From: Lewinellaceae bacterium
Lineage (GTDB): Bacteria; Bacteroidota; Bacteroidia; Chitinophagales; Saprospiraceae
Direction of reading: 5' to 3'
Length of the DNA: 64,000 nt
Assembly: GCA_020636025.1 (NCBI GenBank)
Contig: JACJYQ010000001.1
Span: 417,163 to 481,162 of the forward strand
The position numbers and the translations under genes are program-made. Under the pieces are notes generated by a model, which was not told where the DNA came from, ran no database searches, and saw nothing but the letters and a program-made list of their open reading frames with translations. Positions 1-64,000 of the stretch are shown piece after piece (position 1 is the first letter of the stretch; every line of letters begins with the position of its first letter).

Positions 1-124
1 GATCAGGGAGAATCCGGACAGGTATAGGGGGAAATCCGGACTTTATGGGGGAGTATCCGGACAATGAGGGGGGATATTCGGACATTTGAGTGCGGAGTGC
101 GGAGAGCGGAAAGATGAGGAGTGC
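1..124. repeat. Composite 7-nt-phased tandem repeat: four ~21-bp units (GGGGG-NN-ATCCGGAC-N5; 6-26, 27-46, 47-67, 68-89), then heptamers GTGCGGA GTGCGGA GAGCGGA AAGATGA GGAGTGC (90-124). It runs off the left window edge.
   Basis: Read directly. Unit spacing is 22/21/21 nt for the ATCCGGA/ATTCGGA cores at 12, 34, 55 and 76. The heptamers abut the HTCS stop codon (125-127, minus strand). Confidence 0.85.
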
Positions 125-3100
125 TTAGACTTCGGAGGGGAGTATGCCGAATCTGGATTTATAGAGTTTGGTGAAATGCTTGGTATCCTTGAAGCCTACC
201 TGGGCGGCTACTTGTTTTACCAGGGCATTTCCACTCTCCAGTAATTCTCTGGCCTGTTGCAGGCGCGCTTCCTGTATGTAATGATTTAGTGTCAGGCCAG
301 TAGTGGTCTTTACCCGGCGCTGCAGGTGCCTGCTGCTCATGTTTAACTGAGCTGCCAGGTAATCTGAATTGAAGTTGAAATGGTGCAGACTTTTATTGAC
401 TATCAGCTCTAATTCCTGAAGCCAGATAGAATCCTCTTCTGTAATCAGGACCTCTAAGGAACCTTTGGGTTGGCTCTCGATGTCAGGATCCAAAGAAAGA
501 GTAGCTTTCCTACGTCCGGATCTGTTGCGCGAATTTTCGAGCAGGTTTTTTATCCGGGCCATCAGTTCTTCTTCTACAAATGGTTTTAGCATATAATCGT
601 CCACACCTAATTTCAAACTGCGCAATTTTACCTTGATGTCTGATCTGGCTGTGAGCATTATAAATGGTATATGCCGGAGATGATCTTTTTCTTTTACCAT
701 TTCCAGCATGGTGATGCCATCCATGATGGGCATCATGACATCTGAAATGATCAGGTCAGGCCTCAGCCCTTCCAGCAACTTATCCAGTCCTTCCTTTCCA
801 TTGCCTGCACAAACAATGGTGTACTTGTTATCCAGGAAAGATTGCATGAATTGCTGAAGATCAAGGTTATCTTCTACGATTAATATTTGAGAACGCCTGT
901 CATTTTCAATGTCAGGACTGGCTGCTGGCATAAGTCCGTTTTTGCTTTCCTCGTGTTGGTTTTCGAGGTCTACTGTAAACTCTTCCTGCTCAGGGCTCGG
1001 GAGGTTTTCAGCTTTTTTGAATGGTATCCGCAAATAGAATTTACTGCCAGAACCATATTTGCTGTCAACCCAGACTTCTCCGCCCATTAACTGGGATAAT
1101 TCCTTGCAAAGAGAAAGCCCGATCCCTGTGCCCCCCTGTGTAATGGCGTCGGGTTGATTGGACTGATAGAAGCGATCAAAAATGTACGGAAGGTCTTTTG
1201 CGTGAATGCCCGGGCCCGTATCTAAAACCGTAACAAGGAGATCATCTTTTTCCTTTTCCACAGTCAGATCAACATGCCCGCCCACCGGGGTGAATTTTAT
1301 GGCATTGGACAAAAAGTTATTGATGATTTTTTCATATTTGTCTTTATCCAGCATCAGGGTTGTTTCCCTGGGCAGTTTAAAATGCATGTTAAAGTGAACC
1401 CGCTCACTGTCGCCAAATGAGCTGAACTGAGCGGAAAGTGGTTTGAAGAATTCTAGCAGCTTTACTGGCGTTTCTTTTAACTCTATTTTCCCTGTTTCCA
1501 GTTTTGACAGGTCGAGGATCTCATTCACCAGTTTTAAGAGCAGTTTCCCGTTCCGTTGCATCATTTGAAGCAACATCATGTCCTTTGTTTTCCAGGCTCC
1601 TTTTTTTATAAAATTCTCCAGAGGTCCTAGCAACAGGGTTAGTGGCGTACGAAGTTCATGACTGACATTGGCGAAGAACCGGCTTTTTAGCTTGTCGAGT
1701 TTTCTAAGTTCTTCTGCTTGCTCGGCAATGGTTGCTGTTCTTGTTTGTACCCTCTCTTCTAGTGTTCTGTTTCTCTGCTTCAGGCTATATGTGTGATACC
1801 TGACATACCCCATTATGGCGGCTGTGATTAACAGCAGAATGAGCAATATAAACCAGGTTTGCAGATAAAATGGTTTTAACACTCTGAGGTTAATAGCCAG
1901 CTCATTTTCTGACCATTTGCCACTGGCATCCTGACCTTTTATGCGCAAAATATGATTGCCAAAAGTCAGGTTTGCAAAGCGCAGCGTGTGTTCCTTTTGA
2001 TATATCCAATCCTTGTCAACCCCTTCAATCTTATAAGCATAAAAATTCTTTTCGGGTTTGTCATAGGTCAAGAGGGAAAATTCAATTTTGAATATCCGGT
2101 CAGAAGGTTTTACCGTAATTGTATTGGTGCTGCACAATTCGATAAATCGATCCATCATTTTATTTGTCGAACCATCGAATTGCTCGAAATGGGTAATGGC
2201 CAATCGTGGATTTATATAATCCTTTGTCCTCAACTCCCGGGGATGGAAATCACTGATGCCGTTTATAGAGCCAAAATAAATACGGCCATCAGAATCCTGA
2301 AAATGAGAAGTTCGGTTGAATTCGTTGTTGCAGATACCATCCTGTTCAAGATACGTAGTCACATTTTTTGACTTTGTATCAAAACGCATGATGCCGTAAT
2401 CACTCGATAGCCAAAGGTTCCCAACAGAATCCGGGTACACAGCATAAATCACATTGTTTGACAATCCATCCACCCTGTCGTAGTGTTCCAGATAAGGGTT
2501 CTGGTCGGATCCATCTCCTTTCGGCCACAAGCGGAAAAGGCCTTTATTGGTACCCAGCCAAATACTCTGATGCTCATCAACATAATCATGATACACGATA
2601 TCTGCAGGCAATCTATATTTATTTTCACCTTCCTGCCAATAACGCTCAACAATGCCCTTGTTCAAATTTACCAGAAAGTAACCTTTTGATGTACTTAAGT
2701 ACAAGTTGTCGCCATCTTCTCTGAAACGATAAACGAATGCATTCTCGAGCGCCTTAAAGCGCTCATCTGCCGAACTTTTGAACAGAAAGCCTTCATTAAA
2801 ACTGTACTTGCCGAAACCATTCTCTGTTCCAATCCATATATTACCATCGGCTGCTTCCTCAATATTCCAGACTATGGCGCCAGGTTGCCTGGTGGAATTC
2901 AGAATTTTTCCATTTGGGTCTATTAGCTTGACCTGAGTTCCTAGATTAACGGCAATATTGCCATCTCTTAAAACCTTTACAGCAATATAATAACTGCTCT
3001 GGGTTTCCTTGAATATTTGAGTGGCTATACCGGTATTGAGGTTAATACGGTGTAATCCTTTTACTTCCAGTTGACAATACAAGTTATTATCATCCTTGTC

Positions 3101-4159
3101 AATTGACCTTACCGCATTGCCTCCGTATTGAATACTACCGGGTTTGGTGAGCAGATTGTGGAATCGTTTTGTTTTGAAACTGAGTTTATATAGCCCAAAA
3201 TTAGCGCCAACCCAGAGCGTGTGATTCTTAGCCAAACAATGACCTCTGCCAAAATTTTTATCCAGGTTTATCGATTTGTCATCTAGCTCATAAACCTGTT
3301 TTTTGGCCTGGTTTATAATCTTTCCACTATGCCATAACAAGGTAGAATCACTCTGTCCCCATAAATCCTGTAGAGGAAAATAATCTTTTGAATTAGTATT
3401 GAACAAATTGGTCAACTCACCATTTTGTATAAGGAAGCAGGTTGCTATTTCAGACTTATTGATCGTATTTAAATAGAACAAACAAGGATCAAATCGCACG
3501 ATCCTGAGTGTTTTGGAAATACCGGATGTGTTTAGCGGATAGGTTTTCAGAATATTTCCAGATTTATCCGCTTTTACAGCCTTTTGCTCGGGCAGATTAA
3601 TCCCCCAGACAAAATCGGAGACATGAATTATACTGCTTACCCCTTTAGGGGCGGGAATTTTGACAAGCCCTGATCCAGGGTCATAATGCCAGATATTGGT
3701 ACCCTCAGGTTCGATCAGATATATCTCGCCTTTAGAGTTTGTGGAAATATTTAGATTTTCGAGCTTTGGGAGCTTGTAAGCACTGAATTTTTCCAGGAAA
3801 GTGGTCCTTTCACCGGTTCTCGGATTCCAAATGTCAAAATCTGTGGCTGACATTGGAGGTATCAGCCATAAAAACCCCTGACTATCTTCCAGGATATCAA
3901 AAAAATTATCACCGAGAAATCCATATCTGGAAGCGGGGAATGGTACAAACTCGTATCCATCAAATCGGCAAAGTCCCTCTTTTGTACCTATCCAGATAAA
4001 CCCTTCATGGTCTTCACAAATGCCGTTTACCTCTCTGTGAGGCAGTCCATCCTCAATGCCGTAATGCTCAGCCTGGATAAACTCTCCCTGGGCTTCTGCA
4101 TGGAAAGTTAATCCGCAAAAACCAATTAGACAGATAAGGAAGGATAAGCACAAGCGCAT
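125..4159 (-). CDS. Hybrid two-component system sensor kinase/response regulator with AraC-type output (HTCS)
   Basis: 1344-aa ORF with ATG start and signal-like N-terminus MRLCLSFLICLIGFCGLTFHAEA. It has a long propeller/Y_Y_Y-type periplasmic region, a TM segment (WFILLILLLITAAIMGYV) and a HisKA H-box (FFANVSHELRTPLT). It also has an ATPase G-box (GTGIGLSLCKEL), a receiver domain (ILIVEDN...ISDVMMP) and a C-terminal AraC HTH. Confidence 0.9.
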   Translation of the reverse strand: MRLCLSFLICLIGFCGLTFHAEAQGEFIQAEHYGIEDGLPHREVNGICEDHEGFIWIGTKEGLCRFDGYEFVPFPASRYGFLGDNFFDILEDSQGFLWLIPPMSATDFDIWNPRTGERTTFLEKFSAYKLPKLENLNISTNSKGEIYLIEPEGTNIWHYDPGSGLVKIPAPKGVSSIIHVSDFVWGINLPEQKAVKADKSGNILKTYPLNTSGISKTLRIVRFDPCLFYLNTINKSEIATCFLIQNGELTNLFNTNSKDYFPLQDLWGQSDSTLLWHSGKIINQAKKQVYELDDKSINLDKNFGRGHCLAKNHTLWVGANFGLYKLSFKTKRFHNLLTKPGSIQYGGNAVRSIDKDDNNLYCQLEVKGLHRINLNTGIATQIFKETQSSYYIAVKVLRDGNIAVNLGTQVKLIDPNGKILNSTRQPGAIVWNIEEAADGNIWIGTENGFGKYSFNEGFLFKSSADERFKALENAFVYRFREDGDNLYLSTSKGYFLVNLNKGIVERYWQEGENKYRLPADIVYHDYVDEHQSIWLGTNKGLFRLWPKGDGSDQNPYLEHYDRVDGLSNNVIYAVYPDSVGNLWLSSDYGIMRFDTKSKNVTTYLEQDGICNNEFNRTSHFQDSDGRIYFGSINGISDFHPRELRTKDYINPRLAITHFEQFDGSTNKMMDRFIELCSTNTITVKPSDRIFKIEFSLLTYDKPEKNFYAYKIEGVDKDWIYQKEHTLRFANLTFGNHILRIKGQDASGKWSENELAINLRVLKPFYLQTWFILLILLLITAAIMGYVRYHTYSLKQRNRTLEERVQTRTATIAEQAEELRKLDKLKSRFFANVSHELRTPLTLLLGPLENFIKKGAWKTKDMMLLQMMQRNGKLLLKLVNEILDLSKLETGKIELKETPVKLLEFFKPLSAQFSSFGDSERVHFNMHFKLPRETTLMLDKDKYEKIINNFLSNAIKFTPVGGHVDLTVEKEKDDLLVTVLDTGPGIHAKDLPYIFDRFYQSNQPDAITQGGTGIGLSLCKELSQLMGGEVWVDSKYGSGSKFYLRIPFKKAENLPSPEQEEFTVDLENQHEESKNGLMPAASPDIENDRRSQILIVEDNLDLQQFMQSFLDNKYTIVCAGNGKEGLDKLLEGLRPDLIISDVMMPIMDGITMLEMVKEKDHLRHIPFIMLTARSDIKVKLRSLKLGVDDYMLKPFVEEELMARIKNLLENSRNRSGRRKATLSLDPDIESQPKGSLEVLITEEDSIWLQELELIVNKSLHHFNFNSDYLAAQLNMSSRHLQRRVKTTTGLTLNHYIQEARLQQARELLESGNALVKQVAAQVGFKDTKHFTKLYKSRFGILPSEV

Positions 4160-4455
4160 AAACAGAAGGAATGTGTGTAATAGTCCTTTCTGATGGGATA
4201 AAATAAATCAGTATTTGGTAGTATTCCCGGTTTCCAGGTAAGGCAGGTCGAAAGATTGAAAAGCAAATGTACAAAGCGACCGATAAAAATAAAATTAACT
4301 TAAGTGAGCGTGACTATTTAAGGAGCAATTATCCTCTTTGCCGTTTTCAGACACATTTTCTTTCCAGCAATTTTGACAAATGTTGTTGTTTTACGACTCA
4401 AAGAGTTTGTTCTTTAAACGACTTAACCAATCAAACTTCTGTAAATAAATTTCTG

Positions 4456-7400
4456 ATGAAACTATTTCAAACCTGCCTTACTGTACTGATGCTGTCGGGT
4501 TTCGGCCTGCAGGCGCAGGATTATTCTGGAGTTATTCAGCGATATATGCTGGAGAACAGAGATAAATTGCAACTCGTGCAGACGGATATCGAAAACTGGA
4601 ACGTATCTGATCAGTATCTCACCAGGCACAACCAGGTGACCCATGTTTATCTCCAACAAACCGTCAACGGACTGAAAATACATAATGCCATTAGTTCAGT
4701 TGCGATTCAGAACAATGAAGTCAAATCCTTCAGCTCCGCCTTTCACGCAAATGCTGCAGAATTGACGAACGTTTCTGCCGGAGAGGAACATATATCGCCC
4801 AAAGAGGCGGTATTGCAAGCGGCAAATTCTGTAGGTATCACGATTGGAAATCCCGGCAACCGCAATACTGAGCCAAATGACAATAATGAATTTATTTTTG
4901 ATCCTTCAGGAGATGTATCAGCGCCTATAAAAGTATCCTTGTTATATCAGGCAACAGACGAAGATATTCGCCTTGCCTGGAACGTGGAACTGCAAACGGG
5001 AAGTGACTGGTGGAATATCCGCGTAGATGCTATCTCGGGGGAAGTGTTGGATAAAAACAATTACACGGTTTATTGCGAATTCTATGAAGATGCTTTTGAA
5101 ACAGACGGGACTAATCGCCATATACATGACTTTGATAATCAGGTTGTTGCCCAAAAAGTAAATACGACTCCATTTTATCGTGTGTTTCCTTTTCCGGGTG
5201 AAAGTCCGCGACATGTATCTCATACGCTTCTTAGTGACCCATCGATCCAACAGGCATCTCCTTATGGCTGGCATGATGTGGACGGGCAGCCTGGCGCAGA
5301 GTACACCATTACCCGTGGAAATAACGTATATGCTTCAGAAGACAGAGATGACAACAACAATCCGGGGTATAGTCCGGACGGAGGCGCCAGTCTGAATTTT
5401 GATTTCCCCTACACACCGGAAGTAGCCCCTGTTTTCTGGGAAAATGCCGCCATTACCAACCTGTTTTATGCCAATAATTTTATGCATGATGTGACATACA
5501 TCCATGGATTTGATGAGGCTGCCGGGAATTTTCAGGAAAACAATTATGGAAATGGTGGACAAGATGGTGATTTCGTGTGGGCCGATGCGCAGGATGGCTC
5601 AGGTACCAATAATGCCAATTTCTCCACCCCTCCGGATGGTAATAATGGACGCATGCAAATGTACATCTGGGATGTAAATAGCAGTGGGGGAGGTGACAGT
5701 ATGTCCATCAACATCCCAGGCAATTATCCGGATAAATTTAACGCTCCTGCCTCCAATTTCGGAGCAGTGTTGGGTATGCCCCTCACAGCCGATGTCGTGT
5801 TGGTAGATGATGGTGTAGATCCGACAATAGATGGTTGCCAGCCTATTATCAACGGTTCCGAATTGGCAGGAAAGATAGCCTTGCTTCAAAGAAGTGGTGT
5901 TTGCACTTACCCTGAAAGGGTGAAAGCTGCTCAGGACGCCGGAGCCATCGCAGCCATTGTGATGCAGAACACCAGTGCTCCTGCATTTCACATGCCTGGC
6001 GCCGATCCCGAAGTGGTCATTCCTTCATTTATGGTAAGCAAAGCACATGGACTTATCCTTACTGATGCACTTGTTGCGGGTACGCTAAATGTGACACTGT
6101 ATCCTACCTGCTGTAACTCAGACCGCGATAGTGATGTTGATAACGGTGTTATTGCGCACGAGTTTGGACACGGAATTTCCAATCGCCTTACTGGTGGACC
6201 TAGCAATACCGGCTGTCTGGGAAATGAGGAGCAAATGGGTGAAGGCTGGAGTGACTTTTTTGCTTTGATCACCACCATGCAACCGACGGATACCCGCTTC
6301 ACAGCCCGTGGAATTGGCACTTATGTTGAAAATCAGCCGCCAACCGGCGCCGGAATCCGGAATAAACGCTATTCCACGGATATGGCCGTAAATAATTACA
6401 CCTATGGATTGCTGGAACAGACTAGCGGTCAGGTGCACAATATTGGCGAATTCTGGTGTACCATGCTGAATGATTTAACATGGGATCTTATAGACCAATA
6501 TGGTTTTGAGCCCGACCTGACAAAATCTACCGGTGGTAATAACATAGCCATGCAACTGGTTCTGGACGGCATGAAGTTGCAGCGTTGCAACCCAGGATTT
6601 GTGGATGGACGGGACGGTATCCTGAAAGCAGATGAAATGAACTTTGGAGGCGCGAACAAATGTCTAATATGGCAAACATTTGCCCGTCGGGGTCTGGGCT
6701 GGTCTGCCGACCAGGGAAGCAGTAACGATTACGCTGACGGTGTGGAGGCTTTTGATCTTCCACAGTTTTGCATGACGGCAACTGTCGAGCCACTTGCTGT
6801 CTTCGGGGTAGATCGAAAAAATAGTTGCCTGGATCTGGCAACCTTCCATTTCTTCGACAGCTCACAAAACATTGTGCATGAATGGCTTTGGGATTTTGGT
6901 GATGGACAAACATCGACTGATATAAATCCTGTACATACCTACGCACAGGAAGGTACCTACACAGTTACCCTTATGGTTACCAACAACATTGGGTCGAATT
7001 CATTGGTGAAAACAGATTATATCAATGTAAGCAGCTTCGCACCCATTACTGTATCCACAGATAGTATATGCGCCGGACAAACTGCTACGATTACGGCCAA
7101 TCCAAATATAGCCGGCAATACGGCTGAATGGACAGATGAAAACGGAAAGGTGTTGTTTTCTGGTGACAGCTTCACCACACCAATATTGACGCAAACGACC
7201 ACTTTTTATGTTAGCGAGTCTGAACCAGCGCCTATCCAGCATGTAGGCCCGGATGACTTTGGAGATGGACAAAATCACTCATCACAATTTGGTGGTTTTG
7301 TGAGATTTACGGCTGAAAAACCATTAACCATTATTTCCGTTCTGGTACGAGCAGAAGGCGAAGGCGTGCGGGAAATTCTCCTGATTGACGGATTTGGCGC

Positions 7401-8190
7401 TACGATTGCATCGGCCAGTCCATTAATTCCGGATGGCGACAGCCGGGTAGAGTTAAACTTTGAGGTTCCTCTGGAAGGAAGCTATACTTTGGCCATTGTA
7501 CCGCCTGCTAATTTGTATCGCACAAATAACAATGCAAGCTATCCATATTCGATTCCGGGGCTTGTTTCCATTACCGGAGCAAGTGGACAAAACCAATCCC
7601 GCTACTATTATTTCTACGATTGGGAAATACAGGCCGCTCATTGCAAAAGCGAGGCTACTCCATTCACAGTAAACATTATTCCTGGTCCGGTACCTGATTT
7701 TAGTTATGCAAAAACTGGATTGGCAGTTTCCTTTACCAACCTGACAAGCGGATCTCCCACCAGCATTATGTGGGATTTTGGTGATGGAAATACTTCCACG
7801 ATGCCAAATCCAATGCACACTTTTGCCTCAATTGGTACTTATACCGTTACGCTAACAGTTAGTGATGGAAATTGCACTACTTCATTTAGTCAGGTTGTTG
7901 ATTTTACTTCTGCTACAACAGAGCTTGGAATTTCGTCTTTCCATGTCGCCATTTCACCAAATCCGGCATTTGAAAGCGCACGCATTTCCATTTTAGGAGA
8001 AGAAAATTCAAAAATCAGAAGGATTGGACTTTACAGTGCAGATGGTAGACGAGTACGGGCTTATTCCCTGGATCAATCGGTAAACAGTGTGTTTACCCTA
8101 GACCTCCGCGGTTTGAGTTCCGGAATCTATTATGTCAAAGTAGAAGCTGAATCCGGAACAGAAGTTGAAAAACTGATCATTAACAGATAG
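4456..8190 (+). CDS. Secreted M36 (fungalysin-like) zinc metalloprotease with PA-like insert, two PKD-like domains and a T9SS type-A C-terminal sorting domain
   Basis: Zinc site VIAHEFGHGISNRLTGGP...MGEGWSDFFA. Signal peptide MKLFQTCLTVLMLSGFGLQAQ starts at ATG 4456, and the tracked ORF start 4267 adds 63 non-signal residues. PKD repeats WDFGDGQTST.. and WDFGDGNTST.. are present. The C-terminus is ISPNPAFESARISI...GIYYVKVEAESG. Confidence 0.85.
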   Translation: MKLFQTCLTVLMLSGFGLQAQDYSGVIQRYMLENRDKLQLVQTDIENWNVSDQYLTRHNQVTHVYLQQTVNGLKIHNAISSVAIQNNEVKSFSSAFHANAAELTNVSAGEEHISPKEAVLQAANSVGITIGNPGNRNTEPNDNNEFIFDPSGDVSAPIKVSLLYQATDEDIRLAWNVELQTGSDWWNIRVDAISGEVLDKNNYTVYCEFYEDAFETDGTNRHIHDFDNQVVAQKVNTTPFYRVFPFPGESPRHVSHTLLSDPSIQQASPYGWHDVDGQPGAEYTITRGNNVYASEDRDDNNNPGYSPDGGASLNFDFPYTPEVAPVFWENAAITNLFYANNFMHDVTYIHGFDEAAGNFQENNYGNGGQDGDFVWADAQDGSGTNNANFSTPPDGNNGRMQMYIWDVNSSGGGDSMSINIPGNYPDKFNAPASNFGAVLGMPLTADVVLVDDGVDPTIDGCQPIINGSELAGKIALLQRSGVCTYPERVKAAQDAGAIAAIVMQNTSAPAFHMPGADPEVVIPSFMVSKAHGLILTDALVAGTLNVTLYPTCCNSDRDSDVDNGVIAHEFGHGISNRLTGGPSNTGCLGNEEQMGEGWSDFFALITTMQPTDTRFTARGIGTYVENQPPTGAGIRNKRYSTDMAVNNYTYGLLEQTSGQVHNIGEFWCTMLNDLTWDLIDQYGFEPDLTKSTGGNNIAMQLVLDGMKLQRCNPGFVDGRDGILKADEMNFGGANKCLIWQTFARRGLGWSADQGSSNDYADGVEAFDLPQFCMTATVEPLAVFGVDRKNSCLDLATFHFFDSSQNIVHEWLWDFGDGQTSTDINPVHTYAQEGTYTVTLMVTNNIGSNSLVKTDYINVSSFAPITVSTDSICAGQTATITANPNIAGNTAEWTDENGKVLFSGDSFTTPILTQTTTFYVSESEPAPIQHVGPDDFGDGQNHSSQFGGFVRFTAEKPLTIISVLVRAEGEGVREILLIDGFGATIASASPLIPDGDSRVELNFEVPLEGSYTLAIVPPANLYRTNNNASYPYSIPGLVSITGASGQNQSRYYYFYDWEIQAAHCKSEATPFTVNIIPGPVPDFSYAKTGLAVSFTNLTSGSPTSIMWDFGDGNTSTMPNPMHTFASIGTYTVTLTVSDGNCTTSFSQVVDFTSATTELGISSFHVAISPNPAFESARISILGEENSKIRRIGLYSADGRRVRAYSLDQSVNSVFTLDLRGLSSGIYYVKVEAESGTEVEKLIINR

Positions 8191-8195
8191 GCTTC

Positions 8196-8283
8196 GATAT
8201 ACGAGATACAAAATCCGAGATATGATATTTGAAATTATCAAAAAAATCGGATTTCGTATCTCGGATTTCGTATCTCGTATATC
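8196..8283 (+). terminator. Long inverted repeat (27-nt arms, 26/27 complementary) built from heptamer-like units. Probable terminator hairpin after the protease gene.
   Basis: Left arm GATATACGAGATACAAAATCCGAGATA (8196-8222). Right arm TATCTCGGATTTCGTATCTCGTATATC (8257-8283). The right side also holds a direct 14-mer CGGATTTCGTATCT x2 (8248-8275). It starts 6 nt after the TAG at 8188-8190. Confidence 0.5.
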
Positions 8284-8315
8284 ATCCAGGGGTAAACACG
8301 TATTTCATCGAGATC

Positions 8316-10064
8316 ATGCAGGATTTTCAAATAAAGTCGAGGCCCGAGGTATATGATGTGATCATCATTGGTTCTGGTGCCGGTGGTGGCATGGCTGCCT
8401 ATGAGCTTACAAAAGCCGGAGCCAATGTTTGTCTGCTGGAAGCAGGGCAGCATTACGACCCGGCAGACCCAAAGTACATCACCCAAATGAAGTGGCCTTA
8501 TGAATCGCCGCGCAGAGGCGCCAGCACCCGATACCGGCCTTTTGGTGATTTTGATGCGGCTTATGGTGGTTGGGATATTGAGGGTGAACCTTACACCACA
8601 AAAGGGGACACGAAGTTTTTATGGTTTCGTTCCAGAATGTTGGGTGGCCGTACAAACCACTGGGGGCGTATTAGTCTCCGCTTTGGTCCACAGGATTTTA
8701 AGCGCAAAAGTATTGACGGACTTGGTGAAGATTGGCCGATCGGGTATGAGGATGTCGCTCCATTTTACGATGAGGTTGACAAACTGATCGGAGTGTTTGG
8801 GTCTGTAGAAAACCTGCCCAATGATCCGGACTCTATTTTTCTGCCGCCTCCCAAGCCACGCTTGCATGAGATGATGTTGCAGAAATACAACAAACGGCTT
8901 GGGATTACCACCATTCCTTCCCGACTAAGTATTCTGACAAAACCTATAAATGATGAGCGGGGTGTTTGTTTCTACTGCCATCAATGTAACAGGGCTTGCA
9001 TTGCTTATGCCGATTTTTCCTCGTCTTCCTGTTTGTGTAAACCGGCCTCCAAAACGAAAAAAATGGACACCATTTATTTCGCCATGGCCCGGGAGATACT
9101 GACTGATGCGAAAACTGGTCTTGCAACCGGCGTTTCTTATGTAGATACACAGACGCTTGAAGAAAAAACGGTTAAAGGAAAAGTTGTAGTGCTGGCTGCA
9201 AGTGCCTGTGAATCAGCGAGATTATTGTTGAATTCCAAATCCGCACGGTTCCCGGAAGGCCTCGCTAATTCTTCAGGAGTAGTGGGAAAATATTTACACG
9301 ATTCTACCGGCGCTTCACGCGCTGCCATTGTGCCTGCATTGTTTGACCGCAAGCGATACAATGAAGACGGGGTAGGGGGATTGCACGTGTATTCTCCCTG
9401 GTGGCTCGACAATAAAAAACTGGATTTCCCGCGCGGGTATCACATCGAATACTGGGGTGGTATGGGCATGCCCGCCTACGGATTTGGCTGGGGAATTGAA
9501 AAGACAAATGGCATATTCCCGGACCGTGACGGCAACAAACGCGAAGCCGGAGGGTATGGAGCATCGCTGAAGGATGATTATCGCCGGTTCTATGGTTCAT
9601 ACATTGGAATGGCCGGACGGGGAGAAGCGATTGCCAGGGAAGACAATTACTGCGAAATTGATCCGGAGGTAGTGGATAAGTTTGGCATACCAGTTCTCAG
9701 GTTCAACTACACATGGTCGGATCACGAGCGATTGCAAGCTAAACACATGCATGATACATTTGAACAAATTATTCATGAAATGGGTGGCATCCCCCTTGGC
9801 TCAAAGCCGGGTGCGGATAAAGATTACGGACTTAATTTGCCTGGTGAGATCATCCATGAAGTAGGAACCATTCGTATGGGCAATGACCGAAATAAATCGG
9901 CGCTGAACAAGTGGCAGCAAGCGCATGATGTTAAAAACCTGTTTGTCGTAGACGCTGCACCCTTTGTTTCACAAGGCGATAAAAACTGTACCTGGACAAT
10001 TCTGGCGCTGTCGATGCGGGCTTCCCGGCATATCGTAGATGAGTTTAAAGCCGGTAAATTGTAA
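8316..10064 (+). CDS. GMC-family FAD-dependent oxidoreductase (large subunit, no own signal peptide)
   Basis: Rossmann motif YDVIIIGSGAGGGMAAYEL and C-terminal GMC-type block HEVGTIRMGND...VVDAAPF. ATG 8316 is preferred over the tracked TTG 8229, whose extension is a translation of the hairpin repeat. Confidence 0.85.
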   Translation: MQDFQIKSRPEVYDVIIIGSGAGGGMAAYELTKAGANVCLLEAGQHYDPADPKYITQMKWPYESPRRGASTRYRPFGDFDAAYGGWDIEGEPYTTKGDTKFLWFRSRMLGGRTNHWGRISLRFGPQDFKRKSIDGLGEDWPIGYEDVAPFYDEVDKLIGVFGSVENLPNDPDSIFLPPPKPRLHEMMLQKYNKRLGITTIPSRLSILTKPINDERGVCFYCHQCNRACIAYADFSSSSCLCKPASKTKKMDTIYFAMAREILTDAKTGLATGVSYVDTQTLEEKTVKGKVVVLAASACESARLLLNSKSARFPEGLANSSGVVGKYLHDSTGASRAAIVPALFDRKRYNEDGVGGLHVYSPWWLDNKKLDFPRGYHIEYWGGMGMPAYGFGWGIEKTNGIFPDRDGNKREAGGYGASLKDDYRRFYGSYIGMAGRGEAIAREDNYCEIDPEVVDKFGIPVLRFNYTWSDHERLQAKHMHDTFEQIIHEMGGIPLGSKPGADKDYGLNLPGEIIHEVGTIRMGNDRNKSALNKWQQAHDVKNLFVVDAAPFVSQGDKNCTWTILALSMRASRHIVDEFKAGKL

Positions 10065-10084
10065 ATCCTTTTAAAAGAATCAAC

Positions 10085-10717
10085 ATGAAAAGAAGAGATC
10101 TCTTGAAGGGCATAAGTTTGAGTTCACTGGGTTTGGTTGGACTAAATCCCCAGGTAAAGGCTGCGGAAGTGTTGGATCCGCTTGATCCACCGAGTGACAA
10201 AAAGAAACGCAAACCTTTTAAGCAGTACGGCCGTACAAAATACGAGGAGGAACGAGACGCCAAATTATTTGAGGATGATTTCTTCAATAAGCACGAAATG
10301 AAAACCATTTCTGTGTTGGTAGACATCATCATCCCAAAAGACGAGCACTCCGGAAGCGCCACAGAAGCCGGGGTGCCCGATTTTATTGAATTTATGGCCA
10401 AGGACCGACCCGAATGGCAGACACCCTTGCGAGGTGGACTTAGCTGGTTGGACAATCAATCGAAAAAACGGTTTGGGAATGACTTTATTGATGTGTCAGA
10501 AGTGCAACGCATTGAAATTGTGGAGGATATAGCTTTCCCGGAACGGAAGAAGCGGGGGATGAGCCAGGGCATTGCCTTCTTTACGCTGATGCGAAATCTG
10601 ACAGCCTCCGGCTTTTGGTCAAGCAAAATGGGCATTGAAGACATCGGTTATATGGGGAATGTCCCGAACCTTTGGGACGGGCCGCCTGACGAAGTGATTC
10701 GGCAGTATGATCTGTAA
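10085..10717 (+). CDS. Gluconate 2-dehydrogenase subunit-3-family small subunit with twin-arginine signal
   Basis: MKRRDLLKGISLSSLGLVG Tat-type N-terminus, 210 aa, starting 20 nt after the GMC gene. The same pairing is repeated at 50611-52922. Confidence 0.75.
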   Translation: MKRRDLLKGISLSSLGLVGLNPQVKAAEVLDPLDPPSDKKKRKPFKQYGRTKYEEERDAKLFEDDFFNKHEMKTISVLVDIIIPKDEHSGSATEAGVPDFIEFMAKDRPEWQTPLRGGLSWLDNQSKKRFGNDFIDVSEVQRIEIVEDIAFPERKKRGMSQGIAFFTLMRNLTASGFWSSKMGIEDIGYMGNVPNLWDGPPDEVIRQYDL

Positions 10718-10718
10718 T

Positions 10719-11882
10719 TCAGGTATTTGTAAAAGTTCTGGCCAGTAACCTTTCCATCTCATCCTTTTTGAAAGGTGCTTGAAACAAATCAAGCGTTTCT
10801 TGATAGCATCTAAAAAAGTCGGTAATAAAATGTACCCGCTCTTTTAGGTTAGTCCAGTCAAGCGCTCCGCTCATGGCTGTGCTATTGGGACTTGGGTCTA
10901 TGCTTGTCAATAAGTTGTTTAGATCATTGTGTTGGATAAATTTCAGGTTTTCAGGAAATGGTGCTTTCAAATCCTGTGCAAGTTTTATGATTGGCTGATT
11001 GGGCAGTTTTATTTCCATCAAATGGTTGGTCAGGAAAAGGTGAGTTTGCTCATTTAAGGATTGGGCAAAGCGTGAAATGAGTATTTCCACCGGATTGGGC
11101 CGATTAAACAAGGCTCTGAAAAAGGCGCCAATCGCCTCTAACCATCCGGCTTTTGGAAAGAGCAGTTTTCTGATGTTTTTTTCCAATTCAGCTTTATCCC
11201 CAAGACCAGCGTTTAAGGCGCCTTCAATTTCCGATTGAAGCCTTGTTTGCTCGTGAAGTCCAATTTGTATGTTGGCAAAAAACACCAGTTCCGCCTTTTT
11301 CTTTGCGTCATTTTCAGACAAGGCAAGTTCGTATTGTTGAAACGCACTTTTTAATAATTGCTGGCCATTTGGCAAATCACCCGGCAGAAAGGAATCATAA
11401 AATTCAGAAAGCAGTTGCTTCTGTTTTGTTGGGTTCGGATCGAATGTCTCCAGGAATCTGGCAAATTTTTCTCCAATTTCAGCATATACTTTGAGGTTAC
11501 CTAAGCCTATGAATTTGCTGGTAATTCCCAGGGAGGTGTTTATGTCAATTTGCGCCCAAATTTTCCTGATCAATTCATGTTTGTTGCTGATTTTTCCATT
11601 TTCAAGCGCCTCAAAAATCACTGTTTCCAACAATGAAGCAAGCTCTGTTCCGGTTCGCAGATGTTCGGCCAGTCGCAGGGTTAAATCTTCCTTCCGAATG
11701 GTATATCCTGCCTGAAGTGAAGCCCAGGTGGCAAAACAGCACCAATTCGCTTCGTTTCCCATAAGTTTCCCAAAAGCCAGGGCCAGGTCGTGATAGCTTT
11801 GGGTGATGTAGTAATTTCTTGTAACCGGATCCACCATACCCGTTATCATTTTCACATCCTCTATGGAAATCAAAGGCTTCAT
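10719..11882 (-). CDS. Hypothetical all-helical cytoplasmic protein (387 aa), family not recognised
   Basis: Long ORF with no signal peptide or TM segment. It is last in a tightly spaced minus-strand string (a 9-nt gap to the upstream gene). Confidence 0.65.
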   Translation of the reverse strand: MKPLISIEDVKMITGMVDPVTRNYYITQSYHDLALAFGKLMGNEANWCCFATWASLQAGYTIRKEDLTLRLAEHLRTGTELASLLETVIFEALENGKISNKHELIRKIWAQIDINTSLGITSKFIGLGNLKVYAEIGEKFARFLETFDPNPTKQKQLLSEFYDSFLPGDLPNGQQLLKSAFQQYELALSENDAKKKAELVFFANIQIGLHEQTRLQSEIEGALNAGLGDKAELEKNIRKLLFPKAGWLEAIGAFFRALFNRPNPVEILISRFAQSLNEQTHLFLTNHLMEIKLPNQPIIKLAQDLKAPFPENLKFIQHNDLNNLLTSIDPSPNSTAMSGALDWTNLKERVHFITDFFRCYQETLDLFQAPFKKDEMERLLARTFTNT

Positions 11883-11891
11883 ATTGGCTTC

Positions 11892-12656
11892 TTAATAAAT
11901 GTATGGTATTACAATTTTCCGGTCGCTGGGATAATCACTAAAATTCTTGTGATACCAGTCGTGGTGATTTTTGGCCCTTGGAATCAGGTTTGCCATCGTC
12001 CAGATCATAAAGCTGAGTGCAGGAAGATTCCAGGCCATTAAGGCAAATCCACTCCATTCTATGATCTCACCAAACAGGTTTGGAGAGGTAATTCGGTTGA
12101 ACAAAAATCCATGCGGGATTTTGTACCCTGTTTCGCCAGGTTTCCGCAAGTTGATCAGCACATTATCGGATTTAATATTGATGTACATGCCAAGGAAAAA
12201 AAGCGTGATGCCTGCCATGAAATTGGGTTGATAAAGCCAATCGGTGCCATACTTATCCGGGGAAGCCAGTTCTGCCAGATAATACCCGTTTAACCCGGCA
12301 TTTACCAGGTTGAAGCTTATGGCGCTCAACACAATAAACAGGGGCATCTTTTTCGGAGTTGGTTTTATCCGAAAAGGGTAAATAATCGTCCTGTTGGTGT
12401 AGTGAATGATCCACAACCCAAACAATATCCATACATACGAATCGAATGAATGAGTACCCTGAAAAAGAAAATAACACATGATCGCCAGGGAAGGGAACTC
12501 CATGATTATCCAGCCCAGATTGTTGTTAATGCTTATGCCCCATTTTTCAGAGGTATGCCGTCCAAATGGGGCCGTCACATAAAACATGGTGACGTGGACA
12601 AACAGTGCGATTGCTATCCAAACAATTGTAATAGTATTGAAAGATTCGAGCGTCAT
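11892..12656 (-). CDS. Steroid 5-alpha-reductase / DUF1295-family membrane reductase
   Basis: 254 aa, multi-TM, with C-terminal block ...RAKNHHDWYHKNFSDYPSDRKIVIPYIY typical of the 3-oxo-5-alpha-steroid 4-dehydrogenase family. Confidence 0.75.
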   Translation of the reverse strand: MTLESFNTITIVWIAIALFVHVTMFYVTAPFGRHTSEKWGISINNNLGWIIMEFPSLAIMCYFLFQGTHSFDSYVWILFGLWIIHYTNRTIIYPFRIKPTPKKMPLFIVLSAISFNLVNAGLNGYYLAELASPDKYGTDWLYQPNFMAGITLFFLGMYINIKSDNVLINLRKPGETGYKIPHGFLFNRITSPNLFGEIIEWSGFALMAWNLPALSFMIWTMANLIPRAKNHHDWYHKNFSDYPSDRKIVIPYIY

Positions 12657-12662
12657 AGGGCT

Positions 12663-13658
12663 TCATTGATTAATGCTAAAATGCCAATTGTAAAAGTCCC
12701 GGATGCTTTCTTCCAAAGGTCGTACGGCATGGTTTAAATTTTTGGCTGCCTTTGAGTTGTCCATATTCGGGTGTCCGGACTTGAGCGCGTGAATGGATTC
12801 TTTGGTGAAGGATGGGGCAGCTCCTATAAATCGGCTATACCATTTTACAAAAGGAAGCAGTGCTTGCAAAACCCAAAAAGGCAAAACCATTTTTGGGACT
12901 TTTTGACCACTAACTTGTTGAATGACTTTGGCAAATTGAGTCATGCTGTAATAACGACCGCTTAGGTTGTAGATCTCCCGGTCTTTGCCATTTTCTATAG
13001 CTGAAAAAATGCTCGAAGCCACATCCCGAACATCTACAAAATTATAACCACCGGGGGGAAGCACCGGGATTTTTCGGTGATAAAAGTCGAGAAGCACTTT
13101 TCCAAGTTCCGAGGGTTTGAAATCAAAAGGGCCAATCACAGCGCTGGGCCTGAGAATTACTATTTGCGTTTTAGAAAATGACTTGTTTTGTAACAAAATC
13201 TGCTCAGCTTTTGCCTTCGAATAATCATACCTGAAATCCTGTTCAGTTTTATAAGGACGGTTTTCATCAAAAACTCCTGATAAGGGGTACTCTTGCACAG
13301 CATGTACGCTGCTGATGTGAATGATCTTTTTTACTTGATGAAGTTCTGCAAGCTCCTTCATCAATTTTGTCCCCTCGGTGTTTGTTTTAAAGACTCTGCC
13401 ATCCGGATCGCCGTTTATGCTGATGACTGCGGCACAATGAATCACTACCTCACAGCCTGACACAAACCTGGACAAATCTTCTCTGGACAATATGTCGCCT
13501 TGTATTTTGGTAACTGGCAAGTCATCTAATCCTCTGGGATCCCGATTGAACATGGCCTTTACGTCATATCCTTTTTCTGCCAGTAGCCGGCATACTACAT
13601 TGCCAATGTGGCCGCTGGCTCCCGTAACGGCTATTGATTTAGCTCGTATATCTGCCAC
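12663..13658 (-). CDS. Extended-SDR NAD(P)-dependent epimerase/dehydratase/reductase family protein
   Basis: N-terminal VTGASGHIGNVVCRLL glycine motif and catalytic Y-x3-K (YSKAK). 331 aa. Confidence 0.8.
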   Translation of the reverse strand: MADIRAKSIAVTGASGHIGNVVCRLLAEKGYDVKAMFNRDPRGLDDLPVTKIQGDILSREDLSRFVSGCEVVIHCAAVISINGDPDGRVFKTNTEGTKLMKELAELHQVKKIIHISSVHAVQEYPLSGVFDENRPYKTEQDFRYDYSKAKAEQILLQNKSFSKTQIVILRPSAVIGPFDFKPSELGKVLLDFYHRKIPVLPPGGYNFVDVRDVASSIFSAIENGKDREIYNLSGRYYSMTQFAKVIQQVSGQKVPKMVLPFWVLQALLPFVKWYSRFIGAAPSFTKESIHALKSGHPNMDNSKAAKNLNHAVRPLEESIRDFYNWHFSINQ

Positions 13659-13669
13659 CGTAACTAAGA

Positions 13670-14077
13670 TTATTTATCGGATAAACGGTTGCCGGATACA
13701 TCGAACAATAAATTATGCCTTCTGACTTCAGCTTCATAGACAACCGAGCTATCAACCTTCTCAATCCTGGCAGCTTCTTTTACCTTTTTTCCGGCAAGGG
13801 CTTTTTTTACTGCATCGGGCAGTTCTGTGACTTTAATTTCAGTCTCAGTTTCCAGTAATTGTCCACTTTTGCTGAAGGTTGCTGATTTTTCCACTTCTTT
13901 TTGTTCGAATTCCGCTTCCCAGTTGCCATCTTTTTCTTTTCTCCATTTCAGATCTTCTACTTCCTTGAAATGCTGTTCAAATGACGATTTTACTTTGGCA
14001 GGAACCGACTTTTTTTGCGCGCTTGCTGTGAGGCCAAAGGCAAGAAATACAAGAATTAGTAAGTGTAATTTTTTCAT
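13670..14077 (-). CDS. PepSY-like (beta-lactamase-inhibitor-like, DUF2874-type) secreted protein
   Basis: Signal peptide MKKLHLLILVFLAFGLTASAQ from ATG 14077. Duplicated module VPAKVKSSFEQHF..WRKEKDGNWEAEF / LPDAVKKALAGKKVKEA..VVYEAEV. The tracked start 14215 adds 46 unlikely residues. Confidence 0.7.
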   Translation of the reverse strand: MKKLHLLILVFLAFGLTASAQKKSVPAKVKSSFEQHFKEVEDLKWRKEKDGNWEAEFEQKEVEKSATFSKSGQLLETETEIKVTELPDAVKKALAGKKVKEAARIEKVDSSVVYEAEVRRHNLLFDVSGNRLSDK

Positions 14078-14231
14078 AATATTTAGAATTTTTGGTACTT
14101 GATTCAGAGCTTTGTCAGCGTTTAAGTTAAATAATAAACTAACATAATATATGCACAATTTTTCAGTTTGTGAAATTGTCATATATCTGACAGAACAAGT
14201 TGCAAACGGGGTCATTGAAAGTACTTATAAT

Positions 14232-14239
14232 TACTTTTG
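14232..14239 (+). promoter_or_regulatory. Candidate Bacteroidota -7 promoter box TACTTTTG (TAnnTTTG)
   Basis: Exact match to the TAnnTTTG pattern, 86 nt upstream of ATG 14325. Confidence 0.35.
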
Positions 14240-14248
14240 ATGCAATTA

Positions 14249-14273
14249 TTCCTAATTGATTATCAATTAGGAA
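14249..14273. promoter_or_regulatory. 25-bp perfect palindrome TTCCTAATTGAT-T-ATCAATTAGGAA, a candidate operator
   Basis: Read directly. It has 12-nt perfectly complementary arms around a single central base. It lies 10 nt downstream of the -7 box and about 52 nt upstream of the start codon of the FN3/GH-A-like gene. Confidence 0.5.
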
Positions 14274-14324
14274 CATATTTTAAAGTCGATTACACGATTT
14301 CTTATTAATCTCAAAAGCTTCCGC

Positions 14325-17126
14325 ATGTTTAGGTATTACCTGCCGAGAACCTGGCTCTTGGTTATTTCATTTTGGTGCATCCAATATACGCTTTCCTCAC
14401 AATGTGCTGCTCCTGACTCTGTATGGCTGAATGCTCATCCGGAGAGCAATTCTGTTGTACTTGATTGGTCTCAAAACGGAACCGGATCACTTTATCAGTT
14501 AAGATTCTGGGAAGCGACTCAGCCTGGTGATAAAACAATTATCGAGGATCTTGTAAGTCCTCCTTTTTTGCTGGATGGATTGAGAAGATTTACCACCTAT
14601 GGCATTCAGGTCAGGGCCCAATGTGGCGCTGCTTTTTCAGATTGGAGTGATCAATTGAGTTTTTTGACGGAACAATCAACTCAAGTGTGCAGTAACCCAT
14701 CTGGAATTTTAATATCCAGCATTCCCGGTAAAATAGATATTAGCTGGTCGTCTCCTGAACCGCACACCATTCGCTACCGCAATGGTTTTAACGGCAATTG
14801 GCAAATACCGGCTGGTGGGTTATCCATAACCGGCAATAATTTTCAAATCAAAAATTTGCTGGAAGGATGGTATCAGGTAGAAATTAAAAAGAATTGCGCC
14901 ACGAGTTCCAGTTATTACAGGCGTTTTCTGATTGCTGTTGACAAAGCATGTCCACTTCCGGATACACTATCCATCGAGACAAGTACCCACAGTGCCGATG
15001 TGATTTTACCATCTGCCAATGGTGTTACAGGTTATAAACTCGAATACAAGGAAGCAAACGCAGCCAACTGGGTGTTGGCCGGAGCTAATATTCCCCCTTC
15101 AGCAGCAGTATTAAGTCCGCTTACACCCGGTACTCAATATTTGGTCAGAATACAGGCACAATGTCCTTTTGGGGTTAGTGAAATGTCAAGTCCTATATCA
15201 TTTGTTACACAGGGAGCCACTAATTCATGCTTGCACGATAAAGACTTTGGCAAAGATCTCAACGATGCTCAATTGGCAGAAGTTGCAGCAAGCTATAACA
15301 ATCCAAGTCCTTATACGCTAGGCTCAATGATGGGTGTGAATGACGGGGGGCTTAATTTCAGATCCTATTATTTTTCAAGTGAAAATCCGATCACTGAGCT
15401 GACAACCCAGTTAAGGAATTTTCACACCATGGATGAGGATTTTGATAACAGCTTAGGCACTTATTTCGAAAATACCAAGCCAAAAGAAACCTCGCCTGAA
15501 GGGACACCCGCCTTTATGGACAGAAATAAGTTATTTTATACGGCATATCAATCACATGGATTTAATGACATTACAGCTGCCGTAGAACTGTTAAATTACT
15601 ATCCTTTAAGCTGGAAAGACAAGTTTTTCCTGGAAAGTGATTGGTCTGTTTTAGGTCCCGCGGGCATAGCAGGCTCCTTTGAAAATTATGTAAAAAAGTT
15701 CATAGACGAACTTGCTCCGGCTGACTCAGCCGGACAGTTAATCTCATCCATACAGATCGGTAATGAGTTGTGGGATTATCCAATTAAAAAGGATTATCAC
15801 AGTCTGCTTTCAGGTGCCAGCAAAGCACTAAATGATCGTTATGGCCCCAAAAATGCCGGTGGCTGGAAATTAAGATTTATAGCGGGTGCTTTTCAGGCTT
15901 ACCGCGACAATTCTTGTAACGAAATACTCCAGGATGTCTCCAATTGCGGCGCCAGCCTTGATCGCCATGATTTTATTGGCGACAAACTGGATGTGACCGA
16001 TTGTAATATTTTACGGGAGCTGGATGCCATTGATTGTCATCCTTATAGTTTTCTGCCCAGAACCTTAAGCTGGACACATCCTGAAAATCCATTCTCGGAA
16101 GGTTTGCAAATCAGACATCTGGCGGCCTGGTTGCAGGCAAACCGGGATAGCACCACGGGAGTTTTATGGAATACACGTCTTTGGTCGACGGAGTTTGGCT
16201 TCGATAGTAATCCGGCAAGTGGTGTAGGGGAAGAAACACAATCGGCCTACCTGATTCGCGGGTTTTTACAACACAGCCGGTACCATTTTGAAAAGGTGTT
16301 TTTCTACAATGCATTTGATCACTCGAGGGAATCAGATCCATCCTATATGTATTTATACAACAGCTCCGGATTTTGGAGGCTGGGCACTCATCCGCAAAAT
16401 AACGCCTGGGCATCTCCATTGCCTGAGCACGGCGCCAGTCCCAAACCTGCCTGGTTTGGTATGTTGGATGTGAAAAGCAGATTTGCCGATCATGTTTTTT
16501 ACAAGGCATTGCTCGAGGATGGAGACGCTTACGTTTATCTGCTTGCTTTGCCTGATGGGACAGATCCATATCTGGTATTCTGGTCGCCAACCTCCACCGA
16601 TGATCAGAATGTTGAAACGGATATTTTCGTTAATAAGCAAATATCCTGGGATGGACTTTTACCTGTCGATTATAAGATAAATTCTGTTTTTGCCCAGGAA
16701 TTTGCCAACAGCAGTGATCCTGGCAAACTGTACTTTGCTATCGCGGGAGATGATTGCAATGGCACCTCCTTACATACCATTCGACGGTACCCAGCCTTTC
16801 TGAAACTAACGGAATGCGGCGATTTCGGCAGGGACGCAGAAGACAGAAACGCCAATTTAGCACAGCCTGACCTGGCTAAAGAAGTAAGTATTTACCCAAA
16901 TCCGGGAAGTGATAAACTGATGGTGAATCTCCCGGATTTAAAGGGGGGAGATGTGCAGATCACCGTGGTTTCCACTACCGGGCAAATGGTATTAAAAGAA
17001 ATTGTTTCCGCAGTGAATAACCGCGGGCAATTTGTATTGAATACAGGACGACTGTCTGATGGCTTGTATTTTGTACGAATCCAGCTGCAACAGAATCTAA
17101 TCACCCTTCCATGGGTGAAGCAATGA
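14325..17126 (+). CDS. Secreted FN3-repeat protein with clan-GH-A-like (beta/alpha)8 glycoside hydrolase core and T9SS type-A sorting domain
   Basis: Signal-like N-terminus and about three FN3-like modules in the first ~300 aa. The ordered GH-A motifs are IQIGNELW (acid/base NE), CHPYSF (H-x-Y) and LWSTEFGF (nucleophile E). The C-terminus is VSIYPNPGSDKLMVNL...GLYFVRIQ. Confidence 0.6.
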   Translation: MFRYYLPRTWLLVISFWCIQYTLSSQCAAPDSVWLNAHPESNSVVLDWSQNGTGSLYQLRFWEATQPGDKTIIEDLVSPPFLLDGLRRFTTYGIQVRAQCGAAFSDWSDQLSFLTEQSTQVCSNPSGILISSIPGKIDISWSSPEPHTIRYRNGFNGNWQIPAGGLSITGNNFQIKNLLEGWYQVEIKKNCATSSSYYRRFLIAVDKACPLPDTLSIETSTHSADVILPSANGVTGYKLEYKEANAANWVLAGANIPPSAAVLSPLTPGTQYLVRIQAQCPFGVSEMSSPISFVTQGATNSCLHDKDFGKDLNDAQLAEVAASYNNPSPYTLGSMMGVNDGGLNFRSYYFSSENPITELTTQLRNFHTMDEDFDNSLGTYFENTKPKETSPEGTPAFMDRNKLFYTAYQSHGFNDITAAVELLNYYPLSWKDKFFLESDWSVLGPAGIAGSFENYVKKFIDELAPADSAGQLISSIQIGNELWDYPIKKDYHSLLSGASKALNDRYGPKNAGGWKLRFIAGAFQAYRDNSCNEILQDVSNCGASLDRHDFIGDKLDVTDCNILRELDAIDCHPYSFLPRTLSWTHPENPFSEGLQIRHLAAWLQANRDSTTGVLWNTRLWSTEFGFDSNPASGVGEETQSAYLIRGFLQHSRYHFEKVFFYNAFDHSRESDPSYMYLYNSSGFWRLGTHPQNNAWASPLPEHGASPKPAWFGMLDVKSRFADHVFYKALLEDGDAYVYLLALPDGTDPYLVFWSPTSTDDQNVETDIFVNKQISWDGLLPVDYKINSVFAQEFANSSDPGKLYFAIAGDDCNGTSLHTIRRYPAFLKLTECGDFGRDAEDRNANLAQPDLAKEVSIYPNPGSDKLMVNLPDLKGGDVQITVVSTTGQMVLKEIVSAVNNRGQFVLNTGRLSDGLYFVRIQLQQNLITLPWVKQ

Positions 17127-17129
17127 TGG

Positions 17130-18443
17130 TTACTTGTTGTAGTGCACAACCAGCTTAACTTCCTGTTTGTTCAACCTGAGCTTCAACCACTCTTCAAGCC
17201 TTTGCATGTCCTTGCTTTTCATTTGCTTGTCGCAATTTAGCAGGGTTAAATAAACTGGCTGTGGCTCTTTCTCCGTCGAAGTATTGATGCTTACAGGTTG
17301 AATCACGGCGCTGCTGATAAATGGGTATTGCACCCTGATCTCCTGGAACACTTGATTGCTGATCATTTGCTGGTTGTTGATGCTATCCAGTTGATGAACA
17401 AGTGATTCGCGTTTGGATTCATTGTCTTTATAGGCCAACATCAGTTGGTTCAATTCATCGCTGTTGGTGTTGTCGGGAAGTATGGAGAAGCCCTGCTCTA
17501 CAATCAAATTGGTTTCTTTTAACTTGTAGTACCCCAATTTGGATTTTAGCTCTTCAATGGCCTCATCGGAAATGTCTTCCCCGCCAAATACCAGTTTTAT
17601 TTCTTTTTTGCCAGGATTGATTTCTTTTTTGAGCAGATAGTCATTGGGGAATTTCGCCTCCTGTTCAATAAAGGTATTTGCCCGGAGTTGATAATTGTTT
17701 TGTTGTACCAGATCGTATCCCAGGTAAATACTTGGCATTAGGGTAATGATGATCACTGTCCAGATCAAACGCCTTTCGCGCGCGCGCACACTGGGGTCTT
17801 CGTATCTTTTTACCGGAAATTTCAGAAAAAAAGCAGTAAAAAAAGTGGCAGCGGAAATGAAAACGGTATTGATGATGTACAGATAAAAAGCCCCAAAGAA
17901 ATAGTTGAGCTGCCAGGTTGCCAGCCCATACCCCGCTGTACACAAGGGAGGCATTAGAGCTGTAGCAATGGCAGCACCTGGTATTACATTGCCTTTGAAT
18001 TTACTGGAGAGTGCAAAAATTCCGGCAAAACCGCCGCAAAGCGCAATGAGCACATCGTACACCGTGGGTTGTGTCCGCGCCAGAATTTCAGAGTGGGCCT
18101 CTCGGATTGGAGAAATTAGAAAGTAAATGGTGGACGAAACAAGACCTACAGCAGCTGCAAACAAATAATTTCTGAATGATTGACGGATGATGGTCGGTGA
18201 ATTAATGGCTACTCCGACCCCAAAACCCAGGATAGGCCCCATTAATGGTGAAATAAGCATCGCACCGATTACAACAGCCGTGGAATTGGTATTCAGCCCC
18301 AAACAGGCAATCAAAATAGCAAAGAACAGAATCCACAGATTGGTGCCGTGAAACACCACGCCTTCCTCAATTTTTTTACGAATTACCGTAAAATCTTCTC
18401 TTTCTCGTTGCAATCTAAGGGTGTCGAAGATTTTCAGATTCAT
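17130..18443 (-). CDS. DUF389/TIGR00341-type integral membrane protein with soluble C-terminal half
   Basis: 437 aa with a multi-pass N-terminal half containing MLISPLMGPILGFGVG. ATG start. Confidence 0.65.
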   Translation of the reverse strand: MNLKIFDTLRLQREREDFTVIRKKIEEGVVFHGTNLWILFFAILIACLGLNTNSTAVVIGAMLISPLMGPILGFGVGVAINSPTIIRQSFRNYLFAAAVGLVSSTIYFLISPIREAHSEILARTQPTVYDVLIALCGGFAGIFALSSKFKGNVIPGAAIATALMPPLCTAGYGLATWQLNYFFGAFYLYIINTVFISAATFFTAFFLKFPVKRYEDPSVRARERRLIWTVIIITLMPSIYLGYDLVQQNNYQLRANTFIEQEAKFPNDYLLKKEINPGKKEIKLVFGGEDISDEAIEELKSKLGYYKLKETNLIVEQGFSILPDNTNSDELNQLMLAYKDNESKRESLVHQLDSINNQQMISNQVFQEIRVQYPFISSAVIQPVSINTSTEKEPQPVYLTLLNCDKQMKSKDMQRLEEWLKLRLNKQEVKLVVHYNK

Positions 18444-18483
18444 GTTCTTCAGCTTTGGTGAAAGGTCAGATTCCTGGTTCTAT

Positions 18484-18954
18484 TCAAATTTGTTTGGTTG
18501 CTCCAACTGCTGTGAGCCAGTCTTCGTAGGATAATACACCCAGGTCGAAATTTTGGGGACCGTCAAGCACAGCAATGAATTCAAGTATATTGCCATCGGG
18601 ATCGTCAAAATAAATGGCAACAGCCGGCATCCAGGCAAAGACCATTGGCCTGTCGTTTCCGTCTTTCAGAAAATTGTAAGGTTTCAACCCTCTCGATTCC
18701 AAAAATTCAATGGACTTATTCAACACATCACCAACGCTGCATCTGAATGCAAAATGCCGCTTTTCTATGCTGCCTTCAGGTTTCTCCCAAAGTCCCAGCA
18801 TGTATTCCTGAGGTTTCCCAACCCAGAAAAAAGCAATTCTTCGGTCATTATCGACGGAGGCCAATTGAAGTTCCAGGGTATCTTTATAAAATGCAATAGA
18901 TCGCTCAAGATTGCTGACCGATATATGCGTTTCATAAAGACCTTGGATCATCAT
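18484..18954 (-). CDS. VOC (glyoxalase/bleomycin-resistance/dioxygenase) family protein
   Basis: 156 aa with a paired beta-alpha-beta3 pattern: THISVSNLERSIAFYKDTLEL ... HFAFRC ... DPDGNILEF. Confidence 0.75.
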   Translation of the reverse strand: MMIQGLYETHISVSNLERSIAFYKDTLELQLASVDNDRRIAFFWVGKPQEYMLGLWEKPEGSIEKRHFAFRCSVGDVLNKSIEFLESRGLKPYNFLKDGNDRPMVFAWMPAVAIYFDDPDGNILEFIAVLDGPQNFDLGVLSYEDWLTAVGATKQI

Positions 18955-18961
18955 GCAGATT

Positions 18962-20638
18962 TTACTTTTTTTGTTCTTTGGCCCAGGTGTCTTTCAGGGT
19001 AACCGTGCGATTAAATACTCGCTTATCGCTGTTGGAGTCCGGGTCGACACAAAAATAACCAAGCCTTGTAAATTGAAATTTCTCTCCGGGCTCGGCATTG
19101 GCTAATGCTGGTTCAATAAGAGCATTTTTCTTTATTAACAGTGACTCCTCGTGGATGGTGGCTTTGAAATTTTCCTCAGCCGCAGGATCTTCCACTTTAA
19201 ACAGTCGGTCATACAGCCGTACTTCTGCTTCTACCGCATCTGTAGCTGACAACCAGTGAATTACGCCTTTTACCTTCAGTCCGGATGTATCCTGACCAGA
19301 TCTGCTTTCTGGTACGTATGTACAATGCAATGCTGTGATATTCCCCTGCTCGTCCTTCATCACCTCATCGCAACGGATGATAAAGCCGGATTTTAAACGC
19401 ACCATGCCGCCCGGTGACAAGCGGAAGTATTTAGGTGGCGGGTTTTCCATAAAGTCATCCTGCTCTATCCAAAGTTCTCTGGTAAAGGCAATTTTTCTGT
19501 TGCCTGTTTCCGGCTGCTCAGGATTGTTTTCTGTTTCCATCCACTCGATTTGCCCTTCCGGTAAATTGGTAATGATCACTTTCAATGGATCGAGTACTGC
19601 AAAACGTCGGAGGGCGTGTCGATTTAGATCTTCCCTGATTGAAAATTCCAATAAAGAAAGTTCGATCAGATTCTCACGTTTAGCTACTCCAATACGTGTT
19701 GCAAAGGCCCGAATACTTTCAGGTGTATAGCCACGGCGACGGAAGGCAGCGATGGTTGGCATACGGGGATCATCCCATCCGCTCACATATTTTTCATCTA
19801 CCAACTGCTTCAATTTCCGTTTGCTCATAACCGTATAGCTCAAATTGAAACGAGCCATTTCATACTGTTTAGACGGAAATATGCCGAGCTGTTCTATACA
19901 CCAGTCATACAATTCGCGGTGCGGAATAAATTCAAGTGTGCAAATCGAATGCGTGATGTTTTCAATGCTGTCACTTTGTCCGTGTGCCCAGTCATACATC
20001 GGATAAATGCACCATTTATCTCCTGTTCTGTGATGGTGAGCATGTTTGATCCGGTACAGATACGGATCACGCATATGCATATTGGGTGAAGCCAGGTCAA
20101 TTTTTGCCCGAAGTGTGCAATGACCGTCCGGGTATTCACCTGCTTTCATTTTCTCAAAAAGTTCCAGGTTTTCTTCAACCGAAGTTTCCCGGTATTTACC
20201 TGGCACACCCGGTGTGGTTGGAGTTCCTTTAGAGGCAGCTACCTCTGCAGGTGAAGAAAAATCAACATAGGCTTTGCCTTTGGATATCAGCAGCTTTGCC
20301 CACTCGTATAATTGTTCAAAATAATCTGATGCATAGAAAATATTATCGGGTTCGAAGCCCAACCAGCGTACATCAGAGAGAATGCTGTCAACAAATTCAG
20401 TTTCTTCTGTAGACGGATTCGTATCGTCAAAGCGGAGGTTGGTTTTACCTCCATACTTCTGCGCCAGGCCAAAATTGAGGCAAATGCTTTTCGCGTGTCC
20501 TATGTGCAGGTAACCATTCGGTTCCGGCGGGAATCGGGTGAGAATGGTTTCGTATTTTCCGGAAGCCAGATCGGCTTCCACTATTTCCTCCAGGAAATTG
20601 AGTGATTCTCTTCCTGTATTTTGTGTTTCAGTCGTCAT
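18962..20638 (-). CDS. glnS: Glutamine--tRNA ligase
   Basis: Class I HIGH motif (PNGYLHIGHAKS), KMSKS variant (VMSKRKL), and length and N-terminal block typical of GlnRS. Confidence 0.9.
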   Translation of the reverse strand: MTTETQNTGRESLNFLEEIVEADLASGKYETILTRFPPEPNGYLHIGHAKSICLNFGLAQKYGGKTNLRFDDTNPSTEETEFVDSILSDVRWLGFEPDNIFYASDYFEQLYEWAKLLISKGKAYVDFSSPAEVAASKGTPTTPGVPGKYRETSVEENLELFEKMKAGEYPDGHCTLRAKIDLASPNMHMRDPYLYRIKHAHHHRTGDKWCIYPMYDWAHGQSDSIENITHSICTLEFIPHRELYDWCIEQLGIFPSKQYEMARFNLSYTVMSKRKLKQLVDEKYVSGWDDPRMPTIAAFRRRGYTPESIRAFATRIGVAKRENLIELSLLEFSIREDLNRHALRRFAVLDPLKVIITNLPEGQIEWMETENNPEQPETGNRKIAFTRELWIEQDDFMENPPPKYFRLSPGGMVRLKSGFIIRCDEVMKDEQGNITALHCTYVPESRSGQDTSGLKVKGVIHWLSATDAVEAEVRLYDRLFKVEDPAAEENFKATIHEESLLIKKNALIEPALANAEPGEKFQFTRLGYFCVDPDSNSDKRVFNRTVTLKDTWAKEQKK

Positions 20639-20719
20639 GATTAATTCAAATATGGTGCAAAGAAACTGAGATAAACGGAAATCATGGTTTTTCCTGTAAA
20701 AGTTCCTGCTGGCATTAAA

Positions 20720-20727
20720 TATATTTG
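20720..20727 (+). promoter_or_regulatory. Candidate -7 box TATATTTG
   Basis: TAnnTTTG match 68 nt upstream of ATG 20795. Confidence 0.3.
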
Positions 20728-20794
20728 CTTTGCAAAAGATGGAGCTGATTCTTAAACCACCATCTGTATAAACTCATTTCTAAATTTTAATTGT

Positions 20795-21010
20795 ATGAAA
20801 TTATTCCTCCCAATTTTACTTTTTCTTTCCATGTACGGCCTTTCAAGCTGTTCGGATGGTGAAGCCGCAAAAAAAGCCGAAGCCGAAGCTGCTGCTGCTA
20901 AAGAGGCCGCCACTCTTGATTCATTAAGTATGGAACTCGAGAAAAAAACTACTGAAATTGAAAAGGATGTTCAGAGCCTTGAAGAAGGCCTAAAGGAAAT
21001 TGAAGAGTAA
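20795..21010 (+). CDS. Small lipoprotein, Ala/Glu/Lys-rich helix (71 aa)
   Basis: Lipobox-like MKLFLPILLFLSMYGLSSC followed by a charged helical sequence. Confidence 0.55.
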   Translation: MKLFLPILLFLSMYGLSSCSDGEAAKKAEAEAAAAKEAATLDSLSMELEKKTTEIEKDVQSLEEGLKEIEE

Positions 21011-21055
21011 ACCTGTAAACCAGACCTTTTATCCATTTATTAAAACACAACACAC

Positions 21056-21733
21056 ATGCACAACATACTTAAGTCAATTGCCATCATGTTCATGGCCGCC
21101 ATGGCGTTTTTCCTGTTTCCGTCAACCACTTATGCCCAGGGCAAAGGAAAAGGACAGGACAAGAAGGAAATGAAGGACAAAACCGGCAAAGCCGATAATG
21201 AAGTCAGAGGAAAGTCTGACGATCACGGCCACGAAGGCCATGATCACGTAAAAGATCATGCAAAGGATCGCGATATGGAAAAAAGCAGGGATATGGAAAA
21301 AGGAAAAGATATGGATGAAGCACGTGAAGATCGCGAAGCTGAACACAGTAAGGATGCCGATGATGATGACATGCATGAGAAGAAGGAAAAGAAAGAAAAA
21401 GGAGACAACAATGGAAATGCCTACGGCAAGGATAAGGGTGACATGTCAGGAAAGGAATTTGGGCAACACAGAGCTGAGGAAGCACACAAAAAACATCAGG
21501 CCAGGAAAGCAGAGGCAAAAGAATCAGTTGAATCGGCAGATGCCAAAGTGAAAGATGCTCGCGAACGCATTAAAAAGGCCAAAGACAAACTAGAGGCCGA
21601 TAAAAAGGCCAAAAAGGTAAATGATGCTCAGTATGAAGAGAAGAAAAAGAAAATTGAACAGGTAGAAAAACAAACTGACGAACTGGAGGCTAAAATCAAG
21701 AGCACCAAAACAAAGGTTGAAGGCCAGGAGTGA
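21056..21733 (+). CDS. Secreted low-complexity His/Asp/Glu/Lys-rich protein (225 aa)
   Basis: Signal peptide ...FLFPSTTYAQG. Contains DDHGHEGHDHVKDHAKD, DMEKSRDMEKGKDMDEA repeats and a C-terminal K/E coiled-coil-like region. Confidence 0.6.
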   Translation: MHNILKSIAIMFMAAMAFFLFPSTTYAQGKGKGQDKKEMKDKTGKADNEVRGKSDDHGHEGHDHVKDHAKDRDMEKSRDMEKGKDMDEAREDREAEHSKDADDDDMHEKKEKKEKGDNNGNAYGKDKGDMSGKEFGQHRAEEAHKKHQARKAEAKESVESADAKVKDARERIKKAKDKLEADKKAKKVNDAQYEEKKKKIEQVEKQTDELEAKIKSTKTKVEGQE

Positions 21734-21835
21734 ATACTTAACTGGGTGATTCAGGAGGTAAATGTGTTCATCATTCGTTGTTCGATGTTCCCTTTACTGC
21801 CTATGGCACTCTTAATCAGTTAGTTAAAATATGAC

Positions 21836-21902
21836 AACCCGATTTTACAAGTAGCTTATTAAATCCTAGTGATTAATAAGACTCAAGTAAAATCGGGTTT
21901 TT
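21836..21902. terminator. Nested hairpin terminator shared by convergent genes
   Basis: Outer stem AACCCGATTTTAC (21836-48) / GTAAAATCGGGTT (21887-99). Inner stem CTTATTAA (21855-62) / TTAATAAG (21873-80). A T-run follows on the plus strand. Confidence 0.6.
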
Positions 21903-21939
21903 CCATAATTAATCGGGTTTCCCTGATATTTGAAGGGTA

Positions 21940-22518
21940 TTAGCGGCCTATCAGGCACGCAATCAGTTTTTGAGTAGCCACAGCCCGGTGGCTTATTTTG
22001 CTTTTTATCTCGTCTCCCAGAATGGCGAAGGTGTCTTCATAGCCATCCGGGATGAAAACCGGATCATATCCAAAACCGCCGTTACCGCTTTTTTGCTCTG
22101 CGATTTTTCCAGGGCAAATTCCTTCCAGCAACATTTCTTCTTCTCCTCTTAAAAGAGCAATAACCGTTCTGAACTGAGCTTTTCTGTTGGGCTTTCCTTC
22201 CAGTTTTTGCAGTAATAAACGGTTGTTGTCATCGGCACTCCGCGCCGGACCGGCAAAGCGTGCTGTATGTACGCCAGGCGCGCCATCGAGGGCCTCTACT
22301 TCCAGTCCGGTATCTTCGGAAAAGCAGTCATATCCAAATTTTTCTTTGACATACCTGGCTTTCAGCAGAGCATTTCCTTCCAGGGTGTTTTCAGTTTCTT
22401 CAATTTCTTCGGTACAGCCTATGTCAGGCAGTGTCTTAATACTATATCCCGGACCCAGGATAAGTTCCACTTCTCGGGCTTTGTGTGGGTTATTGGTAGC
22501 GAATACGAGGGTTTTCAT
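21940..22518 (-). CDS. rdgB: RdgB/HAM1-family non-canonical purine NTP pyrophosphatase
   Basis: LVFATNNPHKAREV..., FGYDPVF and SHR motifs. 192 aa. Confidence 0.9.
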   Translation of the reverse strand: MKTLVFATNNPHKAREVELILGPGYSIKTLPDIGCTEEIEETENTLEGNALLKARYVKEKFGYDCFSEDTGLEVEALDGAPGVHTARFAGPARSADDNNRLLLQKLEGKPNRKAQFRTVIALLRGEEEMLLEGICPGKIAEQKSGNGGFGYDPVFIPDGYEDTFAILGDEIKSKISHRAVATQKLIACLIGR

Positions 22519-22602
22519 GAGGCAAAATTAGAGAAAGAAAAGGTGGTATGAGGATAGATTTGTGTGGCAAAAAAAATTATATCAAATAAATTGACCGTTT
22601 GC

Positions 22603-22610
22603 TATTTTTG
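22603..22610 (+). promoter_or_regulatory. Candidate -7 box TATTTTTG
   Basis: TAnnTTTG match 47 nt upstream of ATG 22657. A TTGACC sequence lies 12 nt upstream. Confidence 0.3.
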
Positions 22611-22656
22611 TTAAGCGTTTACGTGCTTTCGATCTCACCATAAACAAATTACAACA

Positions 22657-23787
22657 ATGAGAAAGCTGGTTTTACTATTTCTACTGCTGAATGGGGTTTT
22701 TCATCAGCTACAAGCACAAATAACCGTATCGAACACTGTTTTCCCAGTTGTTGGCGATACCCTTCATTATGCTTTTGGCAATCAAGCAGGTGCCATCAAC
22801 CAGATTTTTACGCCTCCAGGTGGAGTGCAACAATGGGATCTGAGTAATCTTCAGGCAACTCAATATTGGAATCCGGTAATGCAAGACCCTTCAACGGGGG
22901 CTGATCATGCATTTTTCCAGGGTGCTACGATACTGTATAATCCGCCAAACTCCTCCTCTGAAGCATATTTGCAGGTCACGGGTAATCAGGTACTTGGCAT
23001 GGGCTACGCGGGTCTGGACAAGCTTGGTTTGGGTCTGGATATATTGTTTCAAAACAAGCCTTCGCTGGAAGTTTCCTGGGCGCCTGTCAATTTTTTTGAT
23101 ATTCATCAAAGCGCTGCCAATGTTTTGACCGCTTTTGATGCTCCAATAGCACCGCCGGTGCTGCTCAATCTGGTTCCTGCCGCGGATTCATTCCGGATAC
23201 GCGTTACATACCAACGAATTGCCTCCATTGATGCCTATGGCACTATGACCATTCCCGGCGGCACCTTTGATGTGTTGCGTAAAAAACAAACGGAATACAA
23301 ATCAACAGCCGTCGATGTAAAAGTTGCTCCACTTGGTTGGATAGATATTTCAACCATTGGAGGCCAGCAGTTACTTCCCTTGGGGACGGATACGATAACT
23401 ACTTTCCATTTTCTAAATGATGTGTCGAAAGAGGAGATTGCTATTTGTACGCTGAATACTGGTCAAAATACAGTCACAGGTGTGCAGTATAAGGCAGTGA
23501 ATGTGCCTTCCAGAGTTAATGCTGCGTTGTTGGATAGGGGAGTGCTTATTTACCCAAATCCCGCTCATGATATGGTTTATGTGCATTTCAACCGTCAGAC
23601 AGGTGCTGAATTGCAATTCGAGTTATTGGATGTTCGTGGGAAGGTGATTTTAAGGCAAAATGGGCAGCTTGTTCCAGGAGAGAGCGATATTCATATTTCA
23701 GTTTCTTCCCTTCCTCTTGGCTTATATCAGTTATTAGTAAGAGAAAATGGAAACTTGCTTATTGGTAAGAGGCTTGTGAAGATTTGA
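22657..23787 (+). CDS. Secreted protein of unknown function with T9SS type-A sorting domain
   Basis: Signal peptide MRKLVLLFLLLNGVFHQLQAQ and C-terminus LIYPNPAHDMVYVHF...LGLYQLLVRENG. Confidence 0.7.
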   Translation: MRKLVLLFLLLNGVFHQLQAQITVSNTVFPVVGDTLHYAFGNQAGAINQIFTPPGGVQQWDLSNLQATQYWNPVMQDPSTGADHAFFQGATILYNPPNSSSEAYLQVTGNQVLGMGYAGLDKLGLGLDILFQNKPSLEVSWAPVNFFDIHQSAANVLTAFDAPIAPPVLLNLVPAADSFRIRVTYQRIASIDAYGTMTIPGGTFDVLRKKQTEYKSTAVDVKVAPLGWIDISTIGGQQLLPLGTDTITTFHFLNDVSKEEIAICTLNTGQNTVTGVQYKAVNVPSRVNAALLDRGVLIYPNPAHDMVYVHFNRQTGAELQFELLDVRGKVILRQNGQLVPGESDIHISVSSLPLGLYQLLVRENGNLLIGKRLVKI

Positions 23788-23827
23788 TTTACTCAGGGAA
23801 AGAATAAATGACTAGAGCTTAAATAAC

Positions 23828-23862
23828 AAAAGCCTCACAATCGTTTGATTGCAAGGCTTTTT
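23828..23862 (+). terminator. Rho-independent-type terminator
   Basis: AAAAGCCT-CA-CAATC gttt GATTG-CA-AGGCTTTT hairpin (one 2-nt internal mismatch) ending in a T-run, 40 nt after the TGA at 23785-87. Confidence 0.55.
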
Positions 23863-23865
23863 GTG

Positions 23866-23937
23866 TAGTCCGTACGGGAATCGAACCCGTGTTTCATCCG
23901 TGAAAGGGATGTGTCCTAACCCCTAGACGAACGGACC
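23866..23937 (-). tRNA. tRNA-Glu (anticodon UUC), 72 nt, CCA not encoded
   Basis: Folded by hand as GGTCCGT-TC-GTCT-AGGGGTTA-GGAC-A-CATCC-CTTTCAC-GGATG-AAAC-ACGGG-TTCGATT-CCCGT-ACGGACT-A. All four stems pair (G1:U72 wobble). It closely resembles bacterial tRNA-Glu. Confidence 0.9.
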
Positions 23938-23954
23938 TTTCGTTTAAAGCGGGG

Positions 23955-23962
23955 CAAAGATA
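23955..23962 (-). promoter_or_regulatory. Candidate -7 box TATCTTTG for the tRNA-Glu gene
   Basis: On the minus strand TATCTTTG lies 17 nt upstream of the mature tRNA 5' end, with a TTG about 17 nt further upstream. Confidence 0.45.
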
Positions 23963-24009
23963 ACATCCTATTTTTCATTCAACCAAGAAGTTTTTATTTT
24001 TTATTTTTT

Positions 24010-24408
24010 TCAAAGATGATTTAATCTCAAATAATACTTTTCATCATCAAATAGCCAATGCTGCAATATCTCAATAGTATAAAATCCGGGCTCCAGATTT
24101 TTAAAAGTTGAACCTACTATACATTCAGAAAATGAGGTAAAAGCAATCTCCTTGGTTCCCATTCTTCCTTGAAGAGTTCCTACTGGATTTCCACCAAATA
24201 CCTGGTAATTTTCAAAGGCATAGTATTTGGATGATTGCCCTTTCGGAAGCAATCCAATTTGAGTTTTTTCTTTTTGATTCAGGATGTACTCTGCCTGGAA
24301 AATATCCCTGACGGTGGCATTTTTAAATCGGATAAATACACCATTTGGGGCTTTGTTGCAGCTTAACACAATCAAACAAAGGGCAAAAAAGGGTAGAAAA
24401 GCTTTCAT
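24010..24408 (-). CDS. Small lipoprotein, unknown function (132 aa)
   Basis: MKAFLPFFALCLIVLSCNK lipobox. Confidence 0.6.
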   Translation of the reverse strand: MKAFLPFFALCLIVLSCNKAPNGVFIRFKNATVRDIFQAEYILNQKEKTQIGLLPKGQSSKYYAFENYQVFGGNPVGTLQGRMGTKEIAFTSFSECIVGSTFKNLEPGFYTIEILQHWLFDDEKYYLRLNHL

Positions 24409-24458
24409 AATTAAATAGTTTTATACTGTTAAGATACCACTTCCCCGATTTTAGCTGG

Positions 24459-26279
24459 CTAAAGCCGATAATTTTGTAGCATTTTTTTCACCCTGACCAT
24501 TATATCCGGATCCACTTCCAGTTCCGGTGCATGGTGAGGCTTCTTCCTCGCGTCGATGACAAGTGGTCCATGGCAACCCCAATGTTTGTGCTCTGTGAAT
24601 GAGTTTACGCCGTATGTGTCGTGACTGGGATTGGCTCTTGTAAAAGCCACCCAGACGAAATTATTAATATTGGCTGCTGTGAACTGGCTATCATCCACCA
24701 GGAGAATCAACGGAATTCCCTTAAGGTCGATATTGGACAAATGTTTACATACATCTTCTGCCTCTTTCCTTGAACTTGACTCTACTTTGAACTCAGGCGC
24801 TTTAATGGCCAGTATCCCAGGCAGGCAAAATTGTGGATCACTAAAACTTTGCGGTAAATTGAAACCTCCCGGCAGGGTGGTAGCCAGTTCCCTTCGTTTT
24901 TCCCCTCGGCACGCAATGACCAGTTTAGATCCCGAATTCCAGCCTGAACCCGAATAATCCAGCGTATCAATGGTTGTTCTGGTTTGAAAATGCAAATCGC
25001 GTGTCCAATCCACTCTTTCCAGAAAATGTTGGAAAAAGTCTGCCATATTGTGTGTGTCAAGTTTGGGATTGTCTTCAGATGCAGCGATGAACAGAAACTT
25101 GGCCAAAGAAGTTTGGCCGGAGCCTAGTATTCTGTTAGCAATGGTGAGTATTTCCTCAGGTACCCGTTCCCGAAATGGCATATATCGTTCGTGTCCAATG
25201 GCCAAGAGCAGAGGATGAACTCCGGCAGCATCCACTGCATGCAACTCTTTAAGCCCCGGAAATTCCTGTGGAGTTAAAGGCGCCACCAGTTCGTGAATCA
25301 ACCAGCCAAAACTGCTGTCTTCCATAGGAGGGCGCCCCACTATGGAGAAATGCCAAATAGGATCCTTTCGGTGCCACACTTTATGCACTTTCATCACCGG
25401 GAAATCATGTGTAAGCGAGTAATAACCCAAATGATCTCCGAATGGCCCCTCCGGTTTTTTAACACTTTTCAAGATTTCACCGCTGATCACAAAATCAGCA
25501 TCACTGCTGAGAAAATGCCCGTCCCGATATCCATACCGAAATCGCCTTCCAGCCAGCATGCCCGCAAAGGTGAGCTCACTCAAACCTTCTGGTAAAGGCA
25601 TGATGGCTGAAAAAGCATGACTCGGTGGGCCGCCTACAAAAACGGAGCAATTAAATGGTTTTTCAAGCTCGTTGTACCTGGTGTGATGAACACCTATCCC
25701 TCTGTGGAGCTGGTAATGCATCCCAATTTCTTTATTCGCAACATATTCATTGCCAGATAATTGTACTCTGTACATGCCCAGGTTGCCATGCATTGGCCCT
25801 CTCTTGTCGGGATCCTGGGTATAAACCTGAGGCATGGTAACAAAAGCGCCACCATCCATGGGCCAGCTTTTGATTTGTGGGAGTTTGTCTATGCTTGTGG
25901 TTCCCCAGGTAACCGGCATTCCCAGTCTGCTTTTCATCGGAAGTGCTGAAAGCGCTGTAAACGGTGCACTCAAATACCTGCCTGGATTTTTGAAGAAGCT
26001 TGTTGGGTCTTTTTTTAGTTCAATTACCCGTTTTACTTTTTCAAGGCTGTGCCTGAAAAGGAATTCCGTCCGTTTGAAAGTGCCATAAATATTGCTCACC
26101 GCCTGGAACGGACTTCCTTTTACCTGTTCAAATAAAATGGCAGGGCCTTCACGCTCAAACACCTGGCGATGGATCTCTGCCATTTCCAGATCCGGATCAA
26201 CAGGTTCTTTGATGCGCAATAGTTGTCCGGTTTTTTCCAGATCGTTAACAGCCTGACGAAGTGAAGAATATGCTGGCAT
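24459..26279 (-). CDS. UbiD-family (prenyl-FMN-dependent) decarboxylase, menaquinone/ubiquinone-biosynthesis type
   Basis: 606 aa. N-terminus SSLRQAVNDLEKTGQLLRIKEPVDPDLEMAEIHRQV and overall UbiD-like layout. Confidence 0.8.
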   Translation of the reverse strand: MPAYSSLRQAVNDLEKTGQLLRIKEPVDPDLEMAEIHRQVFEREGPAILFEQVKGSPFQAVSNIYGTFKRTEFLFRHSLEKVKRVIELKKDPTSFFKNPGRYLSAPFTALSALPMKSRLGMPVTWGTTSIDKLPQIKSWPMDGGAFVTMPQVYTQDPDKRGPMHGNLGMYRVQLSGNEYVANKEIGMHYQLHRGIGVHHTRYNELEKPFNCSVFVGGPPSHAFSAIMPLPEGLSELTFAGMLAGRRFRYGYRDGHFLSSDADFVISGEILKSVKKPEGPFGDHLGYYSLTHDFPVMKVHKVWHRKDPIWHFSIVGRPPMEDSSFGWLIHELVAPLTPQEFPGLKELHAVDAAGVHPLLLAIGHERYMPFRERVPEEILTIANRILGSGQTSLAKFLFIAASEDNPKLDTHNMADFFQHFLERVDWTRDLHFQTRTTIDTLDYSGSGWNSGSKLVIACRGEKRRELATTLPGGFNLPQSFSDPQFCLPGILAIKAPEFKVESSSRKEAEDVCKHLSNIDLKGIPLILLVDDSQFTAANINNFVWVAFTRANPSHDTYGVNSFTEHKHWGCHGPLVIDARKKPHHAPELEVDPDIMVRVKKMLQNYRL

Positions 26280-26363
26280 TTTCCGATAATTTGCTCAAGT
26301 CAATTGTATGGGTACAATCAAATTCCTGCCGAAGGCAGAAATCTATAAAATCCAATAACCCGT

Positions 26364-27395
26364 TTAATCTGTGTTCAAAAATTTCATCACATCCACGCCA
26401 TCCGCATAATCATTCAACGCAGGTTCCTGACTTTTACCAAAGGGTAATATTTCAAAGTCCAGCAATTGCGTTTTGCCGACAACACATTGAATTTCTTTTT
26501 TTCTCTCTGTCAATAGCTTATCGAGGTCTGCCAGTTCGTCGTAATACTCATAATGAAGCGAAGCTATACGCGCTTGCAAGGATTGATCCTCTTTTAGCAA
26601 AATACATCCGTTATTCAGGTGAGGAATTTTATTCAGGATGTAGAGCGTGAAATTGTAGTCAAAGTTGTTCTTGTATTTGGCGTGGTTTACAAGGTCCCGG
26701 TATTCATGCAATGTCTCCAACAAGAAGTCGAATTGATAGCCATGAGGCACATAAAGCTTGCTTACATTTCTGCAACCCAAACCAAAGTAGGAAAATATGT
26801 CCTGCCCAAGAGCCATCAGATCCTCCTTTGATTCATAGCCGTTTAGAACAGCTACGCTGTTTCGGTTCCGACGAATGATGTGCGGATACTTGCCAAAATA
26901 TTGTTCAAAATATTTTGCCGTGTTATTTGATCCGGTCGCGATTACCGCCTCAAACCCGCTCAATTTATCCTCCGGGAAAAGAAACTCCGTATACGCGAAT
27001 GACTCCTTGTTCCATTCCCCCATTTTTTTGATCAAAACAGGCAACAACCTTTTGTCCTTGTCACTGAGTTTGATTCGGGCTTTATGGCCACTGACAAATA
27101 CGCACAGCCAATCGTGAAATCCGACAAGTGGAATATTGCCGGCCATGATCAGGCCGATGGTTTTGTCAGGATGTCCTTTATCCTGAATCTGGTAATTGGC
27201 TACCCAGGATTGGAGCTTGGATTGATCAAGAAATGAATGAGCAATGGCATCCAGGGCTTTTTGCACATTTGCTTGTGTAAACCAGTTGTTTTCCTGATAA
27301 GATTGAAGAATGGCTCTTTCCAACTCTTCATCGCCGCCTGATTTGAGAAATTGACCGAGTTCGGTCAATAAATTGAGTCTTTCTTTTAGTTCCAA
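26364..27395 (-). CDS. LuxC-like acyl-CoA reductase family protein
   Basis: 343 aa. Blocks MAGNIPLVGFHD and FGLGCRNVSKLYVP are as I recall for Bacteroidota acyl-CoA reductase (LuxC) homologues. Recognition is from memory only. Confidence 0.55.
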   Translation of the reverse strand: MELKERLNLLTELGQFLKSGGDEELERAILQSYQENNWFTQANVQKALDAIAHSFLDQSKLQSWVANYQIQDKGHPDKTIGLIMAGNIPLVGFHDWLCVFVSGHKARIKLSDKDKRLLPVLIKKMGEWNKESFAYTEFLFPEDKLSGFEAVIATGSNNTAKYFEQYFGKYPHIIRRNRNSVAVLNGYESKEDLMALGQDIFSYFGLGCRNVSKLYVPHGYQFDFLLETLHEYRDLVNHAKYKNNFDYNFTLYILNKIPHLNNGCILLKEDQSLQARIASLHYEYYDELADLDKLLTERKKEIQCVVGKTQLLDFEILPFGKSQEPALNDYADGVDVMKFLNTD

Positions 27396-27628
27396 TGCTT
27401 AATTTGTTTGCGCCAGTTCAACTTTTTTAGATGTTGACTGGAAGTCTTCTCCAAAGGCTAAAATATAACAATCCAGCTGCAAATATTGCTTTTCAAAATA
27501 GAAAATAATTGTAAATATTGCATTAGGATTATTCATAATTACTTAATTGGACAACAGCAAAATGGAGATGATCATGCCGGTACCTTGGATGGAAATTCAC
27601 TCATTTTTTCACTTTTAAATTTCCAGTC

Positions 27629-27823
27629 ATGATTATTGAATCAATCAACGAAATTGAAGTATCCGACGCCGAAATTATGGATACAATTGTAATGGAAGAT
27701 GAAACAACTGATGCAGAATCTACAGAATCTGACGATTTTGATGATTCTGACGATGTTGACGATTCAGATGACGACTCGGAGGGCGACGACGATATGGAGT
27801 CGGAGGATTCAGAAGAAGCCTAA
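27629..27823 (+). CDS. Hyper-acidic small protein (64 aa, roughly half Asp/Glu, no basic residues)
   Basis: ATG start. Sequence ...DETTDAESTESDDFDDSDDVDDSDDDSEGDDDMESEDSEEA. A 15-bp-stem hairpin begins 21 nt after its stop. Coding status is not proven. Confidence 0.45.
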   Translation: MIIESINEIEVSDAEIMDTIVMEDETTDAESTESDDFDDSDDVDDSDDDSEGDDDMESEDSEEA

Positions 27824-27843
27824 TCAAATTAGTACAACTGACT

Positions 27844-27877
27844 GAAACAGCCTCTGCCGGGTGGCAGGGGCTGTTTC
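27844..27877. terminator. Bidirectional terminator hairpin between convergent genes
   Basis: GAAACAGCCTCTGCC gggt GGCAGGGGCTGTTTC (15-bp stem, one G:U). Its 3' end overlaps the stop codon (27876-78) of the minus-strand gene. Confidence 0.7.
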
Positions 27878-28814
27878 ATCCCTGATACCAGCCAATCGGA
27901 TACCTGGCTAAATCTACCTGACTAAATGCTTCCAGATGTTTCCAGGTCCTGCGACGCAGGTATTCCAGACTATTGCCCACCAATATTGGATGCCCTTTCA
28001 ATAAAATATGCTTGTAAAGATTTAAAAACCGGGTGATGTTAACCTTTAGATCTTTATCAGAGTTGAAATCGTGAAAGTCAATTAGTAAACTGCTTACATT
28101 GGCGTGATGGTCCTGACTTTGGGTCAGCCAGACATCTCCAAGCGGGTGCTCCCCATCAAAAAGTCTGCGTATCTGACTCGGAACCTTATTTTGCTCTTGA
28201 TTTCCGGAATCAAAACTTGACCAGGCAGGGATAGCAGCCTCTAAATCTTCAGAACCTCCACCAATATAGATGGCTCGTTTTTTCCATCCCATAGGATTGA
28301 AAGGAAATGTTGGAGCGTCATGTGTATCCGATTCTGTAAAGCGTTTGTTTTGCCAGTTAACCAAGGCCGCCTGTGTTGCCCAGTGCGAAGAATCCCAGAT
28401 CAGGTACTGAAAAGCAGATTCCAACAAAATCGCCTGAATACGAGGCCCGGAAAAAATAAGCAAGGGTTGGCCTGGGGTTAACAGCGTTCCTTCTGGAGTC
28501 ACTTTTACATTGATCCGCAGTCTCAGTCGCTGCAGATAATTCAAAAAACTCTCCTGAAATATAGATCTGCCCCTGGCATCCGTCACCTGACCAAGTCTGA
28601 AAATCACCGACGGGCTAAAACGAAATCGTTTGACATGTTCGGCCAGCAATGCAGCGCCACAGGAAATGGTAAACGGAGTGTCTGATGGTGTATCTACCAT
28701 CCAGCTTACCTGATTGTGGTAGCTGCCGTCGAACCATAATTCCTGAGCCTTAAACAAGGGACTCAAGTCGGAAAGCCAGTCAAAGTTGGATCCTTGCATC
28801 AAAGTAATACTCAT
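27876..28814 (-). CDS. Divergent, C-terminally short nicotinate phosphoribosyltransferase (NAPRTase)-like protein
   Basis: FQESFLNYLQRLRLRINVKVTPEGTLLTPGQPLLIFSGPRIQAILLESAFQYLIWDSSHWATQAA matches the NAPRTase N-domain/barrel-entry pattern (F..FL.YL..f.f...v.a.pEG...f...P.l.v.GP...aqLlEt..L..i.....ATkA). Later blocks are only vestigial (KRAIYIGGGS, LLIDFHDF). At 312 aa it is short for the family (E. coli PncB is about 400 aa). Confidence 0.45.
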   Translation of the reverse strand: MSITLMQGSNFDWLSDLSPLFKAQELWFDGSYHNQVSWMVDTPSDTPFTISCGAALLAEHVKRFRFSPSVIFRLGQVTDARGRSIFQESFLNYLQRLRLRINVKVTPEGTLLTPGQPLLIFSGPRIQAILLESAFQYLIWDSSHWATQAALVNWQNKRFTESDTHDAPTFPFNPMGWKKRAIYIGGGSEDLEAAIPAWSSFDSGNQEQNKVPSQIRRLFDGEHPLGDVWLTQSQDHHANVSSLLIDFHDFNSDKDLKVNITRFLNLYKHILLKGHPILVGNSLEYLRRRTWKHLEAFSQVDLARYPIGWYQG

Positions 28815-29995
28815 TATTTTTTTGCCTCAAAAAAAGCAAAGAGGTTATAACCCACCGACAAATAAAACAGATTTCCTGCCAACATTTTGTTCTGGCCTTT
28901 AAAATTCAACCAGTTATATCCGATTTTTAAACGAATGCCGTGATAGGAACCTTTCGGTACATCCCAATCTTTGTAGTTCTTGCCAAAGAGTTTTGCGTCA
29001 GCTGTCAGGGTTGTATATACGTGCCCTTCAAATAAATTAAAAGCATCGTAGTACGACGGATACTCTTCCCCGGCATCTTCGTCAGGGGTAGGAGGTTTGA
29101 GTGCTGTAATAGCCCCGCCAACCGATGGAAAGATGCGCACTTTGCTGTTGTTTATTATATCATAACCAATATCAAATCCAAAATAAATAAAATTCGTAGG
29201 GTCGTTTTTGGGCCAGATTTCAATGCCATCTGTTACATCTCGAGCCAATCTCGGACCACCAAAAATGCCATCAATATTTATGTTCCAGCGAGCCACCCAG
29301 TAATACACGTCAATTTGTGCAGCATACAATGGGTTAAGGGATCGCTCAAGCTGTCCAGACCAGTTTCCTGATAAAAATTTTGCAGAAATACCAAAGGCTT
29401 TATTGGCAGGTTTGAGCAAGTTTGGCCGCGTGCTACCCAGGAAATAATTGTATCTCGATTGCTGATATTTTTGACTAAAAGTCACTACCCGTTCATCCCA
29501 GTCTTCGTCATTGGTATTTAATCTCAACAGATATTCTAACGCCAGCGTGGTGAATGCTTTTTCTTCTTCACTCAAAAAAGCATGTTGAATACTTTGAAAA
29601 ATCTGAAAGCGCTTTTCATATAGACCTGCATCCACGAGTTCGAACAAACTGTCTTGTTCGGGGGCTATTTTCCAGGCCTCCAGATCTCGTTCGCTCTGTC
29701 CGAAATGACCGGCTTCCGCCAAAAAAGCACCAAAGTTCTCTTGCCAAAAGTAGAGCAGCCAGCGTTCATCCCAGTTCAGACTAATGGTTTGAGGGTCTTC
29801 CAACCGGTTTAAGGAATCAAGCCACAGGCTTACCCCGACCTGATCTTCCAGCATAAATGCTTCTTTTAATTCCAGGCGGGATAATTTAATCTTTTGCGTA
29901 CGGGAAAAAGTACTGGTTGTTTCAGTACTGTCTGTTTGGGCCTGAAGCTGACCCATGACTATCCCGCCTACCAAGAGCAGCATGTATGTTTTCAT
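28814..29995 (-). CDS. Secreted protein, helical N-domain plus beta-rich C-domain (possible outer-membrane protein)
   Basis: Signal peptide MKTYMLLLVGGIVMGQLQAQ. The C-terminal half has an alternating aromatic/polar pattern. Its TAA shares one base with the downstream ATG (TAATG at 28812-28816). Confidence 0.65.
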   Translation of the reverse strand: MKTYMLLLVGGIVMGQLQAQTDSTETTSTFSRTQKIKLSRLELKEAFMLEDQVGVSLWLDSLNRLEDPQTISLNWDERWLLYFWQENFGAFLAEAGHFGQSERDLEAWKIAPEQDSLFELVDAGLYEKRFQIFQSIQHAFLSEEEKAFTTLALEYLLRLNTNDEDWDERVVTFSQKYQQSRYNYFLGSTRPNLLKPANKAFGISAKFLSGNWSGQLERSLNPLYAAQIDVYYWVARWNINIDGIFGGPRLARDVTDGIEIWPKNDPTNFIYFGFDIGYDIINNSKVRIFPSVGGAITALKPPTPDEDAGEEYPSYYDAFNLFEGHVYTTLTADAKLFGKNYKDWDVPKGSYHGIRLKIGYNWLNFKGQNKMLAGNLFYLSVGYNLFAFFEAKK

Positions 29996-30050
29996 AGTTG
30001 TGTTGTTGTTTGATCGGATTAGGGCTTGATTGAAAAACTCTGATATATAT

Positions 30051-32897
30051 CTAGCTGCGTCGCTTTACGATCCAGCTCAATCCCAATCCCAGCATCATAA
30101 GAATCGCGCCCAGCCATACAAAGTTAATCCCTGGAAAAACGATTGCTTCCAACACCACATAATCAGATCGGGAAGCATCCTCTGCCATTTCAAAAGGAAT
30201 TTTGATCGATTCTGAGGGATTCTGGGCCACTGCAATGCTCAAAAGTCCTTTAGCGGGATCAATTTTCTCAAAACGTAAATGCAAGCCTGCCTCCGGAACC
30301 TCTTCCTTTAAACTGAACGGCTGGTTATCCCTGATCAAATACACAGGGCTTGCATTATACATTTTTCCATTGGCAGCCTTGATTTCCAAATTAGCAGCCA
30401 CGGCTATATCACCATCCTGATATTTGTATGATGGATTTGAGATCTCCTTATTAACCCGTATAAATGTAATATGGTTGCCCATGTAGTCAAATTCATCTCC
30501 TTCCTTCAAATCAAAAACCTGGTATTGAAGTGATTCCTCGCGATTGACAATGGCTTCCAAACTGGATTCATTGAGCCTGAATTTTGTTTCCAGTACGCCA
30601 ATATGGTCTGTATTGGTAAAGCCCCCTTTATCCGGTCTGAAAAAGATCATAGGGGTAGCTGAATACACTTTGGATTCTCCTGTTTCAAAAACGGTAAACA
30701 CCAGTCCAAAAGCCTTGTCTCCCGGCTCCGGTTTGTATTTGGGATGATTGGGGCTGAGGGTTACAGAATCCAAAACGACCACATGCTTTTCGGTTCTCAG
30801 AGTATCACCGGGGGCAAGTTTATAGGCTACATAATTCAGACTATCTTCCTGCTGTTTGGCAAACTCCGGATCGAGCTCCGCCTTCGGCAAGGAGGTGATC
30901 ATGGTGAAAACATCGTAATTCCAGTAATGCTTGGTAGATGGGTTGTTGGCCACCACCTTGGTAAACTGGCGATCGTACATCACATTTGGGTAAAGCGTAA
31001 AGGTTTCTCCTGACGGATTGCCACTCTCGTCTTTTCTATTGAAATTGACGCTAAATGTCCTGGTTTGCCTAACCAAGGTATCCGATTTATATGTTGCGTC
31101 AAATCCTTTAATCGGCATTGGCGCATCTTTCAACAGAATTACATTCTTACCCATATCGTCTGCCGTGGCGCCTTCAATCATATCCTGCATGACGAATTTA
31201 TTAGAAGATATCCAGGACTTACCAAGACCCGTACTCAAGATGCCAAGGATCATGATGCCAAATCCCAGATGCGAAAAAGCGGAACCTGCCAGCTTCAAAT
31301 TGCCTTTCGCCATGATGATCAGGTAATCCAGATTCGCAGTAAAAGCGAACATCGCGGAAATCAACAAGGCATACAGTTGCCAGGCATTGATATTGATCCA
31401 CGTGCTGTGATACCAACTCAACAGTAAAGAAAGTATGACTGCAATGCCAATGTGTATCGCAAACTTTCGGGAACGGGCTATCCAGTTTCTTTCACTATAT
31501 CGCATAAACTGAGCGATGGCAGTCAATACTCCGATAAAAACGGCAATCCACAATTGGTAGCGGTTGTGATGTTCAACCGGATCCCGGAGTGCGGCGCCTA
31601 CATAATCGGGATTAAATAGTTTGACAATTTTATTGAACACAGGCAAAGAAGTTGCGCCCGTGATCAGTATTGCGGAGAAAAGCAACACCAGAGAACCAAT
31701 GAACATCCAGAATTCTCTGGAGGAAGCGCTTTCCTCAGCCTTTTGCGCTTTTACCACCTCAGATCCAGATTCAGCGGCTTTTGGCTGTGTCATCACATCC
31801 GGCACATCCTTATACCGCTTTATCCATAACCAGAGTCCCAATACGGCAAATACAGCAAAAAGGAGTATCAACTGATATCCAAGTCCCATTTCCGTAAAAG
31901 AGTGGACTGAAGTGTCACCCAACACCCCACTTCTGGTCAGGTAGGTAGAATATAAAATGAATACAAATGTGAGTATGTAAAAACCATAAGTGCTGCGAAT
32001 AGAATATCCGGTGGAACGTGCCACCAGGTTTGTGTGCATGCCCGCAACCAACGTAAGCCAGGGAACCAATGAAGCATTCTCAACGGGGTCCCAGGCCCAG
32101 TATCCGGCAAAAGACAGTGCCTCATAAGCCCAGGCAGCTCCCATGAGTATACCCGTTCCAAGTATGGCTCCTGAGAAGTATGCCCAGTTTAACGCTGGCT
32201 TCAGCCATTCTTTGTGTTCTCTATACCAAAGACCGGACATGGCATAGGCAAAAGGCATGATGGTAGAGGCAAAACCCAGAAAAAGGGTAGGGGGGTGAAT
32301 GGTCATCCAGTAATTCTGCAAAAGTGGATTGAGTCCGTTCCCTTTAATTTTGGATAAATAATCAGGTTGCTGGAATATAGGCGCAGCCATCGTTTCCCTC
32401 AATAAGTCAAAAGGACTTGCTCCGAGCCGGAAATCACCAAAATAAAGACCCAATAACATGCTGGAAATTAATATTTCCGCCAGCGCGACCATGGTCATTA
32501 CAGGCGCTTCCCATTTGTCCGATTTGAATATTACAAATGCCGACAGTACAATATGCCAGAAACTCCACAGCAAAAAACTACCCTGTTGTTCCTTCCAAAA
32601 TGCTGAGAATACATATTTGCCAGGTAAATCGTCCGAAATATTTGACCAGGCATATTGGTACTCATACATTTTCCCGCTCAGGATGTAAAATAGCATGGCG
32701 ATGATGCCAACAACCGAAATACTGTGTACCAGGAATGACAAGCGACCAAGTTTGATCCAGCCAGGCGCCGAGCTTGTTTCCCGGTTTTGGGCTGCGGAAT
32801 AATAGGAGAAGCAGGCCAGTAAAGCTGCTACGAAGGAAAGAACCACACAAAAATGACCGATCTGGCCGGGAAGTAGGTATTCGCCTATATAGTTCAT
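30051..32897 (-). CDS. CcmF-like cytochrome c heme lyase / cytochrome c assembly protein with long C-terminal extension
   Basis: Multi-TM. Tryptophan-rich heme-handling motif WAYEALSFAGYWAWDPVENASLVPWLTLVAGMHT resembles E. coli CcmF WFWDPVENASFMPWL. ATG 32897 (MNYIGEYLLPGQIG..) is preferred over the tracked ATG 32960. Confidence 0.8.
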   Translation of the reverse strand: MNYIGEYLLPGQIGHFCVVLSFVAALLACFSYYSAAQNRETSSAPGWIKLGRLSFLVHSISVVGIIAMLFYILSGKMYEYQYAWSNISDDLPGKYVFSAFWKEQQGSFLLWSFWHIVLSAFVIFKSDKWEAPVMTMVALAEILISSMLLGLYFGDFRLGASPFDLLRETMAAPIFQQPDYLSKIKGNGLNPLLQNYWMTIHPPTLFLGFASTIMPFAYAMSGLWYREHKEWLKPALNWAYFSGAILGTGILMGAAWAYEALSFAGYWAWDPVENASLVPWLTLVAGMHTNLVARSTGYSIRSTYGFYILTFVFILYSTYLTRSGVLGDTSVHSFTEMGLGYQLILLFAVFAVLGLWLWIKRYKDVPDVMTQPKAAESGSEVVKAQKAEESASSREFWMFIGSLVLLFSAILITGATSLPVFNKIVKLFNPDYVGAALRDPVEHHNRYQLWIAVFIGVLTAIAQFMRYSERNWIARSRKFAIHIGIAVILSLLLSWYHSTWININAWQLYALLISAMFAFTANLDYLIIMAKGNLKLAGSAFSHLGFGIMILGILSTGLGKSWISSNKFVMQDMIEGATADDMGKNVILLKDAPMPIKGFDATYKSDTLVRQTRTFSVNFNRKDESGNPSGETFTLYPNVMYDRQFTKVVANNPSTKHYWNYDVFTMITSLPKAELDPEFAKQQEDSLNYVAYKLAPGDTLRTEKHVVVLDSVTLSPNHPKYKPEPGDKAFGLVFTVFETGESKVYSATPMIFFRPDKGGFTNTDHIGVLETKFRLNESSLEAIVNREESLQYQVFDLKEGDEFDYMGNHITFIRVNKEISNPSYKYQDGDIAVAANLEIKAANGKMYNASPVYLIRDNQPFSLKEEVPEAGLHLRFEKIDPAKGLLSIAVAQNPSESIKIPFEMAEDASRSDYVVLEAIVFPGINFVWLGAILMMLGLGLSWIVKRRS

Positions 32898-33098
32898 GCG
32901 CACATTTGATTGAGGCGCAAAATTGCAAAAAAAGAGGCTCATTAAGGTTAGAATCCCCATTAATTACATTCCTGCCGGAAAAGAAATGGCATAATTGTGA
33001 TGAACCAGGCTGTCAATATTTTGAAACAGCTTTTTCAAGGCGAATTCGTGCCTTTTTGTTTGTCTTTGCCACTACATTCGCGCAATCATACCTTTCAA

Positions 33099-34076
33099 AT
33101 GAAGAACAAGCATCTCGTTTTACTTTTTGTACTCACGCTGGTTATTGGCCTATTCTCTCGGTTTAGTCCCTGGTTTAAGAGCAAAATATTCCAGGTGGCG
33201 CTCATTCAGATCGACTCTGCACGGATTAATCAGGTTTCTATCACGATTCCAGGTACTACAGATCTTTTGTTGGAAAAGAGCGATGCCGGTTGGATTGCCA
33301 TGCAAGATGAGTTTGCCGTAAAAACAGCTGACTCTCTGATCGCACCCATTTTAAGAATCTTGCAACAAATAGAGTCAATCAGGATCATTGAAACTCAGTT
33401 TCCCGATTCACTTAACTTAGGTTCCAATGAGGACATTCATTTGACGGTTTTTTTGCAAAACGGCAAGCAGGAAAGTTTTCGGGTTGGCAAGGAAGTGATG
33501 GAAAATAATGAACCTGCCACATACATTGAACTGGACAAACAGGCGGGCATTTACCTCGTAAAAGGCCATCTTCGCCAAGTATTCAACCGCAAACGCAATG
33601 ATTTTAGAAGCAGAGGCGTGTTTAATATCGACCTGAAAGATCTGAATTCAGTGCAATTGACCATTCCTGAATTGGATACAGTACTCTATCAAAGAATTGA
33701 TTCGCTTTTTTATCCGAATGGTGATGTTTCCGAGACCGGCTTAACTCAAGCCGCATTTCAGCAATGGCTGATAAACTTCACAGAACTGAACAAGCTGGAC
33801 TTTGCCGATCGCTACGCAGGAAGTGATTTGCCAGATAATTTGGCCGGGTCCATCTCTTTTGAAACCGATGAAGATATAAATCCGGCAACAATAGACTTTT
33901 ACAGGTCAATGGATAGTAACGACAAAATGATGCTTAATCGAGTTGAAACACCTGTATATCTTATCCAATCGAGTCAAAACGTATTCAACTTCTTCAAGCT
34001 GACAGATACGTTGCTATTTAAAAGAATTTTTGCCGGACCTCATAAATTTGACAATGAGACTATTGAATCCGACTAA
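33099..34076 (+). CDS. Membrane-anchored protein, possibly DUF4340-like
   Basis: ATG 33099 gives MKNKHLVLLFVLTLVIGLF anchor. The repeated pattern '..V..I.I......L.L.K.D..W...' resembles DUF4340 proteins. Weak recognition. Confidence 0.5.
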   Translation: MKNKHLVLLFVLTLVIGLFSRFSPWFKSKIFQVALIQIDSARINQVSITIPGTTDLLLEKSDAGWIAMQDEFAVKTADSLIAPILRILQQIESIRIIETQFPDSLNLGSNEDIHLTVFLQNGKQESFRVGKEVMENNEPATYIELDKQAGIYLVKGHLRQVFNRKRNDFRSRGVFNIDLKDLNSVQLTIPELDTVLYQRIDSLFYPNGDVSETGLTQAAFQQWLINFTELNKLDFADRYAGSDLPDNLAGSISFETDEDINPATIDFYRSMDSNDKMMLNRVETPVYLIQSSQNVFNFFKLTDTLLFKRIFAGPHKFDNETIESD

Positions 34077-35457
34077 TTTTCTCCTGAATGGCAGGGTTTT
34101 TACTAATTTCATAGGCTTGTTTCCAGGAATCCTTAGCCTTGGCTTTGTCATTTTTCCCCATTTGAGCATCACCAAGCAATTCCAGTATTTCTGCTTTCAA
34201 CAATGGATTGTTTCCGGTCATGAGTAATGCCTGGTTCAGGTTGCTGATGGCCTTATCGTAATGCCTTAGTGCTACAGAAGCGATGGCAAATTGCAAATAA
34301 GCTTTTGGCTGATTGGGAAAATAATCCAGCGATTGGTCTGCCAGTTTCTCTGCTTCAGCATATTGCTTCTGGTCAATGAGTATAGACAGGCTGTTGTCCC
34401 AAACTGAGAAGACGCCTGGATTTAATTCAATGCACTTTTTATATCTCGATAGCGCTTCTGCACTCTGATTATCCAGGTACAGCATGTCCCCGGCAACACT
34501 CCAGGCCTTTGCTTCATCAGGATGAGTAGTTGTCAAAATTTCACCCAGCGCCAACAGGTTCTTGTTTGTTTCAGGGTCCTTGTTTCCTTCCATTTTACCC
34601 AAAAAGGGCACCAGTTCTTTCACCTTAGCATCTATGGAAACCCCTGGATCGGAGAACAAAGGCCTGATGGAAGCCAGATACTGGGCATCCGTTCCACCTT
34701 GTGTCGAAGCGAGTGAAATTTTGGCCATGGGATCATCCGGGAATCGCCTTGCAATGTCCTCCCAGGTTTTTTGCGCGTTTTTTGAGTCACCGATTCGCTC
34801 GTAAAAGTCGGCCAGTTTATATCTGTACTTGACACGTTCAGGGTAAGCATCCGCCAGTTTTTCATATTCTTCAGCGGCCTTTTTATTATTCCCTAAACCT
34901 ACATAAATCAAGTGTTTTTTATCTGTGTTTGCCTCGGTTATACCGGTAAGCTTTTCCAGTTTGTCCAGAACCTTTATGGCTTTTTTAGGCTCTTCATTCA
35001 GCACGTAGAAATAAGCCAGCTTTTCGTAGAATTCATGTGTGTTCGGAAATCTTTCAACCAGGGTTTCATAACTACCCATGGCGTCTTTGTTTCTGCCTGC
35101 CTTTTCAAATAAATCTGCCTGGTACAATAAATACCATTGGTTTTGCGGGTCTTTGGCAATGGCTTTGGAAATGGCATCCGAGGCGTTTACCATATCATTC
35201 AGGGCTGCATAAGTACGCGCCAGGCCGTACCAGGCAGCATCTGCGTCCTCATTCTCAAACAGGAATGTTTTATAAGCTTCTTTGGCTTTCTCCCAATGGC
35301 CCAGCAATCTTTCTTTCTCGGCATTCAGGAAGGCGCTTTGGCGTTTTACCTCAGACTCAGGCACGGTGGTTTTGACACCTCCGATGGTATTTTGTGCCTG
35401 TAATCCAATAGAAAGGCAAAGCAATAAGGGGAGTATGTTTTTGTGAACAGCAATCAT
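34060..35457 (-). CDS. Secreted TPR-repeat protein
   Basis: Signal peptide ...CLSIGLQAQ and many 34-aa TPR-like repeats (W..LA..Y...........A...P.N). Confidence 0.75.
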   Translation of the reverse strand: MIAVHKNILPLLLCLSIGLQAQNTIGGVKTTVPESEVKRQSAFLNAEKERLLGHWEKAKEAYKTFLFENEDADAAWYGLARTYAALNDMVNASDAISKAIAKDPQNQWYLLYQADLFEKAGRNKDAMGSYETLVERFPNTHEFYEKLAYFYVLNEEPKKAIKVLDKLEKLTGITEANTDKKHLIYVGLGNNKKAAEEYEKLADAYPERVKYRYKLADFYERIGDSKNAQKTWEDIARRFPDDPMAKISLASTQGGTDAQYLASIRPLFSDPGVSIDAKVKELVPFLGKMEGNKDPETNKNLLALGEILTTTHPDEAKAWSVAGDMLYLDNQSAEALSRYKKCIELNPGVFSVWDNSLSILIDQKQYAEAEKLADQSLDYFPNQPKAYLQFAIASVALRHYDKAISNLNQALLMTGNNPLLKAEILELLGDAQMGKNDKAKAKDSWKQAYEISKNPAIQEKISRIQ

Positions 35458-35505
35458 AGTTGTCAGGCTTAATTTTGGCGGCTTTTCTGGTTTGATTCAA
35501 ACAGC

Positions 35506-36513
35506 TCAACGCTTGGAAAAGTTCGAGTAATCACCGAGGTCGAGTTCATACTTGGTGCCTGTATAGATACTGGAGTTGCCTACCATGGAAGCATCAAGAA
35601 CGGCGTTTGAGATATGGGAGTTATTCTGAATAATGGTATTGGAAATAACGGAACTGTCGACTTTGGAATTGCTGCCAACACTTACAAATGGACCAATGAC
35701 TGAATTATTGAGATCAGCGTTTTCTCCAATATAGCAAGGTGGAATCAATACGCAATTTTCCAAACGTGCTGATTTGGCAACGAGTCCATTCTCCTGATTA
35801 AAGGAGAGCATTCGGGCATTTGAGTGCAAAATATTCTCTTTGTTTCCACAATCCAGCCACTCATCTACGGATGCCGTTTTAAACTTCAAACCGTTGTTTT
35901 TCAACATCTCCAGCGCCGTAGTCAGTTGAAATTCATTTTTCTCCAGGATGTTTTTCTCAATAATATGAAGCAAGGCATCCCGAAGTTTTTCTCCTTCCCG
36001 AAAGTAATAAATACCCACGATGGCTTGATCTGAAACGAAGCTTGTCGGTTTTTCCACGAACTCAGCAATGAATTCATTTTCATCTAGCTTCACAACCCCA
36101 AAAGCCGAGGGATCATCCACCTTTTGGGTCCAGATAACGCCATCTTCAGAATCATCGAAACTGAAATCAGCCTTAAACAAAGTGTCGGCAAATGCGATCA
36201 TGCATTTGCCATCTAAGCTGTTTGCAGCACAGGAAATAGCGTGGCCTACGCCCAGCGCGGTTTCTTGTTGGTAAATGCTTCCTTTTGCACCCAGTTTTTC
36301 TGCAATTCTAACCAGCTCTGTTTCAACATCAGTTCCGAAATCGCCAACGATGTAGGCGATTTCTTCAATCTTGCCCTGATAAGAATTTGCCAGGTCTTCA
36401 ACCAAACGCTGAATGATGGGTTTGCCAGCTACCGGAATCAATGGTTTCGGTACTGTTAAGGTATGCGGCCGAAGACGAGTACCGCGACCGGCCATGGGAA
36501 TAATAATTTTCAT
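35506..36513 (-). CDS. Sugar-phosphate nucleotidyltransferase with C-terminal left-handed beta-helix
   Basis: MKIIIPMAGRGTRLRPHTLTVPKPLIPVAGKPI NTP-transferase signature, plus hexapeptide-like repeats at the C-terminus. Confidence 0.85.
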   Translation of the reverse strand: MKIIIPMAGRGTRLRPHTLTVPKPLIPVAGKPIIQRLVEDLANSYQGKIEEIAYIVGDFGTDVETELVRIAEKLGAKGSIYQQETALGVGHAISCAANSLDGKCMIAFADTLFKADFSFDDSEDGVIWTQKVDDPSAFGVVKLDENEFIAEFVEKPTSFVSDQAIVGIYYFREGEKLRDALLHIIEKNILEKNEFQLTTALEMLKNNGLKFKTASVDEWLDCGNKENILHSNARMLSFNQENGLVAKSARLENCVLIPPCYIGENADLNNSVIGPFVSVGSNSKVDSSVISNTIIQNNSHISNAVLDASMVGNSSIYTGTKYELDLGDYSNFSKR

Positions 36514-36524
36514 ATCGCAAAAAT

Positions 36525-36959
36525 TTAAGTACCGGTACTGCCGAAGCCTCCGGCACCCCTTGAGCTGTCACTCAATTCTTCGACGGGCTGCCATTCTATT
36601 TGTTCAAAGCGAGCAATGACCATTTGAGCAATGCGTTCGCCTGGCTCAATTACCTGTTCCTCATTGGAAAGGTTTACAACGATGCATTTTATCTCCCCGC
36701 GATAGTCACTATCGATGGTTCCCGGTGTATTTACCAGACTCAAACCGCGTTTGATGGCAAGGCCACTTCTCGGTCTGACCTGGGCTTCATATCCATCTGG
36801 CAATTCTATGTACAAACCAGTAGGAATTAGTTGTCGTTCCAACGGTTTTAAAGTGATTGATGCTTCAATATTTGCCCTTAAGTCCATGCCAGCGCTACCG
36901 GTAGTTTCATACTTTGGCAAGGCATGTGATGACTGATTTTTGATCTTTACTTTCAACAT
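36525..36959 (-). CDS. dut: dUTP diphosphatase
   Basis: [24 protein letters not shown] and C-terminal [10 protein letters not shown] motifs. Confidence 0.95.
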
Positions 36960-37065
36960 TTTCTATTTTGGGTAAAATTAGAACAAGCTTTTGGAACTTG
37001 GCTATTCAATTCGACTGAAGCAGGACAATTAGCCAATGTTACCCTAATAAATCCGGAAAGGCTGG

Positions 37066-37073
37066 TAATTTTG
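37066..37073 (+). promoter_or_regulatory. Candidate -7 box TAATTTTG
   Basis: TAnnTTTG match 25 nt upstream of ATG 37098. Confidence 0.3.
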
Positions 37074-37097
37074 TCGGAATTAATCATTCGTAAAAGC

Positions 37098-40000
37098 ATG
37101 AAATCGCTCTTAATCATTCCATTTGCCGTACTTCATCTGATCCTCTCTATTCAACAAACGGGGTCTTGTTATTCAGGTCATGTAGCTGAATTCGAACAGA
37201 GTTTATCAGATACACTGAATCTTGATCTTGGACCTGATCCAAAAGTTTGCATTGGAGCTGTCTTCACACTCAATGAAAATCCAATACCGGGAGATTATAT
37301 ATGGCTCGGTCAGGGACTTAGTTGCAATGATTGTCCATCACCGGAATTCACGGCCAGCAGTCAGGGGATATTTATCATTACCTGCATCCTCAATACACCA
37401 TGCTGTAGCGATACAGATGTAATTCGAATTAACGTAGCTCCCGGATTTCAACCCATTGTGAACATACTGCAAGACACTGTAATTTGTCAAGGTGAAATAC
37501 TGTCTCTGGGTGGCGCGCCATCGCCGGGCCATACTTACTCCTGGTCATCCGACCCAGCAGGGTTTTCGTCAATCCTTTCGGCTCCTCCGATACAAGCGCC
37601 TCAAGTATCAACTATTTACTATGTAGACGTAACCAGCCCCGCCTGCATTTATCCGGCTCGGGATTCGGTTGTGGTAAGGGTGTATGAACCACCAGTTCTG
37701 GCCCTCAACTCAAGTGCTCAAATTTGTTTGGGTGATAGTGTCTCGCTGGGCAATACCATGGTAGATCCGGATGTAAGCTATTCCTGGTCGCCGAATAATG
37801 GTACTTTGAATGATGTAACCGTGGCAAACCCTGTAGCTCTTCCCCAAAGCACAGGTATTCATGTGTATACCATTACTGCCAGCAATCCCGGTTGTACAAC
37901 AATTGATTTTGCTTCGGTGCTGGTTTCTGACTTGCAACTCACTTTAAATGTCCCGGATACCATCACGATTTGCAAGGGTGACAGCCGTGAAATCAAAGTC
38001 ACTGTTCTGCCAAATGGCACCTTGGTCAGTTGGTCTCCCTTGCAAAATCTTCAACTTTCTCCAGACGGACTTACCGGAGCGGTGTCTCCATCAAGCATTA
38101 CGACATATACGATCAGCTCTTCTATTGCCGGGTGTTCACGAAGTCAAACAGTTACAGTTTTGGTGGATTCACTTCCTGATTATCTTGCCGTGGTTCCAAT
38201 AGATACCAATATATGTTTAGGCACACAGGTTTTACTTGATAAGCCGGTCTCACAAGCACCGTTTGATCCTACGCACTTTCCGGATATTCAATTCGCCTGG
38301 GAACCATCTACCGGGTTACTGGGAACCAACGATATGTACTCAGTCTTGGTTCAACCAATGGATTCGATGGAATATTACCGCATAACCACCAATGGCGTTT
38401 GTAAGGATACAGTATTTGCATCGGTCAATGTGATTGACCCGCCAGACCTCACAGTATCTCCGGATACCAGTTTTCTTTGTTTTGGTGAGTCTGTGCAGCT
38501 ATCAGCCATGGCCATTGGCTTTGATAGCTTGATTTGGACGCCTGGTTTGGGCCTGACTTGTCAATCTTGTGCAAATCCGGTTGCTACGCCGGAGAGCAGC
38601 ACGAACTTTGTATTGAATGCCCATTACCTGGGCTGTGTATTGTCTGATACCGTATTTGTAGAAGTTCAACCTTTGCCTCTATATGAATTCCCGACACCGG
38701 GCATGCTTTGCGGTGGTGGAACCTTGCAATTAAATCTCGAGGCAGATACAACCGGCGCAACTTATAAATGGACTTCTACTCCACCATTTAACATCCCTTC
38801 AATTGATCAGCCATCTGTGTTGCTGGATGTAAACGGTACTCAAACCATCCGCTTTGTAATGGAAGCAGATAATGGATGTGTCATCAGGGATTCCTTCTCT
38901 GTACAGGTTACTGGGGTAGATCTTACTTTGCCAGCCCCAGACACCATTTGCCCAGAAAATACAAAATTGTTAACCGCCCAAGCCTCCATTGGAGGCGGTA
39001 CCTATTCTTGGAGTACAGGAGCAACTACTCAGGCCATTAATGTAAGTCCTTTACAGACAACTACTTACACCGTGAGTTATTTGTATAATGGCTGTACATT
39101 CCAGGATAGTGTTATGATCACTGTACAAGGACAGACACCTGCCATCATGTTCCCGGCAGATGCAGCACTTTGCCCGGGAGACAGCATCATGCTTAATTCG
39201 GTTGAAACTCAGGGAGCCGTATATACCTGGACCTCAAACAATGGATCATTTAGCTCTAATGAGGCCATTCCGGATGCTTTTGCCCCAGCAACTTCTACAA
39301 CCTATACGGTTACTGCCACCGCTCCTGATGGATGCTCCATTACCAAATCATTGCCGGTTACTGTATTCAATGCGAGCCTTTCCGTTTCGGATGACCTGGT
39401 CATTTGTTCTGGTGAGCCGTTTGTCTTAACTGCTACGGGTACAGCGACAGGTACCTATTTATGGATGCCGGGAAGCATCACTACACCTACTCTTCGCGAC
39501 ACCCTGTTTAGTGCGCAAACAGCTGAGTATACAGTTCTGTACACTTATGGCACGGCTGGAAATGAATGTTATCTGGAAGACACCGTTAATGTTACTGTAT
39601 TGCAAGGATTTACGATAAAGATCGTAGCTGATCCCGACAGCGTAGTAAATGCCGGAGAAGAAATAATGCTGGATGCCGTGGTACAGCCATCTCAAAATCA
39701 GAATGGTTTTACTTTTGAGTGGGTTGAATTGGGAGGTGATTTTCAAGGGAACACCCAAATAGTCAATGTAACGGCTGGTTCTGATTCCAGCGTAATTTAT
39801 GCTGTGAGGGTTACCTCACCAAATGGTTGTATGGCCACAGCACAGGTACAATTCAGGGTGATCCAATCTTTGGTTAGAGTGCCAAATGCCTTTACTCCAA
39901 ATGGAGACAGTTTCAATGATGTTTTCAGGCTTGCAGTGGTTGAAGGAAAAGCAACGGTTGAATCCTTTTTTATTTATGATCGCTGGGGGAATAAGGTATT

Positions 40001-40145
40001 TGAGAGTTTTGATCCGGATGCATCCTGGGATGGCACAATAAACGGTAAAGAAGCATCCTCAGATGTATATGTATACCGAATCAGATGGCGAAACAGCGAT
40101 GGCTCTTTGCAGGTTAGTTCCGGAGATGTGACTTTGTTGCGTTGA
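37098..40145 (+). CDS. Large repeat-rich surface protein with T9SS type-B (gliding-motility-associated) C-terminal domain
   Basis: About 11 tandem ~75-85-aa modules, each with a C-x-G-(D/E)-S..L motif (ICQGEILSLG, ICLGDSVSLG, ICKGDSREI, LCFGESVQL, LCPGDSIML, ICSGEPFVL...). The C-terminus is VPNAFTPNGDSFNDVFRL...IYDRWGNKVFES...WDGTINGKEASSDVYVYRIRW. ATG 37098 gives MKSLLIIPFAVLHL. Confidence 0.8.
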   Translation: MKSLLIIPFAVLHLILSIQQTGSCYSGHVAEFEQSLSDTLNLDLGPDPKVCIGAVFTLNENPIPGDYIWLGQGLSCNDCPSPEFTASSQGIFIITCILNTPCCSDTDVIRINVAPGFQPIVNILQDTVICQGEILSLGGAPSPGHTYSWSSDPAGFSSILSAPPIQAPQVSTIYYVDVTSPACIYPARDSVVVRVYEPPVLALNSSAQICLGDSVSLGNTMVDPDVSYSWSPNNGTLNDVTVANPVALPQSTGIHVYTITASNPGCTTIDFASVLVSDLQLTLNVPDTITICKGDSREIKVTVLPNGTLVSWSPLQNLQLSPDGLTGAVSPSSITTYTISSSIAGCSRSQTVTVLVDSLPDYLAVVPIDTNICLGTQVLLDKPVSQAPFDPTHFPDIQFAWEPSTGLLGTNDMYSVLVQPMDSMEYYRITTNGVCKDTVFASVNVIDPPDLTVSPDTSFLCFGESVQLSAMAIGFDSLIWTPGLGLTCQSCANPVATPESSTNFVLNAHYLGCVLSDTVFVEVQPLPLYEFPTPGMLCGGGTLQLNLEADTTGATYKWTSTPPFNIPSIDQPSVLLDVNGTQTIRFVMEADNGCVIRDSFSVQVTGVDLTLPAPDTICPENTKLLTAQASIGGGTYSWSTGATTQAINVSPLQTTTYTVSYLYNGCTFQDSVMITVQGQTPAIMFPADAALCPGDSIMLNSVETQGAVYTWTSNNGSFSSNEAIPDAFAPATSTTYTVTATAPDGCSITKSLPVTVFNASLSVSDDLVICSGEPFVLTATGTATGTYLWMPGSITTPTLRDTLFSAQTAEYTVLYTYGTAGNECYLEDTVNVTVLQGFTIKIVADPDSVVNAGEEIMLDAVVQPSQNQNGFTFEWVELGGDFQGNTQIVNVTAGSDSSVIYAVRVTSPNGCMATAQVQFRVIQSLVRVPNAFTPNGDSFNDVFRLAVVEGKATVESFFIYDRWGNKVFESFDPDASWDGTINGKEASSDVYVYRIRWRNSDGSLQVSSGDVTLLR

Positions 40146-40188
40146 TAGGGTTCTCGGAAATGTACACAGATTTTTGCCCCAGATTCAT

Positions 40189-40204
40189 CGCAGATTTTTC
40201 TGCG
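40189..40204 (+). terminator. Weak hairpin CGCAGA-tttt-TCTGCG after the type-B T9SS gene
   Basis: 6-bp stem with 4-nt loop followed by TTATATAT. It lies inside three direct CAGATT repeats (40166-40199). Confidence 0.3.
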
Positions 40205-40271
40205 TTATATATGTGAAAAAGGAGGCTGATAACTCAATTATAAAGGTAGTTGGAATCTAAATTGACATACC

Positions 40272-40697
40272 ATGAAAAAAAATATTTCCGCAATCTACTT
40301 TTTACTACTGACTGGGTTGTTGTCAGCGCAAACTGCCTCTGAAACTGTTATTCGTGAAATAATGGCAACACAGGAAGCTGCCTGGAACAAGGGCGATTTG
40401 GAGGCTTTTATGGAAGGTTATTGGAAGTCTGACAGCCTGAAATTTATTGGCTCTAAAGGCCTTAATTACGGTTGGCAGAAAACATTGGAAAACTACAAAC
40501 GCTCGTATCCCGATCCGGCAGCTATGGGAAGGCTGACATTCAGTGACGTTACTGTTGAATTGATATCTGAAGATGCAGCTTTTGTAATCGGGAAATGGCA
40601 CCTGAAAAGAAAAGCTGGTGATCTAAGCGGATATTATACCTTGCTTTGGAAGAAGATCAAGGGTGAATGGGTCATCGTGGCGGATCATTCCAGCTGA
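40272..40697 (+). CDS. SnoaL/NTF2-like (DUF4440-type) secreted protein
   Basis: Signal peptide MKKNISAIYFLLLTGLLSAQ. Pattern ...QEAAWNKGDLEAFMEGYW...GKWHL...W..KIKGEWVIVADHSS is typical of the DUF4440 fold. Confidence 0.7.
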   Translation: MKKNISAIYFLLLTGLLSAQTASETVIREIMATQEAAWNKGDLEAFMEGYWKSDSLKFIGSKGLNYGWQKTLENYKRSYPDPAAMGRLTFSDVTVELISEDAAFVIGKWHLKRKAGDLSGYYTLLWKKIKGEWVIVADHSS

Positions 40698-42064
40698 GCA
40701 AGCTTTTCAAGTATTTGTTGCATTTCTAGCTTCCAGGCCTTGCCTGAGCCGGTAAAATTATTGTGCATAAAACTGAAAATCAATACTTTACCACTCTTGC
40801 AAACCAGGTAACCGCTGAGGTTTTGCACCCCGCTCATACTGCCCGATTTTGCATACACATAAGGTTGGCCATTTGCACCTTTATACCAATCCTGAATGGT
40901 GCCGTCCTGACCACCGGCAGGAAAAACATCGAATAGTCTTTCCTTGGTCTGGCTCTTCCAAAGATATTGCAGTACATAGGCAAGGTCCTGCGGACTAAGC
41001 AGGTTGTATCTTGAAAGACCACTTCCATCTACCCATCGGGGTTTCTGAGGAAATTCTGTCAATAGGCTGTCTGAAACCCAATGAATGATGCTGTCCTGGC
41101 CAAGAATGTCAAATTTCACTCCGCCGCAAAGCAGCAGCAATTGTTCCGCAACAAAATTATCGCTCTGATACATCATCAGCCTTAATACAGTATCCAGAGG
41201 GCAGGAGTTAATGGTTTGCCAGTTCAGACTATTAAGCAAGTCATTCTCTTGTTGTTTCTCTTCTTCGGTCCAACTGACAAACGGAAAAAACTTGTCACCC
41301 AGCGTGTCTCTCAGGGATGGTATGAGGTTTTCAGGCCTATGTATTGGGAAATCATGGCTATACCCGTTTGAAATGGTATCCGGATAGGGTATATAGTATA
41401 CATTGTCGGACTCATCCCGCTGCGGGCTCAGTCCAGTCTTGGCATTATCAAACCCTTCTCTGATTCCGCTAATAACGTCATCCAGGATATCAGGTTCCAG
41501 GGCCCAGCCATTGCCACTCTTTTTAAGCCTGACCTTGTTCCCAAAAATGGGCATAGAGGAGCGTTCCACAGAATATGGTTCAGCATAATCATCCCAGGCC
41601 CATCCCGGTCCAAATCGATCCTCCTGAAGTGTATTGAGGAGTATATAATTCCATCCTTCAAGACTCTTTAGGTGTTTTTGAACAGGCTGCCAGGCTTTGA
41701 ATAGAGGATGCAAAAAAGTAGGGTCACCGGTTGGTGCGTAATATCCTGTAGTATCACCTTGTTCTATCCGGCTGGCTATTTTGATTCCGGGAACCGAATC
41801 TTGGAGTACCGATAAACAAGTTGCCAGGGTTAAAATTTTGGTATTGGAAGCCGGGATAAACAACTTGTCTCCATTATAGTTAACAAGTGTTTTTCCGCTC
41901 TCCGGATCCATGACCAGCATGCCGCTGAAAGACTTGGCAAATACAGTTGAGCGCTCCACTTCCTTTTGAATACTTCTGTATTTTCGATCCCCTGAACCCG
42001 GTTTAAACACAGCACAGGAACTGATAGAAATCGACAGGAGAATTATTGGAATTATGGAACGCAT
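40685..42064 (-). CDS. D-alanyl-D-alanine carboxypeptidase/endopeptidase (PBP4, peptidase S13 family)
   Basis: SxxK (PASNTKILT) and KTG-like (AKSGSMSG) motifs, 459 aa, with signal/lipobox ...SISISSC. Confidence 0.8.
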   Translation of the reverse strand: MRSIIPIILLSISISSCAVFKPGSGDRKYRSIQKEVERSTVFAKSFSGMLVMDPESGKTLVNYNGDKLFIPASNTKILTLATCLSVLQDSVPGIKIASRIEQGDTTGYYAPTGDPTFLHPLFKAWQPVQKHLKSLEGWNYILLNTLQEDRFGPGWAWDDYAEPYSVERSSMPIFGNKVRLKKSGNGWALEPDILDDVISGIREGFDNAKTGLSPQRDESDNVYYIPYPDTISNGYSHDFPIHRPENLIPSLRDTLGDKFFPFVSWTEEEKQQENDLLNSLNWQTINSCPLDTVLRLMMYQSDNFVAEQLLLLCGGVKFDILGQDSIIHWVSDSLLTEFPQKPRWVDGSGLSRYNLLSPQDLAYVLQYLWKSQTKERLFDVFPAGGQDGTIQDWYKGANGQPYVYAKSGSMSGVQNLSGYLVCKSGKVLIFSFMHNNFTGSGKAWKLEMQQILEKLAQLE

Positions 42065-42083
42065 ACCAGATATATTCTATCAA

Positions 42084-43679
42084 CTATTTATCAACTGAGA
42101 AGAACTCGAAAGATGCTTTTTTGGGCAGGGTAGATGCCCCTTCTTCTCCTTCAGCAACCACGTAATAGTGAACCACTTCGCTGAGTTTAAGTTCAGCTGC
42201 GTAAGTGCCATCACCTGCTCCTGTATCTCCGTTTGCTCCATCGTCGTGAAGGGGTACTCTGCTAAATGCAAACATTTTATCTTTTCTGTAGTACAGCCAT
42301 GCGCCTTTCGAAGCATCAGTGATTTTCGCTGTCACTTTTAGCTTTTCACCATCCTTTGCATGCTTAACCGTTTCAATAGTGGGTTGCGGTTTGTTCAGAA
42401 GTGGATGTTTATCCAGCCATGTCGTTCTTTGTGTCATCAGGGTTTTTACGCCAATCAGGTGATCGGGGCCATAAGTCAGGGTTTTTTCCATGCCATTGTT
42501 GAAGTCCTCTAATGGATAGAGCCTCAATTCATCTTTTTTTACCCAGGGTTCAACTTCTTTTCGCCACACATCGGCACGTTGCATCAAAAGTCCGCTCAGA
42601 AGCCATTCATCCAGTATGGTCCGGTAATGAGCCAGATAGATTTTTCGATACATAGAAACCCGTAACAGCTTGGATATCAAAGGCCTTCTTGAGTTGGTGA
42701 TCTCTGCCAATGGCTGGTATTCTATGAGCTCATTGTCTTTCATTTCCTCAAAACTGAAATTGCGGCGCCAGCCTCCAAACGACATGTTCAGATCCCAGAT
42801 AAGTGGATGTGCTACTCCCAGGGTGTCAAACCAGAGGTAATAGTTGTGCGAAAGAGAACCATTGTAACTATCCAGATTTACCAGAATATTGTTTAAAGCA
42901 AGCATCCAAAGTGTCTGATCAACATCGAGTACTGTTTCAATCTTCTCTGGTGTCTTGTTTAAAATCTTTATCAGATTCAGGAGTGGTTTCCAGGCTCTCG
43001 CATCATCTACCTCATAAAATGCATCGTAACAACCAATGTTGTCATTGAGATACGTCAGGGATGCGTTTTCTCCCTTGGGGCAACCAGATTGGCTTTTAAC
43101 CCGTTTCCAGTTGTCGGGGTCACATTTTACTATGTCACCTGTTTCTGTGCCGAAATGTTTTTTAATAAATCTTTCGTCAATGGATTCAGAACTGATGTAA
43201 ACACCAAAAAAATCGTTGTTTACATACAATCTGCTGAAGTTACAAAGCGGAGCAGGCATGTAGGTCCTGATCACTTCATAAGCGAGCGGTTCCCTGATAA
43301 AAGTAGGATCCAGAAAAGCATTTGACAGTTTTACCGTGCCATGGCCGCTCTTCATAGTTTGACTCTTTTTCTTAAAGTCAAGCTTGACATTAAATGGCAG
43401 CTTTCTAGACGTTTCTTTTCTTGTTCTGAAAAAGGAACTGTTTCCTTTATATCGAACTCCAACGCTGTCAAACCGTTCGCCATTTACCGTAGCAAAGCCG
43501 AGTAGACGAGCTTCCGGGTTATTAGATTTCAGGGAATCCAGTTTAAACTCCCAGCTTTTGTATGGCAATTCAATTCTTACTTCCTGCACTCCCGATCCAT
43601 AAAAATCCTGAGCATGAAGGGAATACGTGGTTAAAAGGATCAGGCAGATTGCAAAAAGTGGGGGATGGAATTTAAACAT
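42084..43679 (-). CDS. Secreted CotH-family (atypical kinase fold) protein, copy 1
   Basis: Signal peptide ...LLTTYSLHAQ. CotH blocks LDPTFIREPLAYEV and NYYLWFDTLGVAHPLIWDLNMSFGGW. Confidence 0.8.
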   Translation of the reverse strand: MFKFHPPLFAICLILLTTYSLHAQDFYGSGVQEVRIELPYKSWEFKLDSLKSNNPEARLLGFATVNGERFDSVGVRYKGNSSFFRTRKETSRKLPFNVKLDFKKKSQTMKSGHGTVKLSNAFLDPTFIREPLAYEVIRTYMPAPLCNFSRLYVNNDFFGVYISSESIDERFIKKHFGTETGDIVKCDPDNWKRVKSQSGCPKGENASLTYLNDNIGCYDAFYEVDDARAWKPLLNLIKILNKTPEKIETVLDVDQTLWMLALNNILVNLDSYNGSLSHNYYLWFDTLGVAHPLIWDLNMSFGGWRRNFSFEEMKDNELIEYQPLAEITNSRRPLISKLLRVSMYRKIYLAHYRTILDEWLLSGLLMQRADVWRKEVEPWVKKDELRLYPLEDFNNGMEKTLTYGPDHLIGVKTLMTQRTTWLDKHPLLNKPQPTIETVKHAKDGEKLKVTAKITDASKGAWLYYRKDKMFAFSRVPLHDDGANGDTGAGDGTYAAELKLSEVVHYYVVAEGEEGASTLPKKASFEFFSVDK

Positions 43680-43724
43680 AACAATTTTATATGGTCCGGA
43701 AATACGCTAAGTGACTGAAAATGA

Positions 43725-45350
43725 TCACTTATTTAAATCTTCGATTTTAATTTTAAAGGCTTGTTTGCTGTAGTTTGACGGGGAGTAACCAACTGTTCCT
43801 GCATTTTCTGCCAGGATGTAATATTCCATTTCAGCGTTCATGCTGGGTGCTTCAACTTGTGTGACAAATGCTTTCATGCCAGATGCCAGGCTTTCCGTGT
43901 TATTTTCACTCATAGGCATCCAGGTATAGGGATCAGTTTCATGAAAACGATAACAGAGCCACATTCTTTTTGGAAAACGGTCTGCTTTAGCAGAAATATT
44001 GAACGCGCTAATAGGTTGGTTTTCAAATTTTCCTCTTCCCTGAACGGTCACTTCTGAAATCATTGGCGGCAAGGAAGTTAGTTCCGGATGGTTTTTCAGG
44101 AATTTTGAACGTTTGCCCATCAACTCTATGATTCCGGGAATCTTACTTTTCTTGCCAATGGTTTCTTTCAGGCTACGTGTAAAATCATCCAGGCTATAAG
44201 TTTTGTTTTTGTCGTCGTTAAATGGGACTACAATCATTCCCTGAAGTTCCTGGGCTCTTCTTTCGTATAAATTGTTTAAGAAGAACTCCGCATTGATCTG
44301 ACGTATGTGAGCCAGATAGATTTTACGGTTAAGCGGATCCTTAAGTAATTGACTTATAAGAGGTTTGTATGGGTTGTCTGCATGAAGTAGTGGATCCAGG
44401 GTTTGCAATTCTTTTAACTCAAGATCGCTTCCGTTGCCTGTATTTTTATAACTTCCAAATGCCAGGTTCAAGTCCCAATGTATCGGCTGGAAAAGTTTGT
44501 TGCTATCGCGGTAGAGGTAATAGTTCAGGCTATGGTTTCCGGAATAACTGTTCAGGTTCACCATAACGTTGTTTAGCGCAAGCATCCACAGGGCATTGTC
44601 AACATCAAGGGCTTTTTCAACCTCTTTGGATCCTTGCGACAACAATCTGGTTAACTCTTGCAATTCGGCCCAGCCGCTGTTTGAGGCCAGGTCAAAATTT
44701 GACCGGTAGCAATCAATGTTGTCTTCGTATTCAAGCGATCCGAAAATGCTTTGCTTGCAATCGCTGGGCAGGTTTTCTTGTTGCTCTTCCGTGCCGGCTT
44801 TAAATAAAATACCATCGCTATATTGGAAATTGTTTTGAAGCATTTGGTTGTCAACACTCTCTACATTGACGAAAACACCAACATACTCGTCATTTATAAA
44901 CAATTTGGTATAGCAAGCTTGTAAGCCTGGCATGTATTGTGAAGCCACTTCGTAAAACATAACTTCACGGATCATACTTGGGTCCCTGACAGAAGCCGAG
45001 AGTTTTATAGTGGTATAACCCTGGTGGTTTTGTGCTGCTACTGAGTCAGCCCGATTCAACTTTATGGCAAAGGGATTTCTTTTTAAACCTGTCGCGTATG
45101 ACTTGTTTCCTCTGAATCTGATGCCGGCACCATCGTAATTCACCCCGTCAATGCTTACTGTAGCATCCATATAGGAGCCACCATAAATTCTCAGGGAGTC
45201 CAGGGCATCAGCCCAGTTTTGATTAGCGACCTTTACTCTGATCTCGCCTACAGTCTTTTTTTCAAACAAAGGGCGAACTGGCGCTGTGCCTGTCTGGGCT
45301 GCAAGTGAAAAACTAATCAGGGAAAGGAAAAGTATTATGAATTTTTTCAT
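43725..45350 (-). CDS. Secreted CotH-family protein, copy 2 (tandem paralogue)
   Basis: ATG 45350 gives MKKFIILFLSLISFSLAAQ. Blocks RDPSMIREVMFYEV and NYYLYRDSNKLFQPIHWDLNLAFGSY. Confidence 0.8.
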   Translation of the reverse strand: MKKFIILFLSLISFSLAAQTGTAPVRPLFEKKTVGEIRVKVANQNWADALDSLRIYGGSYMDATVSIDGVNYDGAGIRFRGNKSYATGLKRNPFAIKLNRADSVAAQNHQGYTTIKLSASVRDPSMIREVMFYEVASQYMPGLQACYTKLFINDEYVGVFVNVESVDNQMLQNNFQYSDGILFKAGTEEQQENLPSDCKQSIFGSLEYEDNIDCYRSNFDLASNSGWAELQELTRLLSQGSKEVEKALDVDNALWMLALNNVMVNLNSYSGNHSLNYYLYRDSNKLFQPIHWDLNLAFGSYKNTGNGSDLELKELQTLDPLLHADNPYKPLISQLLKDPLNRKIYLAHIRQINAEFFLNNLYERRAQELQGMIVVPFNDDKNKTYSLDDFTRSLKETIGKKSKIPGIIELMGKRSKFLKNHPELTSLPPMISEVTVQGRGKFENQPISAFNISAKADRFPKRMWLCYRFHETDPYTWMPMSENNTESLASGMKAFVTQVEAPSMNAEMEYYILAENAGTVGYSPSNYSKQAFKIKIEDLNK

Positions 45351-45427
45351 GGTAATGTCTGGTGCTAAATTGGTAGATGACAATGAATTACAGGGCAATG
45401 TTACAAAGAAATTGAAGCACGAAATTA

Positions 45428-46717
45428 TCAGGAACTACTGATATTCTCAGAAAAAGTATGCAAGAATTGGCCTAGTTGCCAGATATCATCAAAACTGTTG
45501 TACAATGGTACTGGTGCAAAACGTATAACATTGGGTTCCCGCCAGTCGGCTATCACTCCATTATCCGTTAGGTAATGGAACAATTGTCGGCCATTTGAAT
45601 CGGTTAATACCGATATCTGACAGCCTCTGGATTCGGGGTCATCTGGTGAAATTAATTTGAATGGAAGTTTTTCTGTAAATAAATCCCTCAGGATATACTC
45701 AAGAAAACCGGTGAGTAAGAGGCTTTTATTTCTCAATGTTTCCATACCTACGTCTTCAAATATCTTCAAACTGGCCAAATGTGCTGCAAATGAAAATATC
45801 TGAGCATTGCTGATTTGCCAGCCTTCAGCGCCGGTCATGGGAATAAAGCCTTTTTTCATTTTGAAACGCTCATCCTCATGGTGTCCCCACCAGCCAGCAA
45901 ATCTGGGCAAGGCAGGGTTGTTGGCATGTCGTTCATGTACAAACACTCCTGAAGGGCCACCTGGACCCGAATTCAAGTATTTATAACTACACCATACAGC
46001 AAAATCGGGTCCCCATTCGTGTAATTGTAATGGAAGGTTTCCGGCAGTGTGGGCCAGGTCAAAACCAACCAGTGCACCTGCCTGGTGACCCGCCCTTGTG
46101 ATGGCTGGTAGATCAAAAAACTGTCCGGTGTAATAATTAACCCCGCTAAACATCACCAAAGCCAGACTGTCTTTTTCCTTTTCGATCACTTTCAGGATAT
46201 CTTCCGTGCGGAGCGTCTCCTCACCTTCTCTTGGGGCTACCTCTATGATGGCTTGATCAGGATCGAATCCATGGAATTTCACTTGTGTCTCAATGGCATA
46301 CTGGTCACTTGGAAAAGCGCCTGCTTCCATGATGATCTTGTACCTTTTTGAATCTGGACGGTAAAAAGACACCATTAGCAGATGCAAATTCACCGTCAGG
46401 GTATTCATCACGACCACTTCATGGGGAAGTGCACCAACCAATTTGGCAGTAGGTTCAGTCAGAAATTTGTGATAATACATCCAGGGTTTGTTTCCCTTGA
46501 AGTGCCCTTCAACGCCAAATTCTGCCCACTGATCAAGTTCATCGAGCAGGGCTTGTTTCGCTGCGACCGGCTGAAGACCTAGTGAATTGCCGCAAAAATA
46601 GCGGACGGGTTTGCCAGCGTGTTGGGGGAAAATAAACTGATCCCGGTAAGATTTAATCGGATCCTGTGAATCGAGTTTTTGAGCAAATACCTGTGAGTTT
46701 TCGTAAATAACGGACAA
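45428..46717 (-). CDS. kynU: Kynureninase
   Basis: 429 aa. N-terminus ...LDSQDPIKSYRDQFIFPQ....VRYFCGNSLGLQP and overall kynureninase layout. The start is TTG in the track. Confidence 0.85.
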   Translation of the reverse strand: MSVIYENSQVFAQKLDSQDPIKSYRDQFIFPQHAGKPVRYFCGNSLGLQPVAAKQALLDELDQWAEFGVEGHFKGNKPWMYYHKFLTEPTAKLVGALPHEVVVMNTLTVNLHLLMVSFYRPDSKRYKIIMEAGAFPSDQYAIETQVKFHGFDPDQAIIEVAPREGEETLRTEDILKVIEKEKDSLALVMFSGVNYYTGQFFDLPAITRAGHQAGALVGFDLAHTAGNLPLQLHEWGPDFAVWCSYKYLNSGPGGPSGVFVHERHANNPALPRFAGWWGHHEDERFKMKKGFIPMTGAEGWQISNAQIFSFAAHLASLKIFEDVGMETLRNKSLLLTGFLEYILRDLFTEKLPFKLISPDDPESRGCQISVLTDSNGRQLFHYLTDNGVIADWREPNVIRFAPVPLYNSFDDIWQLGQFLHTFSENISSS

Positions 46718-46753
46718 GCTGGAATATGTTTGGTGAATTGATCTGAAAGATGA

Positions 46754-46791
46754 TTTATTGCGGCCTGAGGCAAGGTTCAGGCCGCAATAAA
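46754..46791 (-). terminator. Strong hairpin (15-bp stem) downstream of the lipoprotein gene
   Basis: TTTATTGCGGCCTGA ggcaaggt TCAGGCCGCAATAAA. There is no U-tract on the minus-strand transcript side, so the terminator role is inferred from position only. Confidence 0.5.
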
Positions 46792-46810
46792 AAGGAAGCT
46801 AATTTGGCAA

Positions 46811-47596
46811 TTATTTCAATTTGACTTTGGTGGCAACAGAAGCTTTTTGCTTTTGCTGGTCTTCATTGAAAGGCTTCAGAGTGATGGTTACCGTGTGGCC
46901 ATTGTCGCCAACTTCTCCCAGTTTGTTGGAAGATTTTTTCACTTTGCGATCTGGGAAATGATAAATCTGTTTGTAACTCATATCTGCCAGAAACATTTTC
47001 ATCATATCTGCCTGACTTTCATCGGCATCATCTTCACCACCACCCATGGCTTCCTTCAATTGGGCACTCATGTCACCGGCGCCCAATCTTTCAAATGATT
47101 TACCGGTAAACTTGAATGTGTCTTCCGATTTTCCGGATTCAAACCTTTCTTTCCCTACAATTTTCAAGGCCCTGTTCAATGCCTGAACATTTGAGAACTC
47201 AAATGAGTAACCGTACTGGAATTCGCTGGTATCATTAATTTCAATGACATTGGATATGCCGTCGACTGAACTCAGGCTTTCGGAGATTCCTTTAAATTGT
47301 TGTCCCAATCCACCCATGGGATCTTCCATTCCTCCGGCATTTTCACCTTTATCTGGGGTGAAGTCTCCTCCATCAGAAATAGAGCTGGAATCAGAAGGCT
47401 CTTCCATGCCAGCACCTTCGCCCATACCTTTCATCATATCGATCATACCTTTCAATTCGCTCATATCGAAAGTGAGTTTGTAGGTGCCGCTGCCATTATT
47501 TCTGAAGGTAGCTTCTTCTATAATATGCAGGCAACTGCTTAGTGCGGTAGCAGCCAGTAAAAGAGTTGCCAGTATGAGATTTTTCAAATTTTTCAT
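46811..47596 (-). CDS. Lipoprotein, unknown function, with acidic Gly/Met-rich linker
   Basis: MKNLKNLILATLLLAATALSSC lipobox. 261 aa. Confidence 0.65.
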   Translation of the reverse strand: MKNLKNLILATLLLAATALSSCLHIIEEATFRNNGSGTYKLTFDMSELKGMIDMMKGMGEGAGMEEPSDSSSISDGGDFTPDKGENAGGMEDPMGGLGQQFKGISESLSSVDGISNVIEINDTSEFQYGYSFEFSNVQALNRALKIVGKERFESGKSEDTFKFTGKSFERLGAGDMSAQLKEAMGGGEDDADESQADMMKMFLADMSYKQIYHFPDRKVKKSSNKLGEVGDNGHTVTITLKPFNEDQQKQKASVATKVKLK

Positions 47597-47643
47597 GTAT
47601 TGATTTGCTTTTAAATTTAGGTGAAAGTGAGTTCTATTTGATT

Positions 47644-50559
47644 TTATTCGATTAGGAGTTCTGTTTCTGAGCTTTGCTTGCCTTTTTTCAAAACAAAGGT
47701 ATAATTACCTTTCCTCAGGTAGGTATGACCTGTGTCAGCTTTCTCCAGCACAAACGCGCGTTTGGTATCTTTTTGTGCCACCTGAAGTAATTCCTTATAC
47801 TTTTTTAGCTCAGATTCTTTGACGTCCAGGTGATAAACAAAGTGGTTCATTCCCCGAACAGCCTGTACGGTGCCGGTGTTCAATTGGTGTCCACTTTCTT
47901 TGTGTTTCACGGTCCAGATTACCGGTCCAGGCTCGGAAGTATAGAAATCAACACCCATTTCCGGGTCCTTGAGTTCCTGATATGGCTGTTTGCTTCCCCA
48001 ATTTTTGCGGTACTTTCTGCTTGCAAGGTCAAACAGATGGATTGTGGAAGCCAAAACGGCTGAATCCAGCTCCTGAATATGACCAACATAAGCCTTAAAC
48101 ATGGATCTGCCATGTGTGCCAATAACAAGCTCTTTGGCTTTAGCTTGTACTTCCAGGTCATGCACGGGCACATCTGGAAAATCAGCATTAAGCGTTTCAA
48201 ATGTTTGTCCGCGATCAAGTGATACATATACGTTATGGTCTGTGCCTACGTAAAGCACATTCGGGTTGGCAGGGTCTTCTCGCACTACATTGATGGGCTC
48301 AGCGGGCAAATTCTGCCCAATTTTTTTCCAATTCTGACCATAATCTTCAGAAGTAAATAAATAGGCGTTGAAATCGTCCCAACGATACCCGTTCAAACTC
48401 AGATAAACCCTGCTTTTTACATGAGATGAGGCTTCAACCCGGGAAACCCAGAGGTCTTGTGGTAAAGCATCAGAAATTCGTGTCCAGCTTGCACCACCGT
48501 CCTTGGTAACATGCAGTAATCCATCGTCGGAACCAGCATATAGCAGCCCAAAGGTTATGGGGCTTTCATGAATACTGGTAAGCGTACCATAAGGAACATT
48601 GCCTGCTTTGCCGCCCTTTGTGAGGTCGCCGGAAATGGCTTCCCAGTCATCTCCCTGATTGAATGAGCGGTACAACCTGTTCGCACCTAAATACAGAATG
48701 TCCTGCTGGTGTCTACTGAGCCAAATAGGTGTTTGCCAGTTGAATCTCAAAGGTCTCTCTCCCAGATCGTGTTTGGGGGTGATATAGACTTGTCTTCCTC
48801 CTGATTTGTTTTTCCGGAAATAGTTTCCAAACTGAAACCCGGTGTACACTGTACTGTTGTCGCGACGATCAACCTGAATTTGCATGCCATCGCCTCCTAA
48901 AACAAATTTGTAAGGATAATCACCTCTCTGATGCCAGGAGTCGGAAGCTTCAAAATCCGAAGGGCCGACCCAAACACCGTTGTCCTGAGCACCTCCATAT
49001 ACGTTGTAAGGCTCAGCATCATCAGTTGTGATGGCGTAAAACTGACCTACTGCCGGACTGTTGCATTTCATCCACGATTCGCCATTGTCCCAGGAAATAT
49101 TAAGCCCGCCATCGTTGCCATTTACCAAATGCCCGGGAGCAGAAGGATCTAACCACAAAGCATGATGGTCTACGTGTACGTTTTCGCCATTTATGTTTTT
49201 CCAGGTCTTCCCACCGTCTTCAGAACGAATGATGTAATAACCGATCATATAAACCTGATCAGCATTGTCGGGCATGCATCGAACGTTTGAAAAGTAGTAT
49301 CCGTAGGTATAGAACATTTGTTCCAAAGGTTCATCGTGGGTCTTGCTCCATGATTTTCCACCGTCTTCACTGCGGTAAAGTTCTGCTCCTATGAAATCGG
49401 TATCAAATAAGTTACTATTCGCATCTTCCAGGTATTCCGTTAGGGCTACTGGTTTTATCTCCCCTTTTTCAACCATGGATTTTACCTTTTTTGCAGAATA
49501 TTTTTCAGGAAACCCGTTGTCTTTCAGATAATTACCAAGCTTATCGTCAGATAATTTCAGGAACTCATCTTTGCTGATATTACGGAACTGATCTTTGGTG
49601 AGTGCTTCATTTTCTTTAGGAGTGTCCTTTGCTGGTTTTGAATTTTGATTGTCCAGACTTGCATAAAGCACCGTTTTCCCATTCTGTTTACCAATAGCGA
49701 GCCCGATCCTGCCAATTTTTGCTCCGGTTGGGAATCCGCTATTTTCAGAACTTGATTTATCCCAGGTATTGCCCCCATCTACACTTTTCCAAATGCCGGA
49801 ACCTTCTCCGGCGCCGATGAAGTCCCAGGCATAACGTTTGCGTTCCCAGCTGGCCGCGTACAAAATATTGGGATCGTCAGGATCAATAACCAGGTCAATT
49901 GCACCACTGAAGTTGTCTACAAAAAGGGTTTGGGTCCAGCTTTTTCCGCCATCAGTGCTTTTGTACACTCCGCGCTCTTCATTTGGAGAGTACAAGTGCC
50001 CAAGTACTGCCACCCAGAGAGTATTGGTATCTGTTGGGTGCAGCACAATTCTGGAAATATGATGACTTTCCAGCAATCCAAGATGATCCCAGGTTTTGCC
50101 GCCGTCGTTGCTTCGGTAAATTCCAGTGCCGGCATAAGAGGAGCGGCTGCTGTTTGACTCACCAGTGCCTACCCAAATGAGGCCGTTTTTCCAATCAACC
50201 GCAATATCTCCAATGGTCATGCTTGCTTCGTGGTCAAAAACAGGTTGGAACCGGGTACCATTGTTATGGCTGTACCAGAGTCCTCCGGAGGCATAGGCCA
50301 CGTACATTTCAGATGGGTCTGCAGGATTTACATCTACATCAGTGACCCGGCACGAAAAAATGCTTGGGCCAATGTTTTCAGCTTTTATGGAAGAAAGGAT
50401 GGATGCTTTTTTTAAGGCAGTCCGCTGTTCAAAGCCATTCATGCGTTCAGCAGCTGGACTGGAAGCAGGTTGGGCAAAAACAGCATTATGGAAAAGTAAC
50501 AGGCTGAGGGTCAGGGAGAAAAGCAGCAAATGTGTTTGCCGGATATTGATCTTCCGCAT
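47644..50559 (-). CDS. Secreted BNR/Asp-box repeat (sortilin/VPS10-like double propeller) protein
   Basis: Repeated S-x-D-G-G-x-(T/S)-W boxes (SNDGGKTW, STDGGKSW, SVDGGNTW, SEDGGKSW, SEDGGKTW, TKDGGASW). ATG 50559 (MRKINIRQTHLLLFSL..) is preferred over the tracked TTG 50565. Confidence 0.8.
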   Translation of the reverse strand: MRKINIRQTHLLLFSLTLSLLLFHNAVFAQPASSPAAERMNGFEQRTALKKASILSSIKAENIGPSIFSCRVTDVDVNPADPSEMYVAYASGGLWYSHNNGTRFQPVFDHEASMTIGDIAVDWKNGLIWVGTGESNSSRSSYAGTGIYRSNDGGKTWDHLGLLESHHISRIVLHPTDTNTLWVAVLGHLYSPNEERGVYKSTDGGKSWTQTLFVDNFSGAIDLVIDPDDPNILYAASWERKRYAWDFIGAGEGSGIWKSVDGGNTWDKSSSENSGFPTGAKIGRIGLAIGKQNGKTVLYASLDNQNSKPAKDTPKENEALTKDQFRNISKDEFLKLSDDKLGNYLKDNGFPEKYSAKKVKSMVEKGEIKPVALTEYLEDANSNLFDTDFIGAELYRSEDGGKSWSKTHDEPLEQMFYTYGYYFSNVRCMPDNADQVYMIGYYIIRSEDGGKTWKNINGENVHVDHHALWLDPSAPGHLVNGNDGGLNISWDNGESWMKCNSPAVGQFYAITTDDAEPYNVYGGAQDNGVWVGPSDFEASDSWHQRGDYPYKFVLGGDGMQIQVDRRDNSTVYTGFQFGNYFRKNKSGGRQVYITPKHDLGERPLRFNWQTPIWLSRHQQDILYLGANRLYRSFNQGDDWEAISGDLTKGGKAGNVPYGTLTSIHESPITFGLLYAGSDDGLLHVTKDGGASWTRISDALPQDLWVSRVEASSHVKSRVYLSLNGYRWDDFNAYLFTSEDYGQNWKKIGQNLPAEPINVVREDPANPNVLYVGTDHNVYVSLDRGQTFETLNADFPDVPVHDLEVQAKAKELVIGTHGRSMFKAYVGHIQELDSAVLASTIHLFDLASRKYRKNWGSKQPYQELKDPEMGVDFYTSEPGPVIWTVKHKESGHQLNTGTVQAVRGMNHFVYHLDVKESELKKYKELLQVAQKDTKRAFVLEKADTGHTYLRKGNYTFVLKKGKQSSETELLIE

Positions 50560-50610
50560 TGTCAATTAAAATTTTGCGGGAAGATACGGAGGAACAAGCT
50601 TTTGCACTCA

Positions 50611-51198
50611 CTAACTGCTAAAGGCCCGGTCTCCTTTTTTATAATCGATGGTTTCATATCTGCCTGGATATTCCACAAATCGGAGTGCCTGGGTCGCTCC
50701 AATCTCGGATGTGAAATAAGCCCAGAGGACAAGATCTTTCATGGCTCTGAAATAGTGGTTGCCAGTTGGTCTGTTTTTATCCTCATAAAATGCTTTTTGC
50801 TCATCATCCAGTTTTACGAGCAAATCATGCTTTTGCAATTTCGAGCAACGCATAAAAGTTTTTCGATTTGCTTTTTTGCATGCCTGATCAAGTGTTGTCA
50901 GTCCATCCAAAAAGTTCTGCTGTCCTTCGGCATCGTAACAATCGCTTATAACCACGGCAATGAATTGACCGGCTTTGGCGGCTTTAGCGCCGGGCGTATC
51001 TGTGGTAGGTATGATGGTGTCTGCTACTTCATTGATGAGCTTAATTTGGGCTTTACTGAAAATGCCAATGCCTTCCTCATCAATGACGTCACTATCCATG
51101 GCCTCCCAATGGATGTTTTTTGCCAGCAATGAATCGGCTCCTGCCAGGGTGCCTCCGATCATTAATGCGCTTTTCTGAAGTAATTCTCGTCTGTTCAT
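50611..51198 (-). CDS. Gluconate 2-dehydrogenase subunit-3-family small subunit with twin-arginine signal (second copy)
   Basis: MNRRELLQKSALMIGGTLAG Tat-type signal, 195 aa, directly downstream of the GMC gene. Confidence 0.75.
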   Translation of the reverse strand: MNRRELLQKSALMIGGTLAGADSLLAKNIHWEAMDSDVIDEEGIGIFSKAQIKLINEVADTIIPTTDTPGAKAAKAGQFIAVVISDCYDAEGQQNFLDGLTTLDQACKKANRKTFMRCSKLQKHDLLVKLDDEQKAFYEDKNRPTGNHYFRAMKDLVLWAYFTSEIGATQALRFVEYPGRYETIDYKKGDRAFSS

Positions 51199-51245
51199 GC
51201 TTAACTATTTATGCGTTTTGGAGACTGAATGTTTATAAATCGGAG

Positions 51246-52922
51246 TTACAGGTTCCCTTTTTTTAATTCTTCAACGGCATGATTAGCGGCCCTGGCCGTT
51301 AGCGCCATGAATGTAAGTGAAGGATTTACACAGGAAATGGAAGTCATACAAGACCCATCTGTAACAAATACATTGGGAACCTCATGCATTTGGTTCCACT
51401 TGTTCAACACCGAGGTTTTGGGATCCTTGCCCATCCTGGCGGTGCCCATTTCATGTATGGCCATTCCCGGGAATGAGCCGCTGTCGTAGGTGTTTACATT
51501 TTTAATACCGCTTGCTTCCAGCATTTCGGCTGCATCATTCATCATATCCTGACGCATTTTTTGCTCATTTTCTTTTAACTCACAATCAATGGACAACACA
51601 TACTGACCCCATTTATCCTTTTTGGTTTTGTCAATGGTAACCTTGTTTTCCTGATAAGGAAGCATTTCACCAAAGCCGGTCAATCCAATTGACCATTTAC
51701 CCGGTTCAGTTAGTTCCGTTTTGAGTTCTGCTCCAATGCTTAATTCAGCCACATTTCGCGACCAGCCGGAACGTCCTGCTCCACCCTGATAACCAAAGCC
51801 ACGCAAGTAATCTCTTTTATCCCCGAACAGATTTCGGTAACGAGGAATGTAAATGCCGTTTGCGCGTCTTCCGTAATAGTATTTGTCCTCATATCCTTCC
51901 ACTTCTCCGGATGCGCCGCAGCGAAAATGGTGATCCATCAGGTTTTTTCCCAGCTGACCACTGCCATTGCCCAGCCCGTCTGGAAGGCCGCCCATTTCGA
52001 TGGAGTTCAACAGCAAAAAGGTAGAGCCCAGGGTGGAACCACAAACAAAAATAACTTTCGCCTGGTAATTCCTGGTCTCCATGGTTTCAGCGTCGATTAC
52101 CATGACGCCTTTGGCGCGTTTTCTGTTTTTGTCATATAATATTTGGCTTACGATAGAGTAGGGGCGGAGGGTAAGATTTCCTGTTGCCGCAGCAGCTGGC
52201 AAAGTGGAAGATTGAGTACTGAAGTATGCTCCAAACGGACATCCACGGCTACATAGGTCGCGATATTGGCAGGATCCACGTCCATTATGGGGTTGTGTTA
52301 AATTGGCTGAGCGACCGATGATCATGCGTCGATGTTCGTATTTTTGCTTGATGCGAGCAGCGACATCTTTTTCAACGATGTTCATATTCATGGGCGGAAG
52401 AAATTTCCCATCCGGCAATTGTGGCAAGCCTTCCAATGAGCCAGAAATCCCTGCAAAAGTTTCTACGTAATCATACCAGGGCGCAATTTCCTCGTACCTG
52501 ATCGGCCAGTCAACGCCGTAACCGTCTTTCACATTGCTTTCAAAATCCATGGGGCTCCAACGGTAACTCTGCCGTCCCCAGGTGAGTGATTTCCCACCAA
52601 CCTGAAAACCGCGGTACCAATCGAAGCGCTTCACTTCAGTATATGGACAATCGAGATCGTTTACCCACCAATCCTGATTAAATTCGGAATAAGGATAATC
52701 CCTTTTTTGGACCGGGTGGTTTGCCTTCATTTCCTGTGTTAACCAGCCTCTGTGCGGAAAATCCCACCGTTTTGTCGTGGCAGTTTTATAGTCGGTAACG
52801 TGTTTTACATCCATTCCGCGTTCGAGCAAAAGGACTTTCATGCCCTTCTCTGTCAGTTCTTTTGCCGCCCATCCACCGGAAATGCCGGAGCCTACAACAA
52901 TAGCATCGAAAAGTTCTTCCAT
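51246..52922 (-). CDS. GMC-family FAD-dependent oxidoreductase (second copy)
   Basis: FDAIVVGSGISGGWAAKEL and C-terminal HEMGTARMGKD...FVTDGS. ATG 52922 (MEELFD..) is preferred over the tracked TTG 52931. Confidence 0.85.
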   Translation of the reverse strand: MEELFDAIVVGSGISGGWAAKELTEKGMKVLLLERGMDVKHVTDYKTATTKRWDFPHRGWLTQEMKANHPVQKRDYPYSEFNQDWWVNDLDCPYTEVKRFDWYRGFQVGGKSLTWGRQSYRWSPMDFESNVKDGYGVDWPIRYEEIAPWYDYVETFAGISGSLEGLPQLPDGKFLPPMNMNIVEKDVAARIKQKYEHRRMIIGRSANLTQPHNGRGSCQYRDLCSRGCPFGAYFSTQSSTLPAAAATGNLTLRPYSIVSQILYDKNRKRAKGVMVIDAETMETRNYQAKVIFVCGSTLGSTFLLLNSIEMGGLPDGLGNGSGQLGKNLMDHHFRCGASGEVEGYEDKYYYGRRANGIYIPRYRNLFGDKRDYLRGFGYQGGAGRSGWSRNVAELSIGAELKTELTEPGKWSIGLTGFGEMLPYQENKVTIDKTKKDKWGQYVLSIDCELKENEQKMRQDMMNDAAEMLEASGIKNVNTYDSGSFPGMAIHEMGTARMGKDPKTSVLNKWNQMHEVPNVFVTDGSCMTSISCVNPSLTFMALTARAANHAVEELKKGNL

Positions 52923-52944
52923 AATAAACAAGTTGGTGGGTTTA

Positions 52945-52976
52945 TATCAATGTATCAATGTATCAATGTACCAATG
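52945..52976. repeat. Octamer tandem array TATCAATG x3 + TACCAATG
   Basis: Read directly. It lies between the TIM-barrel gene stop (52985-87) and the GMC start (52922). Confidence 0.9.
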
Positions 52977-52984
52977 CGAAATGC

Positions 52985-53857
52985 TTAGACGTCGCAGATA
53001 TCAATGGATTTGGCCAGAGAGCCAAGTGGATCTGCGGCTTTTGGAATAAATTCCTGTGCTACATACCCTTTAAATCCGGTATTGACTATCGCTTTCATGA
53101 TGGCTGGGTAATACAATTCCTGATTTTCATCTATTTCATTCCTTCCGGGAACACCTGCCGTGTGATAATGTCCAAACCATTGATGGTTGTTCTGAATGGT
53201 TCGAATGACATCTCCTTCATTGATTTGCATGTGGTAGATGTCATACAGAATTTTGAAATTATCAGTATCCAGTCTTTTACACAGTTCAATTGTCCAAGGG
53301 GTGTTATCTGCCATGTAATCCTTGTGATCAACTTTAGAATTGAAAACCTCCATTTGTAGGGTAACGCCATTTTTTTCAGCGAGACCTAAAATTCGCTTTA
53401 ATCCTTTTACGCAGTTTTGTAGCCCTGTTTCATCATCCATTCCCCGGCGGTTTCCACTAAACAGAATAAGATTTGTATATCCTGCTTTTGCCACCAATGG
53501 AATCATTTCAGAATAATTGTCAACCAATTTGTCGTGAAATGTTGGATTGTTCCAGCCATCAACCAGATTTAATTCTGCTCCGTTGCACATGGAGGAGTCT
53601 AAACCATATCGCTTAAGCGTTTCCCAGTCGTCAGGGCCCACAAGGTCAATGGCTGACAAACCGATCTGTTTGCCAAAAACACAAAGTTCTTCTAGTGGTG
53701 TAGAAGAAAAGCACCAGCGGCAAACTGAATGGCGGATATTCCCGTTTCGTTTACCTGGTTGAATGAAATTGGAAAAGTTACCTGCGTTTAATGAGCCACT
53801 TCCTAAAGCAGCTGCACCCAATAATATGGACTTGAGGGTCTTACGACGGGTAACCAT
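52985..53857 (-). CDS. Tat-exported xylose-isomerase-like TIM-barrel protein (hydroxypyruvate isomerase / sugar-phosphate isomerase-epimerase family)
   Basis: ATG 53857 gives MVTRRKTLKSILLGAAALGSGS (twin-arginine). The C-terminal block GHYHTAGVPGRNEIDENQELYYPAIMKAIVNTGFKGYVAQEFIP resembles Hyi-type proteins. Confidence 0.75.
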   Translation of the reverse strand: MVTRRKTLKSILLGAAALGSGSLNAGNFSNFIQPGKRNGNIRHSVCRWCFSSTPLEELCVFGKQIGLSAIDLVGPDDWETLKRYGLDSSMCNGAELNLVDGWNNPTFHDKLVDNYSEMIPLVAKAGYTNLILFSGNRRGMDDETGLQNCVKGLKRILGLAEKNGVTLQMEVFNSKVDHKDYMADNTPWTIELCKRLDTDNFKILYDIYHMQINEGDVIRTIQNNHQWFGHYHTAGVPGRNEIDENQELYYPAIMKAIVNTGFKGYVAQEFIPKAADPLGSLAKSIDICDV

Positions 53858-53932
53858 GGCGGGAGTAGATTTGGTAATACGCAAATGTATACACGCATTG
53901 CATATTTCCAAAACAAGTTTACCCAAAGGAAG

Positions 53933-53968
53933 AATTAGCTAATTGGCTAATTAGCCAATTAGCTAATT
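53933..53968. repeat. Perfect 36-bp palindrome made of 8-mers AATTAGCT AATTGGCT AATTAGCC AATTAGCT AATT
   Basis: Reverse complement checked by hand and identical to itself. It begins 3 nt after the prfB stop (53972-74, minus strand). Confidence 0.9.
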
Positions 53969-53971
53969 CAA

Positions 53972-55082
53972 TTAATCTACTTCTTCAACGATACCTGTCG
54001 GGTTGCGTTCCCACATGAGGTAGGCTTTTAAAAACTCCTGGAGATCGCCGTCAAGTACTGTGTCGGGATTGTGTACTTTGTATCCAGATCGAAGATCTTT
54101 CACCCACCGGTCGTCCAATACATAAGAACGTATCTGACTTCCCCATTCGATTTTGCTTTTTCCTGCCTCTATCTTGTCCTGCTCAGCTTGTCTTTTTCTG
54201 AGCTCCAGTTGATACAAGCGGCTTTTTAGCATGGTCATTGCCGTGTCTCTATTCCTGTGCTGACTGCGGTCTGCCTGACATTCTGCAACGATGCCGGTAG
54301 GTATGTGCGTAACACGAACGGCCGATTCGGTTCTGTTTACGTGCTGTCCACCCGCACCAGAGGCGCGGAAAACATCCCATTTCAGGTCATCCGGATTGAT
54401 TTTAACTTCAATTTCATCATCCTCAATAAGTGGGTAGACAAAAACTGATGCAAATGAAGTCTGGCGTTTACCCTGGGCATTAAACGGGCTTACCCGTACC
54501 AGACGGTGTACTCCGTTTTCACCTTTCAGCCAACCATAGGCGAAATCGCCTCTTATTTCCAGGCTGGCAGATTTAATACCTGCCGCGTCGCCATCCTGTT
54601 CAAACAGGTCAACAACTTTGTAACCGGCTCTATCGGCATACATTCTATACATACGCAGCAACATAGATGCCCAGTCGCAGGCTTCTGTTCCACCTGCGCC
54701 AGCATTGATGGTAAGCACCGCGTTCATTTCATCCTCTTTTTGATTGAGGGTGCTTCGGAACTCTGCATCAGCGAGGATCTGTGCAGTTTTGTTGTATTGT
54801 TCATCAACTTCGGCTTCTGTGGCCATGCCCTCTTTTTGGAATTCAAAGATTCCTTCTGTATCGTCTACAGAGCGGGCCAGCTCTTCATAAGATTCTAGCC
54901 AATTTTTGTTGATGCCAAGCTTTTTTTGAATGGATTCGGCTCTTTTGGGGTCATTCCAGAATGCTGGGTCAAGTGTTTGACTTGACAGGTCTTCGACTTC
55001 TCTTTTTCGGTTATCGACGTCAAAGATACCTCCTTAAGACCGCCAGCTTATCCTTCAACTCTTTCAGTTGTTCGATTGTCAT
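53972..55082 (-). CDS. prfB: Peptide chain release factor 2, requires programmed +1 frameshift
   Basis: ATG 55082. Frame 0 reads MTIEQLKELKDKLAVLRRYL, then TGA at 55022-55020. The +1 frame continues DVDNRKREVEDLSSQTLDPAFWNDP... in frame with the tracked 284-aa ORF (55021-54826 = 195 nt). SPF (VSPFNAQ) and GGQ (SGAGGQHVN) motifs are present. Confidence 0.9.
55019..55037 (-). promoter_or_regulatory. RF2 autoregulatory +1 frameshift site
   Basis: Minus-strand sequence TTA AGG AGG TAT CTT TGA C. This is an internal SD-like AGGAGG, a 3-nt spacer, slippery CTT and an in-frame TGA followed by C. Confidence 0.9.
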
Positions 55083-55101
55083 GGAAACGGAAAAATTTTA
55101 A

Positions 55102-55136
55102 TGATCAGAGGTTAGTGATCAGTGATTAGTGGTTTA
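55102..55136. repeat. Heptamer tandem array TGATCAG AGGTTAG TGATCAG TGATTAG TGGTTTA (consensus TGRTYAG)
   Basis: Read directly. The last unit overlaps the FKBP gene stop codon (55134-36). The array ends 20 nt upstream of the prfB ATG. Confidence 0.8.
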
Positions 55137-55991
55137 GAATAATTCGATGTAGAATATCAGTTCGGAATTTGGGGGGATTAAGCCACCGGCTGCTTCCTGG
55201 TCGCCATACGCCAGGTTGCTGGGAATAAAGAAATACGCTTTACTTCCGTGGTTGAGCATCATGACTCCTTCATCAAATCCAGGAATCATTTGTCCTACAC
55301 CTGCAGGAAATGCCAGTGGGTGTCTGCGATCGAATGAATTGTCGAAACTGGTTCCATCAATCAGAAAACCGTAATAATGGACCTGGATCGGTTCATTTTC
55401 TTTGACCCTCGGGCCTTTGCCCATTTCGAGAAGCAGGACTTTGAGTCCGGTATGTGTAATGGCTAAATTGTCGTTTAGCTCTCCAGCCTTGTACTTTTCG
55501 ACCATTCGTTGTCCCAGGATCTTTTGGCCTTCGGCACGTGCTGCTGCATCGGCATCCTCCTCTGCTTTTTCTTCCAGGCTCACGATTTTAACCAGGGCGA
55601 TTTCAAAGCGAAGTTCTGTTTCCCTCTCTGTGCCTTTCGGTAAAAAACTGCGCATGGTACTGTCAACAGTCTGATAAATCGTCATTGAGTCACCAATGCC
55701 CATGAGCAGGGCTGCATCATAAATAGGTGGAAAATGTGAGATGCTTGCAGCCGCTGGTGGTATGTCGTATTTATAAGTACCACCCAGATTTTTTCTGGAA
55801 CTGCTCAGTACAGTATCTCCGATAAAAACATTTACATAGGCCTTTATGGATTCACCTCGTTGTGCTTTTTGTCCACCATTATTAATGTGATGAAAGTAGC
55901 GATATCCATGCTCACTAATTTGTTGTGTAGTCTGCGCCTTCAATGAAATTGAAAACAGAATAGTTCCGAAAATGAGGATGTTTTTCAACAT
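55134..55991 (-). CDS. FKBP-type peptidyl-prolyl cis-trans isomerase (secreted)
   Basis: ATG 55991 gives MLKNILIFGTILFSISLKAQ. C-terminal FKBP block VHYYGFLIDGTSFDNSFDRRHPLAFPAGVGQMIPGFDEGV...IPSNLAYG. Confidence 0.85.
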   Translation of the reverse strand: MLKNILIFGTILFSISLKAQTTQQISEHGYRYFHHINNGGQKAQRGESIKAYVNVFIGDTVLSSSRKNLGGTYKYDIPPAAASISHFPPIYDAALLMGIGDSMTIYQTVDSTMRSFLPKGTERETELRFEIALVKIVSLEEKAEEDADAAARAEGQKILGQRMVEKYKAGELNDNLAITHTGLKVLLLEMGKGPRVKENEPIQVHYYGFLIDGTSFDNSFDRRHPLAFPAGVGQMIPGFDEGVMMLNHGSKAYFFIPSNLAYGDQEAAGGLIPPNSELIFYIELF

Positions 55992-56010
55992 GGTACTAAA
56001 TTTTAAAGGC

Positions 56011-56054
56011 ATCAACCAGAGCAGAAGAATAAATGGCCTCCTGCTCTGGTTGAT
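56011..56054 (-). terminator. 14-bp-stem hairpin between the two FKBP genes
   Basis: ATCAACCAGAGCAG (56011-24) / CTGCTCTGGTTGAT (56041-54), perfect, with a 16-nt loop. It lies 13 nt downstream of the upstream FKBP stop. Confidence 0.55.
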
Positions 56055-56066
56055 AAGGTATTTGAA

Positions 56067-56945
56067 TTATTCTTCCAATCCAAGGTAGAACACGAGATCA
56101 GATTTGGCTGGTATTGGGCCATTAGCTTTTTCTCCGTAAGCCAGGTTGTAAGGGATGAAAAGAATTGCTTTTCCGCCGCGCTTCAACAACTGCATACCTT
56201 CATTGAAACCAGGAACCAATTGACCAACGGTAAATGGTGTTGCAGCTCCTCTGTCGTATGAGTTATCGAACATTGTTCCGTCGCTTTTCAGCACACCGTA
56301 GTAGTTTGTAGGGATTTTATCACCCATTTTAACAGCAGCCCCGCTTCCTGGTTCAAGAACAACATATTCCAGTCCGGATGCTGTTTTTTTCAATTTGTCA
56401 CCGAGTTTTTTGGCTTTGTAATCATTCAACATGGTGGCAACTGTAGAGGCAACTTCAACTCCTTCTGCCTGAGCAGCCTGAGCTTTTCTTTCTGCTTCTG
56501 CCTTTTTCTCGGCAATTTTCTCAGCTGAAAGTACTTCCTCAACCTTAATTTCGAAACGGATATTCTTTACCTCTCCAAAATCTTTTGGAATTCCTTTGGC
56601 CATAATTGAGTCCACCGGTTGCAATACAGTAGCGCTATCGCCTTCAGCCAGCGAGAGCAATGCTTCGAATACAGCTGGCACGCGACCAACCATAGCAATA
56701 GAATCTGGAATGGTAAATTCACGGGCTCCACCATTGTCGCGACGGGTGCTTTGAACCAGTGAATCATTCAAAAATGTGTTTACATTGATCAATACTGTTT
56801 GGCCGTAAGAAATCTTTGCACCGGAATTGCCCGTGTGGTTGATAACTGTATTGCCATTTTTGGTAACTGTTTTACCACCTTTATCACAGGCGGTTTGGGT
56901 AAATGTGAACGCTGCGATTGCAGCAAAAAACAATAGATTCCGCAT
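56067..56945 (-). CDS. FKBP-type peptidyl-prolyl cis-trans isomerase (lipoprotein), tandem paralogue
   Basis: ATG 56945 gives MRNLLFFAAIAAFTFTQTAC. FKBP block TNYYGVLKSDGTMFDNSYDRGAATPFTVGQLVPGFNEGM...IPYNLAYG. Confidence 0.85.
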   Translation of the reverse strand: MRNLLFFAAIAAFTFTQTACDKGGKTVTKNGNTVINHTGNSGAKISYGQTVLINVNTFLNDSLVQSTRRDNGGAREFTIPDSIAMVGRVPAVFEALLSLAEGDSATVLQPVDSIMAKGIPKDFGEVKNIRFEIKVEEVLSAEKIAEKKAEAERKAQAAQAEGVEVASTVATMLNDYKAKKLGDKLKKTASGLEYVVLEPGSGAAVKMGDKIPTNYYGVLKSDGTMFDNSYDRGAATPFTVGQLVPGFNEGMQLLKRGGKAILFIPYNLAYGEKANGPIPAKSDLVFYLGLEE

Positions 56946-57037
56946 TTCTTTTTTAATGAAAATGAATGTTTCAGAGAAATTTATGAGAATAACCTGGAAA
57001 ATCAGGGGTTTCATGGATTCCTGGAATTTGACAAAGA

Positions 57038-58045
57038 TCAAGTTGCCAGGAGTTGCTCTTTAATTTCCGGTAAAATACTCCGGAATTTTTCAATGGTATC
57101 CTTAAGGCTACTGTGTGAGTAGGCACCAGAGGCGTTTTTATGTCCACCTCCGTTAAAATGTTTCTTACAGATTTCCTGTACATCCAGGTCGCCTTTTGAA
57201 CGGAGGCTTAATTTTACAACGGTGGGTTGATTGTGAATAAAGGCCGCCAGCCGAACCTCCCGAATACTCAGCAGATAATTAACTATCCCTTCAGTATCGC
57301 CACGTTGAATATTGAAGGTTTCATAATCTTTCTTGGAAAGCCATATCAGAGCGGTACGGAATTCCGGCCAATACTCCATTCTGTTTGCCAGGCAGTGGCC
57401 AAGCAGACGGAGGTTTTTTTCCTCATTGGAATTGAAGATCATATCCTGAACAGCCGTATCATCGGTACCTCTTTCTACAAGATCTGCTGCAATTCTGTAC
57501 ACGTGTGGATTGGTGGCATGGCGAAAGGAGCCTGTATCGGTGATCAAACCGGTCAATATACATTTTCCAATTTGTGGTGTGATCCTCAATTTATCGCCAA
57601 GTCCATCTATGAATTGATAGACCAGTTCGCATGTACTGCTGGCTTCCGGTATTGAATATGTGAAATCGGCTACATCCTCCGGGTACAGGTGATGGTCGAT
57701 CATGATACGTTTGCCAGGCAGGTCTTTCACAAAGTCGCCTAATTTATCTATTCTACTGAGAGCATTGAAATCGAGAAAAAAGAATAAGTTCTTTCTGGAA
57801 AGCACCTCTTTGCTTTCTTCTGTATGTATGTCCCAAATCAGGATGTCTCCTGCTCCGGGTAGTGCTTCAAATTCTTTTGGAAATTCAGATGGAAAAATAA
57901 TGTGTACCGTATGGCCGTATTGCTCAAGGTACATGCGCATGGCAATAGAGCTACCAATGGCATCTCCATCCGGGTTTCGATGGGATAAAATTGCCACATT
58001 TTGTGGGATGCGTATTAACTGGCGTAGCTCGGTCGGAAATTCCAT
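57038..58045 (-). CDS. DHH/DHHA1 phosphoesterase (NrnA-like oligoribonuclease/pAp phosphatase)
   Basis: ILSHRNPDGDAIGSS, MIDHHLYPE (DHH) and NGGGHKNASGA (DHHA1 GGGH) motifs. ATG 58045 is preferred. The tracked start 58210 adds a Lys-rich translation of the intergenic region. Confidence 0.8.
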   Translation of the reverse strand: MEFPTELRQLIRIPQNVAILSHRNPDGDAIGSSIAMRMYLEQYGHTVHIIFPSEFPKEFEALPGAGDILIWDIHTEESKEVLSRKNLFFFLDFNALSRIDKLGDFVKDLPGKRIMIDHHLYPEDVADFTYSIPEASSTCELVYQFIDGLGDKLRITPQIGKCILTGLITDTGSFRHATNPHVYRIAADLVERGTDDTAVQDMIFNSNEEKNLRLLGHCLANRMEYWPEFRTALIWLSKKDYETFNIQRGDTEGIVNYLLSIREVRLAAFIHNQPTVVKLSLRSKGDLDVQEICKKHFNGGGHKNASGAYSHSSLKDTIEKFRSILPEIKEQLLAT

Positions 58046-58165
58046 GTACAATGCTTTTTTGAAAAGCATGCAAAAGTACAGGTTCAAACCCTGAATGCCT
58101 TTATTGCCAGAGAATATTTTTTTATTAAGCTCTTTTTCTCCTTTTTTTGAAATTAAATCTTGCGT

Positions 58166-58173
58166 TACCTTTG
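58166..58173 (+). promoter_or_regulatory. Candidate -7 box TACCTTTG upstream of ndk
   Basis: TAnnTTTG match 103 nt upstream of ATG 58276. Confidence 0.3.
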
Positions 58174-58275
58174 CAGCCTTTTTGGAGAGGTTCGGGGAAT
58201 TTGAACCCATACCAGAAACTTCTTGCCATTTAAAGCGAATCAGAATTCAATATTTTTTAAATTTTCAACCTAAAC

Positions 58276-58689
58276 ATGACACGAACTTTCACCATGATCA
58301 AGCCTGACGCAGTTCGCGCAGGGAACATTGGCAATATTCTTCAGATGATCAATGCCGCCGGATTCCGGATTGTAGCAATGAAACTGACGAAACTTAGTAT
58401 GGAAAAAGCAGGCGAATTTTATGCTGTACACAAGGAGCGTCCTTTTTACGGGGAACTTTGCGAATTTATGAGCAGTGGTCCTATCGTAGCCGCTATTCTC
58501 GAAAAAGACAATGCCGTAGAAGATTTCCGCACCTTGATTGGAGCCACTAATCCTGAGCAGGCAGCGCCTGGTACCATTCGTGCCATGTATGCAACCAGCG
58601 TTGGCGAAAATGCTGTACACGGGTCAGACAGCAATGAAAACGCAGCTATAGAAGGCGCATTCCATTTTGCGGGTGTAGAAAACTTCTAA
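58276..58689 (+). CDS. ndk: Nucleoside-diphosphate kinase
   Basis: [11 protein letters not shown]..., active-site NAVHGSDS. 137 aa. Confidence 0.95.
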
Positions 58690-58701
58690 TTGAAGTCAAC
58701 A

Positions 58702-58780
58702 TCAATCCTATATTCCCTGCATAAAAAAAGCCGCCAGGGTTTTAACACCACGGGCGACCTTAACGGGAATATAGGATTGA
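58702..58780. repeat. 16-bp perfect inverted repeat with 47-nt spacer downstream of ndk
   Basis: TCAATCCTATATTCCC (58702-17) / GGGAATATAGGATTGA (58765-80). An A-run follows on the plus strand. It lies between the ndk stop and the stop of the minus-strand CTD fragment. Confidence 0.7.
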
Positions 58781-58819
58781 AAAAAAGAGTAGTTGTCTCT
58801 TTTCTTGGGGGGATATATT

Positions 58820-59269
58820 TTAATACATCATCAGTTTTCTGCTTGCAGTGCCAAATGGAGTTTCCAAACGGCAGGTATACATTCCGGGCTCAATGAAGTC
58901 TGAGCGATGCAGGATCATGTGATGCTCTCCGGTTTCGTATTGACCTGATTTAGAACTTACTTCTTTTCCCAGGGCATCGAATATCCTCAACAAAACGTTG
59001 GCATTGGAAGGTATCCGGAACCATAACAAAGTCATTTCAATGAATGGATTGGGGGAGTTTTGGAGAAGTTCCACACTGCTTTCTGTGGGTAGATTAATTG
59101 GCGAAACGTTACTTTGTGCGGTCATTTTACGAACATGGAGCCTCCGAAGCGCTGCTTTCTCATAGAAACTATTCGGGACTATTGGCGGTGAAAATGGATA
59201 ATGGCCTGGAGTCGAAGAATTAATCTCAAGTTTTGTGCCAATTTGATTGATAACTATAATCCTTATCAA
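58820..59269 (-). pseudogene. Orphan T9SS type-A C-terminal sorting domain, likely a remnant of a larger secreted protein gene
   Basis: The last ~85 aa (LLQNSPNPFIEMTLLWFRIPSNANVLLRIFDALGKEV....EPGMYTCRLETPFG) look like a T9SS CTD. The N-terminal 60 aa have no signal peptide and the ORF opens with TTG. Confidence 0.45.
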
Positions 59270-59425
59270 CTTTTGTTGTTAAACCATTCTACATACTTCG
59301 AGTTGTGATTTGATAAAAGGAAAACTGATCAGGATCAGGACAGGCTTATGTAGAATTATTTTGCAGGGTGTTGCAGCCTCTGTATTTTTACAAATTGAAT
59401 ATTTCACGTTTGAAAAATTAATACC

Positions 59426-60067
59426 ATGGGAACTCAAGTAAAGCTCAAAGGACAAGGTCGTTTATTCAAGAATCCAATACTGGAGTCTTTTACAAAGTCA
59501 TCACCTCTTGAATCTACTATCAGTTCACTGGGAATTGCCGTATTTTGTATTTGGATGGGGAAAGAACTAGGGGCGCATTTCGAATTCTGGAATGTGTTCT
59601 GGTATTTTACAGCAGGTTTGGTATTCTGGAGTTTGGCTGAATATTTATTACACCGTTATGTATTTCACCTGACTGATGAAAACTTTAAGGGGGGGGATCG
59701 ATTTGCCTATATTCTGCACGGTGTTCATCACGAATATCCAAATGATGCACAGCGCACTTTGATGCCGCTTTTACCAAAGCTTATTTTTTCTACCCTATTT
59801 TTTGGTCTGTTCTTCCTGATTCTTGGTAAAGCTGGAGCTTTTTTCTCTGCTGGCTTTTTGATGGGTTACTACTTTTACTCCATCATGCACTACTCAATTC
59901 ACCGGTTTAAAGCACCCAAGTTTTTGAAACCACTTTGGGAACATCACCATCGTCATCATCACCTGGAAGATGATAAGGCATTTGGTGTTTCATCCAGAAT
60001 TTGGGATCGATTGTTCAGAACTATGCCTTCTAAAGTGAAGAACAAGTCCAAAGTGGCTGAAATGTAA
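59426..60067 (+). CDS. Fatty acid hydroxylase superfamily membrane protein, FA2H/Scs7-like (no cytochrome b5 domain)
   Basis: Four His boxes: EYLLHRYVFH, ILHGVHHEYPND, HYSIHR and WEHHHRHHH. The first two blocks resemble eukaryotic FA2H EYLIHRFLFH...HGQHHKAPFD, recalled from memory. Confidence 0.75.
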   Translation: MGTQVKLKGQGRLFKNPILESFTKSSPLESTISSLGIAVFCIWMGKELGAHFEFWNVFWYFTAGLVFWSLAEYLLHRYVFHLTDENFKGGDRFAYILHGVHHEYPNDAQRTLMPLLPKLIFSTLFFGLFFLILGKAGAFFSAGFLMGYYFYSIMHYSIHRFKAPKFLKPLWEHHHRHHHLEDDKAFGVSSRIWDRLFRTMPSKVKNKSKVAEM

Positions 60068-60109
60068 TTGCCAGATATTGTATTTGGTTAAACAAGTTCT
60101 TTATTATTC

Positions 60110-60153
60110 AAACTACCAGAATGTTACAGAATACATTCTGGTAGTTTTGTTTG
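60110..60153 (+). terminator. Rho-independent terminator
   Basis: AAACTACCAGAATGT tacagaat ACATTCTGGTAGTTT followed by TGTTTG. 15-bp perfect stem, 42 nt after the stop. Confidence 0.75.
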
Positions 60154-60212
60154 TATAATGCCTAAACCGTCGCTGCGAAATTGGCTTACAATACCGGCGT
60201 GGTTTTCTACAT

Positions 60213-60974
60213 TTGTATTCAAATCAAATTTTGGTGAGAACATTCAGGAAAATTTGGACAGTGTGGGCGGTAACCATATTTCTGGTTATGATGTTTTGCA
60301 GTCTACCCATCATTGGGTTGAATATGATGGTTACGCCCGGCAGAAGAGCCTTGCGTAACAACATCTATTTTCTTCACCACATTTTTACGCCTTTTTTTCT
60401 ATTCATTGTTGGCATCGCAGTTCAGGCTGAAGGCCGGCGAAAACTCAATCGCAAGCAATCCTATGTGATTGTCGGAAATCACCGATCCTCCATTGATTTT
60501 ATCGTTCATGCCCATGCCTTCCCTGGTGTATTCCGGTTTTTGGCAAAACAGGAATTGTTGAAAATTCCTGTTTTTGGGTTGATCGTACGAAAAATGTGTT
60601 TGATCGTGGATAGAAGCAGCCCTATGAGCAGAGCGAGAAGTGTGGTTGCCTTAAAACAGCAGTTGGAAGATGGCTGGAGTATTATGATATATCCGGAAGG
60701 AAGCCGCAATCGCAAGCCCGAAGCTCTTGGTCAGTTTTACGATGGTGCCTTTCGCATCGCCATCCAAACCAAGGCACCTTTAGCAGTTCAAACTTTCGTG
60801 AATGTCTCTGAAATGACCGGAGCTGATGGTTCCGGACTTCGCCCAGGTATTGCCAGAGTCGTGTGGGAAGAGCCAATTCCTACTGATGGAATGACTGCTG
60901 AAGATATACCTGCCTTGCGCAGTAAGGTGGAAGACATGATGAAAAACCGAATTAAAGCTTATTCGAAAAGCTGA
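60213..60974 (+). CDS. 1-acyl-sn-glycerol-3-phosphate acyltransferase family (PlsC/LPLAT)
   Basis: H-x4-D motif (VGNHRSSIDF) and YPEGSRN block. The start is uncertain: the tracked start is TTG 60213 and the first ATG is at 60288. Confidence 0.8.
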   Translation: MYSNQILVRTFRKIWTVWAVTIFLVMMFCSLPIIGLNMMVTPGRRALRNNIYFLHHIFTPFFLFIVGIAVQAEGRRKLNRKQSYVIVGNHRSSIDFIVHAHAFPGVFRFLAKQELLKIPVFGLIVRKMCLIVDRSSPMSRARSVVALKQQLEDGWSIMIYPEGSRNRKPEALGQFYDGAFRIAIQTKAPLAVQTFVNVSEMTGADGSGLRPGIARVVWEEPIPTDGMTAEDIPALRSKVEDMMKNRIKAYSKS

Positions 60975-61951
60975 TGATAGTCGTTGTTATCCCTGTCGAG
61001 CGTAACAGGCGGTTCTTTTAATTCCAGTTTTTGTTCATCTTTTTTTTGCTTCGTGCTACCGGCATGATCCATGCGTAATAGCGGGCTGTCTCTTTCCCAG
61101 CGCTCCAAAAGCTCCAAACCTTCTTCCTCAAAAACGCCGTTTTGTAAATCTATGCTGTCCATCAGGTTTCTGCTGGTATCCATAAAGCGTTCCATTTCTC
61201 CAACTTTAGAACCAACATCTTCGGCCAGTGTTTCCATGGCTGATTCGAACATCGCTTTCTTGTCTGGGTCACCAGACAAGACGCTCATGGCAGATTTCAT
61301 AGCGCTGTGTCCACTCTTAATTACCCGGTACTCCTGTTCCTTTATTTTAATCTGATCCTGAGTGTCTTCGAGTACCAATTCCGAACTTTCATACATTTTA
61401 GTCAGTATGCGCTTCAGGACGTCCATCCTTTTATGCAGGTCTTGATATTTCTCATTGGCATCTTGTAACCTTCCCGCTTTTCTGGTAGCCAACGCCATAT
61501 TCTTATCCTGACCTTTCTTTTTCGCTTCCTCAGCAATACTGAGGTTCATTTTGATGTCATTCAGGTTTTTTTGCATCAAACCTTCCAACTGGCGCATTTG
61601 CGCTCTAAGCACTCCAATTTGTTTGCTAAGCTTTGTCAGATTTGATCTCAGATCACTTAGGTAGGACTTTAAAATTGATATCGGATCAATCTTGACAAAC
61701 AACCCAGTAATTCCGCGCATAATGGACTTATACAGATACCAGACCAGATTTCTGGATTTGGGATCAAGAACCATGTAGACAACGACTCCTAAAGCCGCCA
61801 ATAGTCCGGCCAGCGTCAAAGTATTGCTGGCAAGGGCTACCAGGGTAGGCAAAATGCTGCTCCAAAACACCCCGATACCCACGATGGCGCCAATTAAAAA
61901 GATAACTCCGGTTACACCTTCCGGTCTCCTCCAAAACGACTTTTGTGACAT
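60959..61951 (-). CDS. Membrane-anchored coiled-coil protein, possibly PspA/IM30/ESCRT-III-like
   Basis: Two predicted TM helices (GVIFLIGAIVGIGVFWSSIL; LAGLLAALGVVVYMVL), then ~200 aa of heptad-rich helix starting IDPISILKSYLSDLRSNLTKLSKQIGVLRAQMRQLE, and an acidic tail. Confidence 0.6.
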   Translation of the reverse strand: MSQKSFWRRPEGVTGVIFLIGAIVGIGVFWSSILPTLVALASNTLTLAGLLAALGVVVYMVLDPKSRNLVWYLYKSIMRGITGLFVKIDPISILKSYLSDLRSNLTKLSKQIGVLRAQMRQLEGLMQKNLNDIKMNLSIAEEAKKKGQDKNMALATRKAGRLQDANEKYQDLHKRMDVLKRILTKMYESSELVLEDTQDQIKIKEQEYRVIKSGHSAMKSAMSVLSGDPDKKAMFESAMETLAEDVGSKVGEMERFMDTSRNLMDSIDLQNGVFEEEGLELLERWERDSPLLRMDHAGSTKQKKDEQKLELKEPPVTLDRDNNDYHQLFE

Positions 61952-61993
61952 GTTTTTACTGAATTTCAGGACCTGATCCTGGCCCAGTACATT

Positions 61994-62539
61994 TTACAGG
62001 TACTTATGCATATTTTCCACATCCTTATCTATTTGCAAAAGAACAGCTTTATTGGTTTTCTCGAAATTGACTTTTGCCTTTTCAAGTTTTTCAGCTTCCT
62101 GCTTACTGGTGTTTTCTGCCTGATTTACCTGATTTAGATAATCTCCCATCTCGTTATTCAACCTTTCAATTTCGGCCTTATGACGATCTATCTGATCGCG
62201 CAATCTCGAAATTTCATGTTGCCTTGAAGCAATTTTGGTCTTGCTCTGGTTTTCAAGCGCCTCGTTAAACTGACCCATTTCCTTTTCAATCAGGTTGCGG
62301 TAATAGCCGGCGGTTTCCAGCAGCTTTTCTTTGGTAATACCTAAGGTCGCTGCAGTTGTTACCGCGCTTTTGTAGGCTGTTGGTTCATCCAGATTTATTT
62401 CCTGAAGTTGCAAGACAGCCCTTTTGAATTCAAGGTAATCGAAGCCCGGTAAATTGTTTGATTCAAGCGCCTGTACCAGAAAATCGAGACTTTTTTCGTC
62501 CAGATCCTCAGATTGGAACATGGATTTTATTGTAAGCAT
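61994..62539 (-). CDS. Small all-helical/coiled-coil protein (181 aa), unknown function
   Basis: ATG start and no signal peptide. The C-terminal half is heptad-rich (RLRDQIDRHKAEIERLNNEMGDYLNQVNQAE...). It lies 42 nt upstream of the 330-aa gene on the same strand. Confidence 0.6.
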   Translation of the reverse strand: MLTIKSMFQSEDLDEKSLDFLVQALESNNLPGFDYLEFKRAVLQLQEINLDEPTAYKSAVTTAATLGITKEKLLETAGYYRNLIEKEMGQFNEALENQSKTKIASRQHEISRLRDQIDRHKAEIERLNNEMGDYLNQVNQAENTSKQEAEKLEKAKVNFEKTNKAVLLQIDKDVENMHKYL

Positions 62540-62545
62540 AAACTT

Positions 62546-62573
62546 GAGTGGTGAGAGATGAGAGATGAGAGCG
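62546..62573. repeat. Heptamer array GAGTGGT GAGAGAT GAGAGAT GAGAGCG
   Basis: Read directly, 7-34 nt upstream of the ATG at 62539 (minus-strand gene). The 10-mer GAGAGCGGAA (62567-76) also occurs at 102-111. Confidence 0.8.
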
Positions 62574-62688
62574 GAATAAATTGACTGGGTAAAATTAATG
62601 ATAAATGCCCATCAGGGTTAGCTGCAAGTCGACGGTTTAACCAATTTATCGGTTAAAATTCAATTTGACCCATGAAAACAATTTTATT

Positions 62689-62765
62689 TCCGCACTCCGC
62701 ACTCCGCACTCCGCACTCCGCACTCCGCACTCCGCACTCCGCACTCCGCACTCCGCACTCCGCAC
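62689..62765. repeat. Perfect 11-copy heptamer array: (TCCGCAC)11 on the plus strand, (GTGCGGA)11 in pfkA sense
   Basis: Counted base by base: 77 nt with no substitutions. It directly abuts the pfkA TGA (62766-68), and the minus strand reads TGA GTGCGGA GTGCGGA... Confidence 0.95.
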
Positions 62766-63755
62766 TCACTGCGCCAAAATATGCGCCATCCTCAAAAGCT
62801 CCTTGTTGAAAGTCTTTTTCTTGGAAATGGCATCTTCAAAGGTTGTATAGTGGATGTTGTTATTTCTGATGCCAACCATTACGCTATTTTTACCTATGAG
62901 TAGGGCTTCAACGGAGGCAAAACCCAAAATAGAGGCGAGAACTCTGTCGAATCCGCTGGGCGATCCGCCGCGTTGAAGGTGACCAATTACGGTTACTTTA
63001 ATATCGTCGTACAGGTCAATTTGCTTGCCTACATGGTCTGCGATATCATACACGGTTCCCATTTTGTTTCCCTCTGCAACAATCACTATGCTAAACAGCT
63101 TGGCTCTTTTTGCACTGCGTTTGAGCAGCCGTACCAGATCATCAAGTGAAATGTCTTCTTCTGGAATCAGCACCCCACCGGCTCCCGCTGCAATGGCTGT
63201 ATGTAAGGCGATATATCCGGAATGGCGGCCCATCACTTCTACGAAAAACAAGCGATTGTGTGAGTCGGCCGTATCCCGGATCTTATCGACAGCCTCAACA
63301 GATGTGTTTACCGCAGTATCAAATCCAATTGAAAAATCAGTACCGTAAAGATCGTTGTCTATGGTACCTGGAATGCCAATCATTTTGAAATCGGGATATT
63401 CTTGCAAGAACTTGTTTGCACCTGTAAAAGTACCATTGCCACCTACGGCAATTAAAGCATCGATATCATGATCCCGAAGGTTTTCATAAGCGATTTTTCT
63501 GCCTTCTGGTGTCATAAAACGCTTACTTCTAGCGGTTTTTAGAATGGTGCCGCCTCGGTGAATAATGTTGCCTACATCCGATGTTTCCAGCCTTTTGATG
63601 CTGCCTTCGATCATGCCCTCATACCCACGGTTGATTCCATAAATGTGCAGATCATTATTAAAGGCATTACGAACAACTGCACGGATGGCAGCATTCATAC
63701 CAGGTGCATCACCTCCTGAAGTTAGGACAGCAATTCGTTTTATCTCTTTTGACAT
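62766..63755 (-). CDS. pfkA: ATP-dependent 6-phosphofructokinase
   Basis: VLTSGGDAPGMNAAIR, PGTIDNDL and MGRHSGYIAL motifs. 329 aa. Confidence 0.95.
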   Translation of the reverse strand: MSKEIKRIAVLTSGGDAPGMNAAIRAVVRNAFNNDLHIYGINRGYEGMIEGSIKRLETSDVGNIIHRGGTILKTARSKRFMTPEGRKIAYENLRDHDIDALIAVGGNGTFTGANKFLQEYPDFKMIGIPGTIDNDLYGTDFSIGFDTAVNTSVEAVDKIRDTADSHNRLFFVEVMGRHSGYIALHTAIAAGAGGVLIPEEDISLDDLVRLLKRSAKRAKLFSIVIVAEGNKMGTVYDIADHVGKQIDLYDDIKVTVIGHLQRGGSPSGFDRVLASILGFASVEALLIGKNSVMVGIRNNNIHYTTFEDAISKKKTFNKELLRMAHILAQ

Positions 63756-63760
63756 AATTT

Positions 63761-64000
63761 CTAATTGAGTAGATAATCAAAACCCGGCTTTTTAATCAAT
63801 TTCATGTCTGTGAAAATCAGCCAGAGGATAAATGGGCTTTCTGACAATGATACCCAGTTTGAGTTTGCGTTGTTCCATGCATTCAAACAGAATATCCTTG
63901 AAGTGAAATGCAATAGATCCAACGAAATGAATGGGAACCTGTTGGTAGCCCTGGTACTTACATACATGCCGGTCAAGGAATTCTCCCAGGCTGTCAGCAA
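63761..64000 (-). CDS. 3' end (79 codons) of an unidentified gene truncated by the window edge
   Basis: Open frame runs to the window edge, with its stop 5 nt upstream of the pfkA start. No motif recognised. Confidence 0.5.
   Translation of the reverse strand: MLTAWENSLTGMYVSTRATNRFPFISLDLLHFTSRIFCLNAWNNANSNWVSLSESPFILWLIFTDMKLIKKPGFDYLLN

Follow-up and report, generated by a model that had tools for sequence, protein, structure and literature searches.

The window analysed here, a stretch of 64,000 nt from a member of the Saprospiraceae, contains tandem repeats with units of 7-8 nt directly behind the stop codons of several genes, which raises the question of what these repeats are, how they are generated and whether their position at gene ends reflects a function. 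The initial annotation had listed six main loci and two weaker ones, and had suggested terminator or 3'-UTR elements, protein-binding platforms or hypervariable spacers as possible roles.

Short-period arrays in the window

A search with Tandem Repeats Finder (TRF) and direct reading of the window, with 200 dinucleotide shuffles as chance control, yielded 7 short-period arrays in 4,013 nt of gaps, compared with a mean of 0.07 and a maximum of 1 in the shuffles. The arrays are real, and chance is excluded as their origin. Every array of period 7 or 8 reported by TRF is intergenic and all arrays with periods that are not multiples of three are non-coding, while the multiple-of-three repeats in apparent gaps all lie inside small ORFs. 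Repeats were found at all six main post-stop loci, but not all of them are direct arrays. The set as a whole is mixed, comprising four genuine direct arrays (GTGCGGA x11 at the end of pfkA, CATTGATA x4, CACTRAT x4 and TCTCATC x3), two hairpins with periodic arms (prfB and M36) and, after the HTCS gene, mainly a C-rich repeat of 21-nt period plus three heptamers. The TCTCATC array had been overlooked previously. The features are as follows:

62689-62767, minus strand: perfect heptamers, (GTGCGGA)x11.3 in the sense orientation of pfkA (= TCCGCAC x11.3); TRF 100% matches, score 158
62552-62571, minus strand: heptamer array (TCTCATC)x2.9 (TRF), 12 nt before the start codon of a 181-aa coiled-coil gene (61994-62539)
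55098-55131, minus strand: degenerate heptamers CACTAAT/CACTGAT/CACTAAC/CTCTGAT x4.3; TRF 69% at period 7, 85% at period 14
53932-53969, minus strand: perfect 38-nt palindrome, 2-3 nt behind the stop of prfB and composed of AATTAGCT-type octamers
52945-52976, minus strand: octamer array (CATTGATA)x4; TRF 95% matches
21764-21791, plus strand: weak degenerate period-7 stretch xTGTTCx x4 in a convergent gap, 30 nt past the stop
8196-8283, plus strand: inverted repeat with 33-nt arms (8196-8228 and 8251-8283) of 91% complementarity, beginning 5 nt behind the stop of the M36 protease gene
88-110, minus strand: heptamers TCCGCTC-TCCGCAC-TCCGCAC on the HTCS sense strand, x3.3, 14 nt after the HTCS stop
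6-84, minus strand: 21-nt-period repeat x3.7 (GTCCGGATnnCCCCC-type); TRF 73-78% matches

The claim that each array begins within about 8 nt of a stop codon holds for pfkA, the TIM-barrel gene, prfB and FKBP, but not for the HTCS heptamers or for the tandem part at the M36 locus, which is 56 nt away from the stop; the left arm of the inverted repeat begins 5 nt past it. Of the two weaker loci, 40166-40199 (CAGATT x3) is not tandem (P=0.36-0.95), and 21764-21791 shows only a weak period-7 signal (self-match of 0.62 vs 0.31, P=0.0065 post hoc) that TRF did not list at score 30; it is doubtful that this stretch belongs to the set. The view that no single dispersed REP/MITE family is involved was confirmed, each element being unique in the window: single copies were found of the prfB palindrome and of the M36 inverted repeat (<=2 mismatches), the sole match of the Rfam 15 covariance models over the window is a tRNA at 23866-23937, with none at the arrays, and TCCGCAC is the only unit that recurs as an array within the 64 kb, at two loci.

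The flanking genes (pfkA, prfB, FKBP, TIM barrel, GMC) are housekeeping or unrelated genes, none of them of the surface or virulence type. Arrays are placed behind stop codons and 6-150 nt ahead of the next start codons. Since array-bearing gaps are not longer than the typical gaps of 45-55 nt, the arrays replace spacer sequence rather than adding to it. Their closeness to the stop codon in gaps of 45-53 nt is largely due to gap size.

The pfkA gap

The long array overlaps the TGA stop of pfkA (62766-62768) by 2 nt and is followed by the next start codon 149 nt downstream. Its copy number is 2, 11, 14 or 15 in independent spanning assemblies, all encoding an identical PfkA protein; many contigs terminate within the array, and those ending inside it contain at least 12 copies. 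Whole-unit polymorphism is also seen in a sister species (5 vs 6 and 3.75 vs 1.75 copies), which bears out the prediction of slippage-prone arrays. As for copy-number variation among assemblies of the window itself, it was found for the pfkA array but not for three 4-copy arrays, which show no change across 9-10 assemblies.

The TCTCATC array at the other end of this gap is free of G in the sense direction and folds into no structure (MFE 0 kcal/mol). Related arrays of TCTCTCA/TCATTCA units occupy this gap in relatives, and two of three species have the TCTCATC/TCTCTCA unit in common. Arrays are present in the gap between pfkA and the 181-aa gene in all three species (pfkA identity 84-86%), although the relatives carry other units, such as (TCATTCATCTCTCA)n in L140 and L141. 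Their retention in this gap suggests persistence beyond neutral debris.

The FKBP-prfB-TIM barrel-GMC gene string

These four genes are co-directional, with gaps of 45-53 nt. The degenerate array behind FKBP lies 2 nt past the stop codon and 15 nt ahead of the prfB start (55082), has a period-7 self-match of 0.66 vs 0.29 in shuffles (P<0.0005) and is identical in L001. Read in another register, its units TCACTGA/TCACTAA differ by one mismatch from TAACTGA. The repeat behind prfB, described as a tandem array and reported by TRF as an 8-mer x4.5 at 53933-53968 (85% matches), is actually a perfect palindrome of two 19-nt arms with 100% complementarity and 0 nt between them. It folds with -25.2 kcal/mol (z=-9.2), was flagged as terminator-like with 17 pairs and the tail UUCCUUU, and is invariant (9-10 assemblies). 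The CATTGATA array, located 8 nt past the TIM-barrel stop and 13-22 nt ahead of the GMC oxidoreductase start, is unstructured (z=0.14) and invariant in 9 assemblies. Arrays with other units occur in the pfkA gap of relatives. None were found in the FKBP-prfB-TIM barrel-GMC gaps of another relative, the syntenic L236, whose orthologous gap thus has no CATTGATA array.

The M36 and HTCS loci

Both arms of the M36 inverted repeat show period-7 structure, and the tandem part recognized by TRF (8247-8280, a 14-nt unit x2.2 or a 7-nt unit x3.9) lies within the right arm. The element folds with -49.3 kcal/mol (z=-8.0), shows no U-tract after the stem and is invariant in 5 assemblies.

The HTCS heptamers consist of the same unit as the pfkA array 62 kb away (13 matches vs 0.25 expected), but with regard to the gene in front of them they point the other way; they are invariant in 6 assemblies. 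Of the "NNNCGGA flavour" ascribed to three loci, this exact unit common to 88-110 and 62689-62767 remains, as it holds for no others. The adjoining 21-nt repeat at 6-84 is in heptamer phase with the array at 88-110 and contains runs of G3-G6 on the plus strand, 15-18 nt apart. The gap behind the HTCS gene is really 441 nt long up to the next co-directional gene (the full gap is present in L131-L135), C-rich and mostly made up of the 21-nt-period repeat; a similar repeat with a TCCGGA core is found behind a paralogous HTCS gene in L235. The repeat at 6-84 may have arisen from heptamers as a higher-order repeat, or it may be a group of operator sites.

Placement in related Bacteroidota

About 1.15 Mb of related Bacteroidota loci were used for comparison, with genes called by an ORF heuristic and a small sample of arrays. 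These loci contain 58 intergenic arrays in 97 kb and 42 in 1,051 kb of coding sequence, corresponding to an approximately 15x higher density in the gaps, and heptamers dominate, with period 7 in 34 of the 58 cases. Convergent gaps are enriched in arrays (1.5/kb) and divergent gaps depleted (0.20/kb; P=2e-5 for convergent vs divergent), with co-directional gaps in between at 0.77/kb, and 8 of 25 arrays begin within 5 nt of a stop codon vs 1.09 expected under uniform placement (7 vs 1.46 under alternative gene calls). The proposed link of the arrays to the 3' ends of genes is thereby supported. In the relatives, convergent gaps also contain arrays paired in inverted orientation, which form hairpins.

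Relation to known repeat systems

The arrays belong to a known, but poorly understood class of bacterial simple-sequence repeats. As summarized in PMC4679880, long simple sequence repeats (LSSR) with units of 5-11 nt (Mrazek, Guo and Shah, 2007) occur head-to-tail beyond chance, are most commonly heptamers, are non-coding if the unit is not a multiple of three, change by whole copies and are proposed to be generated by replication slippage. The window arrays share the excess over chance, the predominance of non-coding heptamers and the whole-unit polymorphism. According to the same summary, the survey highlighted Burkholderia, cyanobacteria, actinobacteria and Xanthomonas, with the Saprospiraceae outside its coverage; unlike the repeats summarized there, almost every locus in the window has its own unit.

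The GGGAATC and GGGGA(C/T)T heptamers of Xanthomonas and Nostoc (cyanobacterial STRR type), reported without known function, are likewise intergenic, mainly located between co-directional genes and under-represented between divergent ones, and most lie 0-50 bp from a stop codon or overlap it (Rehm et al., 2015; PMC4692102). They also vary in length among close relatives in the same gaps, and inverted arrays can form stem-loops. However, hundreds of loci in those genomes carry the same one or two units, which are G-rich, form quadruplexes and occur preferably four at a time, whereas the units in the window are diverse, mostly without G-tracts and follow no strand rule; no G-tract quadruplex units are present among GTGCGGA, CATTGATA, CACTRAT and TCTCATC.

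Direct repeats of the heptamer TAACTGA in Beggiatoaceae, cyanobacteria and five Bacteroidetes (MacGregor, 2015; PMC4679880) form arrays in gaps of genomes with few Shine-Dalgarno sites, some directly before starts and some directly after stops, with contig breaks and indels in 7-nt steps. The FKBP-prfB units are one base apart from TAACTGA and in the same orientation. In contrast to that single unit at up to 169 loci, mostly abutting starts, the window shows many units mostly abutting stops. As in dispersed single-unit families, the arrays are near stops and poor in divergent gaps, but one unit at many loci was not found within the 64 kb.

The (ATCTTTC)n repeat in the 5'-UTR of hmw1A/hmw2A of Haemophilus influenzae, located upstream of hmw1A (PMC12721329), resembles the pfkA array in consisting of perfect heptamers of at least 11 units upstream of a gene that are polymorphic in natural populations and break short-read assemblies. 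The hmw array controls an adhesin and, by base-pairing to a G-rich segment, forms a long hairpin that is processed by RNase III, whereas the window arrays have housekeeping neighbours and no significant long-range hairpin was predicted. Finally, the prfB and M36 loci resemble Rho-independent terminators in forming stable stem-loops 2-5 nt past the stops, in the case of prfB with a U-rich tail, but their stems are 17-33 bp long, AT-rich and periodic at 7-8 nt, the M36 stem has no U-tract and the direct arrays are stemless.

Origin of the arrays

The arrays exist, exceed chance expectation, are non-coding and biased towards 3' ends, vary in copy number and are turned over between lineages. They are probably best explained as intergenic, heptamer-dominated long SSRs with units of 7-8 nt that are generated by slippage and persist where selection allows, just past the stop codons; we infer that slippage produces the arrays and that selection filters them. 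Replication slippage would create and resize the arrays, with each locus amplifying whichever short unit was present, which accounts for the different units between loci. Indels that are not multiples of three would be tolerated only outside of coding sequences, promoters and leader signals, and the permissive spot would be the short stretch directly past the stop codon; arrays should therefore abut stops, be common in convergent and co-directional gaps and be rare in divergent ones. Long perfect arrays like pfkA x11 would change copy number rapidly and short or imperfect 4-copy arrays would be stable, so the invariance of the latter is expected if the slippage rate depends on array length. 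Slippage may also act on hairpins, as indicated by the 7-8 nt periodicity of the arms at two loci and the inverted array pairs in relatives, and template switching between the arms may keep them matched.

Some observations run against slippage filtered by selection. The abutment at 0-5 nt exceeds uniform placement, which a neutral model can accommodate only by assuming constraint on the remainder of the gap; the occurrence of TCCGCAC at two loci 62 kb apart is unlikely by chance; arrays persist in the pfkA gap of three species; and arrays replace spacer rather than lengthen gaps. The gene calls of the related loci are heuristic and the array sample is small.

Alternative explanations

A selected class of post-stop elements in Saprospiraceae and other Bacteroidota, made up of heptamer and octamer arrays flush with stop codons and combining register-tolerant terminator-hairpin blocks with slippage-tunable spacers that set read-through or next-gene expression, is rather unlikely. 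Arms made of tandem units could pair in many registers and would survive copy-number changes. None of the tests for a specific function, which addressed strand bias, frame-closing stop codons, G-free leaders and a long-range hairpin, yielded a significant signal.

The idea of contingency-type SSRs, in which selected spacers of tunable length alter upstream read-through or the geometry of the downstream promoter or 5'-UTR, is given only a slim chance. The hypervariability of the pfkA array between samples, the variable arrays of a sister species, the position of arrays ahead of start codons and their retention in the pfkA gap agree with it, as does the precedent of hmw, where expression falls in inverse proportion to the number of heptamers (PMC12721329). 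However, the neighbouring genes are not of the surface or virulence type, three arrays are invariant, the corresponding gaps of a syntenic relative are free of arrays and the whole-gap fold shows no hmw-like long hairpin (z=-1.03).

It appears improbable that the arrays are cis-acting RNA elements in 3'-UTRs or leaders, serving as multivalent platforms for a single-strand-binding protein such as the candidates ribosomal protein S1, a cold-shock protein or Rho. Such a platform would be of use in Bacteroidota, as these do without Shine-Dalgarno-based initiation, and the heptamer unit fits the footprint of an OB-fold domain. The direct arrays are unstructured and 9 of the 13 start-adjacent arrays are G-free on the sense strand, although this excess over the background upstream of start codons is not significant (P=0.066). 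A role as protein-binding platform was proposed for the TAACTGA repeats, and the near-identical TCACTGA/TCACTAA units are in "forward" orientation 15 nt before the prfB start, a placement as in Flexibacter litoralis and Beggiatoaceae (PMC4679880). Against this idea, units differing at almost every locus argue against a sequence-specific binder, stop-adjacent arrays show no C-over-G (rut-like) or other strand bias (14 vs 8), and TCCGCAC is found in one orientation behind pfkA and in the other behind the HTCS gene.

That all arrays are transcription terminators or 3'-end stabilizers is distinctly unlikely. The terminator role suggested earlier would suit the very stable hairpins directly past the prfB and M36 stops, and hairpins formed by inverted array pairs in relatives and ordinary post-stop hairpins in other gaps of the window point in the same direction. 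Folding of GTGCGGA, CATTGATA, CACTRAT and TCTCATC, however, showed no hairpin potential, so these direct arrays are not intrinsic terminators; moreover, arrays lie within a co-directional gene string with short gaps, the M36 hairpin has no U-tract and the terminator scan as a whole was not above shuffles.

It is extremely improbable that the arrays arose as artefacts of assembly or by dispersal of a mobile element (REP/MITE). Even if short-read contigs often end in the pfkA array or at the palindrome and the 2-copy allele of L001 could be a collapsed assembly, the same arrays with unique flanks on both sides occur in independent NCBI, ENA, Logan and JGI assemblies, k=141 contigs span arrays of 98-105 nt, and the elements are each present once in the window and without Rfam matches.

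Implications

For decades, intergenic heptamer repeats have been known, to our knowledge without any generally accepted role, from cyanobacteria, Xanthomonas and Beggiatoaceae, and the Saprospiraceae add a further Bacteroidota lineage. This case shows the coexistence of many units, copy-number change directly visible in population metagenomes, unit turnover in orthologous gaps and hairpins whose arms are themselves tandem arrays. If the arrays act on termination or downstream expression, they would constitute a simple evolvable control element in bacteria without Shine-Dalgarno-based initiation. In practical terms, arrays and palindromes are points at which short-read metagenome assemblies break or collapse.

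Tandem Arrays in the Window

The initial annotation had described arrays of short units close against stop codons in at least six gene gaps, and arrays at all of these main loci were found by Tandem Repeats Finder and are visible by direct reading. They are named here after the upstream genes, HTCS denoting a hybrid two-component regulator.

Tandem arrays in the window and their distance to the stop codon
62689-62767, pfkA array: TCCGCAC, 11.3 copies, 100% matches, overlapping the stop codon by 2 nt
52945-52976, TIM barrel array: 8-mer, 4.0 copies, 95% matches, 8 nt to the stop codon
53933-53968, prfB array: 8-mer, 4.5 copies, 85% matches, 3 nt to the stop codon
55098-55131, FKBP array: 7-mer, 4.3 copies, 69% matches (85% as a 14-mer), 2 nt to the stop codon
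88-110, HTCS heptamers: 7-mer, 3.3 copies, 93% matches, 14 nt to the stop codon
6-84, HTCS longer unit: 21-mer, 3.7 copies, 73-78% matches, beyond the heptamers
8247-8280, M36 protease array: 14-mer, 2.2 copies (100%), or 7-mer, 3.9 copies (80%), 56 nt to the stop codon

An array overlooked in the first reading (TGAGAGA, 2.9 copies, 62552-62571) lies in the gap between pfkA and the gene for a 181-aa protein, with a start codon 12 nt downstream. A repeat was counted as an array if its period was 5-11, with 2.9 or more copies and matches of 75% or higher; by this definition 7 arrays lie in the 35 gaps that are 20 nt or longer (4,013 nt), versus a mean of 0.07 and a maximum of 1 in 200 dinucleotide shuffles. 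The period-7/8 arrays of the window are all intergenic, and two repeats with multiple-of-3 periods in apparent gaps fall within small ORFs:

27629-27823, forward strand: small ORF of 64 aa, highly acidic, rich in Asp, Glu and Ser, with a 9-nt coding repeat
20795-21010, forward strand: small ORF of 71 aa; AAGCCG coding repeat, lipoprotein-like signal peptide

Two weaker versions had also been proposed: no tandem structure was found at 40166-40199 (CAGATT, three copies), and the stretch at 21764-21791 does carry a weak period-7 signal, but one that emerges only post hoc. Many co-directional gaps of the window cluster at 40-55 nt with or without an array, and the arrays therefore replace spacer rather than lengthening the gap.

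Association With Stop Codons

The association of the arrays with the 3' ends of genes is real and not peculiar to the window. Since an array of 32-36 nt in one of the window's 45-53 nt gaps must sit near the stop codon, those three cases carry little weight, and related loci were therefore pooled to about 1.15 Mb (the window, the related loci L137 and L140-L142, and 80 metagenome loci around pfkA homologues). With genes called by an ORF heuristic and array numbers being small, the pool holds 58 intergenic arrays in 97 kb versus 42 in 1,051 kb of coding sequence; period 7 is found in 34 of the 58. The claimed bias toward stop codons was confirmed for the 25 arrays in co-directional gaps that leave 30 nt or more of free room: 8 of them begin no more than 5 nt from the stop codon versus 1.09 expected (P about 2e-5), and only 1 begins no more than 5 nt from the start codon. 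Stop-abutting arrays numbered 7 versus 1.46 expected with 60-aa gene calls (P=3e-4), and 5 versus 1.14 when the pfkA-flanking gaps were left out (P=0.0036). Array density in the pool, for which start-codon calls are irrelevant, is 1.5/kb in convergent, 0.77/kb in co-directional and 0.20/kb in divergent gaps (P=2e-5 for convergent versus divergent). Per kb of intergenic sequence, about 1.4 arrays occur in the window, 0.8-1.3 in loci whose pfkA identity is 61% or higher and 0.39 in more distant Bacteroidota.

Heterogeneity of the Elements

The arrays are not all of one kind. At prfB, the "array" is in fact a perfect 38-nt palindrome, flagged by a terminator scan, with a predicted fold of -25.2 kcal/mol (z=-9.2), and the M36 locus is an inverted repeat that begins 5 nt past the stop codon, with 33-nt arms of 91% complementarity, period-7 structure in both arms and a predicted fold of -49.3 kcal/mol (z=-8.0). 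The CATTGATA, CACTRAT (FKBP-prfB) and TCTCATC (62552-62571) arrays are predicted to be unstructured. No second copy of any element was detected in the window, and an Rfam scan of the window returned a tRNA only, so that within the window the elements form neither a REP/MITE family, in agreement with the initial annotation, nor a known RNA family.

The HTCS gap, actually 441 nt long and C-rich, precedes a co-directional gene, and within it four 21-nt units continue the 7-nt phase of three TCCGC[AT]C heptamers. The NNNCGGA flavour noted earlier is borne out only for an exact unit, GTGCGGA/TCCGCAC, common to the HTCS and pfkA loci (13 matches versus 0.25 expected); its orientations relative to the upstream genes are opposite. 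The 21-nt-period repeat (6-84, reverse strand) has a TCCGGA core (GTCCGGATnnCCCCC, four times), and repeats spaced about 12/21 nt apart and built on a TTCCGGAA core lie 3' of an HTCS gene in the related locus L235 (11112-11151), which belongs to another Saprospiraceae genome. These two HTCS genes were rejected as orthologues: they share only 31% identity and are thus paralogues, and their downstream genes are unrelated. Instead of being simple-sequence repeats, the TCCGGA-core repeats could serve the AraC-type output domain as operator sites. A sigma-70 promoter scan is uninformative for Bacteroidota.

Copy-Number Variation Between Assemblies

An identical pfkA protein is encoded by ten contigs. 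Where the pfkA array is spanned with unique flanks on both sides, it consists of 2 copies in L001 (GCA_041392585.1), 11 in the window, 14 in L008 and 15 in L010, and at least 12 copies of the heptamer run up to the contig end in L005 and L009. In L001, the 2 copies may reflect collapse of the array during assembly. Whole-unit differences are also seen among three samples of a sister species (pfkA 86% identical), in which the copy number of a TGAGTGA array is 5 in two cases and 6 in one, and that of a 16-mer array 3.75 versus 1.75. The two octamer loci do not differ among 9-10 assemblies, nor does the M36 locus among 5 or the HTCS locus among 6. The length changes anticipated for such arrays were thus observed at the pfkA array and in the sister species, while the octamer, M36 and HTCS arrays proved invariant in the assemblies compared. 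It follows that long perfect arrays are unstable and short ones stable, which is the behavior expected of slippage. Among short-read metagenome contigs, several of L002-L010 end inside the pfkA array, and L230, L231, and L233 start at or near the prfB palindrome, identifying both elements as assembly breakpoints.

Orthologous Gaps in Relatives

Arrays are present in the gap between pfkA and the conserved 181-aa gene of relatives, but their units differ, and GTGCGGA in this gap is specific to the species of the window.

Gap between pfkA and the 181-aa gene in relatives, from stop to start codon
L137 and L139: TAG TTCG (AACAACT)x3.3 AAA ATG
L140: TAA (TCATTCATCTCTCA)x3.9 TCC ATG
L141 (pfkA protein identical to that of L140): array as in L140 but in a shorter variant

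Because the TCTCATC unit of the window is a rotation of the TCTCTCA unit of L140, the window array may be inherited. In the more distant loci L145, L149, and L156, inverted heptamer-periodic arms follow pfkA. The syntenic relative L236 retains the gene order FKBP-FKBP-prfB-TIM barrel-GMC oxidoreductase, but its corresponding gaps contain no arrays and instead ordinary hairpins, one with a U-tract, so that conservation of the FKBP, prfB, and TIM barrel arrays was rejected. A similar stretch of about 70-100 nt occurs in two gaps of L236 (3488-3738 and 5785-6001; GTAACTGG...GGCCCAAAAAGG.../...CCAGTTAC); it occupies gaps matching some of those in the window and looks like a small dispersed, MITE-like inverted-repeat element. 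L234 and L235 carry other arrays elsewhere, several of them abutting stop codons.

In four related loci, facing arrays of reverse-complementary units, each beside a stop codon, together form a predicted hairpin with tandem-repeat arms; all pairs except that of L149 lie in convergent gaps.

Facing array pairs
L145, 7766-7838
L137, 13061-13205
L149, 16600-16669
L235, 189-238 and 313-393: inverted, convergent gap

The unit of the L145 pair is TTTAGGG, which is the plant telomere repeat.

Possible Origin and Function

The simplest account is that the arrays are simple-sequence repeats generated by slippage and filtered by purifying selection. A tandem duplication with its left edge at or after a stop codon would leave the upstream protein intact, whereas one that falls within a coding sequence or promoter or that spans a start codon would usually be harmful, so that arrays would accumulate between the stop codon and the next signal, most frequently between two facing stop codons and least frequently between two promoters. 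The preference for heptamers agrees with what has been described for prokaryotes in general and attributed to slippage of the polymerase (Mrazek 2007, as summarised in PMC4679880). The recurrence of hairpins with tandem-repeat arms (eight cases seen) suggests that post-stop hairpins are slippage substrates as well, and template switching between the arms may keep them matched.

Three observations fit slippage and selection less well, namely the very tight abutment to stop codons, the persistence of an array in the pfkA gap across species, and the occurrence of one unit at two loci. They keep readings with a selected function alive, each of which we regard as rather improbable. As to a G-free leader or translational enhancer, 13 arrays lie no more than 25 nt from a start codon and 9 of them lack G, given a background chance of 0.446 for a G-free 7-mer upstream of a start codon (P=0.066). 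For frame closing, sense-strand units giving stop codons in all three frames were counted in 14 versus 7 cases (P=0.19). Rho loading would call for C-rich, G-poor sequence, but G exceeds C in 14 stop-adjacent arrays and C exceeds G in 8 (P=0.29), and these arrays show no A/T strand bias. Tuning of expression by such an array is possible, as known from the hmw heptamer array of H. influenzae (PMC12721329); an hmw-like long hairpin in which the G-rich GTGCGGA array would pair with its C/U-rich TCTCATC neighbour was rejected from the whole-gap fold (z=-1.03), whose centroid structure lacks this pairing. None of these four readings is supported by the respective tests.

Relation to Known Heptamer Repeats

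Intergenic heptamer simple-sequence repeats of this type are already known, and what this case adds is the Saprospiraceae lineage, the range of different units, direct evidence from populations that copy number changes, and the predicted tandem-armed hairpins. The heptamer repeats of Xanthomonas and Nostoc are intergenic, lie mostly 0-50 bp from stop codons or overlap them, are rare between divergent genes, differ in length among relatives and have no known function (Rehm et al., PMC4692102). TAACTGA arrays occur in Beggiatoaceae, cyanobacteria and five Bacteroidetes, with 7-nt indels and contig breaks (MacGregor, PMC4679880). The window arrays share the defining features of long SSRs, whereas the use of one unit at many loci, typical of the STRR, GGGAATC and TAACTGA families, is not seen among them within the 64 kb. 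Read in another register, the FKBP-prfB array (55098-55131, reverse strand; prfB start codon 15 nt downstream) is TCACTGA/TCACTAA, one base off the TAACTGA repeat and in the same orientation. L234 contains CAACTGA in 4.3 copies (5622-5651).

A scan of 185,579 genomes for the GTGCGGA unit alone gave exact (GTGCGGA)x3 arrays in more than 120 stretches among the matches listed (L011-L130), the hosts among these being Verrucomicrobiota, Planctomycetota, Chloroflexia, Acidobacteriota, Gemmatimonadota, Calditrichia, and Bacteroidota. Some genomes among the matches listed have several such arrays per 8 kb (four in L121, three in L060) or on several contigs; the ORF heuristic is unreliable in these high-GC loci.

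Source Sequence and Gene Context

The window has a G+C content of 43.7% and is 99.5-100% identical to JAWKLU010000002.1 (GCA_041392585.1) across overlapping stretches. For the source species, the analysis covered 64 kb plus about 11 kb, extending the window by about 10 kb to its right and about 1 kb to its left. Proteins of GCA_041392585.1 are labelled "Saprospiraceae bacterium," and pfkA homologues Saprospiraceae or Lewinellaceae. Pfam agrees with the gene labels assigned initially (PFK, FKBP, RF2 with PCRF and RF-1, a xylose-isomerase-like TIM barrel, two GMC oxidoreductases), and the M36 protease and HTCS were identified via precomputed Pfam hits on related loci. The prfB gene starts at 55082, which makes the FKBP-prfB gap 51 nt long, and contains a canonical programmed +1 frameshift site, AGGAGGTATCTTTGAC (AGGAGG TAT CTT TGA C), at about 55018-55035 on the reverse strand. 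This site includes a Shine-Dalgarno-like AGGAGG; Bacteroidota otherwise hardly use Shine-Dalgarno sequences. The tRNA gene detected by Rfam is preceded immediately upstream by a stem-loop on the forward strand:

23866-23937, reverse strand: tRNA gene (Rfam, 62 bits), inside the convergent gap 23788-24009

What the first reader, a model, noticed from the sequence alone, without database searches (positions are those of the whole stretch)
62689..62768. Perfect (GTGCGGA)x11 microsatellite fused to the pfkA stop codon, with the same unit and junction repeated 62 kb away
The 77 nt contain no substitutions, which implies recent or ongoing slippage or strong selection. The array starts at the base after TGA. 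The stop codon itself looks like a variant of the repeat's GGA, so gain or loss of units cannot alter PfkA. The identical TGA GTGCGGA GTGCGGA junction occurs on the plus strand at 87-103. The GG-N5-GG periodicity could also support two-tetrad G-quadruplexes in the pfkA 3' UTR. The array lies about 150 nt upstream of the coiled-coil operon, so it might act on either gene. The tracked ORF 62665-62850 (SALRTPH repeats) is just its translation.
Basis: seen in the sequence. Interest (0 to 1): 0.65.

Follow-up and report, generated by a model that had tools for sequence, protein, structure and literature searches.

The report
Hypervariable 7-base repeat after pfkA
A perfect 7-base tandem repeat sits directly behind the stop codon of the phosphofructokinase gene of a Saprospiraceae bacterium and changes copy number (2 to 15 or more) between near-identical strains. 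It is a new example of an already described, still unexplained class of bacterial heptamer repeats, not a new kind of element.

Summary
Window 62689-62765 (- strand) is (GTGCGGA)x11 without a substitution, and it begins at the base after the pfkA TGA. The repeat register also takes in the GA of the stop.

Twenty public contigs encode the identical PfkA. Complete alleles carry 2, 11, 14 and 15 units, and most short-read contigs break inside the array. It is therefore a live, slippage-prone VNTR that never touches PfkA.

The "same junction" at 87-103 exists as sequence, but its TGA ends no called gene. The repeat there runs the opposite way relative to its neighbours, and copy number is fixed in seven assemblies.

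No terminator, Rfam family or significant RNA fold was found. A thermodynamic G-quadruplex model does not favour a two-tetrad G4.

(GTGCGGA)n arrays occur in many phyla. They abut the stop codon of the upstream gene on the coding strand, form convergent inverted pairs (39 to 0) and are sometimes inserted in frame in genes. The first two properties, and length variation, were published for GGGAATC in Xanthomonas and GGGGA(C/T)T in Nostoc.

Verdict: new member of a known kind, function unproven, most likely near-neutral transcribed spacer DNA.

The parts
62689..62765 (-). (GTGCGGA)x11 perfect heptanucleotide array. TRF extends it to 62767 because the GA of the stop codon is in register.
   Evidence: Alleles of 2, 11, 14, 15 and at least 12 units in other assemblies.
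62766..62768 (-). pfkA TGA stop codon, overlapped in register by the array. The same ...GCGCAGTGA gene end exists without any array in a related Saprospiraceae lineage (L167).
62766..63755 (-). pfkA (6-phosphofructokinase, 329 aa), the 5' neighbour of the array.
   Evidence: (PF00365)
62576..62688 (-). A/T-rich spacer of about 113 nt, unique in all sequence held. It contains a weak 10-nt-arm hairpin at 62636-62657. Close relatives have no counterpart: their pfkA-to-next-gene spacers are only 28-55 nt.
62548..62575 (-). Degenerate pyrimidine-rich heptamers TCCGCTC TCATCTC TCATCTC TCACCAC, 8 nt upstream of the ORF's ATG (26 nt upstream of the start called in L001). The first unit is one mismatch from the reverse complement of GTGCGGA. 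TCTCTCA-type units are shared with the P0006 lineage. Together with the array they give the G-rich-then-C-rich order seen in this repeat class elsewhere.
   Evidence: (TGAGAGA x2.9 on +)
61994..62539 (-). 181-aa coiled-coil-type gene, the 3' neighbour. It is syntenic with pfkA in the two closest lineages examined (P0002, P0006) but not in four more distant ones.
60959..61951 (-). 330-aa gene with a weak PspA/IM30 match, next gene of the same-strand cluster.
87..110 (+). Second site: TGA GTGCGGA GTGCGGA GAGCGGA. It lies in the spacer after the 1344-aa hybrid sensor kinase (125-4159, -) and reads TCCGCAC in the sense of both flanking genes. Copy number is fixed in 7 assemblies.

Best explanation
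The array is a heptanucleotide microsatellite (a 'long simple sequence repeat', or VNTR) in the spacer between pfkA and the next same-strand gene of a Saprospiraceae bacterium. Shown: it is perfect, it lies outside the coding sequence, and it expands and contracts between near-identical strains. Shown: it has the anatomy of a described class of bacterial heptamer arrays, with the G-rich strand on the coding strand of the 5' neighbour and abutting or overlapping its stop codon. Shown: it is absent from all six other Saprospiraceae pfkA lineages examined. Inferred: the copy-number changes arise by slipped-strand mispairing at replication, which keeps the units homogeneous. Inferred: the array is carried on pfkA read-through or polycistronic RNA. 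Inferred: it is selectively near-neutral. A 2-unit allele exists in an otherwise near-identical strain, so a long array is not required. Any effect would come from the length of the pfkA 3' UTR or intercistronic RNA, not from a folded structure or a G-quadruplex.
For: The array is perfect and far beyond chance. Complete alleles of 2, 11, 14 and 15 units sit next to 100% identical PfkA and 99.5-100% identical flanks, and most short-read contigs end inside the array. The array is lineage-specific: six other Saprospiraceae pfkA lineages lack it, including one with the identical GCGCAGTGA gene end. Class membership: in 883 kb around 120 other (GTGCGGA)n sites there are 85 further perfect heptamer arrays, against 4, 4, 4 and 2 for periods 5, 6, 8 and 9. 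Stops abut the 5' side of the G-rich array in 20 of 30 cases against 2 of 29 on the 3' side. Convergent pairs outnumber the reverse order 39 to 0. Rehm et al. 2015 describe the same features for GGGAATC and GGGGA(C/T)T, and heptamer over-representation with polymerase slippage as the proposed cause is cited from Mrazek 2007. There is no Rfam match, no terminator-like site, no significant fold (z = -0.76 for the region; array alone z = -2.2 with an open centroid) and no G4 in the model.
Against: Near-neutrality is inferred, not measured. The strong, orientation-specific abutment to stop codons and the absolute convergent polarity across phyla are not predicted by random slippage alone. They hint at a function or at a directional generating process. 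Every assembly of this species keeps at least 2 units. No transcript data were available, so co-transcription and RNA-level effects are untested. The 2-unit allele comes from a single assembly.
Confidence: 0.62

Rival explanations
1. Copy-number-tunable RNA element. The array, on the pfkA transcript, changes 3'-end stability or the coupling and spacing to the downstream coiled-coil/PspA-like genes, for example by pairing of GGAGUGCGGAA with the UUCCGCUCUC segment 113 nt downstream. Strains with different unit numbers would then express these genes differently.
For: The minimum-energy fold pairs the last units with the downstream C/U-rich heptamers. In the two closest lineages the same spacer is only 28-55 nt and consists of other heptamer arrays just before the start codon, with copy differences between assemblies. 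Class-wide abutment to stop codons suggests selection on position.
Against: The fold is not better than shuffles (z = -0.76). Only one downstream unit is complementary. A 2-unit allele is viable. Rehm et al. could not find a regulatory role for the analogous Xanthomonas repeats. No transcript data are available.
Confidence: 0.18
2. One arm of a convergent inverted heptamer-array element, laid down by a directional process other than simple slippage (for example 3'-end extension at a DNA break, or an unrecognised mobile or enzymatic system). The degenerate TCCGCTC/TCATCTC units would be the decayed partner arm.
For: Adjacent arrays up to 600 nt apart are G-rich-then-C-rich in 39 cases and never the reverse. 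The same trend holds for unrelated heptamer units, 10 to 3. Such pairs sit in frame inside real genes: Mfd, a UvrA loop, U32 peptidase, a histidine kinase. The window shows the same order, with a 113-nt spacer.
Against: The arms of pairs diverge independently (ATGCGGA against TCCGCAC, GTTCGGA against TCCGCAC). Spacers are unique, and no target duplication or conserved end was seen. Many different units occur, which argues against one template. No associated gene was identified. The partner in the window is very degenerate.
Confidence: 0.1
3. G-quadruplex-forming element in the pfkA 3' UTR or in the DNA.
For: There are eleven GG runs with period 7. The related class in Xanthomonas and Nostoc forms G4s in vitro.
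Against: The runs are GG, not GGG, and the loops are 5 nt. The ViennaRNA G4 model gives no G4 in the minimum-energy structure for the array or its context, while a GGGAAUC control does form one. Arrays of this family commonly have only 3-4 units and many degenerate units.
Confidence: 0.05
4. Assembly or sequencing artefact.
For: Short-read contigs break in the array, and the 2-unit allele could be suspected of collapse.
Against: Independent assemblies from NCBI, ENA, JGI and Logan all show the array at the same junction. Three span it completely, with 14, 15 and 2 units and identical flanks. The same unit forms arrays in over 120 contigs of other genomes, including megabase-scale contigs.
Confidence: 0.02
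5. Array of binding sites for an RNA- or DNA-binding protein, for example a CsrA-like GGA sponge or a factor that recognises TGCGGA.
For: There are eleven evenly spaced GGA/GGAG motifs. Related units share the CGGA core (ATGCGGA, TTGCGGA, GAGCGGA). MacGregor 2015 proposed S1, Csp or CsrA binding for TAACTGA heptamers.
Against: There is no Rfam hit, and the GGA motifs are not presented in hairpin loops. From general knowledge, not tested here, CsrA is generally absent from Bacteroidota. Many unrelated heptamer units behave the same way. Copy number ranges from 2 to 15.
Confidence: 0.03

Closest known systems
G-rich heptameric SSRs of Xanthomonas (GGGAATC) and Nostoc (GGGGA(C/T)T), Rehm et al. 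2015, PMC4692102
   Same: 7-nt unit in perfect or near-perfect tandem arrays of 2-26 units. Mostly intergenic. The G-rich strand lies on the coding strand within 50 bp of, or overlapping, the stop codon, and is closer to the 5' neighbour whatever that gene's orientation. Frequent convergent inverted pairs. Length varies between close relatives. Not linked to surface or virulence genes. Function unknown.
   Different: The unit is GTGCGGA with GG rather than GGG runs, so G4 formation, the property those authors emphasised, is not supported. The host is a Bacteroidota (Saprospiraceae). Only two sites were seen in 64 kb, so genome-wide abundance in this organism is unknown.
Long simple sequence repeats (LSSR) of prokaryotes, with heptanucleotides the most abundant class (Mrazek et al. 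2007, as summarised in PMC4679880 and PMC4692102)
   Same: A tandem array longer than chance, with unit length 7 and a non-coding location. Polymerase slippage is the proposed cause of the heptamer excess. The heptamer excess is reproduced here: 85 arrays against 2-4 for neighbouring periods.
   Different: LSSR is a statistical category, not a mechanism. It says nothing about stop-codon abutment or polarity.
Cyanobacterial STRR heptamers and TAACTGA direct repeats of Beggiatoaceae, Cyanobacteria and some Bacteroidetes (MacGregor 2015, PMC4679880)
   Same: Heptamer direct repeats scattered through intergenic regions. Arrays of up to 43 copies occur in some Bacteroidetes, contigs break at them, and close relatives lack them at the same locus. 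The heptamer arrays just upstream of the start codon in this bacterium's relatives (AACAACT, TCATTCA/TCTCTCA) resemble the TAACTGA placement.
   Different: The unit sequence differs. TAACTGA sets lie mostly a few nt upstream of start codons in forward orientation, whereas this array abuts a stop codon.
Phase-variation (contingency) SSRs of host-adapted pathogens
   Same: Hypermutable tandem repeat with strain-to-strain copy-number differences caused by slippage.
   Different: The array is not inside a reading frame. It is not shown to lie between promoter elements. Its neighbours are a central-metabolism gene and a coiled-coil/PspA-like pair rather than surface antigens. No ON/OFF consequence is evident.
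REP elements and Rickettsia palindromic elements (recalled from general knowledge, not tested)
   Same: The convergent heptamer-array pairs seen in other phyla are short extragenic palindromes placed just after stop codons. Like RPEs, they sometimes sit in frame inside genes.
   Different: The window's array has no well-matched inverted partner. The spacers of pairs are unique and the arms are tandem arrays, not a conserved palindromic unit. No RAYT-type transposase link was examined.

Membership tests
Heptanucleotide LSSR / G-rich heptamer SSR class (Mrazek 2007; Rehm 2015) | Head-to-tail array of a 7-nt unit, longer than expected by chance | tested here: met
   11.3 copies, 100% matches, TRF score 158. 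0 of 100 shuffles reach the observed count.
Heptanucleotide LSSR / G-rich heptamer SSR class (Mrazek 2007; Rehm 2015) | Non-coding location, with the G-rich strand on the coding strand within 50 bp of or overlapping the stop codon of the 5' neighbour | tested here: met
   The array starts at the base after the pfkA TGA and shares its GA. The same rule holds for (GTGCGGA)n elsewhere: 20 of 30 against 2 of 29.
Heptanucleotide LSSR / G-rich heptamer SSR class (Mrazek 2007; Rehm 2015) | Unit-number variation between closely related genomes | tested here: met
   2, 11, 14, 15 and at least 12 units beside identical PfkA.
Heptanucleotide LSSR / G-rich heptamer SSR class (Mrazek 2007; Rehm 2015) | Many dispersed arrays of the same or related unit in the genome | tested here: inconclusive
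   Only two GTGCGGA sites and one other heptamer-built inverted pair were found in 64 kb. The whole genome could not be scanned. Other Saprospiraceae and Chitinophagales MAGs do carry such arrays (L077, L094, L117, L122).
Heptanucleotide LSSR / G-rich heptamer SSR class (Mrazek 2007; Rehm 2015) | G-quadruplex-competent unit (runs of at least 3 G), specific to the Rehm subclass | tested here: not met
   GG runs only. No G4 appears in the ViennaRNA G4-aware fold, whereas the GGGAAUC control is positive.
Phase-variation contingency locus | Repeat inside a reading frame or between the core promoter elements of the controlled gene | tested here: not met
   The array lies after the stop codon and 150 nt upstream of the next start. 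No promoter-like site spans it. Bacteroidota-type promoters are not covered by the scan.
Intrinsic terminator | G+C-rich hairpin followed by a U tract | tested here: not met
   No terminator-like site lies between pfkA and the next gene. The array folds weakly with an open centroid. A relative (L165) does have a classic terminator at this position.
REP / REPIN / MITE-type palindromic element | Conserved palindromic unit or terminal inverted repeats, present in multiple copies | tested here: not met
   No well-matched inverted arm lies near the array. The spacer is unique in all sequence held.
Known structured RNA (Rfam) | Match to a curated covariance model | tested here: not met
   No match up to E = 10 in 61900-63000 on either strand.
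CsrA/Rsm-type GGA sponge RNA | Multiple GGA motifs presented in hairpin loops, and a CsrA homologue in the genome | tested here: inconclusive
   GGA occurs 11 times, but no hairpin presentation was found and there is no Rfam hit. Presence of CsrA in this genome was not tested.

The most novel reading that the evidence does not exclude
Bacterial heptamer arrays may not be passive slippage products. They may be laid down by a directional process, for example templated 3'-end extension at DNA breaks or an unrecognised enzyme or mobile system. Such a process would explain four things: why G-rich arrays always point towards each other (39 to 0), why they stop exactly at the coding boundary of their 5' neighbour, why the same unit recurs in at least ten phyla, and why pairs are found inserted in frame in conserved genes. 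The pfkA array would then be a recently active, still expanding product of that process in a Saprospiraceae population.
Probability: 0.1. Interest if true: 0.8.

Novelty: new member of a known kind. Interest (0 to 1): 0.4.

Why it matters
For this locus the array gives a natural, population-level VNTR marker in an uncultured activated-sludge or freshwater Saprospiraceae lineage. It is also a clean test case, with alleles of 2 to 15 units and otherwise identical flanks, for asking whether heptamer arrays behind stop codons do anything to mRNA fate. More broadly, the class is abundant, spans many phyla and is still unexplained a decade after its description. The rules seen here are stop-codon abutment on the coding strand, strict convergent polarity and in-frame insertion into genes. 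They constrain any mechanism and show that the phenomenon is not tied to G-quadruplex-competent units. Practically, such arrays break short-read assemblies and create spurious ORFs (SALRTPH or VRSAECG peptides) and odd insertions in annotated proteins.

Tried and rejected
(1) An Rfam search of the region at E up to 10 found nothing.

(2) The sigma-70 promoter and intrinsic-terminator scan found nothing at the array. Bacteroidota promoters are not covered, and my visual search for a TAnnTTTG motif was inconclusive.

(3) RNA folding of the array and of the whole spacer showed no structure better than shuffles.

(4) G4-aware folding was negative.

(5) BLAST of the spacer against everything fetched gave no second copy, so it is not a MITE.

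(6) My first two ORF-based gene callers on the high-G+C loci put many arrays 'inside' genes. I distrusted this until translation, Pfam and a UvrA alignment showed that several really are in-frame insertions. Distances to start codons from those callers are unreliable and were not used. Only stop-codon distances were used.

(7) The metagenome scan for the reverse (C-rich-first) order with a 4-34 nt gap found one hit, a fold-back palindrome at a contig end. With a 4-120 nt gap the sample gives 14 loci against 0.

(8) Both orders were absent from viral contigs.

(9) A loose approximate-repeat script over-called and was discarded, except that it pointed to the inverted repeat at 8196-8283.

(10) A literature search for the unit or its peptides returned only primer matches.

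(11) I looked for target-site duplications or conserved ends around inverted pairs and found none.

Full report
OBSERVATION. The window holds (GTGCGGA)x11 without a substitution on the - strand at 62689-62765. Tandem Repeats Finder reports 62689-62767, 11.3 copies, 100% matches, score 158. The extra 0.3 copy is the GA of the stop codon. The 14-mer dimer occurs 13 times at up to 2 mismatches against 0.25 expected, and no shuffle reached that count. The ORF 62766-63755 (-) is a 329-aa 6-phosphofructokinase (PF00365). Its TGA is followed at once by the array. The + strand ORFs through the array are only its translation, SALRTPH repeats.

COPY NUMBER IS POLYMORPHIC. Twenty public contigs encode exactly this PfkA. 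Where the contig spans the array, the alleles are 2 units (L001, an 882-kb contig of GCA_041392585.1, whose next 10 kb are 99.48% identical to the window), 14 units (L008) and 15 units (L010), against 11 in the window. L005 has at least 12 units with one GTGCTGA variant, and L009 has at least 12. Five further contigs simply end inside the array. Flanks are 99.9-100% identical. The array is therefore real, it defeats short-read assemblers, and it changes length on a within-species time scale without ever touching PfkA.

THE SECOND SITE. TGA GTGCGGA GTGCGGA GAGCGGA at 87-110 (+) is present. Extending the locus in seven assemblies shows that both flanking called genes, the 1344-aa hybrid sensor kinase and the next gene, are on the other strand, and no gene was called on the + strand there. 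The + frame that ends in this TGA is open at least as far as the window start and was not followed further upstream. In the sense of its neighbours the repeat reads TCCGCTC TCCGCAC TCCGCAC. It is followed by four copies of a 21-nt unit that begins TCCGGAT. Copy number is identical in all seven assemblies. This site shares the unit but is not a second stop-codon fusion, and it is not variable.

THE LOCUS IN RELATIVES. The organism is a Saprospiraceae; the sources name the PfkA homologues that way. The nearest other lineages have 86% and 84% identical PfkA.
- In the P0002 lineage the spacer to the homologous 182-aa gene is 28 nt and contains roughly three AACAACT-type units.
- In the P0006 lineage the spacer is 42-55 nt and consists of (TCATTCA TCTCTCA) repeats, with a different number in two assemblies.
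- The window keeps TCTCTCA-type units next to the downstream start codon: TCCGCTC TCATCTC TCATCTC TCACCAC at 62548-62575. Its spacer is 227 nt because of the array plus about 113 nt of unique A/T-rich sequence.
- Four more distant lineages have other neighbours and no array. One has a textbook hairpin terminator. One (L167) has the identical ...GCGCAGTGA gene end with no repeat, so the TGA predates the array.

The array is thus a recent, lineage-specific acquisition in a spacer that tends to hold heptamer repeats.

STRUCTURE AND SIGNALS. There is no Rfam match and no terminator-like or promoter-like site at the array. The 261-nt RNA from the end of pfkA to the next start folds no better than shuffles (z = -0.76). 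The array alone gives z = -2.2, but through isolated pairs and with an unpaired centroid. The only notable pairing is between the last units and UUCCGCUCUC 113 nt downstream. With ViennaRNA's G-quadruplex model switched on, neither the array nor its context adopts a G4, whereas a GGGAAUC control array does.

THE WIDER CLASS. They come from Verrucomicrobiota, Planctomycetota, Chloroflexota, Acidobacteriota, Gemmatimonadota, Nitrospirota, Calditrichia, Cyanobacteria, Actinomycetota and Bacteroidota, including three Saprospiraceae MAGs. About 0.3 hits would be expected by chance. Arrays are usually 3-4 units; 10 or more is rare. They are often flanked by degenerate units such as ATGCGGA, TTGCGGA and GAGCGGA. 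In the 883 kb around them there are 85 further perfect heptamer arrays of about 50 different units, against 4, 4, 4 and 2 arrays of periods 5, 6, 8 and 9. These genomes therefore have a heptamer-specific repeat phenomenon rather than a GTGCGGA-specific one. Three regularities emerged.

(i) Position. A coding-like ORF on the same strand ends within 15 nt upstream of the G-rich array in 20 of the 30 cases with such a gene within 150 nt. A convergent gene ends within 15 nt downstream in only 2 of 29 (Fisher p = 1.9e-6). Examples in Saprospiraceae and Chitinophagales (L077, L117, L122) begin right after TGA.

(ii) Polarity. Neighbouring arrays of opposite orientation up to 600 nt apart are always G-rich first and then C-rich, 39 to 0. 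Unrelated heptamer units show the same trend, 10 to 3. The arms are often not complementary unit for unit, spacers are unique, and no target duplication was seen.

(iii) Arrays inside genes. Many arrays lie inside genuine genes, read in frame as SALRTPH or VRSAECG. Hosts include Mfd, a histidine kinase ATPase domain and a U32 peptidase. In planctomycete UvrA one loop carries different lineage-specific inserts, including a complete convergent pair.

WHAT IS ALREADY KNOWN. Heptanucleotides are the most abundant long SSR class in many bacteria, and polymerase slippage has been proposed as the cause (Mrazek 2007, as summarised). Rehm et al. 2015 (PMC4692102) described GGGAATC in Xanthomonas and GGGGA(C/T)T in Nostoc. 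They reported arrays of 2-26 units that are mostly intergenic and lie closer to the 5' neighbouring ORF whatever its orientation. On the coding strand these arrays sit within 50 bp of, or overlapping, the stop codon. There are 70-75 convergent inverted pairs per Xanthomonas genome, and length differs between close relatives. They found no link to surface genes and no identified function. MacGregor 2015 (PMC4679880) described TAACTGA heptamers, including long arrays in some Bacteroidetes that relatives lack and that break assemblies. Regularities (i) and (ii) are therefore not new in kind. What is added here is a different, non-G4 unit, a much wider phyletic spread, and the in-frame gene insertions.

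INTERPRETATION. The best-supported reading is a slippage-driven heptanucleotide VNTR of this known class, sitting in transcribed spacer DNA between pfkA and the next gene. Identity, variability, harmlessness to PfkA and class anatomy are shown. Slippage as the mechanism, co-transcription and near-neutrality are inferred. The existence of a 2-unit allele argues that a long array is dispensable. The class-wide positional and polarity rules are not explained by random slippage. They keep open both an RNA-level role, such as 3' UTR or intercistronic tuning, and a directional generating process. The G-quadruplex idea and the 'second stop-codon junction' are not supported.

VERDICT. This is a real and nicely polymorphic feature, a new member of a known but mechanistically unexplained kind. 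Interest is moderate for the locus itself and higher for the class-level rules it led to.

Noticed in passing
window 8196-8283: A 33-nt-arm inverted repeat (91% complementary, 22-nt loop) built from heptamer/14-mer units (GAGATAC GAAATCC)n ... (GGATTTC GTATCTC)n. It starts 5 nt after the stop of the 1307-aa gene 4267-8190, with the purine-rich arm first. This is the same 'convergent heptamer pair behind a stop codon' layout seen in other phyla.
   Followed up: partly
window 6-84 (continues upstream of the window; L132 10085-10170): Four copies of a 21-23-nt unit (TCCGGAT + C-rich tail, i.e. 3 x 7 nt) directly after the TCCGCAC units in the spacer behind the sensor kinase. In the sense of the flanking genes this is a C-rich, G-poor stretch of about 130 nt with period 7. 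It is invariant in 7 assemblies.
   Followed up: partly
L138-L146 (relatives), just downstream of pfkA: In related Saprospiraceae the short pfkA-to-next-gene spacer is made almost wholly of other heptamer repeats ending at the start codon: AACAACT-type, and TCATTCA/TCTCTCA. The unit number differs between L144 and L145.
   Followed up: partly
L038, L054, L060, L034, L096, L119, L121 (other phyla): Heptamer arrays are inserted in frame in conserved genes (Mfd, U32 peptidase, histidine kinase HATPase domain, UvrA), giving SALRTPH, VRSAECG, HASRITH (unit ACGCATC) and KDEGRRT (unit TTCGTCC) peptides. In UvrA one loop carries different inserts in different planctomycete lineages.
   Followed up: partly
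L011-L130: Strict polarity of neighbouring opposite-strand arrays: G-rich then C-rich in 39 cases, the reverse in 0, with unique spacers of 4-440 nt. No explanation was established.
   Followed up: partly
L150 1-110: The only metagenome hit with the reverse order is a perfect 110-nt palindrome starting at base 1 of a 1-kb contig. It is most likely a fold-back assembly artefact.
   Followed up: yes
L151-L164 (viral contigs): Fourteen IMG/VR contigs carry (GTGCGGA)x3-5, some followed by degenerate C-rich heptamers. The repeat class therefore also occurs in phage or prophage DNA.
   Followed up: no
window 52945-52976, 53933-53968, 55098-55131: Other short tandem repeats listed by TRF: TATCAATG x4, AATTAGCT x4.5, and a 7/14-nt unit TGATCAG x4.3. 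They were not examined.
   Followed up: no
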